A DNA stretch of 64,000 nt. It comes from Elusimicrobiota bacterium. Lineage in GTDB: Bacteria > Elusimicrobiota > Elusimicrobia > UBA1565 > UBA9628. Position 1 is the first letter of the stretch. Every line of letters starts with the position of its first letter. The notes beneath the pieces are model-generated. The model saw nothing but the letters and a program-made list of their open reading frames with translations. It searched no databases and was not told where the DNA came from. Positions 1 to 64,000 of the stretch are shown here, one piece after another. A program made the position numbers and the translations under genes. The stretch spans positions 2,376-66,375 of the forward strand of contig JBBQVX010000003.1 in assembly GCA_038211115.1 (NCBI GenBank), in the 5' to 3' direction.

Positions 1-1220
1 CAGCATTTCACGCCGCGGCGCAGCCGGACCTCCTCGAGTTCGCCGATCCGGGCCTGTCCTGAGGCGATGACGGAGAGGTCGTTCCGGTGGTACGCGCGCG
101 CGAGCTCGGTGGAGAAGAATTCGTCGGCGCGGCGCCCCTCGATGTCCGCCGCAGGCTTCCGGAGCCAGCGCGCGGCCGCGCGGTTGCAGCGCAGGATGCG
201 GTTGTCGGCGTCCTTGTACCAGATCATCGCGCGGACGGTGTCGAGGATCAGCGCCTGCTCGGCTTCCTGGCGGCGTAGTGCGTTCTCGGCGCGGCGGCGC
301 TCGGCCAGCTCGTTTTCGGCGGCGTCGTGAAGCCTGGCCTTCTCGATCGCGGCGGCGGCGCGCGTCGCGAGCTGCTCGGCGAGCACGAGATCCGCCAGGG
401 AGAGCGGGCGCCAGCCGGAGTCGGCGCCGATGGTCAGCGTGCCGAGCGTCTTGCCGCGCGAGCGCAGCGGGACGCACATGTACGCGGCGATGTCGAGTTC
501 CCGGAGGAGCCGCAGATGCTCCGGCGAGGTCGCGAGGCGCGCGTCGAAGTCCCCCGCCGTGCGGGCGACGAACTCGGAGCGTCCGGAGTTCATGACGCGG
601 TGCACCGGGTGGCGCCGGTCGCCCTCGGACGCGTGCAGCGCGGCGAGCTCGTGCAGCAGGCTCGTGCGCCCGGGCACCTCGTGCAGGACCTCCGGCACGA
701 GAAGGCGGCCGCTGGCGCGGAGGGTGATCGAGCACCACTGTCCCAGGCGGGGAACGGCCGAGGCGCACAGGACGCGCAGGGTCTCCCCGAGGTCGCGGGC
801 GTCCGTCAGCGCCTCCGAGGCCGTGACGAGGAACATCAGCCGCTCACGAGAGTCCTCGGCCTGACGGGTGAGCGCGCCTTCCTTCGTGGCTGCGTTCGCG
901 CGCAGACGGGCGAGCTCGAGGTGGGTTTCGACGCGCTCGAGCAGCTCGGCCGGCTCGAACTCCTCCCGCACGCTCCCGTCCGCGCTCAGCGGCGCGCGGG
1001 CGCCCTTCGCGCGCACGACGATGACCGGCCACGGCGCCGGCGCCCGCTCGAAGCTCGCCCAGTCGCGTTCGCTGACGACGGCCAGGACGATTTCGCCCGG
1101 CTGCCCGCCGTCGTCCGCCTCGACCACCTGGTAGGCGGGGGTGAGCGCGGACTTCAGCCGCTCGCGCAGGCGCGCGTCGGACGAGACGATCAGGAGGCGG
1201 GGCGTCCCGAGGAGGGTCAT
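1..1220 (-). CDS. Signal-transduction protein, C-terminally truncated by window edge: receiver-like N-terminus + GAF + PAS
   Basis: Not in the ORF track because no stop lies in the window. Hand translation of the minus strand from ATG (complement of 1218-1220) gives MTLLGTPRLLIVSSDARLRERLKSAL..., a GAF-like stretch (..YMCVPLRSRGKTLGTLTIGADSG..) and a PAS-like stretch (..ILDTVRAMIWYKDADNRILRCNRAAARWL..). The frame stays open to position 1. Confidence 0.6.
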   Translation of the reverse strand, partial: MTLLGTPRLLIVSSDARLRERLKSALTPAYQVVEADDGGQPGEIVLAVVSERDWASFERAPAPWPVIVVRAKGARAPLSADGSVREEFEPAELLERVETHLELARLRANAATKEGALTRQAEDSRERLMFLVTASEALTDARDLGETLRVLCASAVPRLGQWCSITLRASGRLLVPEVLHEVPGRTSLLHELAALHASEGDRRHPVHRVMNSGRSEFVARTAGDFDARLATSPEHLRLLRELDIAAYMCVPLRSRGKTLGTLTIGADSGWRPLSLADLVLAEQLATRAAAAIEKARLHDAAENELAERRRAENALRRQEAEQALILDTVRAMIWYKDADNRILRCNRAAARWLRKPAADIEGRRADEFFSTELARAYHRNDLSVIASGQARIGELEEVRLRRGVKC

Positions 1221-1307
1221 TCGCGGGTGAAGGGCCCTTATGATAACACCGATGCCCCCGTCGAAAGGCGACCGGGAGGTCGCATTCCTTTGACGGATTT
1301 GCGACGG

Positions 1308-2099
1308 TCAGTTCTCGAGGTAGGTGAGCAGGCGCTTGCGCCAGGCCGGGAGCCAGCGCGCCTCGTTGCGGGAGGGATCGCTGTTCGCGACGCGGCGGGT
1401 GAGCGCCGCGTCGGCGGACTTCTCGAAGGACTCCACGGAGGCCTGCCCGTCCGCGACGTCGTCCATGCCCTCGAGGACTTGGAGCAGGCCCCAGCCCTGG
1501 CCGTTGTAGCGCTCGGTGAGGCTGACGCCCTCGCCCTTGAAGTTCACGTAGTCCATCAGCGCGTACACGCCGTTGGGCGCGGCGGCCACGCGGTCGAAGC
1601 GCGCCTGGAGCGAGGCGCGCTCGGCCAACGGAGCGGCGGCGAGCACCTTCGGCAGGGCGGCCTCGACACGGTCGGCCGCGTAGCGCGCCTGGATCCCGAT
1701 GGTGTCCGCGAGCATCTGGCGCAGCTCGTTCGTGCGCGCGCTGTGGAACTCGCGGTCGAACTCGTCCTTGTCGCGCCAGGGGCACGGCGGCTTCGCCTGG
1801 AGCCAGGCGGGCATCGAAGCGCCTGCGGCCGCCAGCGCGTCGATCAGTCCCGGAAAGCTCTCGACGAACGGTCCGCGCTCGTCCTTCTTATACCAGATGA
1901 AATGGCCGATGCCGAGCGACGCGAAGTTCTCGCCCGCGTTCCAGTGCGTGAGCCTTTCCACGGACTGCCCCGCCTCGTTCTGCCAGATCTTTTTACCGAT
2001 CTTGAGGGCGTCGGCGTCGCTGAGCCGGATGCCGGCGTGGGCGCACGACGACGCGGCGAGCACGGCGGCGCACAGCAGGGCGCTTTTCATGAGCTTCAT
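1308..2099 (-). CDS. Secreted protein of unknown function (signal peptide)
   Basis: The real gene is the 3' part of track ORF 1308..3251. It starts at MKLMKSALLCAAVLAASSCAHA (ATG = complement of 2097-2099) and overlaps the upstream gene stop by 4 bp (ATGA). No family recognised (motif HWNAGENFASLGIGHFIWY). Confidence 0.7.
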   Translation of the reverse strand: MKLMKSALLCAAVLAASSCAHAGIRLSDADALKIGKKIWQNEAGQSVERLTHWNAGENFASLGIGHFIWYKKDERGPFVESFPGLIDALAAAGASMPAWLQAKPPCPWRDKDEFDREFHSARTNELRQMLADTIGIQARYAADRVEAALPKVLAAAPLAERASLQARFDRVAAAPNGVYALMDYVNFKGEGVSLTERYNGQGWGLLQVLEGMDDVADGQASVESFEKSADAALTRRVANSDPSRNEARWLPAWRKRLLTYLEN

Positions 2100-2830
2100 T
2101 TTAGCACGGCCCGCGCGTCGATTCCCTCGTGGAACCGCCAGGCGGCGACGAAGGCGGCGGCCGTGAGGACGTGCCAGGCTGCGTGGAGCTGGAACAGGTG
2201 GTCGTCGGGCCGGCACGCGAAGTCCGCGTGGTCGAGGTGCCAGCACGCGTAAGCGGCGATCAGGAGGAACTGCATGAGCCAGAAGGAGCCGTAGGACGGA
2301 GCGTCGCGCTTGACGAGCATCAGGCGGAGCTCCAGGGCGGCGAGGGCCAGCGCCTGGACGAGGACGGTGGTCTGGATTCCCAAGCCCGCGGCGCGGAAGG
2401 CGAACAGGGCGGCGAGGCTCGCCGCGCACAGCCCGGCCCAGAACCGTAGCGCGCCCCGCTCGTCGAGCGCGCCCGCGCGCCTCAGCCCGCGCGCGAGCGC
2501 CCAGCCGAGGAGGAGGTACATGCCCGCGTAGTCGAGGACCTGGCCCGCGAAGGTGTAGGACGTGTGGAACGCGATGGAGGTGACTCCGACGACGATCGAG
2601 ACCGGGCCGAGGCCGCCGGCCGACAACGCGTCGCGCTTCGCGGATTTCCGCCAGATCCACGCCCCGACGGCGAGATAGGCGAGGTTCGACCAGGTGTTCG
2701 CCGGAGCCGCGATCCACCCGACCAGGTTGGCCTCGCAATGCTTGATGTCGGGCAAGGTCCAGCCGCTCCAGGGGGAACCGACGGGGGCGGGGGGGACGAG
2801 GCGCGGGTTCACGACGACACTGTACTCCAA
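2096..2830 (-). CDS. Ceramidase-family polytopic membrane hydrolase-like protein
   Basis: 244 aa, about 7 TM. N-terminal HCEANLVGWIAAPANTWSNLAYL and C-terminal HLFQLHAAWHVLTA resemble the alkaline ceramidase (PF05875-type) signature. Confidence 0.65.
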   Translation of the reverse strand: MEYSVVVNPRLVPPAPVGSPWSGWTLPDIKHCEANLVGWIAAPANTWSNLAYLAVGAWIWRKSAKRDALSAGGLGPVSIVVGVTSIAFHTSYTFAGQVLDYAGMYLLLGWALARGLRRAGALDERGALRFWAGLCAASLAALFAFRAAGLGIQTTVLVQALALAALELRLMLVKRDAPSYGSFWLMQFLLIAAYACWHLDHADFACRPDDHLFQLHAAWHVLTAAAFVAAWRFHEGIDARAVLK

Positions 2831-2943
2831 AACGATCCGGGTGGTCTAGGACGCAGGTCCCAGGCGCGCCTAGGCCGCTTGGCGGGCCGTTTTGGCCCCT
2901 GCGGCCCACGGGGGTCCCGGGAGCCTCTTGGTAGGATAGAAGC

Positions 2944-3471
2944 ATGAAGAACCCCATTTTCGCCGCGATCGCCGTCCTGCTGCTCAGCGTCTGCGCCTCC
3001 GCCCAGAACGCCGGCTCGTGGGAGAAGCTCGAAGGCCAGCACAGCCGGATTTCGGAGCGCCGTACCGTCGCCGTCACCGATACGGCGGCTTGGGAGAAGG
3101 TTTGGAAGGAGCACTCGTCCGACTCCGCCGCGCCCGCCGTGGACTTCTCGAAGGAAAGCGTGGTCGCGGTGTTCCTCGGCGAGACGAAGACCTCCGGCGT
3201 CAAGATCGAGATCGTGGTCCAGCGGGACATGATCGACGCGAACCGTCTCAACGTGTTCTACAAGGAAATCCCCGCCGGCAAGAAGGGATTCTCCGCGGCC
3301 GTGATCTGCCAGCCGTACGCGATGATCAAGGTTCCCAAGACCAAGATCGTCTCTTTCGAGGTCAACGGCCGCGTGTCGACCCCGGAAGCCGCCAAGGTCC
3401 CGAGCAACCCCCGTGACACGGCCAAGGTCCGCATGCTGCTCGAGACCCTGCCGTCCTTCGACGGGCGCTGA
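2944..3471 (+). CDS. Secreted PrcB_C-like (protease complex subunit PrcB family) protein
   Basis: Signal peptide MKNPIFAAIAVLLLSVCASA. VVAVFLGETKTSGVKIEI...LNVFYKEI...CQPYAMIKVPK matches the PrcB C-terminal domain pattern as I remember it. Confidence 0.6.
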   Translation: MKNPIFAAIAVLLLSVCASAQNAGSWEKLEGQHSRISERRTVAVTDTAAWEKVWKEHSSDSAAPAVDFSKESVVAVFLGETKTSGVKIEIVVQRDMIDANRLNVFYKEIPAGKKGFSAAVICQPYAMIKVPKTKIVSFEVNGRVSTPEAAKVPSNPRDTAKVRMLLETLPSFDGR

Positions 3472-3517
3472 ACCGCTAGGCCTTCGGACCCGGGTGGCCG
3501 CTAGGCTGCCCGACCCC

Positions 3518-3546
3518 TCGACAATTCGGGTTTCCGGGCCTATACT
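3518..3546 (+). promoter_or_regulatory. Sigma70-like promoter of array gene 1 (-35 TCGACA, 17-bp spacer, -10 TATACT)
   Basis: TCGACA at 3518-3523 and TATACT at 3541-3546. The GTG start at 3553 is only 6 nt downstream and has no SD. Confidence 0.5.
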
Positions 3547-3552
3547 CCCAGT

Positions 3553-6500
3553 GTGAAGCGACCCCTCGCCTCCGCCCTCGCCTTCCTTATTGTCCTGCTT
3601 TCACCGGGTGCGCCCGCCTATCAGGCGTTCGCGCAGACCGTCGGAAAGACCGGCGGGGCTGCGGGCTCGACCGGCGACGCCGCGAACTCCGTCAACTCGG
3701 GGATCAATAACGGCGTCACCGTTCCGCTGGCGCTTCCCGTACAGACGTTGGGCCTCAACGGGACCCTCAATACCGCCGCGATCGTCCCTATCCTTAATAA
3801 CGCGGTCAATCCGGCCCTGACCCCCGCCTTGATCCCGTCGCTGACGCCGGCGGCGATTGCCGGCGTCACGCCGACGTCTCTTGTCGTGCCCCTCGCGCTG
3901 ACTCCCTCGCGCCTAGCACCTGCGACCTCGGACGGCCAGACGGGCAAGATCCTCGTTCCCGTCGCGCTCAAGCCGACGGCGAAAATCGGGACAGGCCAGA
4001 GCGGCCTGTCGGCTGCGTCGAAGCAGATCGATGGCCTGTCGCGGACCGCGGCGCCCATCGTCGAAGGAGTCAAGAACGGCGACGCGACCCTCGCCCTAAA
4101 CGGCGTTTACGAAAACGGCTCCGCGCATGGGGAACTCGGCGCGGTGAAAGGCCGCTCGGGCCTCGGTGCCCTGCGCTCCGGGCTCAAGAAGTCGGCGCCG
4201 TCGACCGGCCAGCAGACGACGGCGGAGGTGCCGGCTGCCGCGGCTCCCGCCGCCAAAGCGAACCTGTGGCAGCGCGTCAAGTCGACCTTCGATCTCTCCG
4301 AGTTCAACAAGAGCGAGAAGTCCTACATCCTCGGCCAAGCGGTCTTCCTGTTCGCGATCTCGGTGTACCTCGCCTCCCTGCCGCTGCTCGTCAAGGCGTT
4401 GACGGGCGACGCCGCGATGACGGGCGTCGCGCGCATGGTCCACTACTGGGTGTTCGGCGGCGCGTCGCTCTTCGCGGGCGCCGTCGTCGGCAAGAACCCG
4501 ATGAAGCGCATTCTCGTCGGCGCCGCCGGCGGGCGCGCCCTGCTGTTCGGCACGATCGGCGCGCTGGCGCTGTTCGGCGGCCTGCCGTGGGCGGGCTTCC
4601 TGGTGCTCGTCGGCGTGAACTCCCTGCTCGTCGCCCACAACCATCTCGTCGACATCGACACGGGCGGCGCGGCCAAAATATTCAAGGGCGCGGACCAGAA
4701 GTCCACCGATCACAAGATCGAGAAGGCCGGCTACGTCTACGACTTCATCTACTACGGCATGATGCTGGTCGTGCCGGCCCTGATCGGCCTGCCGATGGAC
4801 TGGCTCGACGGGCGCTACGGCGCGGGCATCGGCGCCGCGGCCGGCTTCTCCCTGTTCGCGGCCCTGATGGGCGTGGTTTCCTATATATACGCGAAGCGGG
4901 TGGTGACCGTCGGCGACGCGATTTCGGCGCCTTTGGCCGGAATCAAGGACTTCTTCGCGCGCGCGGCCTCCGCGATCAGGACGTTCGGGCGCATCCTGCT
5001 CGACGTGCCGCGCCGCAACTTGGCGACGGCCAAGATCATCTTCCAGAACAAGGCGATCCTCGCCCGCTCCGCGATGGCGACGATGGAGAATTTCGTCGAG
5101 GACGCGCTGTTCGCCGTCGTCCTGCCGACGTTCGCGATCGATATCCTCAAGGTCGGCGCGTTCGGCAACGGCCTGCTGCTGTCCGCGATCACCGGCGGCG
5201 GGCTCGTCGCTTCGATGTTCCTGATGAAGCGCATCCAAGCGCTGCAGAAGAAGCACGGCACCTATAAAGTCCTGGCCGGCCTCACCGCGGTCGCGGCGCT
5301 CGCCTTCGTCCCCTCGATCGGCCTGTGGCTCGTGCCGTCGATCGCGCTCGCGATTCCCGCCGTGTTCATGATGAAGCTCATGCTGCAGCCGCTGCGCTCG
5401 CGCATGCGCGCCCTGCTGCAGACGGAGATCAAGAACGATCCGAAGGCCGCGCCTCACGCCGACGACATCTACAGCCTGATGACGTTCGTCGAGGTGCTCG
5501 CGGCCGGCGCGGGCGGGCTCGCGTTCTCGTGGCTGTTCCATCATTCCGTGGCCGGGACCGGCCTCTCTTTGGCCTTGGGCGCGCTCGCGCCGATGAAGAT
5601 CATCACGATCATCCTCGTCGCCATGGGCCTCGTCTACTTCGGCGGCCTGCGCTGGGTCAAGCAGCAGCTCAGCAAGCCGACGCATACCGTCCACCAGTCC
5701 CCCGAAGGCAACGAGGCGAAGATGCTCGAGCGCCTCGCGACCAGCCTCCAGGAGAACGGACTGCCCGAGTACAAGACCGCCGTCGTCAACGGCGAGGCGA
5801 GCGAGGACCTTCCCACGATCGCCGTGCTGGCGCCCGCGTCCCGCCACAAGATCGCGCTCGCGCGGGAGGGCGGCCGCCAGTCCCCGGGCGACTTCCATCT
5901 CGTGCTCGACTCCTCGTGGCTGATCCAGGAGACCTATCCCGACGGGCGCACGAAGCTTCTCGTCAAGAAGGCCGTGACCTTCGACGAAAAGGGCCAGGCC
6001 ACCGTCGTCGACTACGAGATTCCTCGTCGCGTACGCTACTTCGCGGACTACTTCACGCTCGGCTCGAACGACCGCGACGACGGCGTCGTCTTCGAGAAAA
6101 ATCTCGACGTGCCGCAGTCGAACTCGCTGCAGCTCGAGAAGGTCGTCAACGACAAGCTCGGCACGCGCCTGATCATGGCCGCCAGGGGCGTGGCCGTGCC
6201 CGCGACGTTGGCCCTGCTGATGCCCCTGCATCACCTCGCGGGCCAGCCGATGCTGACGCACGGCAGCGTGCAGGTTGCATTGATGCCCGCGGCCGAGTCG
6301 CGCGAGGCCGAGGTCGGCCGGCTCGTCGACGAGTATCTCGCGAATTTCAAGGGGGAGGAGCTCGTCGTGAAGCCCTCCGGGCCGCAGTTCCACTCCGGCC
6401 GCGGCGTGAAGTTCTTCAAGAAGTCCGAACGCGACGCGATCGTCGCGCACGCGCTGGCGCTGGCCGTCGACGGCCAGATGACGGAAGACGGCGCCGTCTT

Positions 6501-8373
6501 GCTGGACGAGCGCGTCAATTCGGCTCCCTTGAGCCGCGACGGCCGCAAGATGGAGACGACGGGGCGCATCCTCGTCGCGCGTACGCCTTGGGGCGGCGCG
6601 GTGACCACCGGGATGTTCGGGCGCGTCGGACCGTGGGGCAAGCCGACGACCGCCGAGGCGGCCGACCCGCGCGACAACGCGGTGATCGACTCGATGGAGA
6701 ATCTGTACGCCGAGTGGAAGAAGGCGGGCCTGCTCGACGACCACAGCGCCAAGGAGCTCGACGCGCTGATGCGCAAGACCGGCGAGGACGCGCTGCTCGC
6801 GATCGCCGAGTACGAGAAGAAGTTCGAGCGTAAGGACGGCGAGCCCTACCAGGCTCAGAGCGACATGATCGGTCTCGACGTGATGGTCGAGAAGCGCGAC
6901 GGCAAGCTCGTTCCCGTCATCATCGAGGTCAACGACCACGACTCCGGCGGCCAGTTCAACCTCGATAAGATGGGCCTGTACGGCATCGGCGAGCACTCCC
7001 GCGAGTGGGTCGCGACGATGCTCCAGCGCGCGCGTCGCGACGCCCTCAAGGGCAAGCGCGTCGTGCTCGTCGGCGCCGGCTACGCGGGCAAGCGCTTCAT
7101 CTTCGAGAAGGCGAAGAAGCTCGGCGTCGAGATCATCCTCGTCGACAAAAAGACCCCGTTCGTGTCCGACCTGATCCGCGACGGCCTGATCTCCGAGCTC
7201 ATCGAGACGGACAACGCCAAGCCCAAGGAAGCGCTGGCCTCGGCCAAGAAGAAGCTGCAGAAATCGATCCGCAAGAACGGGAAGATCGAAGGCATGACCA
7301 CTTTCTGGGAAGACGACGTGCCGCTGACGGCGGACCTGGCCAAGGAGCTCGGCCTGCCGTACCACACCCAGGATGCCGCCAAGTCCGTGCGCAGCAAGGC
7401 CGTGACGCGCGCCGTGATGGAAAAGGCCGGCTTGCCGACGCCGAGAAACCGCAAGGTGTCCTTGCCCGTCAAGATCGGCGCGGGCGACGCCGTCTACGCG
7501 AACGCGGTCGACGCGGCGCGCAAGCAGTTCGAGAAGGATCTGGTTCATGTCGGCTATCCTGCGGTGCTCAAGCCCGCGTTCGGCGCCGCCGCGATGGGCG
7601 TCAAGAAGGTGACGAACCACGCCGAGGCCCTGGCCGCCTTCGACGAAGTCCGCGCGATCGTCACGCCCGAGGTCGACCCGATCTTCGCCCAGGGCGCGGA
7701 CCTCGTGCTCGAGCAGTACCTCGACGGCCGCGAGTACGACGTCGACGTCGTGATGCGCGGCGGCAAGCCCATTTTCGTCTCCGTCACGGACAACTGGCCC
7801 ACGCGCGAGCCCTATTTCCTCGCGACGGGCTCGAGCCTCCCGAGCCGCCTGCTCAACGCGAAGGAGCAGAAAGAAGCCGGCGATCTCGCGATTTTGACCG
7901 CGCAGGCCCTCGGCCTGACCGACGGCGTGGTCCACATCGAGGGCAAGTACACGAAGGAAGGCGCGCGCATCATCGAGGCCAACGGCCGCATGGGCGGCGA
8001 ATACGTCCACGATTGGGTGGAGGCCGTCTGGGGCGTGAGTCTCGTCGAGGAGAACTTGATGGCCGCGACGCGCGTCGGCGGCAAGCCGTTCATGGCGCCG
8101 CAGCCGCTCACGCATCTCGAGGGCGAGTTCATCATCCCGACCGAGTCCGGCGTCATCTCCGACTTCGACCTGCCGGAGTCGGCGCGCCTGCAGGCCGGCT
8201 TCCACGAGCTGCGCGTGAAGAAGAAGGTCGGAGACCGCATCGCGGTGCCGCCCCACGGCTACGAGCGCGCGGGCATGCTCGTCGCGCGCGGGAAGACCAC
8301 GGCCGAGGCCCAGAAGAACCTCGACGCGCTCCGCGCGAATCTCCTCCTCAACATCAAGCCCGAGAAGAAATAG
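3553..8373 (+). CDS. Array protein 1 (1606 aa): shared N-terminal module + MFS-like permease + two ATP-grasp ligase modules
   Basis: Signal peptide ..APAYQAFA|QTVG, then a low-complexity stretch (LTPALIPSLTPAAIAGVTPTSLVVPLALTPS). MFS-like TM block at ~4320-5660 (motif-A-like GKNPMKRILVGAAGGRAL). ATP-grasp 1 at ~6150-6960 (ELVVKPSGPQFHSGRGV, VIIEVNDHDSGG). ATP-grasp 2 at ~7050-8373, L-amino-acid-ligase/carnosine-synthase-like (KRVVLVGAGYAGKRF, YPAVLKPAFGAAAMGV, EQYLDGREYDVDV, IIEANGRMGG). Confidence 0.85.
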   Translation: MKRPLASALAFLIVLLSPGAPAYQAFAQTVGKTGGAAGSTGDAANSVNSGINNGVTVPLALPVQTLGLNGTLNTAAIVPILNNAVNPALTPALIPSLTPAAIAGVTPTSLVVPLALTPSRLAPATSDGQTGKILVPVALKPTAKIGTGQSGLSAASKQIDGLSRTAAPIVEGVKNGDATLALNGVYENGSAHGELGAVKGRSGLGALRSGLKKSAPSTGQQTTAEVPAAAAPAAKANLWQRVKSTFDLSEFNKSEKSYILGQAVFLFAISVYLASLPLLVKALTGDAAMTGVARMVHYWVFGGASLFAGAVVGKNPMKRILVGAAGGRALLFGTIGALALFGGLPWAGFLVLVGVNSLLVAHNHLVDIDTGGAAKIFKGADQKSTDHKIEKAGYVYDFIYYGMMLVVPALIGLPMDWLDGRYGAGIGAAAGFSLFAALMGVVSYIYAKRVVTVGDAISAPLAGIKDFFARAASAIRTFGRILLDVPRRNLATAKIIFQNKAILARSAMATMENFVEDALFAVVLPTFAIDILKVGAFGNGLLLSAITGGGLVASMFLMKRIQALQKKHGTYKVLAGLTAVAALAFVPSIGLWLVPSIALAIPAVFMMKLMLQPLRSRMRALLQTEIKNDPKAAPHADDIYSLMTFVEVLAAGAGGLAFSWLFHHSVAGTGLSLALGALAPMKIITIILVAMGLVYFGGLRWVKQQLSKPTHTVHQSPEGNEAKMLERLATSLQENGLPEYKTAVVNGEASEDLPTIAVLAPASRHKIALAREGGRQSPGDFHLVLDSSWLIQETYPDGRTKLLVKKAVTFDEKGQATVVDYEIPRRVRYFADYFTLGSNDRDDGVVFEKNLDVPQSNSLQLEKVVNDKLGTRLIMAARGVAVPATLALLMPLHHLAGQPMLTHGSVQVALMPAAESREAEVGRLVDEYLANFKGEELVVKPSGPQFHSGRGVKFFKKSERDAIVAHALALAVDGQMTEDGAVLLDERVNSAPLSRDGRKMETTGRILVARTPWGGAVTTGMFGRVGPWGKPTTAEAADPRDNAVIDSMENLYAEWKKAGLLDDHSAKELDALMRKTGEDALLAIAEYEKKFERKDGEPYQAQSDMIGLDVMVEKRDGKLVPVIIEVNDHDSGGQFNLDKMGLYGIGEHSREWVATMLQRARRDALKGKRVVLVGAGYAGKRFIFEKAKKLGVEIILVDKKTPFVSDLIRDGLISELIETDNAKPKEALASAKKKLQKSIRKNGKIEGMTTFWEDDVPLTADLAKELGLPYHTQDAAKSVRSKAVTRAVMEKAGLPTPRNRKVSLPVKIGAGDAVYANAVDAARKQFEKDLVHVGYPAVLKPAFGAAAMGVKKVTNHAEALAAFDEVRAIVTPEVDPIFAQGADLVLEQYLDGREYDVDVVMRGGKPIFVSVTDNWPTREPYFLATGSSLPSRLLNAKEQKEAGDLAILTAQALGLTDGVVHIEGKYTKEGARIIEANGRMGGEYVHDWVEAVWGVSLVEENLMAATRVGGKPFMAPQPLTHLEGEFIIPTESGVISDFDLPESARLQAGFHELRVKKKVGDRIAVPPHGYERAGMLVARGKTTAEAQKNLDALRANLLLNIKPEKK

Positions 8374-8401
8374 CTCCGGGTCCTGCGGGCCGAAAATCCT
8401 A

Positions 8402-8466
8402 GGCCCATTCCCGTCGAGAAAGCGGGCCCTTCGGACCTGGGGTCCTCCTTGCTGCGGTGATAGACT
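8402..8466 (+). promoter_or_regulatory. Conserved upstream element + -10-like box of array gene 2
   Basis: GGCCCATTCCCGTCGAGAAAGCGGGCCCTTCGGACC (8402-8437), then 21-23 nt, then GATAGACT (TAGACT at 8461-8466), with ATG 6 nt later. Same architecture as 9823-9889 and 19726-19790. Confidence 0.45.
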
Positions 8467-8472
8467 CGGCTC

Positions 8473-9750
8473 ATGAACCGATCACTCGCCGTTTTCGTCT
8501 CCCTTCTCCTCGCGTCGTCTTCCTCGGCCCAGACCATCGGCCTCGTCGCGCCGAACTCGGCGGGCGGCGCCCCGGCGCTGATCATTCCGAGCACTCCGTT
8601 GATGGACGGCCATCTGGGCGTTCCCTCTTTGCTCTCTCCGTTGTCGTTGACCCCGTCGCTTTCCGTGTCGGCGGCGAGCATCGCCCCCACGCCGGTCCCC
8701 GCACTCGTTCCCGCGGCGGTCGTTCCGTTTTCCGTCAATGGCGTCCCGACGGTCGCCGCGTTCGGCGTGGCGAAAACGCTTTCCTCCAATCTGTCCGCGG
8801 CCGCGTCCGAAGGGCGCGGCCAGGCTCCGGCGCTCAACGCCTCGTTCGACGGCCTAAAGGCGGCGGCCACGCCCGATGAAGTCTCCGTTCCGAATCCGTC
8901 CGACGCGTTCGTCCTCGAGGCCCAGCGCCGCTTCGCCGCGCTCAAGGCCTCGGAGGACCAGAACCCCGGCGTCCTCCCTGAGGGCGCGATCCCCAGCGAC
9001 GACGACATGCATGGCCGCCTGGACCGGCTCCCCTCGACCAACCCCGAGCGCATGAAGTACATCGTCGATCTCTTCAAACTCGGCGGCGCGACCGACGCGG
9101 ACATCCGCCTGCAGGACGCCGGCAAGGGCCGTAATAACGTCATCGTGACGATCAAGGGCAAGACCGATCGCGTCATCGTCGTCGGCGGCCACTACGACAA
9201 GGTCAGCGAGGGCTTGGGCAAGATCGACAACGGCACGGGCTCGACGATGGTCGCCAACCTGTACCAGGCCATGCACGGCACGCAGCCCGACGCCACGCTC
9301 GTCTTCATCGCGTTCGCGCGTGAGGAAGAGGGCCTGTACGGGTCGCAGGCGTACGTGAAGTCGCTCGACAAGGCCGCGCGCGGAAAGATCGACGCGATGA
9401 TCAACCTCGATACGCTCGCGGTGGACGGCACGTTCTCCTGGAAGAACAACTCGACGCGCGCGATGCTCGACCGCTTCGCGAAAGTGTCGCGTGAGAGCGG
9501 CCACGCGATGAAGGAAGATTATTTGAACGGCGGCGACGCGGACTCCTCGACCTTCCGCGACGCGGGCATCCCGGCCGTCACGATCTACGGCGCGTCGCAG
9601 GACGTGATCTTCGACATCATCCACTCCGAGCGCGACAATATGTCCGCGTTCAACCTCCAGCACTACAAGAACGCGTACCTGCTCGTGCTCGAGGCCATCA
9701 AATCTCTCGACCGGACCCCGCTGGGTCCCGTCGCGCGCGGCGAAATCTGA
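8473..9750 (+). CDS. Array protein 2 (425 aa): shared N-terminal module + M28 family metallo-aminopeptidase
   Basis: Signal peptide ..LLASSSSA|QTIG; VPSLLSPLSLTPSLSVSAASIAPTPVPALVP; ..APALNASFDGLKAAATPDE. M28 motifs VVGGHYDKV, IDNGTGST and FAREEEGLYGSQ. Confidence 0.88.
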   Translation: MNRSLAVFVSLLLASSSSAQTIGLVAPNSAGGAPALIIPSTPLMDGHLGVPSLLSPLSLTPSLSVSAASIAPTPVPALVPAAVVPFSVNGVPTVAAFGVAKTLSSNLSAAASEGRGQAPALNASFDGLKAAATPDEVSVPNPSDAFVLEAQRRFAALKASEDQNPGVLPEGAIPSDDDMHGRLDRLPSTNPERMKYIVDLFKLGGATDADIRLQDAGKGRNNVIVTIKGKTDRVIVVGGHYDKVSEGLGKIDNGTGSTMVANLYQAMHGTQPDATLVFIAFAREEEGLYGSQAYVKSLDKAARGKIDAMINLDTLAVDGTFSWKNNSTRAMLDRFAKVSRESGHAMKEDYLNGGDADSSTFRDAGIPAVTIYGASQDVIFDIIHSERDNMSAFNLQHYKNAYLLVLEAIKSLDRTPLGPVARGEI

Positions 9751-9822
9751 TTCGGAAAAGACGGTGATGAAACTCATCAGCACGCAAAGACACTGGATGG
9801 AATCCGGGACCCAGGTGAAATT

Positions 9823-9889
9823 GGGACCATTGCCCTCGAAATTTAGGGCCCTTGGACCCGTCGGTTTGGAAAGAGGCCTGTGATACTAT
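9823..9889 (+). promoter_or_regulatory. Conserved upstream element + -10-like box of array gene 3
   Basis: GGGACCATTGCCCTCGAAATTTAGGGCCCTTGGACCC (9823-9859), 22 nt, GATACT/TACTAT (9882-9889), ATG at 9897. Confidence 0.45.
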
Positions 9890-9896
9890 GGCCTCA

Positions 9897-12242
9897 ATGA
9901 CGCGCGAGATTCGATCGATGCACGGGGATATCGTGAAGAGAATAACGGCGAAGCAGCTCGTCTCCATTTTTTGCAGCTCCATGATCATGTGCGGCGCTCA
10001 AGCGCCGGCCTTCGCGCAGGTTATGCGCGGAGAGCTCGGCGGCGCGGCCCTCCATACGGGGCCCGTCGGCGGAGTCCTCTCCGCCGTGCCGACCGGAATA
10101 AACCCCGCCCTCAACGGCGGGGTTTCCTCTATACAGGGAACCTTGGCTCCGACTTTTTCGGCGCCGAGCGCCCTGGTGCCCGCTCTCATCGCTCCCGTCG
10201 CCCTGATCCCCGTCACGGCCGCGCCCGCGAAGAGCGAACCGGTCAAGGCACAGGCCGTCGTCCCCGTCGCGGCCATCACGGCGGCGAAGACGCTGAACGG
10301 CGAGCTCAAGGCCGCTTCGACCCAGGGCAAGGATGAAGCCCCGGCGCTGAGCGCCACGTTCGACGGCCTCAAGGCGGCCGCGACCGGCGACGAATCCGAC
10401 TCCGTGCCCTCCGCCGAGACCCCGTCCCCGCTGCCCGACGGCGCGAAGCTCGGAAAGCTCTACCCGCGCGTCGTGGTCATCCTCGACACCCTCGGCAAGC
10501 CCGCGGGCAAGGACGACAAGATCGTCAAGTACATCGAGACGCTCGTCACCAACAACGTGAAGGTCGTCTTCGTCACGGCCCGCCCCGAGAAGGGGGAGAA
10601 CTCCGCCGAATCGATGCTGATCGGCCAGCTCAAGGTCCGCACGGGCAATCCCGTCGTCGTCGTCAGCTACAACGGCGCGCGCGTCACCTCGCACAGCTCC
10701 CGTGCCGAGAACCCGAAGCCGCTGATCCCCGACCAGCTTCCGTTCGCCGAGAAGACCGTCGCCCGCTTCCGCGAAATCACCGCGGACGTCAACAAGAAGC
10801 TCGGCGTGAAGGGCAAGGTCGAGGAATTCGGCCAGCCGAGCCTCGAGGCTCCTTATATCTACGGCGGCACGCTCCCGAAAGGCGTCGACGAGGCCAAGTG
10901 GACGACGACGTTCAACCGCGCGCTCAAGGCGGCCGGTTTCGCGTATAAGATCGAGCTGTCGAAGAACGCCGAAGGGCAGACGGTCTACTTCACCCAGTCG
11001 ACCGCGCTGAAGCTCAACGCGGGCCGCGTGTTCAACGCGATCTACGCGATCGCCCCCGAGCTCAACCCCGAGAACGGCGGCGCCGGCGTCCTCAAGCCGC
11101 AGCAGGTCCTCATCCTCGCCGACCCGGCGAAGGCGCCGAGCTTCCTTCAGGCGCTTCCCGGCAAGGGCTACTTCATCCACGGCGTCAACGACACCGAGTC
11201 TCTCGAGCGCGCCATGGAGGCGGTGCTCGGCGGCAAGGCGCTCGACCAGGTCTCGGTCAACAAGTACGAGCTGCGCGACTACATCGAATGGCTCTCGCGC
11301 CGCCAGCGCTACGGCTCCTCGTCCTCCTCGGCCCCGCAGGGCAAGGGCGGGCGCTCCGGCGTGATCGCGCCGCGCCGCTCCGGCGACGCCTCGGGCTTCT
11401 CGAAGGTGCCCTTCTACCGGGGCATCATCGTCAAGGAAGTCATGTCCCGCCTGTACCATCTCATGAAGAACGGCGCGTTCGAGGAGTCCACCCTCGACGC
11501 CGGCCTCGACCTTCTCGAGAAGCTCTGGAAGTACCCCGAGGCCAACGGCATCCACCTGCCTGAGGAGCTCAAGCTCGGCCGCCAGACCGGCGCGTTCAAG
11601 GCCCAGTCGAAGGGCGGCCTCGAGGGCTCCAAGCGCTGGCTGAAGAACTACTACCACCGCCACTTCCCCGACTTCCCGCGCAACGTGAACCAGAAGGTTG
11701 CTGGCCGCCTCCTGCGCCTCGCTCGCGACGGAGACTCGGTGACGCTCCAGTATGAGTCGCCTTACACGGGCCGCAGCTACAAGGTCTTCGTTCGCCCCGA
11801 CCGGACGGAACTGTGGGAGGACGAGCACGGCTACGTCCTCGTCGCTCATGTGTACCGCACGGGCAAGGAGCCTTACCAGAAGGGCTTCGACGAGTCGATC
11901 GAGGTCAACCTGATCGGCCGCGCTCTCCTCGAGGGTGACGCGCAGAAGCGCGCCGACGGCCATTGGTACGTCAACGGCGAGGCCGACCCGCGCATCCAGG
12001 TCGTCTTCCACTATATGACCCGCGACCTCCAGGCGATCATGACGCCCGCCGAGATCGATTCCCACACCCCCGAGGTGACCGCGCTGATCGAGAAGCGCGA
12101 GAACGACAAGGAATACCAGAAGTGGGTGGAAGCCAAGAAGGTCGAGGAAGAGAAGGCCCGGGTGAACCTGAAGCGCACGGTCACCCGCGCGACGAATCTG
12201 AAGGAAAAGGAGAAGAAGGCGAAGAATAAGGGGGCTAAGTAA
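9897..12242 (+). CDS. Array protein 3 (~781 aa): shared N-terminal module + degenerate HAD-like domain + degenerate PD-(D/E)XK-like C-terminus + Lys-rich tail
   Basis: The track ORF starts at TTG 9852. I prefer ATG 9897 (MTREIRSMHGDIVKRITAKQL..APAFA|QVMRG), which lies 7 nt after the -10-like box; ATG 9888 is an alternative. APALSATFDGLKAAATGDE. HAD-like VVVILDTLGK...VVFVTARPE...VVSYNGARV. The C-terminus (YVLVAHVYRTGKEP) is paralogous to gene 4. Tail KEKEKKAKNKGAK. Confidence 0.8.
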   Translation: MTREIRSMHGDIVKRITAKQLVSIFCSSMIMCGAQAPAFAQVMRGELGGAALHTGPVGGVLSAVPTGINPALNGGVSSIQGTLAPTFSAPSALVPALIAPVALIPVTAAPAKSEPVKAQAVVPVAAITAAKTLNGELKAASTQGKDEAPALSATFDGLKAAATGDESDSVPSAETPSPLPDGAKLGKLYPRVVVILDTLGKPAGKDDKIVKYIETLVTNNVKVVFVTARPEKGENSAESMLIGQLKVRTGNPVVVVSYNGARVTSHSSRAENPKPLIPDQLPFAEKTVARFREITADVNKKLGVKGKVEEFGQPSLEAPYIYGGTLPKGVDEAKWTTTFNRALKAAGFAYKIELSKNAEGQTVYFTQSTALKLNAGRVFNAIYAIAPELNPENGGAGVLKPQQVLILADPAKAPSFLQALPGKGYFIHGVNDTESLERAMEAVLGGKALDQVSVNKYELRDYIEWLSRRQRYGSSSSSAPQGKGGRSGVIAPRRSGDASGFSKVPFYRGIIVKEVMSRLYHLMKNGAFEESTLDAGLDLLEKLWKYPEANGIHLPEELKLGRQTGAFKAQSKGGLEGSKRWLKNYYHRHFPDFPRNVNQKVAGRLLRLARDGDSVTLQYESPYTGRSYKVFVRPDRTELWEDEHGYVLVAHVYRTGKEPYQKGFDESIEVNLIGRALLEGDAQKRADGHWYVNGEADPRIQVVFHYMTRDLQAIMTPAEIDSHTPEVTALIEKRENDKEYQKWVEAKKVEEEKARVNLKRTVTRATNLKEKEKKAKNKGAK

Positions 12243-15023
12243 ATGAAATCGCTCCCGGTTCTTCTGTCGTTCAGCCTTCTTCTCAACACCGTCGCTCCGG
12301 CGATGGCGCAGACGATCAGATATACTCCCGGCGCGAACGTCGGGCTTAGCGGCTCGGCCGGCGCGGCGCTCGTCGCTCCGGTTCCGAATTCGTTGCCGTC
12401 ATTGACGATGCCGTCGCTGTCCGTTCCTTCTCTTAATACGCCCGCCATCCCTTCGGCCATGGTCCCCGCCGCCCTCACGCCTTCGGCCCTGACCGTCTCC
12501 GCCGTTCCCGCCGCGGCGAAAGCCGTTCTCCCCGTCGCGGCACAGTCCCCGTCCGTTCCCACTGCTCTGCAGGCGCTCAAGTCCGCCGTCCTCCCCGCCG
12601 CGTCCATCTCCGAGAGCCCGAAAGCATCCGACAACCACGAGGGCGACGCCGCCTTCGACGGCTCCTCCGAGCGCGAATCCGTCCTCGCGCCGGCGTTCGA
12701 GCCTCCGACCGCCTCCGTCCCCGAGCCCGCCGTCGCCGAGCAGGACGAGGTCCAGGGCGACAACATCCCGCAGCGCCCGCAGCTTTCCTTCCAGCCCGCG
12801 CAGAAGAGCGCGCTGACGTCCATCGACGCCGGCCAGGGCCTGTACGGCACGATGAAGCTCGTCAAGGACAACCCCTATAGCCGCGACTGGTGGAACGCGT
12901 ACAAGAAGGGCGCGGAGATCGACGTCGTCGTGCGCGGCGAGAACGTCTACAACCGCCCGACCCAGATCACGTTCGCCGCGACCAAGGCGATCGGCAAGCT
13001 CACCCGCGAGGATTTCGAAGGGACGATCCCGAAGCACATGATGCAGGCCGGCATCGTCGCCCTGCGCAAGGACCTCATGGTGAAGCTCGAGGAGAACCGC
13101 CGCCGCTGGAGCCCCGAGCAGCCGCCCGTCGGCCTCGACACGAAGGTCCGCGTCGTCAAGTTCGAGTCCTACCTCGACCTCTTCAAGAAGACGAACGGCA
13201 AGGACGCCATCCCCGTCGCCGAGGCGCCCGTCGAGCGCCCCGCCCTCAAGGTGAAGCCCGAGGGCGCGCTCAAGCCTCTGTCCCTTTTCCTGCCGCGCGC
13301 CGTGATGCTCGACCTCGACCTCTTCGACGGCCCGGTCTCCAAGGAGACGCTGTCGGACATCGCGAAGCTCCAGCGCACCGGCGTCTACTTCGTCATGTTC
13401 TCGCGCAAGCCGTACGAGGCCGCGAACGCGATGAAGGACAAGCTCGTCAAGCAGCTCTCCGCCTACCAGATGAGCGTGCTGATGCCGATCCGCTTCATGA
13501 TGGTGACCGACGACGGCGCCGTCATCTCCGAGCTGCCCCGCGGCGGCAGCCCCGAGGCCGTCGACGTCTTAGCCTTCAGCTTGGCTGACGTGGAAATCCT
13601 CCGCGACGCCGCGAAGAAGGCCTCCGAGGTCATCGGCCTGTCCCCGCGCTCCATCGAGGAAATCCGCCAGAGCCCGCTCGTGGAGCGCGAAAACCGCTTC
13701 GGCGACCAGAAGGAGTTGCCGCTCGGGCCCGATCCGCGCGTCCGCTACGAGGTCCGCCTGCCGAAGTCCATGTCGGATCGCGCGCTCGGCGAGTGGCTCA
13801 GCGCGTTCGACGGCGCGATGAAAGCCCAGGGCATGAAGGTCGTCTCGCACCTGACGACCCTGCCCGACGGCAAGCGCCAGTTCGTCGTCGCCCGCACCAC
13901 GATCGAGGGCTCGATGGACCGCCTCAACGCCGCGCTCGGCGAGAAGTTCGGCCTGTACCTGAACCCCGGCGACGCGCTCGTCATCTCCGCGGATCCGAAG
14001 ATCATGGCCGCGAACTCGAAGTCGATCGACGTCGCCGCGCTCACGGGCCTCAAGGGCGCCGAGCTCGTCGACAACGCGCTCGGCTTGATGCTCGGCGAGC
14101 ACCGCGAGAACCAGGCGACGGACCTCTCCGGCTCCGCGTCGCGCATCGCGTCGTTCTCCTACAACAAGGGCCGCTACCTCTCCGAGATCCTCATCAAGAT
14201 GGACAACGAGGAGCAGAACATCAACTTCTTCTCCGGTCACGTGGTCCACTCCGCGATGGACTGGCTGATTTGGAAGCTGCAGAACGGCGTGAAGCCGACC
14301 CGCGAGGAGTTCGCCGCGCACCTGACCGAGCACTGGAACTCCGGCCTCCGCGAGTTCAAGGCGGTCGGCATGCCCGCCGCGCATCTGGCGGACAGCTGGC
14401 TCAAGGCGTCGCTCACGCGCGCCGACAGCATGTACACGCTCGTCAACAAGATCAACGACCATAAGGAGTTCCTGGTCGGCACCGAAATCCCGAACTTCTT
14501 CGTGCTCAAGGACTTCCAGCGCAAGTCGGGCGAGCTCAAGCGCCGGTACATCCTGCACACGATCTTCGACTTCATCGCGCTGCGTCCGGACCCCAAGCGC
14601 CCCGGCCACGCGACGCTCGTCATCTACGACTTCAAGACCGGCCCCGCGAAGACGGGCCCGAAGCTCGACAAGGACATCCAGGTCCTCATGTACGCGCTGT
14701 TCGCCAACAATAAGTGGGTGGGGGAGCAGTTCCCGGCTCCGTACCTTGCCGGCGGCAAGGCCTACACGATCGACGACGTTTCCGTCGAATTCATCTACAG
14801 CGGCAAGATCCAGCCCACCAACATCAACCGCTGGAGCCTCGACAAGGTGCGCTCGCGCATCATCGGCGCGCTCAACCGCATCCACGCGGCCGAACAGAAG
14901 CTGTTCGGCAACGTCCCGCCGAAGAAGAAGCTGACGCCCGCTCAGGTCAAGGCGAAGGCCGCGAGAGCGGTGAAGGCCAAGAAGGCGAAAGCCGCCAAAG
15001 CCAAGGCCGCGAAGAAGAGCTAA
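12243..15023 (+). CDS. Array protein 4 (926 aa): shared N-terminal module + HAD-like domain + PD-(D/E)XK (RecB/Cas4-type) nuclease domain + histone-H1-like Lys/Ala tail
   Basis: ATG directly follows the gene 3 stop (TAAATG). Signal peptide ..VAPAMA|QTIRY; NSLPSLTMPSLSVPSLNTPAIPSAMVPAALTPSAL; AAFDGSSE. HAD-like VMLDLDLFDGP...YFVMFSRKP...MVTDDGAVI. Nuclease motifs FDFIAL (Asp codon 14568-14570), VIYDFKTG (14628-14639) and QVLMY (Gln 14679-14681). Tail KAKAARAVKAKKAKAAKAKAAKKS. Confidence 0.85.
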   Translation: MKSLPVLLSFSLLLNTVAPAMAQTIRYTPGANVGLSGSAGAALVAPVPNSLPSLTMPSLSVPSLNTPAIPSAMVPAALTPSALTVSAVPAAAKAVLPVAAQSPSVPTALQALKSAVLPAASISESPKASDNHEGDAAFDGSSERESVLAPAFEPPTASVPEPAVAEQDEVQGDNIPQRPQLSFQPAQKSALTSIDAGQGLYGTMKLVKDNPYSRDWWNAYKKGAEIDVVVRGENVYNRPTQITFAATKAIGKLTREDFEGTIPKHMMQAGIVALRKDLMVKLEENRRRWSPEQPPVGLDTKVRVVKFESYLDLFKKTNGKDAIPVAEAPVERPALKVKPEGALKPLSLFLPRAVMLDLDLFDGPVSKETLSDIAKLQRTGVYFVMFSRKPYEAANAMKDKLVKQLSAYQMSVLMPIRFMMVTDDGAVISELPRGGSPEAVDVLAFSLADVEILRDAAKKASEVIGLSPRSIEEIRQSPLVERENRFGDQKELPLGPDPRVRYEVRLPKSMSDRALGEWLSAFDGAMKAQGMKVVSHLTTLPDGKRQFVVARTTIEGSMDRLNAALGEKFGLYLNPGDALVISADPKIMAANSKSIDVAALTGLKGAELVDNALGLMLGEHRENQATDLSGSASRIASFSYNKGRYLSEILIKMDNEEQNINFFSGHVVHSAMDWLIWKLQNGVKPTREEFAAHLTEHWNSGLREFKAVGMPAAHLADSWLKASLTRADSMYTLVNKINDHKEFLVGTEIPNFFVLKDFQRKSGELKRRYILHTIFDFIALRPDPKRPGHATLVIYDFKTGPAKTGPKLDKDIQVLMYALFANNKWVGEQFPAPYLAGGKAYTIDDVSVEFIYSGKIQPTNINRWSLDKVRSRIIGALNRIHAAEQKLFGNVPPKKKLTPAQVKAKAARAVKAKKAKAAKAKAAKKS

Positions 15024-15145
15024 GGCGGGCGTCGTCTCAGCCGTCTGGCCCTTCCGGCAGTCCTAGAAGGCCTAGGCCTCTTGTTATAGAGGAGGGGGTC
15101 CTAGGGCCCTTCTGCAGAAAGACGGGGGAGGGTATCATGTGGGTA

Positions 15146-18100
15146 ATGAAGATGACCCGCCAAGCCCTCGCCGTGATCCTCTCGATTCTGGTCGCCGAGG
15201 CCTCCTTCCCCCAATACGCCCTGGCCCAGGTGATCGGCAACAGCGGCTCGGCCGCCGGGATTTCAGGCGTGTCGGGCGTCGTGCCGAAGATCGAGCTCAA
15301 CGGCGGCTTTTCCGCGCTGTCGCCCGCGCCTTCCCTGCTCGCCCCGTCGCTGCTGGGCGGCGTCCCCGTTCTTAGCGCGCCGTCGATCCTGACGCCCCTC
15401 GTCGTCAATCCGATTTCCGCGATTCCCGTCCTGCCCATCTCCGCTCTGTCCGGCGTTCCGGCCGCGGCCCGCGCGCTCGCCGTCAACGCGCCCGTCGACG
15501 CCGCCAAGATCCCTTTCAACGCCCAGTCCCAGCTGACGCTCACGGGCGAGAAGCTCACCGCCGCCGCGGCCAAGGGCTCGGACCAGTCCGGAATCCTCGA
15601 CACTTTCTTCACCGGCGCCAAAGAAATCGCCTCGACGTTGACGGGCGAAACAGCCGCGGGTTTCCCCGCCGCGCTGGCGCCGCAGCTTTCCGCTCCGTCC
15701 ATCGGCGACGGCAAGGCCGTGGCCCCCACGCCCATCACCCTCGAGGCGATGGCGATCGATCCGGCGAAGTCCATCGCCGTCCGTCAGGACGCCGTCGCCC
15801 AACTCGCGAAGACGGACGGCTCGAAGGAGAGCCTCCAGCGCGTCGCCGACGCGAACCCGCAGGGCGGCGCGGCCGACTACGAGATTCACCGCTCGGCGCT
15901 GAAGGCGCTCGCGGAGCAGGGCGTGGTCAAGAGCCTTCGCGCCGTTTCCGAGGCCCACAAGGAGGAGTTGCTCGCCCGCCTCGTCTCCGATAAGCCCTCC
16001 TCCGCCGTGTTCGACTACGACGACACTCTCGAGAAGTTCCGCGAGCCGATCTCCCCGGCGGTCGCGGCCGGCTTGCAGGCGTCGAACGACGCCGGGGTCA
16101 AGACCGCGATCCTGACCGATCGCCCCGACGCGAAGAAGAACGACAAGGACGTGACCGTCCTCGACTCGATCGCCTCGATGACGCCCGCGCAGAAAGCCAA
16201 GCTCACGGTCGGCTCCAACAGCGGCGCGCGCCTGAGCACCTTCGACTCCGAGGGCAAACAGGTCGTCGCGTTCGACGCGGCGCTCAAGTTCACCGAAGCC
16301 CAGGCCGCCGCGATCACCGCCGCCTCGGCCAAGACCGCCGACAAGTTCGGCCGCTTCGAGTACAACGGCGCCGAGGAGAATCTTTCCGCCTTCAAGTGGG
16401 TCCGTTTCCTGCCGCTCGGGATGCCCGCCGAGACCGTGCAGGCCGCCGCCGAGTTCATGCAGGCCGAGCTCGACGCCGCCGGCGCGGGCGTGACGGTCTC
16501 CGGCCGCCAGGCCGCCGATGCGAAGAACCCCTCTTACCTCACGATCTCACTCCTCGATAAGACCGTCGGCATCCAGGCGTTGCGCGAGAAGGCCGGCTTC
16601 GGCGGGCCGATGCTCCTCGTCGGCGACTCGTTCTTCGGCACGCGTATGGTGGACGCCGACATGACGAAGGCGGCCGGCGCCGGCTCCCTCACCCTCGCGG
16701 TCGGCGGCCTCGCCGATCCTCGCATCGACAACGTGTTCGTCTGGCCCACCAAGGGCGCGGAAGCCTCCGCCGAGATCCTCGGCGCGCTCGGCACGGCGAA
16801 GCCCGCCGCGCCGAAGGGCGCGCTGCGCCGCCTCGGCGACAAGCTCCTCAACCTGATCGGCTGGAACGCGCCCGTCGTCAAGGCGCCCGGCGCCGACGAT
16901 CCGATCAACTGGAAGACGTTCCTCGGCCTCGTGATCCCGCGCATCCCGAGCATGGGCGCGTACATGCTCGTGACCATCGCGTTCGTCGCGATCGCGGTGC
17001 CCGTCGTCGGCTGGACCGGCTACGGCGTCATGATGTCGCTTTCTCCGATGGCCGGCATCGCCGCCTCGAAGATCATGGGCAAGGCCGTCAAGAACATGTC
17101 GGCCCGCAACGCGATGGCGCTCAACACGCTCCTGCGCGTCGGCTCGCTGATGCTGCTCCCGACCTTCTGGTTCTTCGGCGTCGTCAACGTCGGCACGATC
17201 CTGCTCGGCGCGCTCGCCGAGGGCTGGCTGCTCTCCTCGATGATGATGACCGAGGGCTCCTTCATCAAGGTGCTCTTCCCCGCGAAGCAGTTGGGCAACA
17301 TCAACGGCGCGCTGTTCCAGATGTTCCCGGCCGTCCAGGTCATCCTCGGCCTGTTCCTCGGCATCGGCCACTTCGCCGACATGATCAACCCGTTCATGGT
17401 GTTCGCCGGCGCGGCCGCGATCAACCTGCTCGTCGTGCTGCCGATCGTCTGGAAGATGATCCCGAACGTGATGCTGAGCGACGCTCCCGCCGCTGCGAAG
17501 GCCGCCCTCGTCCCGTTCAAGACCAAGGCGCTGGCGTTCCTCAAGGACAACGCGAAGCCGCTGCTGGCGCTTGCCGTGGCCATCGGGCTGTTCGCCGCGA
17601 TGACGTTCTGGGCGCCGATCGCGACCCTGCCGTTCCTCGTCGCGCACGCCGGGCTCAAGACCTCGCTGCCGATCACCGCGGCGCTCGTGTACTGGATTTC
17701 GCGTAGCGCGGCGTTCAAGGGCCTCGTGAAAGGCCGCACGAGCGAGGCCTCGGCCGAGGAGAAGGCCCTCGTCGAGAAGCGCGGTACGCTCGCCTCCGAG
17801 ATCGCGGACCTCCGCCGCGGCGGCGCGGATATCGCGTCCGTCGGCGCCAAAGAAGACGAGCTCGCGGCCGTCTCCTCCGAGCTCGCGACTCACCAGGGCC
17901 GCCAGTGGAAGTCCATCAAGATGATGGCCCTCGGCACGGCGATGTACTACCCGCTGTACCTGATCGCAGCACCCCACGTCGCCGAGATTCTCGCCGGCCC
18001 GCAGCACAAGGGCGCGATGATCGGCCAGTTCCTCGGCGCGTTGTTCTTCGGCAGCTGGATCTCGACCGCGGCGCGCACCAAGTTCCCGGACATCAAGATT

Positions 18101-18697
18101 CCGTTCACGGGCGGCAAGAAGACGATCGGCGCGCACCGGCTCGTGCAGGCCCTCGTCGCGGCGCTCGCCGGCGCCTGGGTGTTCACGAAGATCGTGCCCG
18201 GCAGCGCGCTCGCGGCCGCCGCGGCCGTCGCGATCGTCGCCGGCCTGATGGCGCTCTCCGCGCGCATCACCGACAAGGGCTGGATCAAGTTCGCCGGCCT
18301 CGGCTTCGCCACCGTCTGGCTGCCGTTCGTCGTGTGGATGTGGCCGCTCGCGATCCCGTTCCTGACCGTGCAGACCGCGATGTTCATCAGCCTGATCGCG
18401 GCCGGCCTGTTCAACGGCCCGAGCTTCGTGAGCCTCATCATCTATCTGCAGCGCAACACGGCGCGCTCGGAAAGCAGCGAGGTCACCGGCATCCAGGGTT
18501 CGCTGTTCAACGCGTCGATCTCGGCCGCGTACGCGCTGATCACGATCATCAGCGGCTTCCTCAATCCCGCCTACCCGATGGTGCTCGCCGCGATCGGCCT
18601 CATCAACGTGCTCATCGGCATGAAGTTCTGGAACGCCGACAAGAGCCTGCCGGGCCTGCCGAAGACCTTCTTCACTCCTAAAGCCCCGAAGAAGTAG
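15146..18697 (+). CDS. Array protein 5 (~1183 aa): shared N-terminal module + HAD phosphatase domain + MFS-like permease
   Basis: Track ORF 14714..18697 overlaps gene 4 in its 5' part. The likely start is ATG 15146 (MKMTRQALAVILSILVAEASFPQYALA|QVIGN); 15137 and 15152 are alternatives. LSPAPSLLAPSLLGGVPVLSAPSILTPL. Canonical HAD motif I FDYDDTL (~16010-16030), ILTDRP, LLVGDSFFG..DADM. Polytopic MFS-like block at ~16900-18697. Confidence 0.85.
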   Translation: MKMTRQALAVILSILVAEASFPQYALAQVIGNSGSAAGISGVSGVVPKIELNGGFSALSPAPSLLAPSLLGGVPVLSAPSILTPLVVNPISAIPVLPISALSGVPAAARALAVNAPVDAAKIPFNAQSQLTLTGEKLTAAAAKGSDQSGILDTFFTGAKEIASTLTGETAAGFPAALAPQLSAPSIGDGKAVAPTPITLEAMAIDPAKSIAVRQDAVAQLAKTDGSKESLQRVADANPQGGAADYEIHRSALKALAEQGVVKSLRAVSEAHKEELLARLVSDKPSSAVFDYDDTLEKFREPISPAVAAGLQASNDAGVKTAILTDRPDAKKNDKDVTVLDSIASMTPAQKAKLTVGSNSGARLSTFDSEGKQVVAFDAALKFTEAQAAAITAASAKTADKFGRFEYNGAEENLSAFKWVRFLPLGMPAETVQAAAEFMQAELDAAGAGVTVSGRQAADAKNPSYLTISLLDKTVGIQALREKAGFGGPMLLVGDSFFGTRMVDADMTKAAGAGSLTLAVGGLADPRIDNVFVWPTKGAEASAEILGALGTAKPAAPKGALRRLGDKLLNLIGWNAPVVKAPGADDPINWKTFLGLVIPRIPSMGAYMLVTIAFVAIAVPVVGWTGYGVMMSLSPMAGIAASKIMGKAVKNMSARNAMALNTLLRVGSLMLLPTFWFFGVVNVGTILLGALAEGWLLSSMMMTEGSFIKVLFPAKQLGNINGALFQMFPAVQVILGLFLGIGHFADMINPFMVFAGAAAINLLVVLPIVWKMIPNVMLSDAPAAAKAALVPFKTKALAFLKDNAKPLLALAVAIGLFAAMTFWAPIATLPFLVAHAGLKTSLPITAALVYWISRSAAFKGLVKGRTSEASAEEKALVEKRGTLASEIADLRRGGADIASVGAKEDELAAVSSELATHQGRQWKSIKMMALGTAMYYPLYLIAAPHVAEILAGPQHKGAMIGQFLGALFFGSWISTAARTKFPDIKIPFTGGKKTIGAHRLVQALVAALAGAWVFTKIVPGSALAAAAAVAIVAGLMALSARITDKGWIKFAGLGFATVWLPFVVWMWPLAIPFLTVQTAMFISLIAAGLFNGPSFVSLIIYLQRNTARSESSEVTGIQGSLFNASISAAYALITIISGFLNPAYPMVLAAIGLINVLIGMKFWNADKSLPGLPKTFFTPKAPKK

Positions 18698-18709
18698 AAT
18701 CCGGGGCCC

Positions 18710-19000
18710 ATGCCAGCGCCCATCGTCGCGTCCATCGACTTCACGCCCCCGGCGGACGTCTCGTCCGGAGACTGCGAACTGTCGGTCGTCTTCGAGGACG
18801 GCGGCGGCTCGACATTCAAGGCCGCGACCTTCGATCGCGCCGAGGCGTGGATGGCCGGGGCCAAGTCGAAGGCGTGGTGGTCCGAGCCCGTGCTGTTCGT
18901 CGAGCGGCTCGACCCGAAGACGGTGCGAGCCGCCGTGGACGCGATGGCCGCCGAGATGGGCGGCTACTGGCTGCGCTATTACCACCGGAGAAAAGCGTGA
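18710..19000 (+). CDS. Small cytoplasmic protein, paralogue A (96 aa), unknown function
   Basis: Starts 12 nt after the gene 5 stop. Alignable by eye with the next ORF (..DGGGSTFKAATF..W...KAWWSEPVLFVERLD...AAVDAMAAE..YWLRY vs ..DGRQFTLLAATPSW...KFYYGPAVLFLKKMD...KAAKEMMAE..LLVRY). Confidence 0.6.
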   Translation: MPAPIVASIDFTPPADVSSGDCELSVVFEDGGGSTFKAATFDRAEAWMAGAKSKAWWSEPVLFVERLDPKTVRAAVDAMAAEMGGYWLRYYHRRKA

Positions 19001-19341
19001 GCCCGGTCTCGAACGCGGTCGGCCACATCGAGCTCGCGCACTTGTCCGATCCGGGCCGTCCCGAGCACGCGTGCGGCGTGATCGAGGTCTATCTCAAGGA
19101 CGGCCGGCAGTTCACCTTGCTCGCCGCGACGCCCTCCTGGTTCAAGGACGAGCTCACCCGGCTCAAGCTCAAGTTCTACTACGGCCCGGCCGTGCTGTTC
19201 CTCAAGAAGATGGATCTCGTCGCCGCGCGCAAGGCCGCCAAGGAGATGATGGCCGAGAACGAGCAGCTTCTCGTCCGCTACGACACGCCGCGGCGCACCT
19301 TGCCCGACATCCTCGCCGCCTTCCGCGCCGGTCATCCATGA
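18997..19341 (+). CDS. Small cytoplasmic protein, paralogue B (114 aa), unknown function
   Basis: GTG 18997 overlaps the previous stop (GTGA). In frame with track ORF 18847..19341, whose 5' part overlaps paralogue A. Confidence 0.55.
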   Translation: MSPVSNAVGHIELAHLSDPGRPEHACGVIEVYLKDGRQFTLLAATPSWFKDELTRLKLKFYYGPAVLFLKKMDLVAARKAAKEMMAENEQLLVRYDTPRRTLPDILAAFRAGHP

Positions 19342-19694
19342 CGGAAATCAAAACGGAGCGGCCGCTACTCCGTCTCGCGCTCGAAAATCCGATACCCTCC
19401 CTGCTTGCGGTGAGCTTCGTCGCGATGTGCGCCGTGCTCGGCATCGAGGAGCTCGAGGCTGGCCCGCACGCGATCCGCTGGCTGTCCCGGCATCACGCCT
19501 CCGTCGCGGTGATCAAGCAGGCCCTCTGCATGGCCGCGATTCCCGGGTTCGTCTTTCTGATGTATTGGAACTTCCGCGATAACATGCGGCGATCGAAGGA
19601 GCCGATGCCGCGGCTGAAGGCCATCGTGATCGGGACTTTGCTCGGCGGGGCCGTGCTGTACGGCGTGCTCTGGTACTTTCTATTCCGCCGCTGA
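19338..19694 (+). CDS. Small membrane protein (118 aa, ~3 TM), unknown function
   Basis: ATG 19338 overlaps the previous stop (ATGA). MTEIKTERPLLRLALENPIPSLLAVSFVAMCAVLG...; hydrophobic segments at AVSFVAMCAVLG, ALCMAAIPGFVFLMYW and AIVIGTLLGGAVLYGVLWYFLF. Confidence 0.6.
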   Translation: MTEIKTERPLLRLALENPIPSLLAVSFVAMCAVLGIEELEAGPHAIRWLSRHHASVAVIKQALCMAAIPGFVFLMYWNFRDNMRRSKEPMPRLKAIVIGTLLGGAVLYGVLWYFLFRR

Positions 19695-19725
19695 ACGCCG
19701 CGACCTAGGGGGCCCATCGGTTCGC

Positions 19726-19790
19726 GGGCCGCTTGCCTTCGAGCGAATGGGCCCTTGGACCCCTCTCGCCGCGCGAGGGGGATTGATAAC
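19726..19790 (+). promoter_or_regulatory. Conserved upstream element + -10-like box of array gene 6
   Basis: GGGCCGCTTGCCTTCGAGCGAATGGGCCCTTGGACCC (19726-19762), 22 nt, GATAAC (19785-19790), 8 nt, ATG 19799. The 14-mer GGGCCCTTGGACCC is identical to 9846-9859. Confidence 0.45.
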
Positions 19791-19798
19791 ATCGGCCC

Positions 19799-22700
19799 AT
19801 GAAACGATTCATCGCGGCCGTGCTCTCGATTTCGCTCATCCTCGTCTCGGCGCCGCTCCCGGCCTGGTCTCAAGTTTCCTCCGTCATCTCGGGCTCGGCC
19901 GCCGGCGTGAACGGCGCCGCCGCGGGCGCCTCCGTGAACTCGGGGATCCCGCAGCTGGCCATGCCGTCGATGAGCCTCACGGCCCCGGCGCTCTCGGGCT
20001 TCCTCTCCGCGCCGATGGCCAACAGCCCGGTGCTCCAGCGCAACGCTCCGATCAACGCTTCCGTGCCCGTCGAGTCTCGCGTCGGCCTCGCGATCGCCGT
20101 TCCTCTGTCCGCCGAGACGCCGGCTCCGCTTCCCGCCGCCGCCGCGTCGGAGAAGCCCGTCGCGAAGCCCGCCGCGCTCAATCCCGTCACCGCCGACGCG
20201 AAGAGCCTCGCCTCGGCCCGCGTCGACGTCGCCGAAGCCGCGGGCGCGATCGAGAAGGGCTCCGTCTCCGGTTCGCGCTCCGCCGCCGCGCGCATGATGG
20301 ACCGCCTGCTCGGCCTCGAGGAGTCCGGCGACCGCGAGCCGATCGTCGAGGGCCTTCCGCCCGCCGGCATCCTGTCCGCCGGCCTGACTCCGTCCGACGT
20401 CAATGAGCCCGCAGCCTTCCGCTCGAACGTGCCTTCCCCGAACACGCCCGATTCCAACGGACCCCGGCGCACGAAGTTCGGCGGCGCGGTCAAGATGATC
20501 GTGACGTTCGCCGTGGGCGCGGCCGTCGCCGTCGGCCTGCAGGTCGCGGCCGTGGCGCTTCTTCCCGCCGTGTTCGGCGTGGTTCCCGTCGCGGCGGTCT
20601 GGGCCGTCAGCTCAGGCGTCCTGCTCTTCCCGCTGGCGCTGTACGCGCGCTGGCGCCTCGCCAAGCGCGACTCCCCGCGCCTGAACAAGGTCAAGACCGT
20701 CCTCGACTTCGCGCTCGGCGCCTTCGCCGGCGCCGCGTTCATCGCCCTGCCGAGCCTCGGCGTCGTCCTCACGAGCGCCGGCCTCATGACCGCCGCCCTG
20801 CCGCTCGCCGCCGTCGCCGGCGGACGCTGGTTCGGTAGCTCCTCGCTCGCGGACTCCGTGCTGACCTGGACCGCTCTCGGCGTGACGCCCGCGGTCGTGG
20901 GCGTCGCCGCGGCCGTCGGGCTCATCGGCCTCTCGCCGATCATCGGCCTGATGGCCCTGCCCGCGATGACGACGATCGCCTTCTTCCTCGGCCGGCTCAT
21001 TCACTCGGCCGAGACCGGCGCGCCGTTCGCCGTGCCCGGCGCGATGCAGAAGATCCGCTTCCCGTCGTTCCAGTGGGTCATGATCGGCGTCGTGTTCGCG
21101 CTGCTGACCGGCTTCGGCGCGGTCTACACGAACATCGCCTTCCTCGCGTGGAACTTCCTCGGCTCGCGCGAGATGAAGTGGGACAAGAGCAAGCCGGTCG
21201 GCAAGCGTCTGCTCGGCCTGCTCCTCAACTTCGACGTGCTGTACTTGGGCCTGCTCGCGTTCACGGCCGTCACGGCGTTCACGAGCCCGCTGACGTTCCT
21301 CGTCATCGCGTTCTCCGGCGAGCGCGCCGCGGTCTGGACCGAGCGCCTGCTGTCGAAGCTGCTGCCGAAGGCCGCCGCCTCTCCGTCGACGAAGGCCGCG
21401 CCGGTCGCGGATCCGGACCTGCTCGCCGACCGTGCGCCGAAGTGGCCCGCGTTCCATTATAGGGTCAAGACCGCGCTTATGCTCGTCTCGATGGCCGGAG
21501 CCGGCGTCCTGCTCTCCGTCACCGTCTTCGGCATCACAAGCCTGCTGACGAATCTCGCGATCGCCTCCGTTCTCGCGTTCATCCCGTTCTTCTTCGCGAA
21601 GAAGATCATCAAACTCATGATGAAGGCGAAGCCGACCACGAAGGATCAGGATCCCGAGTTCTTCTCGATCATGGAAGGCCTGCGCGACAAGATCAACGCC
21701 GACCGCCGCGCGAAGGGCAAGAAGGAAATCCCGATGCCCGAGATGGTCATCGACCCGATGGACGCCCCGAACGCCTACGCGACCGGCCGCAGCCCGTTCG
21801 CCGCGATGGTCGGCGTGACGAAGGGCATCAAGACGATGACCCTCGAGCCCGAGATCGTCCGCGACGGCGTGGTGCGCCTGATCGCCTCGACCGACGCCGG
21901 CACTAAGGAGTTCAAGGTCTTCCGCCGCGCGATCGCCGGCTCGGTGACCGGCATCCCCGCCGACGCGACGCCCGCGCAGGTGGCGGCCGCCGTGCTCAAG
22001 GCGGACCGCTCCGAGCTCAAGGCCCTCGGCGTGCGCATGCTGCGCGGCGTTTTGGGACATGAGTTCTCCCACGTGATGGACCGGCACATGCTGACGGGCT
22101 CGATCGGCGGCGCGATCGCCTCCGGCGTCGCGTTCGCGTCTTACGGCGTCATGTGGGCCGTCGGCCACGCGCAGGTCGCCGTCAAGAAGGCGTTCGGCTG
22201 GCGATCTAAAGAGGCGTCGCCGGAAGCTTCTGCGACCCGGCCGGATGGCGACGCCGGCGTCAAGCCCGAAGCCCTCGATCCGATCTCGACGGGCATCGTC
22301 ATCAAGTCCCTGCCCGCGCTGCTCCGCCTGTTCGCGGCGCTGTGGGCGCCGGTGGTGCTCCAGATCCTCCAGATGGCGTCGTCGCGCAACAACGAGGGCA
22401 TGGCCGATGAGGATGGCGCGCTCCTGAGCGAGGATCCGGAATCCCTCGCGCTGGCGCTCGGCCTGCTTACGACGTGGCGGCCCGCGGCGGGCTTCCGCTT
22501 GCCGGGCTCGGTGGTCCCGCGCGCGGCGTCGATGCAGCACATCATGATCGTCAACCCGCTCGAGCAGCTCGAGAACGCGGGCGCGCTCCCGAAGACCTCG
22601 GCGTCCGGCGGCCCGACGCGCGCCGACGACCTCATCTTCGAGTTGTTCATCACGCACCCGAACACCGGCGTGCGCATCCGCAAGCTCCACGACATGTCCG

Positions 22701-24673
22701 AAGCGATGCGGGGAATTCGTCCCGCCAAGCCCAAGCCGCCGGAAGGCGGAGGGGGCGGGGGAGGCGGAGACCCACGGGTCTCCTTCGTCCCGCACGCCGG
22801 TCCCGCCTCCGAGAACATCGGAGGCGGTCTTCTTCGGGGCGCATGGGCGAAGCTGAAGAGCTCCCTGCGCGTGCTCCCCGATGAAGGCCGCAACCGGCAG
22901 TTCTGGATCTTCGCGCTGGGCCAGGGCCTGATCATGCTCGGCGTCAACTTCCACTACACGGCGCTTCCGAAGCTCGTGGCGCCGACCAAGGAGGACGCGG
23001 TCAAGCTGGGCTACAACCGCGCGATCAACTGGGGCGCGCAGGCCGGGGCGTCCCTCGTCACCGGGCCGCTGATCGACCGGGCCTCCACGCAGAAGGTCGT
23101 CGTGTGGACCGGCGTCGCGCGCGCGGCCCTGATGATGCTCGTGCCGGTCCTCTTCTTCCAGGGCTACCTCGGCTTCGCCATGTTCGCTGCGCTGATCGCG
23201 GCGGCGGGCTTCCTGCAGATGGCGGCGACCACCGCCGGAACGGTCGCCTTCAACCGCATCCTCGCCGACGACGTGGACCACTACAACAAGGCGAACGGCG
23301 TGCTGACAATCGTCATGAACGCGGTCGGCGTGGTCGGGCCGCTGCTCGCGGGCGCCTTCATCGCGACGGTCAGCGCCCATTTCGGCCTGCTCAGCGGCAA
23401 CGCGATGGCCTACGCCGTCTACGGCGCGCTGATCCTCGCCTGCTCCGTCGTCTACACGCTGTGGCTCAAGCTGCCGCGCGACGAGATGATGGCGGCGCGG
23501 CGCGACCTGGGCGCGGTCCTCAAGCGGGACGGCGTCGGCGGCGCGGCGTACCGCGGAGTCACCGGCGGCCAGGTGGAGGGGCGCCCGGCCATCCTCGTCG
23601 AGGTGGACGGCGACGTCTCCGCGGCGGTCGTTCCCGCCGAGTTCGGCGGCTTCCCGGTCAAGGCGGTCGCCCGGCGCCGCGTGTTCAACGAGGTCGTCGA
23701 GGGCTTCAAGACGATCGTGCGCGACCGCTTCCTGTTCCGCTACCTGCTGTCGCTGACGCTGGCCGTCATGCTCGGCGACGGCCTGCTCTTCGCCGCGCTG
23801 CCGCGCTTCCTCGAGGACGTTCTTCACGCGGGCGCGGGCTCCTTCGGCCTGTTCCTCGCGGCGTCGTCGCTCGGCACGGGCCTCGGCTCGGGCCTCATGG
23901 CGTTCGCGCGCGACCCTCAGCAGATGGCGCTGGCGCCGTCGGCCCGCGTCTTCCGGTCCGAACTCTCTGCCCTCGAGCCCGCGCTGGACGCGAAGGCGCT
24001 CGACGCGGCCACGGCCGCCCTGCGCGGCGCGCTGCCGTCGGTGCTGGCTCGCTATAAAGAGGATTGGCTGAAGGGGGGGCCGGCCGTTTCGGGCGCGACG
24101 TTCGGAGCCGATCTCACGGGCGAGGGCGCGCGCGCGGTCGGCCTGGCGCTCGGGCGCTCCGAGGCCGAGGCCCTTTCGCTGCTCGAGGCGACCAGCGCCT
24201 CGAGCGACCTGCGCGCGTGGGCGAACCTTCGCGGCGCCAAACTCCTCGCGGGCGCGTTCAAGGACGCGACGACCGGCATGGACCGGCTCCAGCGCCAGGG
24301 CAAGTTCACCTCCTGGCTCCACGGCTTCTCGTGGCTCGCGTTCGCCGCGCTGTTCTTCTCCGGCAGCCTGCACCTGGCCGTCGCGCTGATGCTCGTGTCC
24401 TCGATCCTCGGCGCGCCCGCGTCCGTCGCGTGGACGTCGCTCACGACGAAGGTCGTGTCGGGCTCCTACAACGAGAGCCAGGGCAAGATCTACTCCGCGA
24501 TGTTCTTCTATCAGCTCGTCTTCGCGATCGCGGGCGTGCTGATCGTCGGCTGGCTGATGTCCGCCTTCGCCACGGGGACGGTCCTCTTGATCGCCGGCGG
24601 CGTCATGGGGCTGTGCGCGCTGATCGACTTCGTCTCGCCCTCGCTGATCTTCCCGATCGGCCGAAGGCGCTAG
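19799..24673 (+). CDS. Array protein 6 (1624 aa): shared N-terminal module + polytopic block + M48 (HtpX-like) Zn-peptidase + Gly8 linker + MFS-like permease
   Basis: Signal peptide ..SAPLPAWS|QVSSV; IPQLAMPSMSLTAPALSGFLSAPMANSPVL. TM block at ~20480-21650. M48 motifs DAPNAYATG, HEFSH (22058-22072), NEGMADEDGA and THPNTGVRIRKL. GGGGGGGG at ~22744-22767. MFS-like block at ~22890-24673 (GPLIDRASTQKVVVWTGVARA). Confidence 0.85.
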   Translation: MKRFIAAVLSISLILVSAPLPAWSQVSSVISGSAAGVNGAAAGASVNSGIPQLAMPSMSLTAPALSGFLSAPMANSPVLQRNAPINASVPVESRVGLAIAVPLSAETPAPLPAAAASEKPVAKPAALNPVTADAKSLASARVDVAEAAGAIEKGSVSGSRSAAARMMDRLLGLEESGDREPIVEGLPPAGILSAGLTPSDVNEPAAFRSNVPSPNTPDSNGPRRTKFGGAVKMIVTFAVGAAVAVGLQVAAVALLPAVFGVVPVAAVWAVSSGVLLFPLALYARWRLAKRDSPRLNKVKTVLDFALGAFAGAAFIALPSLGVVLTSAGLMTAALPLAAVAGGRWFGSSSLADSVLTWTALGVTPAVVGVAAAVGLIGLSPIIGLMALPAMTTIAFFLGRLIHSAETGAPFAVPGAMQKIRFPSFQWVMIGVVFALLTGFGAVYTNIAFLAWNFLGSREMKWDKSKPVGKRLLGLLLNFDVLYLGLLAFTAVTAFTSPLTFLVIAFSGERAAVWTERLLSKLLPKAAASPSTKAAPVADPDLLADRAPKWPAFHYRVKTALMLVSMAGAGVLLSVTVFGITSLLTNLAIASVLAFIPFFFAKKIIKLMMKAKPTTKDQDPEFFSIMEGLRDKINADRRAKGKKEIPMPEMVIDPMDAPNAYATGRSPFAAMVGVTKGIKTMTLEPEIVRDGVVRLIASTDAGTKEFKVFRRAIAGSVTGIPADATPAQVAAAVLKADRSELKALGVRMLRGVLGHEFSHVMDRHMLTGSIGGAIASGVAFASYGVMWAVGHAQVAVKKAFGWRSKEASPEASATRPDGDAGVKPEALDPISTGIVIKSLPALLRLFAALWAPVVLQILQMASSRNNEGMADEDGALLSEDPESLALALGLLTTWRPAAGFRLPGSVVPRAASMQHIMIVNPLEQLENAGALPKTSASGGPTRADDLIFELFITHPNTGVRIRKLHDMSEAMRGIRPAKPKPPEGGGGGGGGDPRVSFVPHAGPASENIGGGLLRGAWAKLKSSLRVLPDEGRNRQFWIFALGQGLIMLGVNFHYTALPKLVAPTKEDAVKLGYNRAINWGAQAGASLVTGPLIDRASTQKVVVWTGVARAALMMLVPVLFFQGYLGFAMFAALIAAAGFLQMAATTAGTVAFNRILADDVDHYNKANGVLTIVMNAVGVVGPLLAGAFIATVSAHFGLLSGNAMAYAVYGALILACSVVYTLWLKLPRDEMMAARRDLGAVLKRDGVGGAAYRGVTGGQVEGRPAILVEVDGDVSAAVVPAEFGGFPVKAVARRRVFNEVVEGFKTIVRDRFLFRYLLSLTLAVMLGDGLLFAALPRFLEDVLHAGAGSFGLFLAASSLGTGLGSGLMAFARDPQQMALAPSARVFRSELSALEPALDAKALDAATAALRGALPSVLARYKEDWLKGGPAVSGATFGADLTGEGARAVGLALGRSEAEALSLLEATSASSDLRAWANLRGAKLLAGAFKDATTGMDRLQRQGKFTSWLHGFSWLAFAALFFSGSLHLAVALMLVSSILGAPASVAWTSLTTKVVSGSYNESQGKIYSAMFFYQLVFAIAGVLIVGWLMSAFATGTVLLIAGGVMGLCALIDFVSPSLIFPIGRRR

Positions 24674-24781
24674 CGCGGCCTCTCAGGCCCAATTCCGGAG
24701 TCCTATGGCCTCTCGTTCGTTGGGACCAATGCCAGGCCCTCGTTGGGACCTATGACCCGCCTAGGAATCCTCCTCGGGCGT

Positions 24782-24807
24782 TATAATTCAGGCAGACGCA
24801 AAAGGAG
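24782..24807 (+). promoter_or_regulatory. -10 box TATAAT and Shine-Dalgarno AAAGGAG of array gene 7
   Basis: TATAAT at 24782-24787 and AAAGGAG at 24801-24807, 9 nt before ATG 24817. This is the only array gene with an obvious leader and SD. Confidence 0.45.
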
Positions 24808-24816
24808 CCATACCGA

Positions 24817-27800
24817 ATGAAGCGCTTTCGCTCGCTGATCGCCCTCACCCTGTCGCTCGCCCTCGTCGTTTTGTCCCCGGGCTCGAGCGCTTATAACGCC
24901 GCCGCGCAGACGATGAACGCGGCCAACGGTGCGACCGTCACGGGCGTTACGGGCGTCGCCGGCGCGAACCTCGGCCGCACCTCCGGGGTCGACGCGATCC
25001 CGACGCTGTCTCCTTCCGGCCTGGGCCTCTCCTCCGTCCTGTCGGCTCCTTCGATCACGCCGTCCGCGCTGCAGCAGGCCGCCGTAATCCCGGCGCCTTC
25101 CGTCGCCTCGCCGGTCGCCGCGAACGCGGTCATCCCCTCGATGACCCCCGTCGCCCTTAAGACGATCGCCTCCGCGGCCGCCAAGGCCGTCGTCCCCGGC
25201 GTGAACGCGCCGGTCTCCGCCAAGACCGCCGTGATCCAGGCGCTGAAGACCCAACTCTCCGTCCCGTCCATCGCCGATAAGCCCTCCGAAACCCAAGTCC
25301 TCGAGGCCCGCAAGCAGTTCGACGGCGAGGCCCTGAAGCCCGGCCTGTCCGTCCCCGCCGTCTCCGGCAAGGGAACCGAGAGCCGCGGCTCCGACCTGAA
25401 GGCCGCGAAGAAGGCCGGCACGCCCGGCGAGAACGTGGACGAGAACGGCAATCCCTCTCATGAGCACGGCCCGATCGACGGCCTCGGCAACGCGACGCGC
25501 GTCGGCGGCGAGAACGGCCCGGACGACCATAACGACGGAAGCCATCGCGGGGGCGGCACCTTGCTCGGCCTGTTCGGCGCCGGCCTGCTCGGCGGCGGCG
25601 CGCTGACGGTCGCGGCCCTGTCCCTGGGCTCGATCGCGATGTTCCCGATGATCATCATCTCCCTGATCCTCCACGAGATCGGCCACGCGCGCATGGCCGA
25701 CAAGCTCGGCGATCCGACGGCCCGCCTGCAGAACCGCGCGAGCTTCAATCCTCGCCACTGGCTGACGCACATCGACCCGATTTGGACCCTGCTGATCCCG
25801 GCGGCCAGCTTCTTCCTGACGGGCATGATCTTCGGCGGCGCGCGTCCCGTGCCCGTCGAGCCCCGCTACTTCAAGAACCCGGTCAAGGGCATGGCGCTCG
25901 TCGCCTTGGCCGGACCGGCCGTCAACATGGGCCTGGCCGTCGCGGGCGCGCTCGCGATCACCGGCGCGGTGGCCGCGGGCCTCGGCGCGGGCGTCGTCGC
26001 GATGCTCGGCATGTTCGTGTTCCTCAACGTCCTGCTCGCGGTCTTCAACATGATCCCGCTGCCGCCGCTGGACGGAAGCCACATGCTCAAGGCCTTCCTG
26101 CCCGCGAACGCCCGCTACGCGATGGACAACTTCATGGCGAAGCTCGGGCCCATGGGCGCCTTCGTGCCCCTGATGATCCTGTTCTGGGTGGCCGGCGGCG
26201 CGATCTCGGGCGCTGCGATGTTCATCGCCAAGCTCCTGATCGGCGGCGTGATGTCGGTCACCGGCGTCAGCATGGCCAGCGCCTTCCTGCCGGCCGTGGC
26301 CGCTCTCGGACTCGCGGTCGGACAGCTCGGCGCGGGCGCGGGAAAATCCGCCGGCGTCGCGGCGGCCGACACGTCCGCGGTCCCCGGCCCGTCGGGCCCG
26401 ACCAACGGCGCTGCCGCGACCAACGGCGCTCCGCATCCCGTCGACCTGATCGTGATGTTCGGCGAGAAGAAGACCAATCTGCACGACTCGCACATCTCGA
26501 ACGTGGACGTGAACCTGCCCTCCGGCGTCGAGCAGTACACGCGCCTGCAGCAGGCGATGCTGACCCAGCTCGCGACCGCCGGCCTCGACTCCGCCGCCCT
26601 CGAGTCTTATAAGGGAACTCCGCTCGCGACGTACGCGCGCATCAACGCCGCCACGATCCGCGTCGACGGCGCCTCCGTCGCCGAGTTCACGCAGGACATG
26701 GCCAAGCGCGGCTTCACCGTCTATCAGAATTCCGAGCGCAAGATCATCCGCCCCGTCCCCGTCACGCCCGAACAGATGGACCCCGACGCGCGCAACGCCG
26801 TCACGATGGACGAGAACCTCAAGATCACCAAGGCCGACCTCGTGCAGGCCGAAGGCGTGAAGAAGTGGGGCAAGCCCGAGCTCGGCTTCTGGTCCGGTCT
26901 CTGGGCCAAAGTCTTCAAGAGCGAGCCGCCGCAGCCCAAGTTCGGCGTCATCGACAGCGGCTATGAAGCGACGCATCCGCTTCTTAAGCGCATGAAGGAG
27001 CTCAAGAACATGACCTCCGGCGCGAACATCGACGATATCGGCCACGGCTCGTGGGTGAGCTCGACGATCCTGCATATGGCGCCGTGGTCGAGGAACACGA
27101 CACACTACAAGACTTTCGTGGACGGCGGCGCGACGCTCGACGACATCCTCAAGTCGCTCACGCAGGCCGGCAACGACGGCAACCTCGTCATCTCCAACTC
27201 GTGGGGCGACGACCAGGGCGACCCGAACGGTCCCGACGCCCAGCTCGTCAAGAAGCTCGCGCAGGAAGGCCATATCATGGTCTTCGCGGCCGGCAACGCC
27301 GGTTCGGGCAAGAACACCATCGGGGCGCCCGCCATCGTGACCTACAAGGACGCCGAGACCGGCGCGATCCGCGTCGTCTCCGTGGCCGCCGCCGGCCGCG
27401 ACAAGAAGGTCGCCTACTTCTCCTCGCGCGGCCCCGGCTCGCCCGTGACCTCGAAGGACGCATCCTACAAGGATCATCGCCCCGACCTGACGGCCGTCGG
27501 CTACAACATCGAGGGCGCGTGGCCCGCGGCGCTCAACGACGCCGACCGCGTGGACGGCGAGAAGGGGCCCGTGAAGGCCATCTCCGGCACCTCGATGTCG
27601 ACCCCCGGCGTCGCCGGCGCGATCGCGCTGCTCGCGATGATGTTCGGCGTGACGGAGAAGGGCGTCAAGCTCGACGCGATCGTCAACGCGGTCATGTCGA
27701 CCCTCGAGAAGACGGGCAAGAACACCGTCGACGAGGAAGGCGAAGGCTTCCTGAACGTGGACGCCGCGTACAAGAAGCTCCAGGCCGCGTTCTCGACCGT

Positions 27801-28047
27801 TCCGCCCGACGTCGCCGCGTTCCGCGCGCTGAAAGCCCGCGAGAGCGTCCTGTACCGCTACCTCGTCACGGCGGCCGCGGCCGACAGCGCCGCCAGCCTC
27901 TATTTCCATGAGGCGACCGAGGAGCTCAAGACGGTGACGGCGGACATCCAGGCGATGAAGGCCGCCGACAAAACTTTGGCTTACCGGGCCGCCGGCCCGA
28001 TTAAGCGTTTCATCCTAAATGCGACCGGCGCCGCCCCCAAACCTTAA
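24817..28047 (+). CDS. Array protein 7 (1076 aa): shared N-terminal module + M50 (site-2-protease family) membrane metalloprotease + I9-like propeptide + subtilisin S8 serine protease
   Basis: Signal peptide ..SSAYNAAA|QTMNA; IPTLSPSGLGLSSVLSAPSITPSAL..IPAPSVASPV; KQFDGEALKPG. M50 motifs HEIGH (25672-25686) and NMIPLPPLDGSH. S8 triad: VIDSG (Asp 26953-26955), HGSWV (His 27043-27045), GTSMSTPGVAG (Ser 27592-27594). Confidence 0.88.
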   Translation: MKRFRSLIALTLSLALVVLSPGSSAYNAAAQTMNAANGATVTGVTGVAGANLGRTSGVDAIPTLSPSGLGLSSVLSAPSITPSALQQAAVIPAPSVASPVAANAVIPSMTPVALKTIASAAAKAVVPGVNAPVSAKTAVIQALKTQLSVPSIADKPSETQVLEARKQFDGEALKPGLSVPAVSGKGTESRGSDLKAAKKAGTPGENVDENGNPSHEHGPIDGLGNATRVGGENGPDDHNDGSHRGGGTLLGLFGAGLLGGGALTVAALSLGSIAMFPMIIISLILHEIGHARMADKLGDPTARLQNRASFNPRHWLTHIDPIWTLLIPAASFFLTGMIFGGARPVPVEPRYFKNPVKGMALVALAGPAVNMGLAVAGALAITGAVAAGLGAGVVAMLGMFVFLNVLLAVFNMIPLPPLDGSHMLKAFLPANARYAMDNFMAKLGPMGAFVPLMILFWVAGGAISGAAMFIAKLLIGGVMSVTGVSMASAFLPAVAALGLAVGQLGAGAGKSAGVAAADTSAVPGPSGPTNGAAATNGAPHPVDLIVMFGEKKTNLHDSHISNVDVNLPSGVEQYTRLQQAMLTQLATAGLDSAALESYKGTPLATYARINAATIRVDGASVAEFTQDMAKRGFTVYQNSERKIIRPVPVTPEQMDPDARNAVTMDENLKITKADLVQAEGVKKWGKPELGFWSGLWAKVFKSEPPQPKFGVIDSGYEATHPLLKRMKELKNMTSGANIDDIGHGSWVSSTILHMAPWSRNTTHYKTFVDGGATLDDILKSLTQAGNDGNLVISNSWGDDQGDPNGPDAQLVKKLAQEGHIMVFAAGNAGSGKNTIGAPAIVTYKDAETGAIRVVSVAAAGRDKKVAYFSSRGPGSPVTSKDASYKDHRPDLTAVGYNIEGAWPAALNDADRVDGEKGPVKAISGTSMSTPGVAGAIALLAMMFGVTEKGVKLDAIVNAVMSTLEKTGKNTVDEEGEGFLNVDAAYKKLQAAFSTVPPDVAAFRALKARESVLYRYLVTAAAADSAASLYFHEATEELKTVTADIQAMKAADKTLAYRAAGPIKRFILNATGAAPKP

Positions 28048-28059
28048 CGGAGAACGTAC

Positions 28060-28452
28060 ATGACCGCTTCACCGATGTTCATCATCGAAGACGACGACCA
28101 CTTCCGCGAAACCTTCATCGACGTCATGTCGCTGCGGGGAATCGAGGTGACGGGCGCTCGTACGGGCGACGAGGCGATCAAGGCTCTTAAGCAGAGCCAG
28201 CCCTCGATCATCATCATGGACGTCCAGCTCCCGGACGTGCACGGCTTCGACCTGTGCCGTAAGGTCAAGCGTCTCGAGAACCAAAAGGACACACCGGTCA
28301 TCTTCGTGTCCGCCTCTACGCGTTACGCCGATCCGCGCGACCGCGTCGAGGGCCTCCTCGCCGGCGCCGACCAGTTCCTGCCCAAGCCGATCACCGTCGA
28401 GAAGCTGTGGGGCGAGATCGAGCTCGTCCTGAACGGCCACCCGAAAAACTGA
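28060..28452 (+). CDS. Single-domain CheY-like response regulator receiver
   Basis: 130 aa. IIEDDD, IIIMDVQLPDVHG (phospho-acceptor Asp), VIFVSA, LPKPI. Starts 12 nt after the array gene 7 stop. Confidence 0.9.
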   Translation: MTASPMFIIEDDDHFRETFIDVMSLRGIEVTGARTGDEAIKALKQSQPSIIIMDVQLPDVHGFDLCRKVKRLENQKDTPVIFVSASTRYADPRDRVEGLLAGADQFLPKPITVEKLWGEIELVLNGHPKN

Positions 28453-28471
28453 CCGTTCGTCGAAAAGAAGA

Positions 28472-28508
28472 AGGCCCCGGCGGGATTCCCGCCGGGGCCT
28501 CTTTTTTT
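28472..28508. terminator. Bidirectional intrinsic terminator
   Basis: 13-bp perfect stem AGGCCCCGGCGGG / CCCGCCGGGGCCT with loop ATT. A T7 run follows on the + strand and an A-rich run precedes it, giving a U-run for the convergent fbaB transcript. Confidence 0.85.
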
Positions 28509-28510
28509 GA

Positions 28511-28534
28511 GCGACTGTTTCCGGAAACAGTCGC
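28511..28534. repeat. Perfect 24-bp palindrome GCGACTGTTTCC|GGAAACAGTCGC (copy 1)
   Basis: Read directly; lies 16 nt beyond the fbaB stop. The core ACTGTTTCCGGAAACAGTCG recurs at 29739-29758. Confidence 0.9.
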
Positions 28535-28549
28535 CCTCGAGATGAGCGC

Positions 28550-29605
28550 TTACGCGATCGTGATCTTCTTATCCAGGTACACGTCCTGGATCGCGTTGAG
28601 GATGCCGATGCCTTCTTTCATGGGACGTTGGAAGGCTTTGCGGCCGGAGATTAATCCCATTCCTCCCGCGCGCTTGTTGATGACGGCCGTCTTCACGGCT
28701 TCCGCCATGTCGGAGGCCCCGGAGGAAGCTCCGCCCGAGTTGATCAGCCCCGCGCGGCCCATGTAGCAGTTCGCGACCTGCCAGCGGGTGAGGTCGATGG
28801 GGTTGTCGGTCGTGAGCTTCTCATAGACGAGCTTGCTCGTCTTGCCGAAGCCCTTGATCGCGTTGTAGCCGCCGTTGTTCTCGGGCAGCTTCTGCTTGAT
28901 GATGTCGGCCTGGATCGTGACGCCGAGGTGGTTGGCCTGTCCGGTGAGGTCGGCCGACACGTGGTAGTCCTTCTCCGGCGTCTTGAACGCGTTGTTGCGC
29001 ACGTAGCACCACAGTATGGTGGCCATGCCGAGCTGGTGGGCCTGGTCGAACGCCTGGCTGACCTCCCAGATCTGCCGGCGGGACTCGGCCGAGCCGAAGT
29101 ACACGGTGGCGCCGACGGCGGCGCAGCCCATGTCGCGGGCCTGCTTCATGCCGGCGTACATGGTCTGGTCGAAGGTGTTCGGGTAGCTCAAGAGCTCGCT
29201 GTGGTTGAACTTGAGGATGAACGGGATCTTGTGCGCGTACTTGCGGGCGACGGAGCCCAGCACGCCGAGCGTGGAGGCCACGCCGTTGGCGCCGCCCTCG
29301 ATCGCGAGCTTGATGATGTTCTCCGAGTCGAAGTAGATCGGGTTCGGCGCGAAGGACGCCGCGGCCGAGTGCTCGATGCCCTGGTCGACGGGGAGGATCG
29401 AGACGTAGCCGGTGCCGGACAGGCGGCCGTTATTGTACAGGGACTGTAGGTTGCGGAGCACGGGGATCGAGCGGTCGGAGCCGCCGAACAGGCGGTCGAC
29501 GGAATCGGGGCCGGGGGCATGGATCATTTCCTTCGGAATGCCGACGCACTTGTGCTCGAGGAGCTTGGCGTCTGCTCCGAGCAGCTGTTCGATGTTGGTG
29601 GACAT
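28550..29605 (-). CDS. fbaB: Class I fructose-bisphosphate aldolase (FbaB/DhnA type)
   Basis: 351 aa. [10 protein letters not shown]..., [10 protein letters not shown], and overall resemblance to E. coli FbaB. SD AGGAGAA (complement of 29615-29621) and -10 TATAAT (complement of 29641-29646). Confidence 0.9.
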
Positions 29606-29738
29606 GTTGGTCGATTCTCCTGTGTTGTGAAAGCGGGCTTATTATACGAAAAGAGTTTCGGGCGGCCTATGACGATTTGTGTGGACGTTGTAAATACATG
29701 GCGAAGGGCTGATCCCCCACTACAATCCGGGAACGGCA

Positions 29739-29756
29739 ACTGTTTCCGGAAACAGT
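29739..29756. repeat. Perfect 18-bp palindrome ACTGTTTCC|GGAAACAGT (copy 2)
   Basis: Lies 8 nt beyond the stop of the 29764-31194 gene and ~95 nt upstream of the fbaB -10 box. Confidence 0.9.
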
Positions 29757-29763
29757 CGAGCGA

Positions 29764-31194
29764 TTATTTCCCGCGGGCGACTCGGAACATCGAGAGGCCG
29801 GACTTCTCTACGACGGGCCTCAAGCCGTAACGCGAGAGCTTGTCGCGCAAGCCCTCTTCCTGGAGGGTGCGGCCGCTGACGTAGACGGACTCTCCGGACT
29901 TGCTTAGCAGATCGAGGCGCGCGTGAAGGTCCTTCTCGTTCGTGAAGTAGCGCAGGTTCACCGGCCGGCGCCCCGCGAAGTAGGGGATGTACACGACGCC
30001 GCGGCCGTTGGCGAGGATCCAGGCCTCGGGCGGCGCGCTGATCTTCGTCCACTCGGTCTCGACGAGGTCGGGGTTGTTGGAGAACTCGGACGCAGGTCGG
30101 ACCACGAACGCGAAGTTGTAGGCGAGCGCCGCGACCGTCCAGCCCGCGAGGGCCCCCAGGCGCCAGCGCGCGGGAAGGCCCTGCAGGCCGAGCGTCGCCA
30201 GCGCCCACAGCGCCAGCAGGTCGCTGACACGGTAGACGATGGTGTACGGCTCCCAGATGAGGAAGAGGGCCGCATAGCCGGCGAGCCAGAGGAGCCAGAA
30301 GAGAGCCTCGCGGCTCTTGTCGACGGCGGCGCGGGCCGCCGCGAGAATCGGTAGAACGGCGAGTATCAATCCGACGGATCCCCACGCTCCTTGCCGGCCG
30401 ACGAACTCGGTGAAGATGCGTAAAGACATCATCGACCATGAGGAGACCGCGTGCGAAAACGGTACCGAATGCCAGAGGAAGGAGCGATCCGTGGTGAGGG
30501 CCGCGCTGCCGAGGAGCCAGAGACGCAACTCGTCCAACGACGCCGGCTTGACGGCGAAAAGGCCCGCGCAGAGATACGGGACGGCGACGCCCGCGAAGAG
30601 AGCGCTAAAATAAGGGAGCAGTGAGCGGCGGTCCTTTTTACGGGTCAGGAGATAAGCGATGGCCGGCAGCGCCATCAGATGCCCGACGTGCCCCAGGATC
30701 GCGCACGCGTGCCACAGCCCCGCGCGGGCGGGCCGCGGCTGGTCCGACAGCGCCTCGCGGGCGGCCAGCGCCGCGAACAGCGCGCCCAGCATGTAGACCT
30801 GCGCCTCGAGGCTCCAGAACCACCACGCGTGGCACACCGCCAGCGCGGCTGCGCCGAGGACGGCCTCGCGCTCGCCGCGGCCGGCGCGGCGGAGCAAGGA
30901 GGAGAAGACGGCGGCGCCCGCGGCGCCGAGGACCCCGTCGAGCGTCTGGAGGACGAGCAGCGCCTGCCCGTGATAGCCGAACAGGCGCCAGAGGCGGTCG
31001 AAGCACCAGGCGACGACGCCGTAGGCGAGGTGGTTGCCGTGCGTCAGGTGCTTGAAGTCGGACAGCTCGACGGCGATGGCGCAGGCGACGCCGTCGAAGT
31101 TGTAGAAGAGCGAGCGGACCGATAGGTCGAGCAGAAGGACGGCGGCGAACACCGCAGCCATCGATTGCCCGTCGGACCAGCTGCGCTTCTTCAC
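29764..31194 (-). CDS. Polytopic membrane protein, GT-C-like putative glycosyltransferase with soluble C-terminal domain
   Basis: 476 aa, more than 10 hydrophobic segments, no catalytic motif recognised with certainty. GTG start at complement of 31192-31194; alternative ATG at complement of 31159-31161. Confidence 0.55.
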   Translation of the reverse strand: MKKRSWSDGQSMAAVFAAVLLLDLSVRSLFYNFDGVACAIAVELSDFKHLTHGNHLAYGVVAWCFDRLWRLFGYHGQALLVLQTLDGVLGAAGAAVFSSLLRRAGRGEREAVLGAAALAVCHAWWFWSLEAQVYMLGALFAALAAREALSDQPRPARAGLWHACAILGHVGHLMALPAIAYLLTRKKDRRSLLPYFSALFAGVAVPYLCAGLFAVKPASLDELRLWLLGSAALTTDRSFLWHSVPFSHAVSSWSMMSLRIFTEFVGRQGAWGSVGLILAVLPILAAARAAVDKSREALFWLLWLAGYAALFLIWEPYTIVYRVSDLLALWALATLGLQGLPARWRLGALAGWTVAALAYNFAFVVRPASEFSNNPDLVETEWTKISAPPEAWILANGRGVVYIPYFAGRRPVNLRYFTNEKDLHARLDLLSKSGESVYVSGRTLQEEGLRDKLSRYGLRPVVEKSGLSMFRVARGK

Positions 31195-31203
31195 GACGGC
31201 TAT

Positions 31204-31225
31204 GTTATCAGAAATCTATTATAAT
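31204..31225. promoter_or_regulatory. Back-to-back divergent -10 boxes in a 37-bp intergenic gap
   Basis: GTTATC at 31204-31209 reads GATAAC on the minus strand, 9 nt before its GTG. TATAAT at 31220-31225 is 6 nt before ATG 31232. Confidence 0.4.
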
Positions 31226-31231
31226 GCCGCC

Positions 31232-31966
31232 ATGAACGGACGCCTCCAGGGGAAGACCGTCCTCATCACCGGCGGCGGGCAGGGCATCGGCCGGGCCGCC
31301 GCCGCCGCATTCGCCAAGGAAGGCGCCCAAATCGCGATCTGCGGCCGCAACTCGGCGAATCTGGGAGAGGTCGCCGCCGAGCTGCGCGCGCTCGGCGCGA
31401 AAGTCTCCGCCGAGAGCTGCGACGTGACCGACGAGAGCCAGGTCCACGAGTTCGTGGCCGCCGTGCTCAAGGAATTCGGCGTCATCGACGTTCTCGTCAA
31501 CAACGCGGGCGTGCTGGGCCCCAGGGGGGCGCTGGCGCAGGTGTCCGCGAAGGACTGGAACGCGACGATCGCGGCCAACCTGACCGGCCCGTTCCTCGTC
31601 ACGCGCGAGGTGCTTCGCGCCTCGATGCTCAAGCGCGAGCGCGGCGTCGTGATCAACCTGTCGTCCGGCCAAGGGCGCAAGGGCACGGCCGGCTGGGGGC
31701 CGTACGCCGCGAGCAAGTTCGGGCTCGAGGGCTTGACGCAGGTCTGGGCGGACGAGACGCGCGAGACGAAGATCCGCTTCTACACGCTGAGCCCCGGGCC
31801 GACCGCGACCGCGATGCGGGCCGCGGCGGCGCCCGACGAGGACCCGAAGACGATCAAGAGCGCCGCCGTCGCGGCCCAAGCGTTCGTCGCGCTCGCGCTC
31901 GACGACTGCGCGCTTCCGACCGGGGGCGTCCTCCGCCTGGATCCCGCCGGGAAAATCCTGTGCTAG
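31232..31966 (+). CDS. Short-chain dehydrogenase/reductase (SDR)
   Basis: KTVLITGGGQGIGRA Rossmann motif, NNAG, YAASK. Start ATG 31232 is preferred over track start 31202 because of the -10 placement. Confidence 0.88.
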   Translation: MNGRLQGKTVLITGGGQGIGRAAAAAFAKEGAQIAICGRNSANLGEVAAELRALGAKVSAESCDVTDESQVHEFVAAVLKEFGVIDVLVNNAGVLGPRGALAQVSAKDWNATIAANLTGPFLVTREVLRASMLKRERGVVINLSSGQGRKGTAGWGPYAASKFGLEGLTQVWADETRETKIRFYTLSPGPTATAMRAAAAPDEDPKTIKSAAVAAQAFVALALDDCALPTGGVLRLDPAGKILC

Positions 31967-32658
31967 AAAAGGCGGAGTACGCGGGCACCGGCCACCTGGT
32001 CGCCACGCGCTCGCTGGTCCGCTACAACAACTACGTCTTCCGCCTGATCTGCCGCGGCCTCAAGATGGACGGAGAGCTGCTCGAATTCGGGCCCGGGCTC
32101 GGGGACTTCCTGGAACGGTTCAAGGCCGGCGGGAAAATGATCGACGCCGTCGAGAACGAGCCGCAGTTCTTCGACGCGCTGAAGCCGCTGGCGCGCCGGG
32201 TGGCGGGCACTTTAGCCGAACTGCCGGGACAATACGACGGGATCGTCAGCGTCAACGTGCTCGAGCACATCGAGGACGACCGCGCGACCTTGCGCGAGCT
32301 GCACGCGAAGCTGAAGCCGGGCGGCGTTCTGAACCTGTACCTGCCCGCGTCCCAGATCCTTTATAACCACCTCGACAAGCTCGTCCATCATTTCCGAAGG
32401 TACGACCGCAAAGACCTCGTCGAGAAAGTGGCGGAGGCCGGTTTCGTCATAGACGAAGTGTTTAACGTCGACGCTTTGGGCTTTTTCGCCTTCGGGATCT
32501 ACAAGATCCTGAAGTGGGGGGACGGCAGCATCACTCCCGGCTCGATGGCCTTTTACGACAACGTCGTGTTCCCGTTCGTTTATATCTTGGATCCGCTTGT
32601 GGGCCGGTCGTTCGGGCGCAGCATCTACCTCCGTGCCCGAAAAAAAGGTATTTTTTAG
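31960..32658 (+). CDS. Class I SAM-dependent methyltransferase
   Basis: LLEFGPGLGDF (motif I) and LKPGGVLNLYLP. The GTG start overlaps the SDR stop. Confidence 0.8.
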   Translation: MLEKAEYAGTGHLVATRSLVRYNNYVFRLICRGLKMDGELLEFGPGLGDFLERFKAGGKMIDAVENEPQFFDALKPLARRVAGTLAELPGQYDGIVSVNVLEHIEDDRATLRELHAKLKPGGVLNLYLPASQILYNHLDKLVHHFRRYDRKDLVEKVAEAGFVIDEVFNVDALGFFAFGIYKILKWGDGSITPGSMAFYDNVVFPFVYILDPLVGRSFGRSIYLRARKKGIF

Positions 32659-32661
32659 CCC

Positions 32662-33888
32662 ATGATCTGCCGCATGTGCCGCAGCGAGAACCTGTATCAG
32701 TTCCTCGATCTGGGCTTTATGCCCCCGGCCGACGAATTCCTGCGCAAGGAGCAGCTGCGCTATCCGCGGGCCTACTATCCGCTCGACGTCCTGATGTGCC
32801 GCGCGTGCGGCCTGAGCCAGCTCGGCTACGTCGTCTCGCCCGAGATCCTGTACCGGCACGACTACCCTTATGAGGCGTCCACGACGCGCACGGGGCGCGA
32901 GCATTTCGCGAAGTTCGCGGCCCAGGCCGTCGCGCGGTTCGGCCTCGGCGCGAAGGACCTCGTCATCGACGTGGGCTCGAATGTCGGAGTATTGCTCAGC
33001 AATTTCAAATCCAACGGCACGCGCATCCTCGGCATCGACCCGGCGGCGAATATCGTCCGCATCGCCGAGAAGAACGGCATCCCGACCCTCAACGAGTTGT
33101 TCAGCGCGGATCTCGCCGCCAAGATCCGCGGGCAGCACGGCCGCGCGTCGATGGTCACGGCCTCGAACTGCTTCGCGCACGTCAACGACCTCGTCGATTT
33201 CGTGAGGGCGCTCGACGTGCTGCTGACGCCCGAGGGCGTGTTCGTCATGGAGGCGCCGCACTTCCAGACGCTGATCGAGAACCTCGAGTACGACACGATC
33301 TACCACGAGCACCTGTCGTACCTGTCGCTGAAGCCGATGATCCCGTTCTTCAAGAAGCACGGCCTCGAGGTGTTCGACGTCGAGAAGCAGAACATTCACG
33401 GCGGCTCGTTCCGGGTGTTCGTCGGCCGCCCCGGCAAGCACAAAATCGAGGCGCGCGTAGCACAGGTGCTCAAGGGCGAGGCCAAATCCGGCCTGCATTC
33501 CGAGAAGGTCCTCAGGAAGTTCGCTCAGGACGTCGAGCGCAACCGCGCCGAGCTGCTCTGGCTGCTGCGCGACCTCAAGCACAAGGGCAAGAGCATCGTC
33601 GCCGTATCGGCGCCCGCGAAGGGCATGACCTTGCTGAACTACTGCAAGATCGGCTCGGAGACGCTCGACTTCGTCACCGAGAAGTCGACGCTCAAGATCG
33701 ACCGTTTCACCCCCGGCTCCCATATCCCCGTGCTTCCGGACTCCGAGCTGCTCAAGCGCAAGCCCGACTACGCGCTGCTGCTCGCCTGGAACTTCGCGCC
33801 CGAGATCATGGCCAACCTGAAGGAGTACGTGAAAAAAGGCGGCCGCTTCATCATCCCGATCCCGCGCCCGCGCGTCGTGAAGCCGTGA
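32662..33888 (+). CDS. NDP-sugar C-methyltransferase family (TylCIII-like; N-terminal Zn-ribbon + methyltransferase + C-methyltransferase C-terminal domain)
   Basis: CRMCRS...CRACGLSQL zinc-binding pair, VIDVGSNVG, ASNCFAHV, YDTIYHEHLSYLS, NIHGGSFRV. Confidence 0.8.
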   Translation: MICRMCRSENLYQFLDLGFMPPADEFLRKEQLRYPRAYYPLDVLMCRACGLSQLGYVVSPEILYRHDYPYEASTTRTGREHFAKFAAQAVARFGLGAKDLVIDVGSNVGVLLSNFKSNGTRILGIDPAANIVRIAEKNGIPTLNELFSADLAAKIRGQHGRASMVTASNCFAHVNDLVDFVRALDVLLTPEGVFVMEAPHFQTLIENLEYDTIYHEHLSYLSLKPMIPFFKKHGLEVFDVEKQNIHGGSFRVFVGRPGKHKIEARVAQVLKGEAKSGLHSEKVLRKFAQDVERNRAELLWLLRDLKHKGKSIVAVSAPAKGMTLLNYCKIGSETLDFVTEKSTLKIDRFTPGSHIPVLPDSELLKRKPDYALLLAWNFAPEIMANLKEYVKKGGRFIIPIPRPRVVKP

Positions 33889-34280
33889 AGTTCTTCCGGC
33901 GCAAGGCGGCCTTCACGGATGCCCGCGGCGCGATCACCGACATCCTCGACGGCGTCCCGCTCAACGCGGTGACGATCATCACGAACAAGAAGGGCGCCGT
34001 CCGCGCGAACCACTACCACAAGAAGACGATCCAGTACACCTACGTGCTGACGGGTCGCGTGAGATACGTGTCCAAGAGCAAGGCCGGCCGCACGACCAGG
34101 ATTCTGCTGCCCGGCGACCTCGCCGTCAGCCCGCCCAACGAGTCGCACGCGACGGAGGCCCTCACCGACGCGACGTTTCTGGCACTCGCGCACGGCCTGC
34201 GCCACGGCCGCGACTACGAGAAGGACACCTTCCGTCTCTCCGATCCGCTGATCAAGCCCAAGAAAGTCTCCCGGAAATGA
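33885..34280 (+). CDS. Cupin-fold sugar-nucleotide isomerase/epimerase-like protein (WxcM/FdtA-like)
   Basis: 131 aa. RANHYHKKT..YVLTGRV...PPNESHA cupin motifs. 4-bp overlaps with both neighbouring genes. Confidence 0.6.
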   Translation: MKFFRRKAAFTDARGAITDILDGVPLNAVTIITNKKGAVRANHYHKKTIQYTYVLTGRVRYVSKSKAGRTTRILLPGDLAVSPPNESHATEALTDATFLALAHGLRHGRDYEKDTFRLSDPLIKPKKVSRK

Positions 34281-34960
34281 CGCCGGAACTGACGATCCTG
34301 ACTTTGACGCTCAACGAGGCGGGCGCGCTCGGGGAGTTCTTGAGCCAGCTCGGCCCCGCGATCAAGCCCGTCGAGCCCAACTACGAGGTCCTGATCATCG
34401 ACGGCGGCTCGACCGACGGGACCGTCGAGATCGCGGAGAAGGCGGGCGTGCGCGTCGTCCGGCAGAGCGGCCCCGGCTACGGCAACGCGTACCGGGAAGG
34501 CATCGCCCTCGCGAAGGGGAAGTACATCCTCGCCCTCGACGCGGACTCCTCGCACCCGAAATACCTGTTCGGAAAGTTCTGGTCCGAGCGCGAGAAGTAC
34601 TCCGTCGTCATGGGCTCGCGCTATCTGCCCGGCGCGGGGGACACCCGCCCGTGGGGCCGGCGCCTGCTCAGCCAGATCCTCAACGCGGTGTATCGCACCG
34701 TACTCGTGTGCCCGCTCACCGACATTTCCGGCGGCTTCCGGCTGTACAAGACGGCGGACGTCCAGGCGGTCGTCAGCGAGGGCCCGTATTACGACGTCGT
34801 CGCGGAGATCATCGTCCTGCTGTGGGGCGGCGGCAAGAAGGTCCTCGAGCTCCCCTATCTGTACGTGCCGCGCGAGCAGGGCGAGTCGAAGGCGCGCATC
34901 TTCAAATTCGGCATGAGCTATCTGCACACGCTCTTCAGGCTGTGGCGGCGGTTCAAGTAG
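34277..34960 (+). CDS. GT2 glycosyltransferase, polyprenyl-phosphate sugar synthase-like (Dpm1/Ppm1-like)
   Basis: ILTLTLNEA, VLIIDGGSTDGT, LALDADSSHP (DxD-type), GGFRLY. Confidence 0.8.
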   Translation: MTPELTILTLTLNEAGALGEFLSQLGPAIKPVEPNYEVLIIDGGSTDGTVEIAEKAGVRVVRQSGPGYGNAYREGIALAKGKYILALDADSSHPKYLFGKFWSEREKYSVVMGSRYLPGAGDTRPWGRRLLSQILNAVYRTVLVCPLTDISGGFRLYKTADVQAVVSEGPYYDVVAEIIVLLWGGGKKVLELPYLYVPREQGESKARIFKFGMSYLHTLFRLWRRFK

Positions 34961-36732
34961 CGCGCCGCGCGCTCGCGCCGGGGCTCGTTCTGCTCGGCCT
35001 GACGCTCGGGCTGTGGGGCATCCGCTGGGGCCTGCCCGGGCCGGAGCGGCTCTCGCGCGTGATGCCGCCGGGGCTCGACGGCCCCGCCTTCCAGCAGGAG
35101 CTCGCGAGCTCGTGGTCCAAGATGCACGAGAGCCTCGGCGAGAACCTGATGGTCAACCCGAAGTCCTTCGGCAGCTTCACCGGCGTCGTCGAGACCCCGG
35201 CCGGCTGGAAGACGCCGCCGCCGGAGCTGCTCAACTCCTACCGCTCGTTCTACGTCCGCTCCGAGCACGAGGACGAGCAGACGATGCTGCTGGCACTCTC
35301 GCGCATGAAGCCGAAGAAGCTGCAGTTCAATCCGCACCTGTTCACGTACGGCGCGCTGCACATCTATGCGGTGGGGGCCGCGCTCGGGCTCGGGGCGCTG
35401 CTCGGGCTCGTGACGTTGAAAGGCTCGATCCTGTTCTACCTCGCCGACCCCTCGAAGATGGCCGCGATGTATCTGGCGGGCCGCCTGCTGACCGTCGCCT
35501 CCTACGTCGGCTGCGGCCTGATGCTGCTGCGCCTCGGCCGCCGCCGCGTCGGCCTCGAGGCCGGCGCCTACGCCGCCGCCATCTTCCTGATGACGCCGGC
35601 GGCGGTCGTCCAGGCGCACGTGCTCAAGGCGCACGCTTTCTGGGCCTTCTTCGCGCTGTGGACGCTCGACCGTTGCGCTCACGTGCTCGAGCGCGGCTCC
35701 CGGAAGGACTACGCGGCGGCCGGCGCGGTCGCGGGCCTCGCGACCGCGGCCTTCCTCGGCGCGTGGCCCGCCTGCGTCGTCGTCGGCGCGGCGGGAGCGA
35801 TGCGCCTGCTCGGCCTTCACGAGCCCCGCGGCCGCCCGCGCAAGCCGCTACCGGAAATCCAGGGGCTGGTCTTGGCCGGCATCTGCGCCGGGGCGGTGTT
35901 TCTGCTCATCAGCCCGTACTGGATCCTCGACCATGCCGAGGCGATGCAGGAGATGAAGGTGCTGAGCACCTTCAGCGCCTTCGATCTGGCGCATCCGCTC
36001 ACGTTCGTCCTCAACGCGCTGCGCCGCTCGGTCACCGATCCGGTCCTCGTCTTGATGCTCGGCGGCGCGGTCTTCGCCCTGCTCAAGGGCCGCCGCGAGC
36101 CGGTGCTTCTGCTGTGCGCGCTCGCCTTCCTGATCGCGCTCGCGTCCACGGCGACGGTCGGCGGCGTGATCTCGACGCGACAGGTCCGCTACTTCCTCGG
36201 CTGGGTCGCGGTCGGCTCCTTGCTCGCGGGGCGCCTCCTGCAGGAGCTGCGCGCCCTGAAAGGCCCCGCCGGGCGCTTCGGGACGGCGACCGCCGTGATC
36301 GTCCTGGCGGGTCTCGCGTGCCAGGGCCTCGCCTACGCGCACAACTTCAGCCTCGGCGCGGGCGAGCGCTCCACGCACATGCAGGCCGGCGAGTGGATCG
36401 AGAAGAACGTGCCTCAAGGCGCGCAGATCGGCCTCCTGCGTTATCCCCAGCCGTCGAACAGCCCGTTCTTCCGCTACGACCGCTACCGGCTCGAGTTCAT
36501 CGAGCCCGGTCTCGCGGCCTCCTTGCCGCCGGGGAAGCTGCCGGGTTGGCTCGCGCTGACGATTCCGGATTACGACGACCGCCCGGCGCTCGGTCCGGTG
36601 CTGCCTTACTACGAGCTCGTCGCGTCATTCCCGCGCGGAAAGCTGTTCCCGTGGATCGAGATCGATCCGACCTCGACGACGGCGAACCCGTTGATCGAAA
36701 TATACCGGCGCAAACCGGCGGGGGGCTCATGA
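34942..36732 (+). CDS. Polytopic GT-C-like membrane protein (putative glycosyltransferase)
   Basis: The 5' part of track ORF 34651..36732 overlaps the GT2 gene. The plausible start is GTG 34942 (VAAVQVARRALAPGLVLLGLTLGLWGIRWGLPG). Many TM segments plus a soluble C-terminal domain. Confidence 0.6.
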   Translation: MAAVQVARRALAPGLVLLGLTLGLWGIRWGLPGPERLSRVMPPGLDGPAFQQELASSWSKMHESLGENLMVNPKSFGSFTGVVETPAGWKTPPPELLNSYRSFYVRSEHEDEQTMLLALSRMKPKKLQFNPHLFTYGALHIYAVGAALGLGALLGLVTLKGSILFYLADPSKMAAMYLAGRLLTVASYVGCGLMLLRLGRRRVGLEAGAYAAAIFLMTPAAVVQAHVLKAHAFWAFFALWTLDRCAHVLERGSRKDYAAAGAVAGLATAAFLGAWPACVVVGAAGAMRLLGLHEPRGRPRKPLPEIQGLVLAGICAGAVFLLISPYWILDHAEAMQEMKVLSTFSAFDLAHPLTFVLNALRRSVTDPVLVLMLGGAVFALLKGRREPVLLLCALAFLIALASTATVGGVISTRQVRYFLGWVAVGSLLAGRLLQELRALKGPAGRFGTATAVIVLAGLACQGLAYAHNFSLGAGERSTHMQAGEWIEKNVPQGAQIGLLRYPQPSNSPFFRYDRYRLEFIEPGLAASLPPGKLPGWLALTIPDYDDRPALGPVLPYYELVASFPRGKLFPWIEIDPTSTTANPLIEIYRRKPAGGS

Positions 36733-37958
36733 GCCGCCGGGAGATGGGGATCGGACTGTGTCTCGCCCTGGTCCTGCGCCTCGGCTTCACGATTCACGCC
36801 TACCACAAGGACGTGCAGCCGACGCCGACGGGCAAGTACGAGTACGAGCCGATCGCGCGCGGCCTGCTCGCCTCCGGCGTCTACAGCGACCCGCCCGGCG
36901 GCGTCCCGACCGCGCGGCGCGAGCCCGGCTACATCCTGTTCGTGGCGCTGATTTACAAGCTCTTCGCCTCGCACCGCATGTACGTCTTCCTCGCGCAGGT
37001 TCTACTGTCGACGATCACGGCCGCGATCCTCCATGACCTGACGAAGCGGCTGTTCTCGCCCGTCGCCGCCCGATTCGCGTTCTGGGCGTGCGTGTTTTAT
37101 CCGTACTTCATCTACTACGCGGGGTATTTCTTCCGAGAGGATTTGCTGGCGTTCATCCTGGTCCTCATGGTCTATGTTCTTGTCCGCTGGAAGGGCCCGT
37201 GGGCGGCGCTCGGAGCCGGGGCGCTCGCGGGCTGGCTGTGCCTCGCCAACGGGGCGTGGGCGCCGGGGTGTCTCTGGGCGGTGCTCGCTCTCTACGCGAC
37301 GGAAAAGAAGGGCATGAAGCTCAAGCGAAGCGCCGCGTTCGCGATTCCTTTGACGCTGATGATCGGAGCGTGGGCGGGGCGCAATTGGGTCGTGTTCCAC
37401 GAGGTGATCCCGTTCTCCTCCAACGTCGGCGGGGAAGTGTACCTCGGCATGACGATCCCGTACGAGGTGCTCGGCACCGACGAGCAGACGCGCCTTCTCA
37501 ACGCCGACCCGGTGTTCCTCGAGATCATGAAGAACGAGGGGGAGATCCCGAGGCATAAGGCCTACATGGCGGCTGCCAAGAGGTGGTCGCGCGACCACCC
37601 CGGCCTGTTCTTGGCCCGGATGGCCGAACATTCGATCAAGCTGTGGCGCCTCGTGCCGCACGATCGGGCCTACACGCACAGCTACCTCGTCGTGGCGCTC
37701 ACGGCCCTCGGCTCGGACGGCTGGCTCATCCCGCTGGCGCTGTTCGGGCTGTGGATCAAGCGCCGCGACGCGTGGGTGCGCTGGTTCTTCGTGCCCCTGA
37801 TCATCTCGGTCACCTGGTCCTTCTCGATCAGCCAGGCTCCGATCCGCTATCGCGTCCCGCTGATGATCATTGTGCTGATGCTGGCCGGCGCGGGATTTGA
37901 GGAAGCACTCCGCCGTGCAGGGAGAAAGTTCCCCAGGTTGGCAACTCCGAAGCCCTGA
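36729..37958 (+). CDS. GT-C glycosyltransferase, ArnT/PMT_2-like (family 39/83-like)
   Basis: The true start is ATG 36729 (ATGA overlap) within track ORF 35013..37958: MSRREMGIGLCLALVLRLGFTIHAYH...EPGYILFVALIYKLF. About 11 TM. Confidence 0.65.
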   Translation: MSRREMGIGLCLALVLRLGFTIHAYHKDVQPTPTGKYEYEPIARGLLASGVYSDPPGGVPTARREPGYILFVALIYKLFASHRMYVFLAQVLLSTITAAILHDLTKRLFSPVAARFAFWACVFYPYFIYYAGYFFREDLLAFILVLMVYVLVRWKGPWAALGAGALAGWLCLANGAWAPGCLWAVLALYATEKKGMKLKRSAAFAIPLTLMIGAWAGRNWVVFHEVIPFSSNVGGEVYLGMTIPYEVLGTDEQTRLLNADPVFLEIMKNEGEIPRHKAYMAAAKRWSRDHPGLFLARMAEHSIKLWRLVPHDRAYTHSYLVVALTALGSDGWLIPLALFGLWIKRRDAWVRWFFVPLIISVTWSFSISQAPIRYRVPLMIIVLMLAGAGFEEALRRAGRKFPRLATPKP

Positions 37959-40460
37959 GTGCAGAACTCAAAACCCAAGGTTCTTTTTTCAAACATAGTC
38001 GAACTTTGCTGGATTCCCATTGCTTGCTACCTGTATGGATTTGACCGGCTGGGTCGTTTCCCGGCTGCAACCTCCAAGCTCCCTTTAGCGCTGCTCTTCA
38101 CTCACGCCAATTCGGCGCTTCTTTTGCATTCCGTCGTCAGCGTATTCCTTTTGTTTCTTTTCTTTGGGGTCTCCGCGCTGAGCGGCAGATGGCTGCTCCG
38201 TCTGTTCCAATTTCAGTCTATCTCCATTTCCGAGGAAATAATCTTCGGTCTCGGTCTTGGATTGGGTTTCTTCTCACTCTCGGCCCTGGCGCTTGGATTG
38301 GTCGGGCGATTCGATCCCGTGCTGATTCGCAATATTTTTCTAATCATTGGGGCGGGAGTTGTCGCTGATTATATCCATCGGCCTTTTCCACAAGGCGCCA
38401 TCAAGAACGCGCTTCCCGAACTGCGAAGGCCCAGCTTCACGTCAGCGCTGGCGGGAGTAATGATCGCCGGACTCATACTAATCAACCTTGTCGGCGCCCT
38501 GGGGCCGGAGACCTTCTATGACGCGCTGGTCTACCATCTCGCGCTTCCCCAAGCTTATCTGCTCAAGCACGCTATTTTCCCGACCCCGCATAACGTTTTT
38601 TCTGGAGTCCCGTTCAATATAGAGATGTTGTACGGGCTCGGCTTGGCAATAGGCGGTGAAGGCCTGGCCAAACTCATTCCTTGGGGTATTAGCATCGCTA
38701 TTCTGGGTTTGATCGCTTTATGGGCTCGCCGTTTCGCCGATGCGAAGGTCGGCCTATTGGCAGCGCTATTTTTTTATTCCTGCCCCATGGTCAGCTCTGA
38801 AACGTGGTACGGCACCGTGGATTTGGGATGGTGCTTTTTTAGTTTTCTCACGATTTTCGCCTTGATCATCGGACTGGAGAACGCCGAAACTCCGAAAATA
38901 AACTGGATTGTCCTTGCTGGGATTTTTGCCGGCCTGACTATGGGCGTCAAGTACAACGCCTTTTCGATTCTAGCCGTCGCGCTGCTCTTGTTGTTCTTCA
39001 AGAGAATATGGGAACAAAAACAAAATTGGCGCAGAACAAAAACGGAATCAGGGCTCTTCGTTCTGGCGGCCCTGATCGTCGTTCTCCCCTGGCTTCTTAA
39101 GAACTTCTATTTCTATCGCAATCCGATCTTCCCGTTCTTTCACGAATTGTTCAATGCGCACTCCTCCGATGTCCCTGATTGGCGAGGCGTACTGCAGGAT
39201 GCGGGCAGAGAACTGCGGCCCGTATTCACCACGATGGCTGGCTTCGTCGATTTCCTTGCCGGTCCGTGGTCGCGATCATGGGACGTTCGAACGCTCGATT
39301 CCATCGGAGTCGCGTCCCTCGCATGCGTACCGGCGCTCTGTCTCGCGGACTGGAAAAAGTCGTCGCCATACCGTCTATTATTAGTCGCGCTTATGGTCGG
39401 CTTGGCGCTGGCGAGCCTCTCATCCCGTTTGCCTCGCTACCTTATTTTTGTTCTTCCTTTTTTAGCGATCGCGGTAGCGACGCCGCTGGCCTCCGAAAAA
39501 AGGGTTGGTGTCTTGAGCCGCGTCTTCCCCTTGGCGGTTATCTTGGCCTGCGGCATTAACTGCTGCCAAATCTTCAATTCCTGGTTCGAATTGGGCGGAT
39601 GGGTGGTCGTATCCGGTCAAAAAACGAAAGCCGAGTATCTGCAGAGGAGCCACCCCGGGTATCCTACGCCGTATTACGCCGCTGCAGAGTTCGTTAATCT
39701 GCTCCCCATGAATGTAAAAATTCTTTTTCTCGGAGAATCGCGGGGGTATTACTTCTTGCGGGATACCGTCTTGTGTTCAGTATTCATCTCTGATCCCTTT
39801 GTTGCCGCCGTCAACGGTGCATCCAGCCCGGAGCAGGTGCGCGATTATTTGCGGAACGCCGGCATTACTCACATCTTCATCAATTGGTGGGAGGTTATTC
39901 GAAAAGGCGGCGACGATTCCTTATTTTCGAAAAAAGGGCAAGTGACATTCGACGCATTTGCGAAAAAACACCTTCGCGTAGCATTCCGAAACGAGATCTT
40001 CGCTCCTGCCCCGGTGGATACGCGTCAATTTGTCGAGGTCTATGAACTTAAGAAGGAGCTGGAAAATCCGGAGCCGTCCGGAGTTCTCAGCTCTCCCAAG
40101 ACCGCGTTCGATTACGAAATGAACGGGCTCGAGCTGATGCGTCAAGAGCAGTACGCCCAAGCTGCGGGCTCTTTCCGTATCGCTGTCAAAATAAATCCAA
40201 ACGTCGCGACTTACCGGGCGAACCTCGGCGCTGCCCTAGTCTCTTTGGGAAAAATCGATGAAGCCATCGTCCAGTACCGTGCCGCGTTGCGTCTCGACCC
40301 CAAGAATGCGGCCTTTCACCGCAATTTTGGGGTAATACTTGCCAAGCAAGGGAAGTTGACCGAAGCAGTCAAGGAACTCCATGTTGCGCTGGCTCTAGAT
40401 CCAAATGATCAGCAGGCGCGCAACAATTTGGAGCTTACGCTGCAGTTGCAGAAGAAATAA
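37959..40460 (+). CDS. GT-C-like polytopic membrane protein with C-terminal TPR repeats
   Basis: 833 aa. GTG directly follows the previous stop. The C-terminus has ~4 TPR units (AQAAGSFRIAVKINPNVATYRANLGAALVSLGKIDEAIVQYRAALRLDPKNA...). Markedly lower GC than its neighbours. Confidence 0.7.
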   Translation: MQNSKPKVLFSNIVELCWIPIACYLYGFDRLGRFPAATSKLPLALLFTHANSALLLHSVVSVFLLFLFFGVSALSGRWLLRLFQFQSISISEEIIFGLGLGLGFFSLSALALGLVGRFDPVLIRNIFLIIGAGVVADYIHRPFPQGAIKNALPELRRPSFTSALAGVMIAGLILINLVGALGPETFYDALVYHLALPQAYLLKHAIFPTPHNVFSGVPFNIEMLYGLGLAIGGEGLAKLIPWGISIAILGLIALWARRFADAKVGLLAALFFYSCPMVSSETWYGTVDLGWCFFSFLTIFALIIGLENAETPKINWIVLAGIFAGLTMGVKYNAFSILAVALLLLFFKRIWEQKQNWRRTKTESGLFVLAALIVVLPWLLKNFYFYRNPIFPFFHELFNAHSSDVPDWRGVLQDAGRELRPVFTTMAGFVDFLAGPWSRSWDVRTLDSIGVASLACVPALCLADWKKSSPYRLLLVALMVGLALASLSSRLPRYLIFVLPFLAIAVATPLASEKRVGVLSRVFPLAVILACGINCCQIFNSWFELGGWVVVSGQKTKAEYLQRSHPGYPTPYYAAAEFVNLLPMNVKILFLGESRGYYFLRDTVLCSVFISDPFVAAVNGASSPEQVRDYLRNAGITHIFINWWEVIRKGGDDSLFSKKGQVTFDAFAKKHLRVAFRNEIFAPAPVDTRQFVEVYELKKELENPEPSGVLSSPKTAFDYEMNGLELMRQEQYAQAAGSFRIAVKINPNVATYRANLGAALVSLGKIDEAIVQYRAALRLDPKNAAFHRNFGVILAKQGKLTEAVKELHVALALDPNDQQARNNLELTLQLQKK

Positions 40461-40621
40461 ACGGCTAAATGAAGGGGAGTCCGCAAGCTTCCAGTCTGTA
40501 CTGCGAATAGAATCCGATGGCAGTTTGCTGTTGATCGATTAAAGCGGACCGTGTTGCGACGGAGTCGCCTGTGCGCTCATCCATGCCAGCGCAGAGAAGT
40601 CGATCATCGACGACAGTTCTC

Positions 40622-40650
40622 TTGACACCCATATTCGGTCCTGCTATCAT
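40622..40650 (+). promoter_or_regulatory. Sigma70 promoter of trxA (-35 TTGACA, 17 bp, -10 TATCAT)
   Basis: TTGACA at 40622-40627, TATCAT at 40645-40650, SD AGGAGA at 40675-40680, ATG at 40690. Confidence 0.65.
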
Positions 40651-40689
40651 GAGACGGTAGCCGACGTTCCTCCCAGGAGACTCCCTCAG

Positions 40690-41013
40690 ATGGCCGAAAT
40701 CCAGCTCACCGACGACACCTTCGACAAGGAAGTTCTCGAGTCCACCCAGCCCGTGCTGGTCGACTTCTGGGCTCCGTGGTGCGGTCCGTGTCGGATGCTG
40801 ACGCCCATCATCGAGGAGATCGCCAAGGAGTACGCGGGCAAGGTCAAGGTCGGCAAGCTCAACACCGACGAGCACCCCAACGCCCCGGGCCGCTTCCGCA
40901 TCTCGGCGATCCCCACGATTTTGTTCTTCAAGGGCGGAAAGATGGTCGAGCAGCGCGTCGGCGTGCAGTCCAAGGCCGACATCAAGAAGCTGCTCGACGG
41001 CCTTCTCGCTTAA
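40690..41013 (+). CDS. trxA: Thioredoxin
   Basis: 107 aa with the WAPWCGPC active site. Confidence 0.95.
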   Translation: MAEIQLTDDTFDKEVLESTQPVLVDFWAPWCGPCRMLTPIIEEIAKEYAGKVKVGKLNTDEHPNAPGRFRISAIPTILFFKGGKMVEQRVGVQSKADIKKLLDGLLA

Positions 41014-41061
41014 CAGCCGTTCCTTAAGAAGCCCAGCCGTCCTCTAACCGACCTCCGGTCG

Positions 41062-43677
41062 ATGAAACCCCGCCTTTACCTGATCGACGCCCATGCGTAC
41101 CTGCATAGGGCCTATCACGCGATGCCGCCCCTGACGAACTCCAAGGGGGAGCCGGTGGGCGCCCTGTACGGCTTCGCGCGCGTCCTGATCCAGATTCTCA
41201 AGCGCGACAAGCCCGAAGGCCTCGCCGTCTGCTTCGACGTCCCGGGCCCGACCTTCCGCGACAAGATGTACGACCAGTACAAGGCGACCCGCAAAGAGAT
41301 CGACGGCGACCTCATCGTCCAGCTGGGCCAGGCCAAGCCGCTCGCCGAGGCGATGGGCTTTCACTGCATCGAGAAGCAGGGATTTGAGGCGGACGACATC
41401 ATGGCCACCTTGGCGCGCAACGCGGTTGCGGACGGCTGGGACGCCGTGCTCGTCACCGGCGACAAGGACGCGCTCCAGCTCGTCAGCCCCGGCATCCGCG
41501 TCTTCAACGCGTCGAAGGACGCGTTCATGGACGCCCCTCAGATCGAGGAGAAATTCGGCATCGGCCCCGACAAGGTCCGCGACTACCTCGCCATCGTCGG
41601 CGACTCCTCCGACAACGTCCCCGGCCTCAAGGGCGTGGGACCCGTCGGCGCGGTCAAGCTGATCAAGGCGTACGGCTCTTTTAAAGGAGCGATCGCCGCG
41701 GCCAAGAAGGGCGACAAGGCGCTCACGCCGAAGCTGCTCCAGGCCCTGCTCGACGGCGAGAAGGCCGCGGATCTGTCGCTCGCGCTGATCGCACTCGACG
41801 AGAAGGTCGCGCTCGGCACCTCCACCGAGGACTGCCGCGTGAAGAACCCGGATCCGCAGGTGCTCGCCGCCGGCCTCGAGAAGTTCGAGTTCCGCACGCT
41901 CGCCAAGGACCTCGGGGCTCCGCTGCCGCCGCGCGCCGCGGGCGTGCCCGCCCACGCCGCCCCGTCGGTGAAGGCCGCGACGAACGCCCCGTCCGCGCCC
42001 GACCTGCTCGTGCCGGAGAAGGTCGCGCTCAAGACGCTCGTCAAGGACCTCGCGAAGGCGAAGACCTTGCTCGTCGGCGCCGTCGCCGACTCCGCGGGTG
42101 AAGGGGAGCTGCTCTCCGTCTCACACGTGCGCGCCTTGGTCGGCCTCGAGAGCGGCAAGGTCGCCGTGCTCGAGGAGCAAGCCGCCGCCGATAAGGCCGT
42201 GCGCGCGGCGCTTTCCGGCAAGGCGCTCAAGTGCGGCTGGGACTTGAAGAGCACTCGCCTCATCCTCTCCAAATACGGCATCGAGCTCGCCGGACCCGAT
42301 TTCGACGCGAAGCTGGCCGCGTACTGCCTCGACCCGAACTCCGCGAAGGACCCCAAGGCCGACGACCCCGAGCAGGACCTGCTCGCGCGCGCCTCTCAGG
42401 CCGGCGCCCGCGAGTCCCTGCTCGCGAAGATGAAGGAAGTGAAGGTCCTCGACCTGTTCGAGAACGTCGAAATGCCATTGTCCGCCGTGCTCGCCGACAT
42501 GGAGAACGCGGGCATTCTCGTCGACGATGATTATCTCCGCGAGCTGTCCGTCGAGTTCCTCAAGGCGCTTAAGGTCCTTCAGAAGGAGATCGACGCGCTC
42601 GCGGGCGCCCCGCTCAACGCGCAGTCGCCCAAGCAACTGGGCGAGGTCCTCTTCGACAAGCTGAACCTGCCCGTCCTTCACAAGACCGCCAAGGGCGGAC
42701 GCTCGACCGATGAGGAAACCCTCCAGTCGCTCGCGGCCCAGCACGCCTTGCCCGGCAAGATACTCGAGTTCCGCGAGATCGCGAAGCTCGAGTCCACCTA
42801 CGTCCGCGCGCTGCTCGAGAAGATGGACCCGAAGACGCACCGCGTGCACACGACCTTCGACCAGACCGGCTCCGTCACGGGCCGCCTGTCGAGCCTCGAC
42901 CCGAACCTGCAGAACATCCCGATCCGCACCGAGGCCGGCCGCCGCATCCGCCGCGCGTTCATCGCCCCCAAGGGCAAGGTTCTCGTGTCCGCCGACTACT
43001 CGCAGATCGACCTGCGCGTCCTCGCGCACGAGTCGCAGGACGAGACCTTGATGCAGTCCTTCGAGAACGGCGAGGACATTCACCTGCGCACCGCCGCCGA
43101 GATATTTCACGTCAAGGCCGCCGACATCACGACCGACCAGCGCCGCGCCGCGAAGGCCATCAACTTCGGCATCGTCTACGGCCAGACCGCGTTCGGCCTC
43201 TCGAACCAGCTCGGCATCTCCCAGCAGGAGGCCTCGACGTACATCAAGAAGTACCTCGAACGCTACCCGGGCGTGTCCGCGTGGGTCGTCAAGAACCTCG
43301 AGCAGGCGAAGGCCGACATGAGCGTGCGCACCTTGCTCGGCCGCGTGCGCTGGCTGCCGGAGCTCACCGCGAAGAACGCCGCCGTACGCCAATTCACCGA
43401 GCGCGCCGCGCGCAACACCCCGATCCAGGGCGGCTCCGCCGACATCATCAAGCTCGCGATGCTGCACATCGCCAAGGAGATGGCCAAGGGCAAGAAGCAC
43501 GCGACCATGCTCCTCCAGGTCCACGACGAGCTGGTCTTCGAAGTCGCGAAAGACGAGGCCGCCGCCTTCGGGAAATGGGTCAAGGGCGTCATGGAGGCCG
43601 CGATCAAGCTGCGCGTGCCCGTCGTCGCCGAGGTCAAGATCGGGCCGAACTGGCAGGACATGGAGAAAAATAAGTGA
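41062..43677 (+). CDS. polA: DNA polymerase I
   Basis: 871 aa with a 5' nuclease N-terminus and family A pol motifs (DYSQIDLRVLAH, RRAAKAINFGIVYG, QVHDELVFE). The proofreading motifs look Taq-like and degenerate (GAVADSAGE in place of DxE; AAYCLDPN). Confidence 0.95.
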   Translation: MKPRLYLIDAHAYLHRAYHAMPPLTNSKGEPVGALYGFARVLIQILKRDKPEGLAVCFDVPGPTFRDKMYDQYKATRKEIDGDLIVQLGQAKPLAEAMGFHCIEKQGFEADDIMATLARNAVADGWDAVLVTGDKDALQLVSPGIRVFNASKDAFMDAPQIEEKFGIGPDKVRDYLAIVGDSSDNVPGLKGVGPVGAVKLIKAYGSFKGAIAAAKKGDKALTPKLLQALLDGEKAADLSLALIALDEKVALGTSTEDCRVKNPDPQVLAAGLEKFEFRTLAKDLGAPLPPRAAGVPAHAAPSVKAATNAPSAPDLLVPEKVALKTLVKDLAKAKTLLVGAVADSAGEGELLSVSHVRALVGLESGKVAVLEEQAAADKAVRAALSGKALKCGWDLKSTRLILSKYGIELAGPDFDAKLAAYCLDPNSAKDPKADDPEQDLLARASQAGARESLLAKMKEVKVLDLFENVEMPLSAVLADMENAGILVDDDYLRELSVEFLKALKVLQKEIDALAGAPLNAQSPKQLGEVLFDKLNLPVLHKTAKGGRSTDEETLQSLAAQHALPGKILEFREIAKLESTYVRALLEKMDPKTHRVHTTFDQTGSVTGRLSSLDPNLQNIPIRTEAGRRIRRAFIAPKGKVLVSADYSQIDLRVLAHESQDETLMQSFENGEDIHLRTAAEIFHVKAADITTDQRRAAKAINFGIVYGQTAFGLSNQLGISQQEASTYIKKYLERYPGVSAWVVKNLEQAKADMSVRTLLGRVRWLPELTAKNAAVRQFTERAARNTPIQGGSADIIKLAMLHIAKEMAKGKKHATMLLQVHDELVFEVAKDEAAAFGKWVKGVMEAAIKLRVPVVAEVKIGPNWQDMEKNK

Positions 43678-44504
43678 CGCGCATATTCCGCCACGATCCC
43701 GTCGATGTCCGCAACCTGCCCCCGGCGATCCGGGCGCTGATGAACGCCAACGTCGTCGGCTTCATCGTCGGCCTGATCGTCCCGGACATGCACAACCTTT
43801 TCGGCCTCGTGCCCCAGCAGGTGATCTTCCAGCGCTGGATCTGGCAGCCGGTCACCTATCTCTTCCTGCACGGCGGCATCTGGCATCTCGTCTTCAACCT
43901 GTTCGCGCTCTGGATGTTCGGCATGCCCGTCGAATCGCAGTGGGGGGAGCGCGACTTCCTCAAGTACTACTTCCTGTGCGGCCTCGGCGCCGCCGCCGCG
44001 CACCTGGCGCTGGCCCCGCACTCCACGGTCCCGGTGATCGGGGCCTCGGGCGCGGTGTACGGCCTGCTCGTGGCCTTCGCGATGCTGTACCCCGACGCCG
44101 TCGTCTACCTCTACTTCCTGATCCCGATCAAGGCCGCCCACATGGCGATCCTGTTCGGCGCGATCGAGTTCTTCGCGGGCGCCACCGGCTCGACGCCCGG
44201 CGTCGCGCGCTTCGCCCACCTCGGCGGCATGCTGACCGGCTACTTCTACATCCGCTGGTGGTGGGTCACGAAGATCCAGCTCAAGGCCTTCTGGCGCCGC
44301 GTGACGAGCGCCGAGTCCGAGGACGAGCCCGCCCCGCGCCCCGTCCCGCGACGCGCGAGCAAGCCCGCGTCGCGCGCCGCCGACTCCGACATGGCCGAGG
44401 TGGACCGCATCCTCGACAAGATCCTGTCCGACGGCCTCGAATCGCTGACGGACGACGAACGCGGGATTATGCATCGTTACTCCGAACGGAATAAGCCTTC
44501 TTGA
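43674..44504 (+). CDS. Rhomboid family intramembrane serine protease
   Basis: HLVFNL, GASGAVYGLL (catalytic Ser), AHLGGMLTG (His). Confidence 0.88.
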   Translation: MTRIFRHDPVDVRNLPPAIRALMNANVVGFIVGLIVPDMHNLFGLVPQQVIFQRWIWQPVTYLFLHGGIWHLVFNLFALWMFGMPVESQWGERDFLKYYFLCGLGAAAAHLALAPHSTVPVIGASGAVYGLLVAFAMLYPDAVVYLYFLIPIKAAHMAILFGAIEFFAGATGSTPGVARFAHLGGMLTGYFYIRWWWVTKIQLKAFWRRVTSAESEDEPAPRPVPRRASKPASRAADSDMAEVDRILDKILSDGLESLTDDERGIMHRYSERNKPS

Positions 44505-45127
44505 AGCCGAAACGATTCGTCGTGGGCCTCACCGGCGGCATCGGCACCGGCAAGTCCGCCGCCCTGAGGACGTTCGAGGGATTGGGCGCCTCCACCGTCA
44601 GCCTCGATCAGATCGCCAAGGAGCAGGCGAAGCCGGGCCGCGACGCCTACAAGCGCATCGTGAAGGATTTCGGGACGTGCATCCTCAAAAATGACGGGAC
44701 CATCGACCGGGCGCTGCTCGGGCGCGTCGTCTTCTCCGACAAGCGCGCGCGGGCGGGTCTCGAGCGGGCGACCCATCCGTTGATCTTGAAAGAAATGAAG
44801 CAGCTCGTCGGTAGGATGAGGGGCCTCGTGGTCGTCGATGTGCCCCTGTTGTTCGAAAAGAAGCTGCAGAAGAATTTTGATGCGACGATCGTGATCGCGT
44901 GCGCGCCGCAAAAACAGCTTAAGCGGATTATCAAACGGGACGGCTTAGAACCGAAAGAAGCACGACTCCGGATCAAAGCTCAAATGCCTTTAAGTAAGAA
45001 ATTGAGCATGGCCGACGTGACCATTCACAACGACAAAGATCTTCCCGCGCTGGAAAAGAAAATCAACGAATATTATCAAGGCCTTAATTTACTTCACCGA
45101 GGATTGTCTCATGGAAACCACGACTAA
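44501..45127 (+). CDS. coaE: Dephospho-CoA kinase
   Basis: [12 protein letters not shown]-loop. TTG start overlaps the upstream stop (TTGA). Confidence 0.88.
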
Positions 45128-46469
45128 GCCTATGCCCGAAACGCCCAAGCCGCTCGCGACGCCCGCCCCGGTTCCCACGGCGGCGGCCGCGGCCGCGCTC
45201 AAGCCGCTCGAAACGGCCGAGATGGCGAAGAAGACGATGGCCGAGCTCAACGCGATCGCCAAGGAGCTCAAGCTCGAGGGCGTCAGCGGCTTGAAAAAGC
45301 AGGAGCTCATCGCCAAGATCGTCGACGGCCAGCTCAAGGCCAACGGCATGATCTACGACGAGGGCGTCCTCGAGATCCTCCCCGACGGCTTCGGCTTCCT
45401 TCGCTCGCCCGACTACAGCTACCTCCCCGGCCCGGACGACATCTACATGTCGCCTTCTCAGATCAAGAAGTTCGGCCTGCGCCGCTGCGATACCGTCGCC
45501 GGCTTCGTCCGCCCCCCGAAGGACGGCGAGCGCTTCTTCGCGCTCCTCCAGGTCAAGAAGATCAACGGCATTGACGCCGAGACGATCAAGGACCGCCCGC
45601 TCTTCGACAACCTGACGCCGCTGCACCCGAACGCCAAGTACACGCTCGAGACGACGCGCGAAGAGGTCACCGGGCGTCTGCTCGACCTCATCTGTCCGAT
45701 CGGCAAGGGCCAGCGCGGCCTGATCGTCGCTCCGCCCAAGACCGGCAAGACCATCATCCTCGGCAAGATCGCCAATGCGATCGCCAAGAACCACCCGAAC
45801 ACGGTCATCCTCGTGCTCCTGATCGACGAGCGCCCGGAGGAAGTCACCGAATGCCAGCGCACGATCAAGGGCGAGGTCATCTCCTCGACGTTCGACGAGC
45901 CCGCCGAGCGCCACGTCCAGGTCAGCGAAATGGTCCTCGAGAAGGCCAAACGCATGGTCGAACTCGGCAAGGACGTCGTCATCCTGCTCGACTCGATCAC
46001 GCGCTTAGCTCGGGCCTACAACACCTGCACCCCGTCCTCCGGCCGCGTCCTGTCCGGCGGCCTCGAGGCCACCTCGCTCCAGCGCCCGAAGCGTTTCCTC
46101 GGCGCGGCCCGCAACGTCGAGGAAGGCGGCTCCCTCACCATCCTCGCGACCGCGCTCATCGAGACCGGCTCGCGCATGGACGAGGTCATCTTCGAGGAGT
46201 TCAAGGGCACCGGCAACTCCGAGGCCTACCTCGACCGCAGCCTCGCCGACCGCCGCATGTTCCCGGCCATCGAGATCAACCGCACGGGCACGCGCAAGGA
46301 AGAGCTGCTGATGACCGAGGACGAGCTCAACAAGATCTGGATCCTGCGCAAGGTCTTGGCGCCGCTGGCGGCCGTCCAGGCGATGGACCTGCTGCGTGAG
46401 AAGATCCTGGGCACGAAATCCAACAAGGAGTTCCTCAAATCGATGGAACTCTCCAACATGGTCGGCTGA
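45111..46469 (+). CDS. rho: Transcription termination factor Rho
   Basis: 452 aa. Rho N-terminal ([21 protein letters not shown]), RNA-binding ([14 protein letters not shown]) and Walker A (PPKTGKT) motifs. Carries a ~35-aa Pro/Ala-rich N-terminal extension. Confidence 0.95.
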
Positions 46470-47395
46470 TGCTCAAGGCCGTCGCCTTGTCGGCGATTTT
46501 AATAACCGTCCCGGCCCTCGCCGCGGTCATCTCTTCCGGCTCGCCGGCGGCCGTCGCGTTCGAGCGCTTCTCCGTGCTCACCGCGCCGGGACCCGAGGAG
46601 CCCAACGCCGAGGTCCTCTCCAAATCCCGGCGCCTCATGTACGGCGAGCACCGCGTGCAGAAGGGGGAGGCCTGGATCGGCAACCTCGCGAAGAGCTACG
46701 GCTCCACGCTGAACGCGTTCCAGGCGACCAACAACAACGAGTTCGTCCTCATCTACCCCGGCATGCGCATGACGGTCCTCAACCGCGACGGCCAGCTCTA
46801 CGAAGTGCGCAAGGACTCGGAGACGCTCGACGCGATCGTCGCCAAGTTCAAGTCCGGCGTCGAGGAGCGCCGCCGCTTCAAGGAGGTCGTCGTTCAGGCC
46901 AACAACTTCCCCGGAGTGGCCCTGCTCGAGCCGTTCGAGTTCGAGCGCGGAGACCGCGTGCTGATCCCCGGCGTCCGCGTGAACTTCGACACGTACCGCT
47001 TCCCGTTCGAGTCCCAGGCTCCCCCGCGCATCTCGTCGCGCTTCGGCTCCCGCTACCACCCCGTGCTCAAGCGCCGCCGCATGCACGACGGCCTCGACAT
47101 TCCGAAGCCGTACGGCACGCCCGTCGTCCCCGCCCGCTCCGGTCGCGTCATCGACGCCGGCTGGAACGAGGGCTACGGCCAGCTCGTCATCATCAAGCAC
47201 AACAACGGCGAGACCACGCGCTACGGCCACCTGTCGAAGATCATGGTCAAGGCCGGCGACCTCGTCCAGCGCGGCAAGACGATCATCGGCCGAGTCGGCT
47301 CGACCGGCATCTCCACCGGCCCGCACCTCCACTTCGAGGTCCGCGATAAGAACGGCAAGGCCGTCAACCCGACGGCGAAGATCGGCAAGCGCTAG
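46469..47395 (+). CDS. LysM domain-containing M23 family metallopeptidase
   Basis: Signal peptide; LysM-like HRVQKGEAWIGNLAKSYGSTLNAFQATNN; M23 motifs HDGLDI and GSTGISTGPHLHFEV. Confidence 0.88.
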   Translation: MLKAVALSAILITVPALAAVISSGSPAAVAFERFSVLTAPGPEEPNAEVLSKSRRLMYGEHRVQKGEAWIGNLAKSYGSTLNAFQATNNNEFVLIYPGMRMTVLNRDGQLYEVRKDSETLDAIVAKFKSGVEERRRFKEVVVQANNFPGVALLEPFEFERGDRVLIPGVRVNFDTYRFPFESQAPPRISSRFGSRYHPVLKRRRMHDGLDIPKPYGTPVVPARSGRVIDAGWNEGYGQLVIIKHNNGETTRYGHLSKIMVKAGDLVQRGKTIIGRVGSTGISTGPHLHFEVRDKNGKAVNPTAKIGKR

Positions 47396-47403
47396 GAGAC
47401 GAC

Positions 47404-48141
47404 ATGAAGCTCTCTATCCGCGAGTCTGGAAATCCGAAAGGCCCCGCCGTCGTTCTGATCCACGCGTTCCCGATGTCGGGCGCCATGTGGGAGCCGCAGA
47501 TCTCGGCCTTGCGCGACTACCGCCTCCTGATCCCGGACCTGCGCGGCTTCGGGGGGACTCCGCTCGTCGGCCCCTGGCTCGTCGAGCACGCCGCGGCCGA
47601 CGTCCTCGAATCCTTCGAGGGCAAGGCCGCCTTCGTCGGCCTCTCGATGGGCGGCTACGTCGCGCTGAGTGTCGCGGCGGCGGCTCCCGAGCGCGTCTCG
47701 GGCCTCGTCCTCAGCGACACGCGCGCCGAGCCGGACGCCAACGAGAACAAGGCCAAGCGCGCGTCCGCGATCGACTTCGTGCGCAAGAACGGCGTCGACG
47801 CGTTCCTGACGCCGTTCCTCAAGGACGCGGTGTCGAACCAGGCCGCGATGCCCTTCCTGCGCGGCGTGGCCGCGAAATCCTCGCCCGAGGCCGTCATGGC
47901 GGCTCTCGCGGCGCTCGCCGCGCGTCCCGACGCCGTCCCCGGCCTCTCCAAGATCACGGTCCCGGCGGCGATCTTCATCGGCTCCCAGGACAAGATCACG
48001 CCGCTGCCGCTCTCCGAGACGATGCGCTCCCGCATCCCCGGCGCCGAGCTCCACGTCATCCCCGACGCGGGCCACTTCTCCAACGCGGAGAACCCCGCCG
48101 TCTTCAACGACCGCCTTCTCTCCTTCCTGAAGCGCCTCTAA
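47404..48141 (+). CDS. Alpha/beta hydrolase fold protein
   Basis: VVLIHAFPMSG, GLSMGGYVA nucleophile elbow, IPDAGHFSNAENP. Confidence 0.85.
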   Translation: MKLSIRESGNPKGPAVVLIHAFPMSGAMWEPQISALRDYRLLIPDLRGFGGTPLVGPWLVEHAAADVLESFEGKAAFVGLSMGGYVALSVAAAAPERVSGLVLSDTRAEPDANENKAKRASAIDFVRKNGVDAFLTPFLKDAVSNQAAMPFLRGVAAKSSPEAVMAALAALAARPDAVPGLSKITVPAAIFIGSQDKITPLPLSETMRSRIPGAELHVIPDAGHFSNAENPAVFNDRLLSFLKRL

Positions 48142-48144
48142 AGG

Positions 48145-48480
48145 ATGTCCGACACGCAATTCATTCTGGCTTTCAAGGTCGCGCTGTCGTCCGCCGGTAG
48201 GCTGACGCCGTTCGCCTGGATGTCGGTGCTCGGCGTGATTCTGATGGTGCTCGGCGCCGTGATCTTGATCGGTTCCGGGGAGATGCTCAACCTCGAGCAG
48301 CGGTTCGGCCGCGATGAGCTCCCGAGTCGCGGGCCGCTGCAGCCGGGCGAGGCGGGCTTCGGATTATGGATTCGGACGATCCGCTTCTTGGAGAACGGCT
48401 ACTACGTGTTCTTGGCGGGAATGATGCTGGCCCTGATCGGGATTTACCCTTTCGTCGCCGCCGCCTCGGGCGGCTCGTGA
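48145..48480 (+). CDS. Small membrane protein, unknown function
   Basis: 111 aa with 2-3 hydrophobic segments; no family recognised. Confidence 0.5.
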   Translation: MSDTQFILAFKVALSSAGRLTPFAWMSVLGVILMVLGAVILIGSGEMLNLEQRFGRDELPSRGPLQPGEAGFGLWIRTIRFLENGYYVFLAGMMLALIGIYPFVAAASGGS

Positions 48481-48827
48481 GGCAGGTCGATTTGAAGCCG
48501 GACGACCCCTACTTCGCTCAGTGGAGCGCCTATCGCCGCGCGTACTGGCGGAGCCTCGGCCTGACGGCGCTGTTCTTTTTCGGCGGCGGCTTCGCGACGC
48601 TCGCGCTGAGCGCCCTGCTGCCCGCCCTAGGGCGTATTTTTCCGGCCGCGTTCCTTCCCTGGCTCGCGCTCGCGATTTGGGCGAGCCAAGCGCCCGTCAA
48701 ATGGCCCTGCCCGAGATGCGGAAAACCGTTCTGCTCCTCTCGTTGGGCTCATAATGGATTCGCGCGAAGCTGCATGAATTGCGGCCTGCCGAAATGGGCG
48801 CCGAATGAGACGGGGAGGAGATCATGA
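48477..48827 (+). CDS. Small membrane protein with C-terminal zinc-ribbon
   Basis: GTG 48477 overlaps the upstream stop (GTGA). Two TM segments, then CPRCG...CMNCG. Confidence 0.5.
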   Translation: MRQVDLKPDDPYFAQWSAYRRAYWRSLGLTALFFFGGGFATLALSALLPALGRIFPAAFLPWLALAIWASQAPVKWPCPRCGKPFCSSRWAHNGFARSCMNCGLPKWAPNETGRRS

Positions 48828-49024
48828 AGAAGAGCTCGACTCTCTTGATGCTATGCGCGTTCGCGCTCGCGGGCTGCGCACATGAGCGGGGCCACGCAGC
48901 GAAGGCGGCCGCGCCGGACGTCTCCTGCCGCGCGGACGAGAACTTCGAGAACGGCCGCTGCATGCCGCGTATTCCCGGCGACGGCAAGCCTCCGGGGGGC
49001 ATTCCCCCGTGGACGAGGCCCTAA
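48824..49024 (+). CDS. Small lipoprotein
   Basis: MKKSSTLLMLCAFALAGC lipobox; ATGA overlap with the upstream gene. Confidence 0.6.
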   Translation: MKKSSTLLMLCAFALAGCAHERGHAAKAAAPDVSCRADENFENGRCMPRIPGDGKPPGGIPPWTRP

Positions 49025-49030
49025 AAAGAA

Positions 49031-49063
49031 GAAGCCCCTCCGCCGCTAGGCCGGAGGGGCTTC
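49031..49063. terminator. Hairpin between convergent genes (likely bidirectional terminator)
   Basis: 12-bp stem GAAGCCCCTCCG / CGGAGGGGCTTC with a 9-nt loop. A-rich before it and TGTTT after it. Confidence 0.6.
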
Positions 49064-49080
49064 TGTTTGACCGGAAATCC

Positions 49081-49335
49081 CTACCGGATCTTGCGCATGT
49101 AGAGCTCTTTGACGCCGGCATCGATGAACGTGCCCAGGCCCTTGCCGGCGACGGCGAGAGTCTTCATCTTCGCGATGTTCGTGACGCCCGCGCTCTGGTT
49201 GGAGTAGTTATAGACCGAGTCGTTCGTGAAGCGGATCGTGACGATATCCTTGAGGATCTCGTAGCGGGCGACGGTGGACTTGCCGCCGAGGTTTTTGTAC
49301 TTGATGAACATTTTCTTCTTCTTGGGGGTTTGCAT
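49081..49335 (-). CDS. KTSC domain-containing small protein
   Basis: True start is M47 of track ORF 49081..49473 (MQTPKKKKMFIKYKNLGGKSTVARYEI...SVYNYSN..GLGTFID). Locally AT-richer sequence. Confidence 0.6.
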   Translation of the reverse strand: MQTPKKKKMFIKYKNLGGKSTVARYEILKDIVTIRFTNDSVYNYSNQSAGVTNIAKMKTLAVAGKGLGTFIDAGVKELYMRKIR

Positions 49336-49395
49336 AAGGATATTATAGCGATAAACCGGGCGATCCGAGACGTCCAATTTTTTTATAATGTCGGC

Positions 49396-49788
49396 ATGAA
49401 ACACCTCAAGCTCTTCTCGGACCCCGCATACGCGGCCCTGCGCTTCATGTCGGGCTGGATGTTCGCGTTCCACGGCGCGCAGAAGCTATTCGGCCTTTTC
49501 GCGCCCGCGCAGATGCCGCCGATGACGATCGGCTCGCAGATGTGGTTCGGCGGAGTGATCGAGTTCTTCTGCGGCCTGATGATCGCCTTCGGGATCAAGA
49601 CGCGTCCCGCGGCGTTCCTGGCGAGCGGCACGATGGCGGTGGCCTATACGCAATTCCACTGGAAATTTAAGATGAATTCAGAATTTTTTCCAGGCGTAAA
49701 CCAGGGCGAGCTCGCGGTCGTCTACTGCTTCATTTTTTTCTACTTCGCCTGCCAAGGCGGGGGAAAGTACGCCGTCGGGCGCGACTAG
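49396..49788 (+). CDS. DoxX family membrane protein
   Basis: ATG 49396 lies in frame with track ORF 49009..49788: MKHLKLFSDPAYAALRFMSGWMFAFHGAQKLFG..., 4 TM. Confidence 0.75.
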   Translation: MKHLKLFSDPAYAALRFMSGWMFAFHGAQKLFGLFAPAQMPPMTIGSQMWFGGVIEFFCGLMIAFGIKTRPAAFLASGTMAVAYTQFHWKFKMNSEFFPGVNQGELAVVYCFIFFYFACQGGGKYAVGRD

Positions 49789-49865
49789 TCGCCGGGCCCA
49801 AGGGTCCGGCGCAGATGTGCAAAGGAATAGCCTTAAACATCTAGATTTGCTATACTGACGACATC

Positions 49866-50279
49866 ATGAAGAAGAACTTGCACCCCCTCTACCGCACCGT
49901 CGTGTTCCAGGACGTCTCCGCCAACAAAGGCTTCCTGACCCGCTCGGCCGTCATCGCCAAGGACACCGTCGTCTGGGAAGACGGCAAGACCTACCCGATG
50001 GTCAAGCTCGACATCTCCGCTCTCTCGCACCCGTTCTACACGGGCCAGCAGAAGGTGATGGACACCGCCGGCCGCATCGACCGCTTCAAGAAGCGCTTCG
50101 TGAAGTCCGAAGGCAAGACCGTCGACCGCAAGGTCGCGAAGACGCAGGCCAAGCGCCTCGTCCACGTCGGCCATACGGCCAAGCGCGAGCAGGTTCTTTC
50201 CACCGCCGTGAAGAAGGACGAGAAGGACGCGAAGAAGCCGGCCGGACCGAAGAAGGACAAGCCCGCCAAGAAGGACTAG
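49866..50279 (+). CDS. rpmE: 50S ribosomal protein L31, type B (no CxxC), with ~50-aa Lys-rich C-terminal extension
   Basis: MKKNLHPLYRTVVFQD...HPFYTGQQKVMDTAGRIDRFKKRF, then ..KKDEKDAKKPAGPKKDKPAKKD. -10 TATACT at 49851-49856. Confidence 0.88.
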   Translation: MKKNLHPLYRTVVFQDVSANKGFLTRSAVIAKDTVVWEDGKTYPMVKLDISALSHPFYTGQQKVMDTAGRIDRFKKRFVKSEGKTVDRKVAKTQAKRLVHVGHTAKREQVLSTAVKKDEKDAKKPAGPKKDKPAKKD

Positions 50280-50295
50280 CGGTCTCTCTCCGAAA

Positions 50296-50333
50296 CGGGC
50301 CCCGGCCGATAAGGCCGGGGCCCGCTTCTTTTT
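50296..50333 (+). terminator. Intrinsic terminator after rpmE
   Basis: 12-bp stem CGGGCCCCGGCC / GGCCGGGGCCCG, loop GATAA, followed by CTTCTTTTT. Confidence 0.85.
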
Positions 50334-50337
50334 GACG

Positions 50338-50413
50338 GGTGTCAGGCTTGCCGGTTTCCAGTGTTTTGGATAAGCCGACTCGGGAAATACTGGAAACCGG
50401 CAAGCCTGACACC
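50338..50413. repeat. Perfect 24-bp inverted repeat with 28-nt spacer, abutting the prfA start
   Basis: GGTGTCAGGCTTGCCGGTTTCCAG (50338-50361) and CTGGAAACCGGCAAGCCTGACACC (50390-50413) are exact reverse complements. The prfA ATG is at 50419. Confidence 0.9.
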
Positions 50414-50418
50414 GATTC

Positions 50419-51471
50419 ATGGATCCCAAGATAGCCAAGCTGGACAACGACTACCGCGAGCTCGAAGGCAAGCTCGCGGCGGGTGGCCTGTCGGCCACGG
50501 AGCTCAAGGAGCTGGCCGTTCGCCACTCCCAGCTGTCTCCGATGATGGCGAAGGTGCGCGAGCTGCTGCGCGTCGAGGGCGAGCTCGAGGATCTGAAGGC
50601 GATGGAGGCCGATCCGGACATGAAGGCCATGGCCGACGAGGAGCGCCCGAAGCTCCAGGAGCGCTGGAACGCGCTGTCGGCCGATATCGCGACCGATCTT
50701 TTGCCGAAGGACCCGAACGACGCGAAGAACTGCTATCTCGAAATTCGCGCCGGAGCCGGCGGCGACGAGGCCGGCCTGTTCTCCGGCGAGCTGCTGCGCG
50801 CGTACATGCGCTACTGCGAGACCAAGGGCTGGAAGGTGGAGACGCACGACCTCTCGACGAACGGCAAGGGCGTTAAGAGCGCCGTGATCTTCGTCGCGGG
50901 CAAGGAGGTCTTCTCCTGGCTCCGGTACGAAGGAGGCGTGCACCGCGTGCAGCGCGTGCCGGCGACCGAGGCCGCGGGACGCATCCACACCTCGACCGTG
51001 ACCGTCGCCGTCATGCCCGAGGTCGAGGAGTCGGCCGAGATCGTGATCCGGCCCGACGAGCTCAAGGTCGACACCTACCGCGCGGGCGGCGCCGGCGGCC
51101 AGAACGTCAACAAAGTGGAGACGGCCGTGCGCATCACGCATCTTCCGACCGGCTTCATCGTCGAGTGCCAGGAGGAGCGCAGCCAGGGCCGCAACCGCGA
51201 GCGCGCGATGAAGCGCCTGTACGCGATGCTCGCCGACGCCGAGCGCATCAAGGCCGCCGCGGAGAACGCGCAGACGCGCAAGTCCCAGGTCGGGACCGGC
51301 GATCGCTCGGAGAAGATCCGCACCTACAATTTCCCGCAGTCGCGCGTGACGGACCACCGGCTCGAGCGCTCGTGGCACAACCTCGCTGCGATCATGGAAG
51401 GCGACATGGGCCCGGTGTTCGAGGCCCTGCGCGACGAGCAGCGCCGGCTCCTGATGGCGGAGGCGAAGTGA
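50419..51471 (+). CDS. prfA: Peptide chain release factor 1
   Basis: 350 aa; PAT tripeptide ([14 protein letters not shown]) and GGQ motif ([18 protein letters not shown]). Confidence 0.95.
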
Positions 51472-52325
51472 CCGTCGCGGAGTGCCTGAAGAAGGGCGAG
51501 GCGTACCTGATCGACCGCGGCGTCCCCGAGCCGAAGGCCAACGCCGAGTTCCTGATGTCGGAGATGCTCGGCGTCGGGCGGCTGACGGCCGTCGCGCAGG
51601 GTACGCGCGTGCTGACGGCCAAGGAGACGCACCAGTACCAGGACTGGCTCAAGTGGCGCGGCAAGCGCATTCCGTTGGCCTACATATTGGGACATCAGCC
51701 CTTTCTCGGCATCAAGATCGAGGTCACGCGCGACTCGCTCGTGCCGCGTCCGGAGACCGAGGAGCTCGTGATCGAGTGCGAGCGCCTCGTGAAGGCGTCG
51801 AAGGCCGCCGCGCCGAAGATCCTCGAGATCGGCACCGGGACCGGCTGCATCGCGATCGCGCTGGCGCAGCTGCTGCCGTCGGCGACGGTGTTCGCGACCG
51901 ATTTGTCGAAGCAGGCTCTGGACCTCGCGCAGAAGAACGCGATCGCGCACCACGTCGGCAACCGCATTCGCTTCGTGAGAGAGGACTTGTTTTCCGATAA
52001 GCAGGGCCTGAGAGGCTGGGCCGACCTCATGGTCTCGAACCCGCCCTATATCCCCACGAAGGAGCTCGATCATCTCGAGCCCGAGGTGCTCAAGGAGCCG
52101 CGCATGGCGCTCGACGGCGGCAAGGACGGCCTCGACGCGATCCGGGCCATCACCGCGATGGCGCCCAAGATGTTGAAGGCGGGGGGGATCCTGGCCATGG
52201 AAATCGGCTCGAAGCAGGGCCCGGCCGTCGCCAAGCTCTTCGCCGCCGCCGGACTGAAGGACGTCCAGGTCAAGAAGGACGCCCAAGGCCACGAACGCTT
52301 CGCGATCGGTCTCTTCCCGGCCTGA
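51468..52325 (+). CDS. prmC: Release-factor glutamine N5-methyltransferase
   Basis: GTG 51468 overlaps the prfA stop (GTGA). [16 protein letters not shown] and NPPY. Confidence 0.9.
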
Positions 52326-52411
52326 CGGGACGGCGAAAGGTCTCCGCCGCGCCGGGAGTAGTGGAGGCGAGGCGCCCGGGAGTGCTTTAATACCTCCCCG
52401 GCTGGAAAACC

Positions 52412-53665
52412 ATGGATAAACTCGTCATCGAAGGCGGACGCCCTCTGAAGGGGTCGATCAAAGTCAGCGGCGCGAAGAACGCCGCCCTTCCGATCCTGAT
52501 CTCGACTTTGCTCACGGACGAGCCTTGCGTGATCGAGAACGTGCCCACGACCCTGCGCGACCTGCGCACCACGTTCCGCCTGCTCGAGAGCCTCGGCAAG
52601 AGGCTCATCGTGGACGGCTCGACGGTGAAGGTCCTGGCCACGGGCTCGCTGAAGACGCAGGCTCCCTATGAGATCGTCAAGCAGATGCGCGCCTCGGTGC
52701 TGGCCGCCGGACCGCTGCTCGCGCGCTTCGGGCTCGTGCGCGTGCCGATTCCCGGAGGCTGCGCGATCGGCCTGCGGCCGATCGACATCCATCTCAAGGG
52801 CTTCGAGGCGATGGGCGCGCGCCGCATCGCGGACCAGGGCGACATCATCATGTCCGCGCCGAAGCTCAACCCGGTGACGATCAAGCTGCGGTTTCCGAGC
52901 GTGGGCGCCACCCAAAATCTGATGATGGCCGCCGCCGCGACCCCCGGCAAGACGACGATCAAGAACGCGGCGCGCGAGCCGGAGATGGAGGACCTCGGGC
53001 GGTTCCTTCAGGAGCTCGGGGCCGAGGTACGCGGAGCCGGCACGGCGACGGTGACCGTCGTCGGCAAGGCCAAGCTCCACGGGGCGAAGCACAAGGTCAT
53101 CCCCGACCGGATCGAGGCCGGCACCTTCCTGCTCGCTTGCGCCGCGGCGCGAGGCCGCGTGAAGCTCATCGGCGCGGAGGCGTCGCACCTGGGCGCGGTG
53201 CTTTCGGCGCTCAAGAAGGCCGGAGCGAAGATCAAGACGGGCCGGGGCTGGATCGAGATCGCGATGGAGCGCCGACCCAAGGCGGTGTCGGTCGTCACGA
53301 AGCCTCATCCCGGCTTTCCGACCGATCTGCAGGCGCCGTGGATGTCGCTGATGACCTTGTGCACCGGCTTCGCGAAGGTGACCGAGACGGTGTTCGAGAA
53401 CCGGTTTCTGCATGCGGCCGAGCTCGGCCGCATGGGCGCGCAGATCGCCGTCTCGGGCCGCACCGCCGTCATCGCGGGCCAGGAGCGCCTATCGGGAGCG
53501 CCGATCATGGCGTCCGATATCCGCGCCGGCGCGGCTTTGCTCGTCGCGGGCCTCGCGGCGAAGGGCAAGACGTCGATCTCGCGCGTCTATCACATCGACC
53601 GCGGCTACGAGCAAGTCGAGCGCAAGCTGTCCGGAGCGGGCGCGCGCCTCGAGCGGCAGAAATGA
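52412..53665 (+). CDS. murA: UDP-N-acetylglucosamine 1-carboxyvinyltransferase
   Basis: 417 aa; KVSGAKNAALPIL and PGGCAIGLRPID (active-site Cys). Confidence 0.95.
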   Translation: MDKLVIEGGRPLKGSIKVSGAKNAALPILISTLLTDEPCVIENVPTTLRDLRTTFRLLESLGKRLIVDGSTVKVLATGSLKTQAPYEIVKQMRASVLAAGPLLARFGLVRVPIPGGCAIGLRPIDIHLKGFEAMGARRIADQGDIIMSAPKLNPVTIKLRFPSVGATQNLMMAAAATPGKTTIKNAAREPEMEDLGRFLQELGAEVRGAGTATVTVVGKAKLHGAKHKVIPDRIEAGTFLLACAAARGRVKLIGAEASHLGAVLSALKKAGAKIKTGRGWIEIAMERRPKAVSVVTKPHPGFPTDLQAPWMSLMTLCTGFAKVTETVFENRFLHAAELGRMGAQIAVSGRTAVIAGQERLSGAPIMASDIRAGAALLVAGLAAKGKTSISRVYHIDRGYEQVERKLSGAGARLERQK

Positions 53666-54903
53666 TCTTCGCGGAGGCGCTCGCGGTCTTAGACGAGCGC
53701 CAGGAGACGAAGATCGTGCTGGGCCTCGGCCGCATGCGGGCGCACCTGGCCGAGCTCGGCGATCCGCATCTGGCCGTACCCGCCCTGCATGTCGCGGGCA
53801 CGAACGGCAAGGGCTCGACCTGCGCCATTCTCTCTGCGGTGCTGAGCGCGGCCGGTTACAGCACGGGGCTGTTCATCTCGCCGCATCTGCTGTCCGTGCG
53901 CGAGCGGATCTCCGTCGACGGGCGGGACATCTCGGAGGCGGAGTTCTCGCGGCACATGGCGCGCGCCCTCGCGGTCGACAAGAAGAAGAGCCTGACCTAT
54001 TTCGAGCTGCTGACCTCGATCGCGTTCCAGCATTTCGCCGAGCGCAAGTGCGCGGTCACGGTCCTCGAGACCGGCCTCGGCGGCCGCCTCGACGCGACGA
54101 ACGTGGTGCCGTCCCCGCTCGCCGCGGTCGTGACCTCGATCGACTACGACCACCAGGCGTTCCTGGGGAACACGCTCGCGTCGATCGCGCGCGAGAAGAC
54201 CGGCATCTTCAAGGCGGGCAGGCCCGCCGTACGCCCGGACCTGCCGGTCCTACGCCGCGCGGCGCTGCGCGGCAGCCCGGTCGTCGTCGCGAAGCCGTGG
54301 AAGCTCATGCGGACGGACTGGGTCCGCGGCACTCAGACGCTGCGCGCGCCGTGGGGCAAGTCTTATTCGCTGTCCTTGCTCGGCTCGCGCCAGGGGTGGA
54401 ACGCGGCGCTGGCGCAGGCCGCTCTCGACGCATCCGGCCTGATCGTGCCGCACGATGCATGGAAGCGCGGCCTCGCGAAGGTCGCCTGGCGCGGGCGCTT
54501 CGAAGCGATCAAGCTCGGAAGCAAGACGCTCATCGTCGACGGCGCTCACAATCCCGAGGCGGCGCGCGCGCTCGCCGAGACGTGGAAGGCGTCCCCGTTG
54601 TCGAGGAAGCCGGCTCTCTGGATTCTCGGGGTCATGAAGGACAAGGACGTGAAGGGCCTACTGGCGCCTTTGGCGCCGTTTCTGAAGGACGCGATCGTGG
54701 TGCGCCCGCCCAGCCCGCGCGCGCTCGAGCCGTTCGAATTTTCCGTCCACATCCGCGCCGCCGCGCCGAAAGCGCGCATCACGATCGAGCGCGATCCCGC
54801 GACCGCGATCGCGGCGTGGAGAAAGGACGCGAAAGCGCCGAGGGTCGCCGTGTGCGCGGGCTCCCTGTACCTCGCGGGCGCGGCGCTGAAGGCGGTCGCA
54901 TGA
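53662..54903 (+). CDS. folC: Folylpolyglutamate synthase/dihydrofolate synthase family (Mur ligase fold)
   Basis: ATG 53662 (ATGA overlap) within track ORF 53137..54903. HVAGTNGKGST P-loop; DGAHNPEAA. Confidence 0.88.
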   Translation: MIFAEALAVLDERQETKIVLGLGRMRAHLAELGDPHLAVPALHVAGTNGKGSTCAILSAVLSAAGYSTGLFISPHLLSVRERISVDGRDISEAEFSRHMARALAVDKKKSLTYFELLTSIAFQHFAERKCAVTVLETGLGGRLDATNVVPSPLAAVVTSIDYDHQAFLGNTLASIAREKTGIFKAGRPAVRPDLPVLRRAALRGSPVVVAKPWKLMRTDWVRGTQTLRAPWGKSYSLSLLGSRQGWNAALAQAALDASGLIVPHDAWKRGLAKVAWRGRFEAIKLGSKTLIVDGAHNPEAARALAETWKASPLSRKPALWILGVMKDKDVKGLLAPLAPFLKDAIVVRPPSPRALEPFEFSVHIRAAAPKARITIERDPATAIAAWRKDAKAPRVAVCAGSLYLAGAALKAVA

Positions 54904-55799
54904 AGACGCTCGCGGTCGGGATCGACGTCGGCGGCACCTACACGAAGATGGGCCTCGTCGATCCGAACGGCGAGGTCGTCCGCTCCGACCAGTTCCCGAC
55001 CGAGCCGTCGAAGGGCCCCGCGAATTTCGTGCGCCGCGTGACCGCGATTTTGAAGGACTGGCGGTTCGGCTCGGTCGGGCTGGGCCTCGCGGGGGGCGTG
55101 GATTCGGAGAGCGGCACGTTGCTCTTCGTCCCCAATTTGAAGGGCTGGACGGGATTCTCGTTCAAGAAGGCCTTCTCGAAGTCGCTCGGCGTCGACGTCG
55201 TGGTCGACAACGACGCGAACGTCGCCGTCTGGGGCGGCTATGTCGTCGCGCTGAAGAAGAAGCCCCGCACGGTCGTCGGCGTCACGCTCGGCACCGGCGT
55301 CGGCGGCGGCCTCGTCATCGACGGCCGCCTGCACCGCGGCGCCACGGGCTCGGCGGGCGAGATTGGTCATCTGACGCTCGAACTCGACGGGCCCAAGTGC
55401 GGCTGCGGGCGGCGCGGCTGCCTCGAGGCGTACGCGGGCACGTACGGCATCCAGCGCTTGGCCAAGGAATTCATGCGCCGTCCGCCCGCCCCCCTGACGC
55501 CGAAGGCCGTCGCCGACGCGGCTCTCGCCGGGGACGCCGGAGCGGGCAAGGTCTGGAACGTCGTCGGCACGCGCCTCGGCCAGGGCCTCGCGAGCCTCGT
55601 GCTCGTGCTCAATCCCGACGCGATCCTGCTGCTCGGCGGCGTGGCGCGCGCGGGCGGGCTCGTGCTCGATCCGTTGAAGCGCGTGTTCGCGGCGCAGCCG
55701 TTCCGCGAGCCCTTCCGGAAGGTCGTGATCTCCGCCCCGCTCGACCGCGACTGGGGCGTCGTGGGCGCAGCACTTCTGTCCCGGGAGCGGTGCGGTTGA
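54900..55799 (+). CDS. ROK family sugar kinase (glucokinase-like)
   Basis: ATG 54900 overlaps the folC stop. GIDVGGTYTK, DNDANVA, GEIGH, CGCGRRGCLEAY zinc motif. Confidence 0.88.
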   Translation: MKTLAVGIDVGGTYTKMGLVDPNGEVVRSDQFPTEPSKGPANFVRRVTAILKDWRFGSVGLGLAGGVDSESGTLLFVPNLKGWTGFSFKKAFSKSLGVDVVVDNDANVAVWGGYVVALKKKPRTVVGVTLGTGVGGGLVIDGRLHRGATGSAGEIGHLTLELDGPKCGCGRRGCLEAYAGTYGIQRLAKEFMRRPPAPLTPKAVADAALAGDAGAGKVWNVVGTRLGQGLASLVLVLNPDAILLLGGVARAGGLVLDPLKRVFAAQPFREPFRKVVISAPLDRDWGVVGAALLSRERCG

Positions 55800-57874
55800 T
55801 CCGAGCCGCTCTGCTCGTGCTGTCGCTCGCCGGCGGCGCCGCGCGAGCCGAGGACTACGCCCTGCCCGCGCCGCCCCCGGGCCCGCGGCTCGACTATTCC
55901 GCCGACGAGGTCGAGTTCGACTCCGACCGCCAGCTGCTGCACCTGCAGGGCCAGGTGATCCTCAACGAGTCGACGTGGACCGTGAAGGGCAAGGAGCTGT
56001 GGATCGACACCGAGCACCGGCGCGGCCGCTCCCAGGGGCCGCTCCTCGTCGAGGACGGCATTTCCGCCGTGTACGGCGAATCCGGCGAGTTCGACTTCGC
56101 GAAGCACACGGGGCGGCTGCAGCGCACGAGCGCGGGCCACGCGGACTGGCGCATCCATGCGAAGGAGGCGAAGGTCGGCGAGAACCGGCGCCTCGACTAC
56201 ATCGGCGGCGAGTTCACGAGCTGCGGCGCGAAGCCTCCGCACTACCACTTCCGTGCCTCGAGCATCACGGTCAAGCCGAAGCAGAGCATGGTCGCGCGCA
56301 ACGTGCTGTTCTATCTCGGCGACGTGCCGGTGTTCTACCTGCCGTTCCTGTATAAGACGCTGTCGCCGCGGCATTACCTACGCTGGAAGACCCAGCCCGG
56401 CTTCGACCGCCGCAACGGCCCGTTCATGAAGAACACGCTGACGACCGATCACGGCGATAAGGTCTACAGCAAGCTGTACGCCGACTATTACCAGAAGCAG
56501 GGCACCGGCTTCGGCGGCGAGCTGCACCGCCGCGACGGTGAGGATTCCCGCGGCGCGCTGTTCGGCTACATGATCAAGGAAACGTCGACCGGAGACCGCC
56601 GGTGGGCGATTCTCGGCCAGCAGTACCAGGCGCTCTTCTCCTCGACGTCGTTCCAGGGACGGCTGCAGCTCCAGTCCGACGCGGACTTCAACAACAACTA
56701 CGCGCGGTCGAACTCCCTGCGCGTCACCTCTGAGCTCGTCAACGGCGGCGCGTTCACGCATCGCTTCTCCCAGGCGACCGCGCGCCTCTCGTACTCGCGC
56801 CTCGACACGGCGGCCTTGAACCGCCGGCAGTACCTGAAGTCGACGGAGAGCTACCCGCGCCTCGACATCATCAGCCAGCCCCTGCGTTTTGGCAAGCTGC
56901 CTTGGCTCAACACGCTGAACGGGTTCGCGGACAACACCTTCCTGGCCGGCCGCCCGTTCATCGAGAAGACGGTCGGCGGCGGCTGGGAGGGGACGCGCAC
57001 GTTCGCCGTCGTGCACGGCGTGAGCCTGACGCCGAAGCTCGGCTACCAGGAGACGTACTACAACCGCTTCGACGAGGCCGTCGTCGGCTCGACGGCTACG
57101 GTCCTCGACGCGGTGATCGGACGGCCCGCCGCGGCGGGCACCCTGCGCTTCGACACCCCGGTCGGCGGCGTCGACGTGACGCAGTCCTATCGCGAGCGCC
57201 TGCAGTCCGGCCGCTTCGTGCAGGACCGCGACGCGCTCGACAAGGGCGTCGAGGAGAACCTCCTCACGCTGAGCGACGTCCTCATTCCGGCGCCGCGCAT
57301 GTACGCGCGGCTCTCGTCCGGCTACGACTTCCGCACTTTCCGCGACCGCACGGTCGGCTTCCGCCAGCGCGTCCAGCCGATCACCGCCGACGCGAGCTGG
57401 GCGCCAACTACGAAGCTTAACCTCACCGTGCGCGACGAATACGCGCTCGACGACGGAAACCGTGCGGCGATCCTGGACGCCCGCTGGGGCGACGACGAGA
57501 GCGCGGCGCTGGGCGGAGGCTTCGCCTGGAACGCGGCCGACTCGCGCAAGTACGTCGCGAGCTTCGATTTCGCGGTCGTCCCGTCGAGCCCGACCTGGCG
57601 CCTCGCGTTCGGCATCCGGGCGCAGGCGGAGAGCGCGCGCGGCGTCGGCGGCCTGCACGGCTGGCGCGTGTTCGAGAAGGAGTTCTCGTGGACGAAGCGC
57701 TGGCACGACTTCTACACGAAGGTCGCGGGGCGCTTCCGGCCGGGCGGCGTCGGCGAGGCCTCGGTCCGCGTCGACTTCAAGTTCGGCACCTTCGATCCGA
57801 AGGACGCGCCTCACCGCGACTGGGAGACCGAGCTGTTCCCCGAGCGGGCCACGCAGGACGACCTGCGGCCCTGA
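55790..57874 (+). CDS. lptD: LPS-assembly outer-membrane protein LptD-like (OstA N-terminal + beta-barrel)
   Basis: Start is GTG 55790 or TTG 55796. Signal peptide LIRAALLVLSLAGGAARA; ..GGEFTSCGAKPPHYHFRASSITVKP...VLFYLGDVPVFYLPFLY matches the LptD pattern. Confidence 0.75.
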   Translation: MRLIRAALLVLSLAGGAARAEDYALPAPPPGPRLDYSADEVEFDSDRQLLHLQGQVILNESTWTVKGKELWIDTEHRRGRSQGPLLVEDGISAVYGESGEFDFAKHTGRLQRTSAGHADWRIHAKEAKVGENRRLDYIGGEFTSCGAKPPHYHFRASSITVKPKQSMVARNVLFYLGDVPVFYLPFLYKTLSPRHYLRWKTQPGFDRRNGPFMKNTLTTDHGDKVYSKLYADYYQKQGTGFGGELHRRDGEDSRGALFGYMIKETSTGDRRWAILGQQYQALFSSTSFQGRLQLQSDADFNNNYARSNSLRVTSELVNGGAFTHRFSQATARLSYSRLDTAALNRRQYLKSTESYPRLDIISQPLRFGKLPWLNTLNGFADNTFLAGRPFIEKTVGGGWEGTRTFAVVHGVSLTPKLGYQETYYNRFDEAVVGSTATVLDAVIGRPAAAGTLRFDTPVGGVDVTQSYRERLQSGRFVQDRDALDKGVEENLLTLSDVLIPAPRMYARLSSGYDFRTFRDRTVGFRQRVQPITADASWAPTTKLNLTVRDEYALDDGNRAAILDARWGDDESAALGGGFAWNAADSRKYVASFDFAVVPSSPTWRLAFGIRAQAESARGVGGLHGWRVFEKEFSWTKRWHDFYTKVAGRFRPGGVGEASVRVDFKFGTFDPKDAPHRDWETELFPERATQDDLRP

Positions 57875-58245
57875 TGGACGGGGCGATCGTCGTGTTCGGC
57901 CCCGAGGCGCTGCGGACTTTGGAGGATTTGAGGTCCCAGGGTCTCCTCGAGGGCCGACGCGCGGTCTGCGCCGTCCGCGCGGGGGACTTGGCTCTCGGCG
58001 ACGGCTTGATGCTGTGGGCCATGCTCCTGTTCGACCACCCGGCGCGCGGCGCGGCGTTTTGGGAGGGGCTCGTCTTCGCCGTCCCGCCGGAGCCCGCTCC
58101 CGTCGTCGCCGTGACCGAGGTCGTGAGCACGGGCGGAGCGCTGCTCTCCCTCGAGTGGCTGCCGCCGGAGAAGGGCCCATGGACCGGCGTCCGGGCCGCT
58201 CAGGTCAAGCGCGCGGCGCTCGCGATCGAGGCCGCGTTCGCCTGA
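57874..58245 (+). CDS. Hypothetical protein (123 aa)
   Basis: ATG 57874 overlaps the lptD stop (TGATG). In frame with track ORF 57688..58245. No family recognised. Confidence 0.45.
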   Translation: MDGAIVVFGPEALRTLEDLRSQGLLEGRRAVCAVRAGDLALGDGLMLWAMLLFDHPARGAAFWEGLVFAVPPEPAPVVAVTEVVSTGGALLSLEWLPPEKGPWTGVRAAQVKRAALAIEAAFA

Positions 58246-58252
58246 AAACGGA

Positions 58253-58281
58253 GGAGCTCCCCGCCGAGCACGGGGAGCTCC
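58253..58281 (+). terminator. Hairpin after the lptD operon (weak terminator, no T-run)
   Basis: 10-bp stem GGAGCTCCCC / GGGGAGCTCC with a 9-nt loop. Confidence 0.4.
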
Positions 58282-58416
58282 AGTTAACGCGCCGGTCCGA
58301 CTTCCCGTCCTCAGTCGATATCGCGTCCTCCTGTTCCGTCTACAACAGGTTAGCAGGCGTCCGGCCTACGGACAACCAAACAACCGCCAAACTTCGAAAT
58401 GCTAAGATCGCTTCCG

Positions 58417-59406
58417 ATGGCTAAAACGGTTCTCGTCACCGGCGGGCTCGGCTTCATCGGCTCGAACTTCATCCGCCACCTGCTCAAGGCGCGCCCGGGC
58501 TGGCGCGTCGTCAACCTCGACAAGCAGACCTACGCGGGCAACCCCGCCAATCTCCAGGGCTTGAAGGTCCGGACGATCAAGAAGGACATCTGCGACGCGA
58601 AGGCCGTCGACGCCGCGATGCGGGGCGCGGACTACGTCGTCCACTTCGCCGCCGAAACGCACGTCGACCGCTCGATCCTCGACGCAGGCGCGTTTCTGAA
58701 GACCAACGTCATCGGCACGCAGGTGCTGCTCGACGCGGCGCTGCGGCACAAGGCCGCGCGTTTCCTGCACGTCTCGACCGACGAGGTGTACGGCTCGATT
58801 CCGAGGGGCTTCTCCAAAGAGGGCGACCATCTGGAGCCGAACAGCCCCTACGCCGCGTCGAAGGCCGCCTCGGACCTCCTGGTCCGCTCCTATTTCGTCA
58901 CCCACAAAGCACCCGTGCTCACGACTCGCGCCTCGAACAACTACGGCCCGTTCCAGTACCCCGAGAAGGCGTTGCCGCTCATGATCACCAACTTCATGGA
59001 GGACAAGCCCTTCCCGCAGTACGGCGACGGCAAGCAGGTCCGCGACTGGCTTCACGTGCGCGACCACGCCCGCGCGATTCTGACGGTGCTCGAAAAGGGG
59101 ACGCTCGGCGAGGTCTATAACATCGGCGGGTCCTATACCTGTCAGAACCGGGAGCTCATTCGAAAAGTGCTCGGCTTGATGAAGAAGCCGAGTAATCTGG
59201 TGACTCGGGTCGAAGACCGTAAAGGTCACGACCGACGCTACGCGCTCGACTGCTCGAAGCTCCTTCGCCTCGGGTTCAAGCACGAATACGATTTCGAGCG
59301 CGGCCTCGCGCAGACGATCGCCTGGTACATGAACCACGAGGCCTGGTGGCGGCCGCTGAAGGTCGCCGGCGGCTACCGGTCTTATCTCCAGAAGGCGTAC
59401 AAATGA
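58417..59406 (+). CDS. rfbB: dTDP-glucose 4,6-dehydratase
   Basis: VLVTGGLGFIGSNF, STDEVYG, YAASKAASD. Start ATG 58417 is preferred (TAAGAT at 58403-58408 lies 8 nt upstream); the track start 58399 is possible. Confidence 0.92.
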   Translation: MAKTVLVTGGLGFIGSNFIRHLLKARPGWRVVNLDKQTYAGNPANLQGLKVRTIKKDICDAKAVDAAMRGADYVVHFAAETHVDRSILDAGAFLKTNVIGTQVLLDAALRHKAARFLHVSTDEVYGSIPRGFSKEGDHLEPNSPYAASKAASDLLVRSYFVTHKAPVLTTRASNNYGPFQYPEKALPLMITNFMEDKPFPQYGDGKQVRDWLHVRDHARAILTVLEKGTLGEVYNIGGSYTCQNRELIRKVLGLMKKPSNLVTRVEDRKGHDRRYALDCSKLLRLGFKHEYDFERGLAQTIAWYMNHEAWWRPLKVAGGYRSYLQKAYK

Positions 59407-59999
59407 GCAAGAAAACCGCCGCGCGCAACGGCCACCGCCCCGCCGCTCCGATGTCGTGGAGCCACGGCGGCTGGATGGAGATCGTCGTCGGTTCGATGTT
59501 CTCCGGCAAGACCCAGGAGCTGATCCGCCGCCTGCGCCTGGCCCAGATCGCCCGCCAGAAGGTTCAGGTGTTCAACTCGGCGCTCGACGTGCGCTACGCG
59601 AAGGACCACATCGTCTCCCACGACCTGGTCAAGACGCCCTCGATCGCCGTCGCGAAGGCCAAGGACATCCTGAAGAAGATCGGCTCGGACACGCAGGTCG
59701 TCGGCATCGACGAGGTCCAGTTCTTCGACGGCGACATCGTCGCCGTCTGCGAGCAGCTCGCCGGCGAGGGGCGCCGCGTCATCGTCGCGGGCCTCGACCA
59801 GGATTTCCGCGGCGAGCCGTTCGAGACGACCGCGCGCCTGATGGCTTTGTCCGAATTCGTCACCAAGAACCTCGCGATCTGCATGCTGTGCGGCAATCCC
59901 GCGAACCGTTCCCAGCGCCTGTCCGGCGGCAAGAAGGTCGTCGAAGTCGGAGCGTCGGACAAATACGAAGCCCGCTGCCGTCGCTGCTTTAAACGCTGA
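59403..59999 (+). CDS. tdk: Thymidine kinase
   Basis: ATG 59403 overlaps the rfbB stop (ATGA). GSMFSGKT P-loop, IDEVQFF, CMLCG...CRRC zinc site. Confidence 0.9.
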   Translation: MSKKTAARNGHRPAAPMSWSHGGWMEIVVGSMFSGKTQELIRRLRLAQIARQKVQVFNSALDVRYAKDHIVSHDLVKTPSIAVAKAKDILKKIGSDTQVVGIDEVQFFDGDIVAVCEQLAGEGRRVIVAGLDQDFRGEPFETTARLMALSEFVTKNLAICMLCGNPANRSQRLSGGKKVVEVGASDKYEARCRRCFKR

Positions 60000-60016
60000 T
60001 CTCAGGAGACAACATC

Positions 60017-60517
60017 ATGGCCGATCGCCCTTATAAGACCGACAATCCCGTCGTCGTCATCGAATCCACGCTCGGCAAGATCGCCGTCGAGCTGTTCCCC
60101 AAGGAAGCTCCGGATACGGTGGCCAACTTCGTGAAGCTCGTCGAAAAAGGCTACTACGACGGCGTGCTGTTTCACCGCGTGATCCCCGGCTTCATGGTGC
60201 AGACCGGCGATCCGACCGGTACCGGCCGCGGCGGACCCGGCTGGACGATCCTCGACGAGTTCCACCCCAAGCTCAAGCATTCGAAGGCCGGCATCCTGTC
60301 GATGGCCAACGCCGGCCCGGACACCGGCGGTTCCCAGTTCTTCATAACGCTGGGCGCCACGCCCCACCTCGACAACCGCCATGCGATCTTCGGTCAGGTC
60401 ATCGAGGGGCAGGAGAACGTCGTCAAGATCGGCTCTTCCCCGCGCGACGGCGGGGACCGCCCGAAGACGCCGGTCAAGATGGAGAACGTCAAGCTCGTCC
60501 AGCCGCTGAAGAAATAG
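60017..60517 (+). CDS. ppiB: Cyclophilin-type peptidyl-prolyl cis-trans isomerase
   Basis: FHRVIPGFMVQTGDP, SMANAGPDTGGSQFFI. SD AGGAGA upstream. Confidence 0.93.
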   Translation: MADRPYKTDNPVVVIESTLGKIAVELFPKEAPDTVANFVKLVEKGYYDGVLFHRVIPGFMVQTGDPTGTGRGGPGWTILDEFHPKLKHSKAGILSMANAGPDTGGSQFFITLGATPHLDNRHAIFGQVIEGQENVVKIGSSPRDGGDRPKTPVKMENVKLVQPLKK

Positions 60518-60539
60518 GCCGCGCGTGACCGTTTGAGTC

Positions 60540-60568
60540 TGGACAAGTCCGCGCGTCCCGTCTATACT
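60540..60568 (+). promoter_or_regulatory. Sigma70-like promoter (-35 TGGACA, 17 bp, -10 TATACT)
   Basis: TGGACA at 60540-60545 and TATACT at 60563-60568; ATG 60579 is 10 nt downstream. Confidence 0.45.
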
Positions 60569-60578
60569 TGCACGTCAC

Positions 60579-61520
60579 ATGCCCCCTGAGTTGTCCATCG
60601 CCGTGCCCGGTCAGCCGCCCTCCAGGGTGCCTCTACTTGGGCCGTTTACGATCGGCCGGGGCAGCACCAGCGATCTGATCATCAAGGACGCGCGGGCCTC
60701 GCGCGGGCACGCGCTGTTGCGTCCGCTCGGGCGCGGGAACTACTTCCTGCTGGACCTGGGCAGCGCGAACGGGACCTTCCTCAACGGGCGCCTCGTGACG
60801 GCGCCGGTGCAGCTCTCGGATGGGGATATGATCGTGATCGCCGACTGCACGCTCAAGTTCGAGGCTCCGGACCAGCGCCCGATCACCTCGCCGCTGACGG
60901 CCGACTACGACAGCACGATGGAAACGGCGATGAACGTCTCGACCGAGGCGATCTCGATCCTGGTCGTCGACATCCGCAATTTCACTTTGCTGTCCGAGAC
61001 CCTGCCGCCCAAGGAGCTCCCGAGCTTCATCGGCAGCTGGTTTCGCGACGCGAGCGCGGTGATCGAGAGCCACGGCGGCGTCATCGATAAGTTCATCGGC
61101 GACGCGGTGATGGCCTACTGGCTCGGCGGCGGGGAGTCCGTCAACCCCAAGATCGCGCGCGGCCCGCTCGACAGCGCGATTGAGCTCGTGGAGACGGCCC
61201 GCCTGTACCACGGGCAACTGACCGCGCGCCACCCCGAGCTGAGCTTCTCCGTCGGCTGCGGCGTCCACATGGGCGAGGCGATGTTCGGAAACATAGGCAG
61301 CTCCTCGCGCCGGGACTTCACCGCGATCGGCGACTGCGTCAACATCGCGTTCCGCCTCGAGTCGCAGTGCAAGGAGCTCAAGCGCGCGATCGTCGTCAGC
61401 GAGGAGATCAAGACGACCGCGGGCGACGCCTACGCGTTCGAGGATCTGGGCCCGCTGAAGCTCAAGGGCAAGTCGAACGACGTACACGCTTTCTCCGTCG
61501 AAAAAAAGCCCGCCGCCTAG
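60579..61520 (+). CDS. FHA domain-containing class III adenylate/guanylate cyclase
   Basis: FHA: FTIGRGSTSDLII..ASRGHALL...DLGSANGTFLNG. Cyclase: ILVVDIRNFTLLSE, KFIGDAVMAYW, GDCVNIAFRLES. Confidence 0.88.
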   Translation: MPPELSIAVPGQPPSRVPLLGPFTIGRGSTSDLIIKDARASRGHALLRPLGRGNYFLLDLGSANGTFLNGRLVTAPVQLSDGDMIVIADCTLKFEAPDQRPITSPLTADYDSTMETAMNVSTEAISILVVDIRNFTLLSETLPPKELPSFIGSWFRDASAVIESHGGVIDKFIGDAVMAYWLGGGESVNPKIARGPLDSAIELVETARLYHGQLTARHPELSFSVGCGVHMGEAMFGNIGSSSRRDFTAIGDCVNIAFRLESQCKELKRAIVVSEEIKTTAGDAYAFEDLGPLKLKGKSNDVHAFSVEKKPAA

Positions 61521-62167
61521 CCGGCTTTGGGCGTCCCGCAGTCGGGGCAGAACTTCGACGTCGCCGGGATTTCGGCCTTGCATTTCGGGCACGCGGACGC
61601 GACGGCGGCCATGGGCTTGCCGCACGAGCCGCAGAACTTGCTGCCCGTCGCCGGGGCCTTGCAGTGCGGGCAGACGCCGGCCTGCTGGGCCTTGATGTCG
61701 AGCTTGCCGACGAGGTCCGCGCCCTCGGCCTTGAGCTGCATCTGCGCCGCGACCGCGCCCTTGAGGGCGGCGGCCTGGGCGGCCGCGGATTCCTCGGCGA
61801 AGTCCGGGGCGCAGTCCTTGCACAGTGAGGCCTTCGCGTTCCAGCACACGTCGGGGCAGACCCAGCGGCCGTCGCGCGTGCACTGGAAGAACTTGGGCTT
61901 GATCTCGCCGATCGCGGCCGCGAACGCGTCGTCCCAGTTCTTGCCGCGCAGGGCGTCCTTCAGGTGCTCGCCCGCGTTGGCCGCCTGGCCGAGGACGCCG
62001 CCGAACAGGCTCGACGCGGCGCCGAGGATGCCCGTCGCGAGCCCCATCTTGCTGGCCACGTAACTGGAGCGGTGGCCGCTGCCGCACTTGTCGCAGTGGA
62101 ACTCGAACTGATACCCCTGCGGAGTCGAGTGGTCGGTGTAGTTCTTGGTGAACGCGATGCTGGCCAT
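61517..62167 (-). CDS. Multi zinc-ribbon protein (double zinc ribbon-like C-terminus)
   Basis: 216 aa with CDKCG, CKDC, CPHCK..CGSCG and CPKCK..CPDCG pairs. Confidence 0.7.
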   Translation of the reverse strand: MASIAFTKNYTDHSTPQGYQFEFHCDKCGSGHRSSYVASKMGLATGILGAASSLFGGVLGQAANAGEHLKDALRGKNWDDAFAAAIGEIKPKFFQCTRDGRWVCPDVCWNAKASLCKDCAPDFAEESAAAQAAALKGAVAAQMQLKAEGADLVGKLDIKAQQAGVCPHCKAPATGSKFCGSCGKPMAAVASACPKCKAEIPATSKFCPDCGTPKAG

Positions 62168-62172
62168 GAGCT

Positions 62173-62946
62173 TTACTTGCCGGGCGCGTCGATCACGGCC
62201 AGGATCTTGCCCGCGTCGGCGCGCTTGGCCCAGGCTTCGATGTCGGCCGTCGGGCCGTCGAGCTGGACGACGACGGAGCCGACGCTGGTCTTCGCCGGCA
62301 CCGAGTGCGTATCGCTGAACAGGCGCACCTTGGAGAGCTTCTTCGTGTCCTTGAGCGCCGAGGGCTGGAAGAACATCCGGACGGTCGACTTCACCTCGTC
62401 CTCGCCGCCGTTCTTGGACTTGATCGCGATCATGCCCGGCTTCTCGACGACGACGTTGTCGGGGTCGATGCCCTCGTCCGCGCTTTCGTTGAGCGAGACG
62501 CGCAGCTCGATCGGCTCCTTCTTGTCGCTCTGCGCCTGCATGCCGTCGAGGGCGTTCTTGCTGCCCTGGGCCTGCATCTCCTGGCTGAGGCGCGCCAGCT
62601 CGGCGTAGTCGCCCTTCATTTGGGCCGCCATGATCTTCTTCTGGTAGTCCTCGCCGAGCTTCTTCTGGTTCTTCTCGGCGTCCTTGACGCCCTTGATCGC
62701 CAGGCGGCGGCTGACCGACGCGTTGATGGGCTGGAGCTTGCCTTCGTTCTTGTAAAAGTTCGTGGGGAGGTTGAAGTCGTCCTTGTCCTTGGCGAAGCCG
62801 GCGGGCGGAGCGCCGAGCGCGTCGAGGACGGCGACGAGCTTCTTCTTGAAGGTGCCGACTTCGTCGCGCGTGAGCAGGTCGTCGTCGGCGCGGACGGAAG
62901 AGGGGGCGAGGACGGCGAGAGCCAGGAGGAGGGGAAGGTATTTCAT
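62173..62946 (-). CDS. Secreted protein of unknown function
   Basis: The true start is MKYLPLLLALAVLAPSSVRA (ATG = complement of 62944-62946) within track ORF 62173..63597. Lys/Asp-rich, no family recognised. Ends 5 nt upstream of the zinc-ribbon gene. Confidence 0.65.
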   Translation of the reverse strand: MKYLPLLLALAVLAPSSVRADDDLLTRDEVGTFKKKLVAVLDALGAPPAGFAKDKDDFNLPTNFYKNEGKLQPINASVSRRLAIKGVKDAEKNQKKLGEDYQKKIMAAQMKGDYAELARLSQEMQAQGSKNALDGMQAQSDKKEPIELRVSLNESADEGIDPDNVVVEKPGMIAIKSKNGGEDEVKSTVRMFFQPSALKDTKKLSKVRLFSDTHSVPAKTSVGSVVVQLDGPTADIEAWAKRADAGKILAVIDAPGK

Positions 62947-63002
62947 GGGGGTATGATAGAAGATTTTACCCGCGCCAGTGAACGACGATGCGGCGCTCGC
63001 CT

Positions 63003-64000
63003 TTACGGCTTGAGGCTCTTGAGGCCGTCCTCGAGAACCTCGAACGCCTCCGCGAGCTGCTCGTCGGTGATGATGAGCGGGAAAAGCAGGCGCACGCAGT
63101 TGCCGTAGGAGCCCGCGGTCAGGATCACCACGCCGCGCTCGTAGCAGTGCTTGACGAGCGCCTTCGCGCCCTCGGCGAAGGGCTCCTTCGACGCATCGCG
63201 GACGAGCTCGAACGCGAGCATCGGCCCGAGGCCCCGCACGTCGCCGACGCACGGGTATTTCTCCTTCCAGCCGAGCAAGGTCCGCCGCACGGAGCGGCCG
63301 AGATCGGCCGCCCGGTTCAGCAGGGTCCCGTCCTCGAACAACTCGAGGACCGCGAGCGCGGAGGCGGCCGCCACGGGGTTGCCGCCGAACGTCCCGCCGA
63401 TGCCGCCCTCGGCCGGCGCGTCCATGATCTCCGCGCGTCCCGTGACCGACGAGATGGGCAGGCCGCCGCCGAGGCCTTTGGCCGCCAGCAGGAGGTCCGG
63501 GACGAAGTCGAGCTGCTCGGAGGCGAACAAAGTCCCGGTCCGACCGAAGCCGCTTTGGATCTCGTCGGCGATCACGATTATTCCATGATCCGCGCAATAG
63601 GCCGAGAGTTTGGCGAGGAATTCCCTCGGCGCCGGCAGAAACCCGCCCTCGCCTTGGACCGGCTCGATGATCACGGCCGCGAGCTTGTCGTTCCCGACCT
63701 TCGCCGCGACGTCTTTGAACGCGGAGAAGGCCGCCTCGGCGCTCACGCCGTGGTACTCATAGGGGAAAGGGGCCCGGTACACGTCGCCGTTGAGCGGAGC
63801 GAAGCCGGCTTTGTAAGGCTTCTCTTTATAGGTGAGAGTCATGGCCATGAAGGTCCGGCCGTGGAAGGCGTGCTCGAACGCGATCACCGCCGGGCGACCG
63901 GTGCGGGCGCGCGCGATCTTGATCGCGTTCTCGACGGCCTCGGCGCCGCTGTTCGCGAGGAAGGACTTCTTGGCGAACGTTCCCGGCGTCCTCGCGTTGA
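63003..64000 (-). CDS. Class III PLP-dependent aminotransferase (4-aminobutyrate aminotransferase-like), N-terminus beyond window
   Basis: AVIIEPVQGEGG, IADEIQSGFGRTG, LAAKGLGGGLP, GTFGGNP. The frame stays open upstream of the track's internal Met to the window edge. Confidence 0.88.
   Translation of the reverse strand, partial: NARTPGTFAKKSFLANSGAEAVENAIKIARARTGRPAVIAFEHAFHGRTFMAMTLTYKEKPYKAGFAPLNGDVYRAPFPYEYHGVSAEAAFSAFKDVAAKVGNDKLAAVIIEPVQGEGGFLPAPREFLAKLSAYCADHGIIVIADEIQSGFGRTGTLFASEQLDFVPDLLLAAKGLGGGLPISSVTGRAEIMDAPAEGGIGGTFGGNPVAAASALAVLELFEDGTLLNRAADLGRSVRRTLLGWKEKYPCVGDVRGLGPMLAFELVRDASKEPFAEGAKALVKHCYERGVVILTAGSYGNCVRLLFPLIITDEQLAEAFEVLEDGLKSLKP

Follow-up and report, generated by a model that had tools for sequence, protein, structure and literature searches.

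A lineage-specific N-terminal leader on the products of one conserved gene array in uncultured groundwater Elusimicrobia

Nearly every product of a gene array found in uncultured Elusimicrobia of groundwater bears a lineage-specific N-terminal leader, called here the module. The array lies in the window, the whole stretch of 64,000 nucleotides analysed, in which seven adjoining plus-strand genes (g1 to g7, Table 1) open with the same leader. This leader is real and, apart from one esterase, confined to one conserved gene cluster in the 301 kb scanned; a role as a general sorting tag is unproven. The best explanation as a whole, which we offer tentatively, is that the window holds a conserved array of individually promoted genes belonging to one uncultured groundwater clade. 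The seven open reading frames put forward in an earlier sequence-only reading were all present at their positions on the plus strand, with GC contents by codon position of coding type (GC1 ~0.64, GC2 ~0.45, GC3 0.88-0.93). Long antisense ORFs opposite the array genes were discarded as high-GC artefacts.

Table 1. Coordinates of the array genes, their modules and neighbouring features in the window.
Feature	Position	Strand	Description
PrcB_C-domain protein	2944..3471	+	secreted, no module; Pfam PF14343, E 7e-5
g1	3553..8373	+	1606 aa; module, 12-TM MFS-like domain, two ATP-grasp regions
g1 module	3553-4119	+	signal peptide aa 1-27, AFA↓Q; motif VYENG aa 185-189
g2	8473..9750	+	425 aa; module, then M28 aminopeptidase
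g2 module	8473-8856	+	signal peptide aa 1-19, SSA↓Q; motif SFDGL aa 124-128
upstream element, example	9823..9862	+	TAGGCC...GGGCCCTT(C)GGACCC, then -10-like hexamer
g3	9897..12242	+	781 aa; module, HAD-fold domain, Cas4/AddB-like PD-(D/E)XK domain, Lys-rich tail
g3 module	9897-10370	+	AFA↓Q; motif TFDGL aa 154-158
g4	12243..15023	+	926 aa; module, extra domain, HAD-like domain, PDDEXK_1
g4 module	12243-12665	+	AMA↓Q; motif AFDGS aa 137-141
g5	15146..18697	+	1183 aa; module, HAD-like region (FDYDDTL), polytopic MFS-like region
g5 module	15146-15619	+	ALA↓Q; motif FFTGA aa 154-158
small g5-g6 intergenic genes	18698..19694	+	no signal peptide or module; kept within array
g6	19799..24673	+	1624 aa; module, polytopic block, M48/HtpX-like protease, MFS domain (MFS_1)
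g6 module	19799-20308	+	AWS↓Q; motif MMDRL aa 166-170
g7	24817..28047	+	1076 aa; module, M50 (site-2-protease type) membrane domain, S8 subtilase
g7 module	24817-25329	+	AAA↓Q; motif QFDGE aa 167-171
response-regulator receiver protein	28060..28452	+	stand-alone; Pfam Response_reg, E 2e-23
GT-C-like gene	29764-31194	-	weakly TMEM260-like (Pfam)
GT-C-like genes	34951-36732; 36729-37958		weakly PMT_2 (Pfam)
GT-C-like gene	37959-40460		PMT_2 above threshold, TPR (Pfam)

As had been proposed from the letters alone, all seven proteins begin with a signal peptide, an uncharged A/P/S/L/V-rich stretch and a charged helix with an aromatic-acidic motif. On inspection of the N-termini, each signal peptide is of the n/h/c type and ends in [AS]-x-[AS]↓Q-[TV]. 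A Sec/signal peptidase I signal has a basic n-region, an h-region of ~7-15 residues, a polar c-region and small residues at -3 and -1; all seven conform to this type, with K/R in the first 2-5 residues and h-regions of 10-14 residues (cleavage is predicted). A lipoprotein (signal peptidase II) signal was rejected because a lipobox has an invariant Cys at +1 and the predicted cleavage sites of all seven, with their surroundings, are free of Cys. Tat (S/T-R-R-x-F-L-K) and prepilin (G↓[FM]xxxE) motifs were likewise absent from all seven N-termini.

Behind the signal peptide follow 100-170 uncharged Pro/Ala/Ser/Leu/Val-rich residues, which start with a short Gly/Ala/Ser-rich segment carrying an N-G-G island and continue as an uncharged, hydrophobic, proline-punctuated spacer of 50-90 residues. 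The leader closes with a charged helix ending in [FYM]-[DET]-[GNR], typically A-F-D-G. The exact F-D-G occurs in g2, g3, g4 and g7, with the variants FFTG in g5, VYENG in g1 and MMDRL in g6; the probability of finding it by chance in at least four of seven is ~1e-7. Ser and Thr together make up 15-20% of the modules and Pro 8-14%. In an AlphaFold2 model of g3 (41-sequence alignment), residues 22-180 have pLDDT values below 50 and the payload 80-90; the module contains a single low-confidence helix (residues 118-135) and the F-D-G motif is undocked in the monomer. The spacer is thus predicted to be intrinsically disordered. It was not predicted as a transmembrane helix, with Hessa sums of +4.9 to +8.1 and no AlphaFold2 helix at this place. 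When all seven proteins were scanned at full length with Pfam-A and NCBIfam, nothing matched in the first 150-250 residues, which agrees with the earlier view that the module is undescribed. Curated models of PEP-CTERM, LPXTG, GlyGly-CTERM, T9SS CTD and SLH did not match it either.

g2, g3, g4, g5 and g7 showed strong similarity beyond that of shuffled sequences; in g1 and g6 it was weak. Smith-Waterman scores against local-composition shuffles reached z values of 4-11 for the pairs 2-3, 2-5, 3-5, 4-7, 5-7 and 1-3, and z ~0 for several pairs with g6 or g1. Leave-one-out HMMs recovered g2, g3 and g5 (E ~1e-8), g4 (7e-5) and g6 (6e-4), all above 300 of 300 local shuffles; g1 and g7 were not recovered above their 300 local shuffles. 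Composition-adjusted BLASTP linked g2 to g3 (1.5e-13), g3 to g5 (3e-4) and g4 to g7 (2e-3), and SEG masking left just g2-g3 significant. When orthologues were included in profile-profile comparisons (HHalign), g2, g3, g4, g5 and g7 were linked at 59-97% probability (g2-g3, 96.7%); all 21 pairs scored above reversed-profile controls, with g1 and g6 reaching only 5-19%. We conclude that the modules of five genes (g2, g3, g4, g5 and g7) are truly homologous; in g1 and g6 the module is common in architecture, with weak sequence support.

The array was found in 14 of 17 related Elusimicrobia loci, with identical gene order and payloads in all 14. In L001, payloads are 80-91% identical and modules 48-60%. 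The element order and the motif are kept over the seven paralogous families and over lineages down to 45% payload identity. Among 41 members of the g3 family, the islands FAQ, NPAxxGGVS and AFDG are fixed and D149 is invariant. Spacer composition drifts with genome GC: in a distant lineage (L017, 61% GC) the spacer is more polar and the Gln at +1 is lost, and the module is kept with the motifs ATFDAG, ETFDGL and KSFDGL. Loci L004 and L005, which hold only g3 and g4, keep module and motif with no protease genes nearby. Polymorphic toxin loci keep an N-terminal trafficking part, vary their C-terminal payloads between strains and usually carry immunity genes. The suggestion that the array is a polymorphic effector locus fails because here identical payloads sit at identical positions in related genomes and have diverged less than the module.

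When 1.84 billion representative proteins were searched exhaustively with HMMER, eight matched the module profile. Orthologues of array genes make up seven of these; the remaining one is an esterase, P0004, in which the module stands exactly where the esterase homologues have a lipoprotein signal peptide and a lipobox Cys, so that it takes the place of an N-terminal anchor and tether. This placement fits an export or anchoring role. All eight metagenome loci found via the motif proved to be the same array. Family HMMs run over 301 kb (the window and related loci) placed the module nowhere but at the N-termini of array-gene products and of P0004, which does not bear out a genome-wide sorting tag, and ~16 other signal-peptide proteins in these sequences have neither the module nor such linkers. 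Neither a cognate sorting enzyme nor any sorting-enzyme family was detected.

Most of the payloads assigned in the sequence-only reading were recovered by family models, namely the second ATP-grasp region of g1, M28 of g2, PDDEXK_1 of g4, M48 and MFS_1 of g6, and M50 and S8 of g7; the MFS part of g1 and the HAD and MFS parts of g5 were only weakly supported. In g1 there are clear matches to ATP-grasp_4, LAL_C2 and ATPgrasp_N, and the second ATP-grasp is of L-amino-acid-ligase type; the first gave a weak match (E 0.11), as did the MFS-like part (TIGR00900, E 4e-5). The g3 payload matched no sequence-family model, but both claimed folds appeared when its AlphaFold2 model was compared by Foldseek, with HAD phosphatases of ISN1, Cof and PMM types (E 7e-8 to ISN1) and with Cas4/AddB-type PD-(D/E)XK domains (1e-4 to the Cas4-family protein ACE1). 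HAD enzymes have a capped Rossmannoid core and a DxD motif I, and PD-(D/E)XK cores often hold a four-Cys Fe-S cluster. Motif I of the g3 family is D-x-[LF], lacking the second Asp, and the g3 and g4 payloads have no Cys for an Fe-S cluster, which leaves catalytic competence uncertain. All 58 homologues of g3 are from Elusimicrobia and all 58 carry the module; its public gene call (P0009) starts seven codons further downstream. g4, whose ATG follows immediately on the g3 stop codon, is a distant paralogue of g3. The sole HAD sign in g5 is the FDYDDTL motif, and its MFS match is weak. Orthologues were found for g5 (P0002, P0006 and P0008), for g6 (P0001 and P0005) and, with identical domain architecture, for g7 in L002. 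Polytopic membrane proteins account for four of the seven products, and proteases are unusually frequent in the array (Pfam/NCBIfam scans).

The PrcB_C-domain gene always precedes g1, and its protein ends in ...LPSFDGR, i.e. in the F-D-G motif of the array; this C-terminal SFDG[RL] is kept in L009, L010, L011, L014, L015 and L017. The genes between g5 and g6 encode two related products (~100 aa and 115-164 aa), fused in one 210-aa ORF in L002, and a small membrane protein; none matched Pfam. The response-regulator gene lies directly 3' of g7, as in L002 (21419-21829). In several related loci a putative CPBP-like gene, recognised by an EExxxR...FxxxH pattern only, lies between g1 and g2. A TAGGCC-type element is located 40-70 nt 5' of the starts of g1, g2, g3, g5, g6, g7 and the PrcB-like gene; it is probably a lineage-general promoter element, because similar sites are found outside the array too. 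Near the array there is also a glycosyltransferase-like gene, judged by its translated sequence alone, together with sugar-modification genes.

Cues to membrane topology point in opposite directions. The loops of the 12-TM MFS part of g1 have 38 K+R on the cytoplasmic side and 2 on the outer side, a canonical N-in topology, and the residues just after the g1 module are therefore placed in the cytoplasm. In gX of L002 and gY of L003, ATP-grasp or ABC1-kinase domains follow straight on from the module and no TM segment intervenes; these ATP-dependent payloads therefore place the module end in the cytoplasm as well. On the other hand, the signal peptides look cleavable, and M28, S8 and esterase are typical exported enzymes. 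The picture of a simple secreted tag conflicts with the topology of g1 and with the fusions of L002 and L003.

Gln occupies +1 in all seven array proteins. The so-called Q-rule, by which most signal peptidase I substrates have a Gln at +1 that is cyclised to pyroglutamate, a glutaminyl cyclase being present, was described as specific to Bacteroidetes (PMC5837995, PMC10653852). A similar A-x-A↓Q is seen here in each of the seven array products; among 16 secreted proteins without the module ~9 have it, and in L017 the Gln is absent. The Gln would be a trait of the lineage secretome and does not hold as the module trait it had been taken for. The array proteins are also nearly free of Cys, with zero in g1, and this near-total exclusion shows a common selective regime on the array. 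Exclusion of cysteine from exported proteins is known in Gram-positive bacteria (Daniels et al., PMC2823432). The likeness is that proteins with export signals are almost without Cys; the difference is that here the exclusion is limited to the array, other secreted proteins of these genomes containing Cys, and that it reaches the ATP-grasp parts, which are expected to be cytoplasmic.

The reading that we favour, with some reserve, is that the leader acts as a cluster-specific membrane or envelope tether and docking handle. The signal peptide would carry the N-terminus as far as the inner membrane or across it, the spacer would serve as a flexible tether, and the helix with F-D-G would be a conserved functional element for binding either a partner common to all or a protease encoded in the cluster. 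Hydrolases, transporters and ligases of the array would thereby be held together at the envelope. Both this function and such a partner are our inference. The SFDG[RL] end of the module-less PrcB_C protein is what one would expect were F-D-G a motif shared for binding or recognition. The polytopic array proteins, four of the seven, require no anchor, which counts against this reading.

It seems unlikely that the leader is instead a cleavable processing or sorting label, an N-terminal analogue of PEP-CTERM/exosortase or GlyGly-CTERM/rhombosortase whose [FYM]-[DET]-G would be the recognition or cleavage site of an array-encoded protease (candidates are the S8 domain or M50 of g7, M48 of g6 and the CPBP-type protease of some loci). 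The motif common to unrelated payloads, the abundance of proteases with the pattern-based CPBP-like gene of several loci, and the grafting of the module onto a new payload in P0004 are in line with such a label. Classical subtilisin prefers, over P1-P4, a large hydrophobic residue preceded by small ones, and the F/Y/M behind small residues (A-[AST]-F) suits this preference; in Treponema, PrcB-family proteins partner an S8 protease, and the PrcB_C protein here ends in SFDG. However, 100-150 residues separate the motif from the hydrophobic helix, while the two are adjacent in known sorting signals, the label is restricted, in the 301 kb scanned, to one array rather than spread over dispersed substrates, and L004 and L005 retain module and motif away from protease genes. 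No sorting-enzyme family came to light, and cleavage itself is hypothetical.

We regard it as quite improbable that the leader has no dedicated function, being a set of fast-evolving low-complexity linkers behind ordinary signal peptides in a high-GC genome, alike through duplication or exchange of 5' ends and through GC-rich codons (Ala, Pro, Gly, Ser), with F-D-G as the first conserved piece of the mature protein. The low complexity and quick divergence of the module, the survival of g2-g3 alone after SEG masking, the failure of g1 and g7 against local shuffles, the GC-dependent spacer and the absence of AlphaFold2 structure in the g3 module agree with this explanation. It fits poorly with an element order and motif retained over seven families at such divergence, the low chance probability of F-D-G in four of seven, the same motif in the PrcB_C neighbour, the 21 profile pairs above reversed controls, the other secreted proteins lacking such linkers, and the replacement of a lipoprotein signal in P0004. 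A glycosylated stalk, in which GT-C-type enzymes (PMT_2 or TMEM260-like) would O-glycosylate the Ser/Thr/Ala/Pro-rich spacer and make it mucin-like and protease-resistant, is very unlikely by our estimate, and could be compatible with a tether. General O-glycosylation in Neisseria acts on low-complexity regions rich in A/S/P, as do the PMT enzymes of Actinobacteria; the Ser+Thr and Pro contents of the modules, the four GT-C-like genes 2-12 kb downstream of the array and the glycosyltransferase-like and sugar-modification genes nearby would suit it. Three of the four GT-C Pfam matches are nevertheless under the gathering threshold, lipids and glycans are also PMT_2 substrates, L002, in which the response regulator is followed by an outer-membrane-like gene, does not show the linkage of glycosyltransferases to the array, and F-D-G is left unexplained.

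For the preferred tether and docking handle, a parallel exists in the intrinsically disordered N-terminal linkers or tethers of Gram-negative lipoproteins (El Rayes et al., bioRxiv 10.1101/2021.01.05.425367). Both directly follow the signal peptide, are disordered (by prediction here) and tolerant in composition, and sit on unrelated payloads; in P0004 the module fills the exact place of lipoprotein signal, lipobox Cys and linker. Unlike these linkers, the module has no lipobox Cys and a Gln at the mature N-terminus, is uncharged and hydrophobic, ends in a conserved helix and F-D-G, and is found also on polytopic membrane proteins and within one gene array. Lipoprotein linkers are, moreover, several times shorter than the 100-170 residues observed here. 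With LPXTG/sortase, PEP-CTERM/exosortase, GlyGly-CTERM/rhombosortase and the T9SS CTD, the module shares a short motif and a hydrophobic helix on unrelated proteins, and proteases encoded nearby. Those tags are C-terminal, with the motif adjoining the helix and substrates dispersed over the genome, whereas the label here is N-terminal, has its motif more than 100 residues from the helix, belongs to one syntenic array and has no enzyme or model match. The prcB-prcA-prtP genes of Treponema denticola form the dentilisin locus, in which, as here, a small secreted PrcB_C-domain protein accompanies a cluster with an S8 subtilase. This likeness in gene content stops at three points: no PrcA homologue was seen here, S8 is fused to an M50 membrane protease, and the PrcB-like protein ends in the F-D-G of the array.

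Finally, the leader could be the address label of a dedicated, undescribed envelope-targeting system of Elusimicrobia, in which the helix and F-D-G would be read by a protease or receptor encoded in the cluster. Such a system would deliver enzymes of types that are normally cytoplasmic (ATP-grasp ligases, Cas4-like nuclease domains, HAD enzymes, an ABC1 kinase), along with proteases and transporters, to a common oxidising extracytoplasmic or membrane-associated compartment, or fix them there. Taken jointly, these proposals are distinctly unlikely. If true, targeting to an oxidising compartment would explain why Cys has been purged from the array, and from the array alone.

All seven plus-strand genes of the array (g1-g7) carry the coding signature of the genome (GC3 0.88-0.93, GC2 about 0.45), as the sequence-only reading had proposed; long open reading frames on the opposite strand were rejected as the usual high-GC shadows. 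The GC content of the window is 62-71%, except for one 52.6% stretch at 38-40 kb, and related sequences place its source among groundwater Elusimicrobia metagenome-assembled genomes. Searches of Pfam and NCBIfam confirmed most of the proposed payloads (g1, g2, g4, g6 and g7; see table), and no sequence-family match was found there for g3. The g3 payload was folded confidently in an AlphaFold2 model built with 41 homologues, and Foldseek matched this model to HAD phosphatases (ISN1, Cof and phosphomannomutase types; E down to 7e-8) as well as to Cas4/AddB-type PD-(D/E)XK domains. PDB sequence searches with g3 and with the HAD-like region of g5 gave nothing useful. g3 and g4 are distant paralogues. 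HAD motif I of the g3 family (V-V-x-I-L-D-x-[FL]-x-G) retains the nucleophile Asp and lacks the second Asp, and the Cas4-like domain of this family is devoid of Fe-S cysteines; because these residues are missing, the g3 and g4 enzymes may be non-canonical or inactive. The g5 protein carries a canonical FDYDDTL. According to a hydropathy scan, g1, g5, g6 and g7 are polytopic, and g2, g3 and g4 are soluble behind their signal peptide. The exact g2 sequence has no match in public assemblies, where its start codon is probably different. In the complete genome CP096137.1, the annotation divides g1 and g6 into two or three genes. The upstream pieces end in tails that look out of frame, and the DNA in between still codes for the missing domains, so that these splits are most likely assembly frameshift errors and were rejected as a case against the fusions.

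Coordinates of the array genes and associated features (window positions, or positions in the related loci L001-L017 from public genomes and metagenomes; L015, CP096137.1; L017, a distant 61%-GC lineage)
Feature	Window	Related loci	Remarks
g1	3553-8373 (+)		ATP-grasp_4, LAL_C2, ATPgrasp_N; MFS match weak (Pfam/NCBIfam)
g2	8473-9750 (+)		M28 (Pfam/NCBIfam)
g3	9897-12242 (+)		
g4	12243-15023 (+)		PDDEXK_1 (Pfam/NCBIfam)
g5	15146-18697 (+)		
g6	19799-24673 (+)		M48/HtpX and MFS_1 (Pfam/NCBIfam)
g7	24817-28047 (+)		M50 and S8 (Pfam/NCBIfam)
g3-family HAD motif I	10407-10500 (g3 aa 181-195)		g3-family alignment A5
g1 and g6 annotated as separate genes		L015 3341-8477 and 18087-22289	
g1 variant, leader joined to two ATP-grasp domains		L002 3146-6538	
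Variant with M48 and ABC1 domains		L003 7179-12251	
PrcB_C gene with C-terminal F-D-G	2944-3471 (+)	L009 2358-2891; L011; L014 4190-4723; L015 2730-3263; L017 2699-3256	
Module-less A-x-A↓Q proteins	2944-3471	L004 4596 and 12763; L005 5717; L010 15182 (-); L011 302; L014 1061 and 16200	
Cysteine exclusion	3553-28047	Orthologues in L001-L005, L013, L015, L017	
TAGGCC...GGACCC element	8401-8440; 9823-9862; 19726-19765; 24722-24761; also 15096-15109; 49794-49807; 58173-58186		
GT-C-like genes	29764-31194 (-); 34951-36732; 36729-37958; 37959-40460		
CPBP/CAAX-type membrane protease-like gene in g1-g2 gap		L007 4168-4875; L011 8902-9552; L012 2267-3130; L013 8147-8869	Motif only
Opposite-strand gene in g1-g2 gap		L001 4397-6241 (-); L009 7744-9681 (-); L010	L001: HAMP + adenylate/guanylate cyclase
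Small g5-g6 proteins	18698-19341	L002 14938-15567; L015 17366-18000	L002: fused, one 210-aa ORF

The N-terminal module is built of the same elements in the same order in all seven proteins. A basic n-region and a 10-14-residue h-region lead to a predicted cleavage region ([AS]-x-[AS]↓Q-[TV]-[IVMS]) and a Gly/Ala/Ser-rich stretch with an N-G-G-like island. There follows an uncharged spacer of 50-90 residues, with a Pro every 4-5 positions amid Ala, Leu, Val and Ser, then a mixed-charge segment with a predicted helix and finally an aromatic-acidic motif. This motif is found as SFDGL, TFDGL, AFDGS and QFDGE in its exact form and as FFTGA (g5), VYENG (g1) and MMDRL (g6) in variant form. Ala, Pro, Ser and Thr are more frequent in the module than in the remainder of these proteins, and charged and aromatic residues are scarcer. 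Residues 22-180 of g3 are disordered in the AlphaFold2 model, save for a helix of low confidence that immediately precedes the motif. The module is not covered by any Pfam or NCBIfam family, in agreement with the initial impression that it is not a described domain.

In order to separate homology from composition, the modules were compared with shuffled controls. The likeness claimed for all seven stood for g2, g3, g4, g5 and g7 in profile-profile comparison with their orthologues (59-97% probability); all 21 pairs scored above reversed-profile controls, g1 and g6 reaching 5-19% only. Against shuffles preserving local composition, pairs 2-3, 2-5, 3-5, 4-7, 5-7 and 1-3 gave z = 4-11, and several pairs with g6 or g1 were indistinguishable from the shuffles. 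Leave-one-out HMMs recovered g2, g3, g5, g4 and g6 above every shuffle; g1 and g7 were not recovered in this way. Composition-adjusted BLASTP at proteome scale was significant for g2-g3 (1.5e-13), g3-g5 (3e-4) and g4-g7 (2e-3). The exact F-D-G occurs in four of the seven proteins within the same 40-residue zone, with a chance probability of about 1e-7. At the sequence level, five modules are thus demonstrably homologous; g1 and g6 have the architecture in common, with weak sequence support. DNA-level repeats were rejected as the cause of this likeness: a single 57-nt stretch (81% identity), spanning the F-D-G codons of g2 and g3, is shared.

The module diverges faster than the payload (48-60% versus 80-91% identity, relative to L001). 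The g3 family keeps three fixed islands, namely the cleavage site, NPAxxGGVS and AFDG, and the Asp of AFDG is invariant in 41 sequences. In the distant 61%-GC lineage the spacer is more polar and Gln is absent at +1, and the motif is kept as ATFDAG, ETFDGL and KSFDGL. The motif that closes the modules also forms the C-terminus (SFDGR or SFDGLNRP) of the secreted, module-less PrcB-like (PrcB_C) protein encoded just before g1, in every genome examined. Since the motif persists while spacer and Gln drift, it is the motif that is constrained, rather than the spacer sequence or the Gln. The Gln at +1, listed earlier among the shared features of the array proteins, is not specific to them: A-x-A↓Q was also seen, by eye, in about 9 of 16 secreted proteins without the module, and the module can do without Gln, as in the 61%-GC lineage. 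Its occurrence in module-less proteins suggests that signal-peptidase-I substrates in this clade of Elusimicrobia follow a secretome-wide, Q-rule-like pattern, which recalls the Bacteroidetes Q-rule (PMC5837995, PMC10653852).

Exhaustive HMMER searches with a module profile gave 8 matches among 1.84 billion representative proteins. Seven were orthologues of g1, g5 and g6; the eighth (P0004) was a g3-type module on an alpha/beta-hydrolase. The word-indexed search was less informative and returned one match only, because low-complexity words swamp its candidate list. Scans of a genome collection with g4 and of metagenomes with a five-sequence alignment of the F-D-G motif region yielded 13 loci, all Elusimicrobia-like and all with the same array; the complete genome, the 61%-GC lineage and an unrelated context (that of P0067, a module-less esterase homologue) were looked up in addition. 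The array usually runs from the PrcB_C-domain protein through g1, an optional insert, g2, g3, g4, g5, small proteins, g6 and g7 to the response regulator. In two more distant loci (L004 and L005) the module is present on g3 and g4 only, which adjoin a stand-alone double ATP-grasp gene without module. Seven family-specific HMMs, run on six-frame ORFs of the window and the 17 loci (301 kb), had no matches other than array-gene N-termini and the P0004 gene, and about 16 other signal-peptide proteins of the window and related loci lack the module. All 58 g3 homologues detected are from Elusimicrobia, unannotated and equipped with the module. A literature search found no relevant description of an Elusimicrobia sorting signal. 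Because the payloads are conserved and syntenic, the polymorphic effector locus suggested earlier was abandoned.

A second property is specific to the array. Only 4 of the 7,621 residues of g1-g7 are Cys, and two of these 4 belong to the g3 signal peptide; 22 other proteins of the window have 68 in 7,827 (0.87%). This exclusion is kept in orthologues from six other loci and from the 61%-GC lineage, and past position 40 the 58 g3-family members have a single Cys in 41,769 residues. Cys is likewise excluded from the ATP-grasp parts of g1, compared to 13 Cys in the module-less stand-alone ATP-grasp gene of L004. Met content is normal, and Cys is present in other secreted proteins of the same genomes. 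Exported proteins are known to avoid cysteine in bacteria whose disulfide machinery is limited (PMC2823432); in the present genomes the exclusion is restricted to the array.

The signal peptides look cleavable from their sequence, and M28, S8 and esterase domains are typical of exported enzymes. The esterase protein P0004, known from a 2.2-kb contig only, belongs through its payload to a widespread family whose closest members are lipoproteins, with a lipobox Cys followed by [VA]-P-[NH]-x-[PA]-W-R. In a pairwise alignment its Ser144 faces Cys24 of P0067, thus the 143-residue module takes the place of both lipoprotein signal and lipid anchor, precisely at +1. This replacement argues, by analogy, that the module gives export and some form of tethering, a role similar to that of the disordered N-terminal linkers of lipoproteins (bioRxiv 10.1101/2021.01.05.425367). 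Other payloads point to the cytoplasm. In the MFS part of g1, with its 12 hydrophobic segments, the loops that are cytoplasmic in the canonical MFS fold carry 38 K+R and the others 2, and hence the residues just after the module should be cytoplasmic; a cruder loop count upstream of the HtpX-like part of g6 went in the same direction. Two variants also count against a simple secreted tag. In one (L002), the leader runs straight into two ATP-grasp domains, without an intervening membrane segment; in the other (L003), it precedes M48 and then an ABC1 atypical-kinase domain. Both are essentially Cys-free. If the proline-rich spacer acted as a stop-transfer anchor in the membrane, a signal peptide and cytoplasmic payloads could be reconciled, but this reading is not supported by either the hydrophobicity scale (best 19-mers +4.9 to +8.1 on the Hessa scale) or AlphaFold2, which models no helix in the spacer.

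An intergenic element (TAGGCC...GGGCCCTT(C)GGACCC, then a -10-like hexamer) precedes g1, g2, g3, g5, g6, g7 and the PrcB-like gene by 40-70 nt; g4, which starts at the g3 stop codon, has none. Five near-exact matches were found versus 0.7 expected. As two precede unrelated genes, the upstream GGGCCCTTGGACCC element was rejected as an array-specific regulator site; it is probably a promoter feature general to the lineage. Among relatives, the gap between g1 and g2 varies in content: some loci hold a membrane protease-like gene and others an opposite-strand gene whose cyclase identity derives from L001, and neither insert type is present in the window. The interval between g5 and g6 encodes a conserved pair of small, mutually related proteins that have neither a signal peptide nor a Pfam match. 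Scanning the window for Rfam families and tRNAs returned nothing.

Four GT-C-like polytopic glycosyltransferase genes (weak TMEM260-like and PMT_2 matches) are located just downstream of the array, near SDR and methyltransferase genes (Pfam) and a glycosyltransferase-like ORF judged by eye. The last of the four is above the PMT_2 threshold, has C-terminal TPR repeats and lies within the 52.6%-GC stretch. These genes suggest that the spacer could be an O-glycosylated stalk, which we consider improbable. The best-supported reading, still held tentatively and short of even odds, is a cluster-specific N-terminal leader, in which a Sec signal and a long disordered tether would be followed by a conserved helix and F-D-G docking motif; this motif, which the PrcB-like neighbour also has at its C-terminus, would hold the array products at the envelope or organise them there. 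It is unlikely that the leader is instead a cleavable label cut at F-D-G by an array protease, and slightly more doubtful that the modules are functionless low-complexity linkers inherited through duplication. In type, the leader is a variant of the signal peptide plus disordered tether; only a machinery dedicated to its recognition or sorting, if there is one, would make it categorically new.

Should the leader with its helix and F-D-G motif serve for docking or sorting, it would be a rare N-terminal, Sec-coupled label organising envelope enzymes as a whole operon-like set, in a phylum whose cell biology has hardly been studied by experiment, and the motif and HMM would provide a handle for finding its partner. 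If it is a flexible tether only, these results still give a useful annotation of a conserved Elusimicrobia-specific cluster now labelled 'hypothetical'. The almost complete exclusion of cysteine over about 7,600 residues and many genomes could revise views on where such enzymes work in diderm bacteria, as could the clash between canonical signal peptides and cytoplasmic-type payloads.

Follow-up and report, generated by a model that had tools for sequence, protein, structure and literature searches.

The window, i.e., the whole stretch of 64,000 nucleotides of Elusimicrobiota DNA that was analysed, contains a gene that begins with a GTG codon and encodes, in a single polypeptide, a signal-peptide-like leader, a low-complexity linker, a divergent MFS transporter block and two ATP-grasp modules (Table 1). 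This anatomy, with the linker counted as part of the leader, had been proposed in an earlier, sequence-only reading of the same DNA, which had it right, and all the motifs quoted there are present in the translation (ELVVKPSG..GRGV, IIEVNDHDSGG, YPAVLKPAFGAAAMGV, EQYLDGREYDVDV and IIEANGRMGG). In most of the loci that extend far enough, the gene is directly preceded by one encoding a PrcB-like exported protein, while the gene of an M28 peptidase occupies the other flank, and fusions involving S8, M48 and M50 peptidases are found farther along the cluster. The PrcB-like gene also lies 5' of a stand-alone protein composed of the leader and module 1, in locus L002. Other neighbours that carry the same leader have HAD-like motifs or PD-(D/E)XK domains, which are typical of cytoplasmic enzymes; two neighbours (o796 and o926) had no match in NCBIfam or in the PDB, and no LysW-type carrier protein was seen adjoining the gene.

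Upstream of the fusion gene, a promoter-like element ends 7 nucleotides 5' of the GTG codon, so that the mRNA may have little or no leader. This element is a consensus match, and three such sites were found where shuffled sequences led to an expectation of 0.6.

Table 1. Features of the fusion gene and of the genes that flank it (positions are those of the window)
Feature	Position	Strand	Basis or remark
PrcB_C-like exported protein, 175 aa	2944..3471	+	Pfam PrcB_C, NCBIfam denti_PrcB, signal peptide
Promoter-like element, TCGACA-17-TATACT	3518..3546	+	Consensus match only, 10/12 positions
Whole gene, 1606-aa fusion protein and stop codon	3553..8373	+	GTG start; full-length homologues, purifying selection
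Sec-type signal-peptide-like segment, residues 1-27, VKRPLASALAFLIVLLSPGAPAYQAFA/Q	3553..3633	+	Features judged by inspection
Low-complexity linker, residues 28-250	3634..4302	+	A/G/P/S/T/L/V-rich; variable in length and sequence, frame kept
Divergent 12-helix MFS domain, residues 251-705 (predicted)	4303..5667	+	Central loop has a long amphipathic helix; AF2 and Foldseek
ATP-grasp module 1, residues 706-1165 (predicted)	5668..7047	+	Corresponds to the N-terminal half of CARNS1; family lacks annotation
Module 1 putative ligand residues K940; D1109; E1125; N1127	6370-6372; 6877-6879; 6925-6927; 6931-6933	+	Motif conservation
ATP-grasp module 2, residues 1166-1606	7048..8370	+	L-amino-acid-ligase/carnosine-synthase type
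Module 2 putative ligand residues K1340; E1475; N1477; R1479	7570-7572; 7975-7977; 7981-7983; 7987-7989	+	Motif conservation
M28 (clan MH) aminopeptidase with the same leader type	8473..9750	+	Peptidase_M28 5e-31, M20 1.6e-6; synteny

Given that the opposite strand also has an open reading frame of 1386 codons, at a GC content of 68%, the length of the frame alone is poor evidence of coding. The evidence comes instead from conservation, as 39 homologues, with identities of 41-85%, cover 99-100% of the query, and nearly all of them are 1550-1630 aa long. In comparison with the closest homologue (L006), the codons of the MFS block differ by 84 synonymous and 48 non-synonymous changes, and the linker keeps its frame despite changes in length. 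The possibility that separate genes were joined by an error of assembly or by a frameshift, for which a check had been suggested in the sequence-only reading, draws on the complete genome CP096137 (L004/L053), in which the gene is split into three overlapping reading frames. This broken copy is an exception, though, and its pieces together still span the whole protein, while the same collinear frame, which is free of frame changes in the window, recurs in dozens of assemblies that were made independently, in different studies and from different samples. The artefact is thus rejected as practically negligible in probability, and the conservation across approximately 40 Elusimicrobia proteins indicates that the reading frame is real and the fusion genuine.

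By inspection, the leader presents the conserved features of a Sec-type signal peptide, i.e., an MKR start with a positive n-region, a hydrophobic core and an A-x-A site (AFA/Q), together with a conserved SPGxPxY..A.AQ motif. Its identity is 89-93% in close homologues, with synonymous changes. Leaders of the same type head the adjacent exported proteins, such as the M28 peptidase and a fusion that contains a subtilase, and at least seven genes in a row at the locus bear such a leader. The linker that follows has an uncharged, Pro-rich stretch of approximately 78 residues, after which come a VYENG (FDG-like) motif and a K/R-rich end. A hidden 13th helix was sought in the linkers of the homologues, using the Kyte-Doolittle scale with a 19-residue window, and no conserved hydrophobic segment was found; the best windows are Pro-rich, score 0.6-1.8 and lie in different positions in each homologue.

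The transmembrane block was classified through its fold, given that classification by sequence failed and only AF2 and Foldseek resolved it. None of the Pfam MFS models matched any of 20 homologues at E<=0.05, a profile search of the PDB with this block returned no chain at E<=10, and the NCBIfam model TIGR00900, of the drug/H+ antiporter family, matched weakly (E 3.8e-5, 23 bits, with the cut-off at 320). The AF2 model (pLDDT 84, pTM 0.82), on the other hand, has 12 long helices in two six-helix bundles, and a Foldseek search of the PDB with this model gave 252 MFS matches at E<=1e-3, with all 50 of those listed being MFS transporters, which bears out the suggestion that this region has a transporter fold. 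The structural neighbours include MdfA, SPNS2 and sialin, and span importers, exporters and lipid transporters. On this structural evidence, the block is assigned to the MFS fold as a predicted family of its own. It resembles the MFS drug/H+ antiporters and the Spinster-type transporters (MdfA and SPNS2) in the 12-helix fold with two six-helix bundles and the long central loop, with TM-scores of up to 0.71/0.77 against SPNS2, and differs from them in being too divergent for the Pfam MFS models and PDB profiles, in its altered motif A and in being always fused to ligases. At the motif A position, in the loop that joins helices 2 and 3, the sequence G309-AVVGKNPMKR keeps the basic residues of the reference pattern (G-x3-D-R/K-x-G-R-R/K), but lacks the Asp and has a Pro in place of the second Gly. 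The motif-A-like loop of the sequence-only reading is therefore supported in its position and basic residues, and not in its acidic residue, and the 12-14 transmembrane segments counted there are reduced to 12 in this protein, as it is only in the sequences of some homologues that the central loop is read to contain a hydrophobic insertion, which would account for two more helices. Two unusual motifs are invariant in the family, NHLVDIDTGGAAK after helix 4 and QPLRSRMRALLQ after helix 10.

Module 1 has a weak match in Pfam to a single family (PF14397, ATPgrasp_ST), with an E-value of 0.017, which reaches 8e-5 in some homologues, and no meaningful chain was retrieved when the PDB was searched with its profile. 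The same profile recovered 302 relatives among 1.84 billion representatives, with no generic ATP-grasp proteins among the matches. The AF2 model of this module (pLDDT 88) had 364 Foldseek matches in the PDB at E<=1e-3, and all 50 of those listed are ATP-grasp enzymes, with Ddl, RimK, tubulin tyrosine ligase (TTL) and DcsG being the closest folds. Among 20 homologues, K940 (in VVKPSG), D1109 (in GLDVM) and E1125-V-N1127 show no variation, and module 1 is predicted to be an ATP-grasp fold which has kept its ATP/Mg ligands. Ddl, RimK and TTL, the best structural neighbours (E 1e-8 to 1e-7), share the K...D...E-x-N pattern, although they have no detectable sequence similarity to module 1, which has approximately 460 aa, with extra inserts, and reaches TM-scores of 0.35-0.45 on the query. 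Module 1 exists in two sequence types, and its stand-alone form is a complete protein of approximately 680 aa.

Module 2 is recognized by three Pfam domains, all of which were matched by 20/20 homologues, i.e., ATPgrasp_N (PF18130; score 37.0, cut-off 27), ATP-grasp_4 (PF13535; 67.3, cut-off 27) and LAL_C2 (PF18603; 48.2, cut-off 29.4). The L-amino-acid ligases of the PDB that match it are 3VOT (4.2e-15), 4WD3 (1.7e-8) and BacD, and no substitutions are seen at K1340, E1475, N1477 and R1479 across 20 homologues. The proposal of two ATP-grasp signatures was thus upheld, given that the Lys and the Mg ligands are intact in both modules. Module 2 is similar to BL00235 (3VOT), the RizA-type ligase (4WD3) and BacD/YwfE (3VMM) in its sequence (3VOT) and its LAL_C2 domain, although the bacterial L-amino-acid ligases are soluble, single-module proteins of approximately 410-470 aa with a separately encoded exporter, whereas the present protein has two modules fused to a transporter. 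In the bacilysin-type clusters, for example, the ligase is paired with a separate MFS exporter. Among close relatives in which the MFS block is 86-92% identical, module 2 falls into two main types, being either 75-94% or approximately 40-65% identical, and in the sequences compared it is exchanged between these relatives like a cassette. A variant with three ligases (P0035) has the order MFS, L-amino-acid ligase, module 1 and L-amino-acid ligase. The CARNS1/ATPGD1 family is characterised by specificity for beta-alanine (or GABA) and L-histidine; given the variation of module 2 between strains, a single fixed specificity is unlikely here.

Taken together, modules 1 and 2 (approximately 900 aa) are a collinear homologue of the eukaryotic carnosine synthase 1 (CARNS1). 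In BLASTP, the soluble part aligned with a mollusc CARNS1-like protein over 849 columns, with 29% identity and an E-value of 1e-94, and the motifs EGGRQ, NDKLxTR, VVVKPSG, GxD, IEVNDHD and ExNxRxGG are common to both, as is that of the junction between the modules, WVxTMLxRS..GKxVLVVGAGGxSK. The second tier of matches to the module 1 profile is made up of eukaryotic proteins, in which the N-terminal halves of named CARNS1-like proteins were matched, and homologues of the present protein carry the label "carnosine synthase" in JGI. The module 1 ligands are kept in most of the eukaryotic, non-vertebrate CARNS1-like proteins compared, and the motifs are lost in some, such as P0144 and P0141. The similarity to CARNS1/ATPGD1 (EC 6.3.2.11), which occurs in animals and other eukaryotes, extends over approximately 850 residues in both halves and includes the same domain set in module 2 (ATPgrasp_N and the ATP-grasp core). 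The CARNS1-like proteins of eukaryotes, on the other hand, have approximately 930-980 aa and neither leader nor transporter, and the exchange of module 2 is a feature of the proteins described here.

The earlier guess of an L-amino-acid ligase or carnosine synthase, made for module 2, was on the right track and can be extended to the whole soluble part. Given the collinearity with CARNS1, the pair of ligases is a pre-existing architecture, rather than an ad hoc one, and the novelty lies in the fusion of this architecture to an MFS block and a leader. That the protein does combine an MFS transporter with a CARNS1-type double ATP-grasp enzyme can be asserted with high confidence. No paper on fusions of MFS and ATP-grasp domains, on ATP-grasp enzymes of Elusimicrobia or on bacterial CARNS1 homologues was found in literature searches, which agrees with the earlier statement that no characterised MFS plus double ATP-grasp fusion is known.

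The fusion was found in 27 of 49 species-level loci of GTDB Elusimicrobia, all but three of these 49 loci being titled Elusimicrobia, and in 10 of the 11 metagenome loci that a search with the MFS block recovered, with the eleventh ending at the edge of its contig. No MFS block without ligases was found in either set. By contrast, other Elusimicrobia have layouts without the MFS block (classes B and C), in which the leader is followed by the same ligases, and the transporter is therefore dispensable for the enzyme. The forms that lack the MFS block include the leader with modules 1 and 2 and the leader with module 1, and there is a variant with two helices (L039). The count of helices by hydropathy was too noisy to be used in the long variants of class D.

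The leader and the transporter block point to opposite sides of the membrane, a conflict which the sequence-only reading did not see. The face of the MFS block that has both termini carries 34 K+R residues, and the other face 2, and the positive-inside rule and the need for ATP thus predict that the ligases are cytoplasmic. If the signal peptide were cleaved, however, the even number of helices (12) would leave the ligases outside. The claim that some 900 residues lie in the cytoplasm is accordingly favoured by the distribution of charges and contradicted by the combination of a Sec-type leader with 12 helices. The leader may be a true Sec signal, with the ligases acting in the periplasm, at the cell surface or inside a target cell, at least in the forms that lack the MFS block and, given the parity of helices, in the MFS form as well. 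The canonical features of the leader in all classes would be explained in this way, as would its presence on normally exported proteins (the M28 peptidase and the subtilase-containing fusion). In the three layouts that can be counted, the number of helices read in the sequence between leader and ligases is even (0, 2 or 12), which would always keep the linker and the ligases on one side of the membrane. Against this, ATP, on which ATP-grasp enzymes depend, is not known to be available in the periplasm, the charges place the MFS termini in the cytoplasm, the flank on the linker side of the two-helix variant is the positively charged one, the eukaryotic homologues are cytosolic, and the leader is also borne by the neighbours with HAD-like and PD-(D/E)XK domains. 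An extracytoplasmic site of action therefore seems quite improbable. The same low probability applies to the broader view of a functional leader, by which the ATP-grasp ligases and these neighbours would be placed outside the cytoplasm and the whole row of leader-bearing genes would encode a lineage-specific set of enzymes sorted to the envelope, the surface or a target cell; if true, this would demand either a novel extracytoplasmic supply of energy or ATP, or an unprecedented topology of an MFS fusion.

From the features described above, we infer that the synthesis of a small product by cytoplasmic CARNS1-type ligases is coupled to its export by an inner-membrane MFS transporter, which is the best reading and a plausible one, with a probability of roughly 0.5 for the mechanism as a whole, which takes in the catalytic activity of both modules, the identity of the product, how its synthesis is linked to transport and in which direction it moves, and what becomes of the leader. 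In this mechanism, module 2 would convert a carboxylate into an acyl-phosphate with ATP/Mg and couple it to an amine, yielding a dipeptide-like product, and module 1 would add a second residue or prepare the substrate. As the ligases would be attached to helix 12 at its cytoplasmic end, the product may be freed at the mouth of the inward-facing transporter and then exported. Beyond the membrane, the exported PrcB-like protein and M28 aminopeptidase may use it as a substrate or act alongside it. Strains would differ in their product where close relatives have exchanged the module 2 cassette. A comparison with MprF had been drawn in the sequence-only reading, and it holds as an analogy of concept, given that a synthase and a membrane translocator are found in one polypeptide in both cases, but not as homology: the Pfam and NCBIfam scans revealed no MprF-related family, the fold neighbours are exclusively MFS and ATP-grasp, and membership was rejected. 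MprF relies on aminoacyl-tRNA rather than on ATP-grasp chemistry, has a membrane part of a non-MFS kind and yields a lipid.

The direction of transport is fixed by none of the evidence; the structural neighbours of the MFS block are of all kinds. The MFS block may instead import an amino acid or amine, freed outside the cell by the M28 and other peptidases, for example, which the fused ligases would at once turn into a dipeptide ("vectorial ligation") that serves as a buffer, osmolyte, chelator or storage form. An inward gradient is kept in a similar manner by acyl-CoA synthetases in the uptake of fatty acids and by LplT-Aas. The exported, peptidase-type nature of the flanking genes (M28 and PrcB-like) and the S8, M48 and M50 fusions of the cluster would fit with this, as would the importers PepT, MelB, NupG and MFSD2A among the structural neighbours, and the fact that carnosine is an intracellular buffer in animals, where it is not secreted. 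The weak similarity to an efflux-type family speaks for the opposite direction, however, a diversity of cassettes such as that of module 2 is more often associated with secreted or surface-exposed products than with a housekeeping solute, and known clusters of L-amino-acid ligases carry exporters, so that uptake is rather unlikely.

The number of ligation steps is a further point of divergence, and one that is compatible with export as well as uptake. Eukaryotic CARNS1 is cytosolic and works without a transporter; it is described as a producer of dipeptides through one ligation, with only its C-terminal ATP-grasp domain being annotated. Given that a dipeptide is all that CARNS1 is known to make, module 1 may not carry out a synthesis step of its own, and module 2 may be the sole working ligase, with module 1 being a domain for regulation, scaffolding or oligomerisation that has kept its nucleotide site. 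The eukaryotic homologues which have lost the module 1 motifs are consistent with this. The invariance of the ligand residues of module 1 in the Elusimicrobia and their retention in most CARNS1-like proteins argue for a more active role, however, as does its existence in two sequence types, and the stand-alone form is hard to explain if module 1 only serves module 2. A single working ligase is thus a possible, but somewhat unlikely, arrangement. It is far more doubtful that module 1 is a ligase of protein or peptide tails, in the style of RimK, TTL or LysX, which would add residues to a C-terminus or a side chain, perhaps of the leader-bearing neighbours. Its structural neighbours do include RimK (5zk6 and 5zct), TTL and the TTLLs, ArgX/LysX and Pby1, but Ddl and DcsG, which are small-molecule enzymes, score equally, free amino acids are the substrates of the homologous CARNS1, and the gene has no visible LysW-type partner next to it.

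Enzymes of the carnosine-synthase type exist in prokaryotes, where they are, by these searches, essentially confined to Elusimicrobia, and they provide a way into the question of how the animal enzyme arose. In CARNS1-type proteins, the N-terminal half is identified here as a predicted second ATP-grasp module with intact ligands, of which stand-alone and fused versions are available in bacteria. Both halves of the carnosine-synthase-type enzymes may be active ligases, which would give this half a catalytic role of its own in animal CARNS1. The fusion of a ligase to an MFS transporter would be a compact model of the coupling between synthesis and transport of small amide-linked products, with natural cassette variants included. 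Finally, the conflict between leader and topology recurs across a cluster of enzyme fusions, which points to an unrecognised device of membrane targeting or sorting in the phylum Elusimicrobiota.

The reading frame that joins a leader, an MFS-type transporter block and two ATP-grasp modules is unbroken, and the motifs quoted in the sequence-only reading are all present in its translation. The GC content around this giant gene is 65-74%, and ORF length is weak coding evidence at such values, given that the opposite strand has a 1386-aa ORF of its own, which lacks supporting evidence and is what 68% GC would be expected to produce. Among 5.8 billion proteins, 39 homologues were recovered with identities of 41-85%, nearly all of 1550-1630 aa and with a query coverage of 99-100%, and those with a named source are all from Elusimicrobia MAGs. 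The codon-level comparison with six close loci revealed purifying selection; for example, the MFS block presents 84 synonymous and 48 non-synonymous differences in relation to locus L006, the signal-peptide segment is 89-93% identical in close loci, with synonymous changes, and the linker keeps its frame there with a variable length. Given these full-length homologues and the purifying selection, the fusion protein is genuine. The exception to the rule is the single complete genome with a broken gene, the 3.8-Mb Elusimicrobiota CP096137.1 (L004/L053), in which the ortholog is split among three overlapping frames (stop-to-stop segments of 895, 1054 and 975 aa), and is either a pseudogene or the result of assembly frameshift errors.

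Features of the giant gene and its surroundings, with coordinates in the window
Feature	Coordinates	Strand	Remarks
PrcB_C-like exported protein, 175 aa	2944-3471	+	directly upstream of giant gene
Sigma-70-like promoter match	3518-3546		ends 7 nt before the GTG
Giant gene, 1606 aa	3553-8373	+	GTG start; common leader
Antisense ORF, 1386 aa	4096-8256	-	overlaps giant gene
M28 (clan MH) aminopeptidase	8473-9750	+	downstream of giant gene; common leader
o796	9852-12242	+	common leader; HAD-like motif VVILDTLG
o926	12243-15023	+	common leader; PD-(D/E)XK; HAD-like motif VMLDLDLFDG
1186-aa protein	15137-18697	+	common leader; HAD motif FDYDDTL ... GDSFFG
Peptidase_M48 + MFS_1 fusion, 1624 aa	19799-24673	+	common leader
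Peptidase_M50 + Peptidase_S8 fusion, 1076 aa	24817-28047	+	common leader

No Shine-Dalgarno-like sequence is visible before the GTG of the giant gene, and the position of the promoter match is such that its mRNA may have little or no 5' leader.

The transporter block (residues 251-705) is assigned to the MFS by its predicted fold only, and is a separate family by sequence. No Pfam MFS match was obtained in any of 20 homologues, no PDB chain was matched by the profile of the block, and its sole sequence match is the antiporter model TIGR00900, which is sub-threshold (E 3.8e-5). The AlphaFold2 model (21 homologues; pLDDT 84, pTM 0.82) has 12 long helices and an amphipathic helix in the central loop, and Foldseek related it to 252 PDB entries at E<=1e-3, with all 50 of the matches listed being MFS transporters, such as MdfA, SPNS2 (TM 0.71/0.77), sialin, MFSD2A, and PepT, so that the MFS-like permease proposed from the sequence is borne out at the level of the fold.

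The protein belongs to the ATP-grasp superfamily twice over, as had been proposed. Module 2 (residues 1166-1606) is a member of the L-amino-acid-ligase family, with ATPgrasp_N, ATP-grasp_4 and LAL_C2 each over the Pfam cut-off, matches to the L-amino-acid ligases 3VOT (4e-15), 4WD3, and BacD, and residues K1340, E1475, N1477, and R1479 invariant among homologues. The profile of module 1 (706-1165) has no meaningful PDB match and its only Pfam match is a weak one to ATPgrasp_ST; here it is the predicted fold (pLDDT 88; 364 PDB entries at E<=1e-3) that is decisive, as the matches listed are ATP-grasp enzymes, headed by Ddl, RimK, tubulin tyrosine ligase, DcsG, and ArgX, and the ligand residues K940, D1109, E1125, and N1127 are likewise invariant.

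With the profile of module 1, no more than 302 relatives were recovered at E<=1e-3 from 1.84 billion representative proteins, so that the general ATP-grasp superfamily was not reached. The first tier is formed by Elusimicrobia, and the second (E 1e-69 to 1e-30) by proteins of ~930-980 aa aligned over their N-terminal half, whose named members are “carnosine synthase 1-like” proteins of the molluscs Liolophura and Babylonia, with others from the mollusc Batillaria, the protist Ancyromonas, and the amoebozoan Ceratiomyxa. In BLASTP, residues 700-1606 aligned with the Liolophura protein at E 1e-94 and 29% identity, in 849 collinear columns across both modules, and in the multiple alignment with CARNS1-like proteins, motifs are common to each of the two halves and to the junction between them. 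By this homology, the ligase pair has the architecture of the eukaryotic carnosine synthase CARNS1/ATPGD1, and the soluble part belongs to the CARNS1 family, its substrate being putative, in agreement with the earlier suggestion of an L-amino-acid ligase or carnosine synthase. Given the collinearity and the shared motifs, the automatic JGI name of several homologues, “carnosine synthase”, is correct as a family assignment.

In 185,579 species-representative genomes, 49 loci were located, and the titles of all except three name Elusimicrobia or Elusimicrobiota. Of the 49, 27 have the leader, MFS and both modules (class A), about six lack the MFS (class B), four have the leader and module 1 only, in ~680 aa (class C), and five long-form loci combine the leader and both modules with a different MFS-like block and a C-terminal extension (class D). 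A sixth long-form locus (L038) has an unrelated N-terminus, and the seven remaining loci end at contig edges. One contig (contig_1343, 1.65 Mb; L001/L040) is labelled “uncultured delta proteobacterium”, unlike all other loci; here and in L002, the protein is a stand-alone leader and module 1 (P0057, 679 aa), with neither MFS nor module 2 nearby. Other proteins depart further from these layouts, such as P0035 (2150 aa), with three ligase modules (MFS+LAL+m1+LAL, where LAL is an L-amino-acid-ligase module), and two Elusimicrobia ORFs of ~5940 aa (P0070, P0201) with module 1 in the middle, one of them annotated as a partial sigma-70 factor.

No other part of the protein is as well conserved as the MFS block, which is 86-92% identical to that of the window protein in relatives with far more diverged ligases. 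The class A block was never found without ligases, and is fused in 10 of 11 metagenome loci, the eleventh ending at a contig edge. When proteins P0002-P0025 were compared with residues 1166-1606 and 706-1165 of the window protein, module 2 fell into two main types among close relatives, 75-94% identical or about 50/63/40% identical in its three subdomains, a few forms being intermediate or, like P0005, chimeric, and module 1 likewise has two types, while the distant relative P0025 has a LAL_C2 domain of the window type. This pattern points to a probable exchange of ligase cassettes by recombination, and thus to strain-dependent products.

The leader begins like a Sec signal peptide (residues 1-27: MKR, a 13-residue hydrophobic core, and AFA|Q), with a conserved SPGxPxY..A.AQ motif, and continues in a low-complexity linker (28-250) rich in A/G/P/S/T/L/V, in which a ~78-residue uncharged Pro-rich stretch is followed by a VYENG (FDG-like) motif and a K/R-rich end; no additional conserved helix is present within this linker. 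The same type of leader, i.e., a Sec-like signal peptide ending in A-x-A-Q, an uncharged stretch of 80-130 aa rich in Pro/Ala/Ser/Leu/Val, and an FDG-like motif, is found on at least seven consecutive large ORFs of the + strand. Its presence on such different cargoes suggests that the lineage has a sorting or tethering device of its own. Three of these proteins have no family matches and carry HAD-phosphatase-like motifs, the second also having a PD-(D/E)XK nuclease domain, both being types of normally cytoplasmic enzymes. The 1624-aa ORF (leader, several TM helices, Peptidase_M48 at residues 642-965, and a canonical MFS_1 at 1039-1367) is a second enzyme-plus-MFS fusion within the cluster. 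In the 1076-aa ORF, the leader (LSPGSSAYNAAAQT) precedes a site-2-protease-like M50 membrane domain and an S8 subtilase which, together with the PrcB-like gene, recalls the PrcB/subtilase pairing of dentilisin. The triad of PrcB_C-like, giant and M28 genes is kept in most loci long enough to show it, and the stand-alone leader and module 1 gene likewise has a PrcB_C gene before it in L002, and a PrcB_C fragment in L001.

On which side of the membrane the ligases lie is the point of conflict. With 12 helices after a Sec signal peptide that is cleaved, they would end up outside the cell, which is also the side indicated by the exported-type neighbours with the same leader, whereas the charge bias makes the linker and ligase side the cytoplasm, with 34 K+R in the loops on the side of both MFS termini and two in those on the opposite side. 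In the three layouts that could be counted from sequence, the helices between leader and ligases number 0 (classes B and C), 2 (L039) or 12 (class A), and as all are even, the linker and ligases would always be on one side; the flank of the L039 hairpin is also biased toward the cytoplasm. Given the positive-inside rule and the ATP requirement of the ligases, these are probably in the cytoplasm, and the leader more likely tethers to the membrane a cargo that stays within the cell than acts as a conventional cleaved export signal, the export of ATP-dependent enzymes being the less likely alternative.

The best-supported reading is, then, that of a CARNS1-type two-module amide ligase tethered at the cytoplasmic end of the MFS, which would pass a small amide-linked product to the transporter for export, with the exported PrcB-like protein and the peptidase acting downstream. 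Export is favoured on three weak grounds, which are the similarity to the antiporter family TIGR00900, the diversification of the cassettes, and the precedent of ligase-plus-exporter gene clusters. Uptake with trapping is a serious rival, given that the neighbours of the giant gene are peptidases. The likeness to MprF, a synthase-flippase fusion, that had been drawn for such coupling stands as a concept only, as the two proteins are unrelated. The literature search found no published description of an MFS and ATP-grasp fusion, nor of prokaryotic CARNS1 homologues.

Finally, the N-terminal half of the CARNS1 architecture is found to be an ATP-grasp module as well, the second of the two, and its ligands are intact. 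To our knowledge, no function has been assigned to this half, and the literature search likewise found none. Most of the eukaryotic CARNS1-like proteins (P0113, P0104, P0103, P0106, P0111, and others) retain in it the module 1 ligand motifs VVVKPSG, GxD, and IEVNDHD, and a few, such as P0144 and P0141, have lost them. The invariant ligands and stand-alone occurrence of module 1 argue for a probable catalytic role, and the single known reaction of CARNS1 argues for caution in taking it as a putative second synthetic step. By its sequence, carnosine synthase may itself have a functional second ATP-grasp in its N-terminal half.
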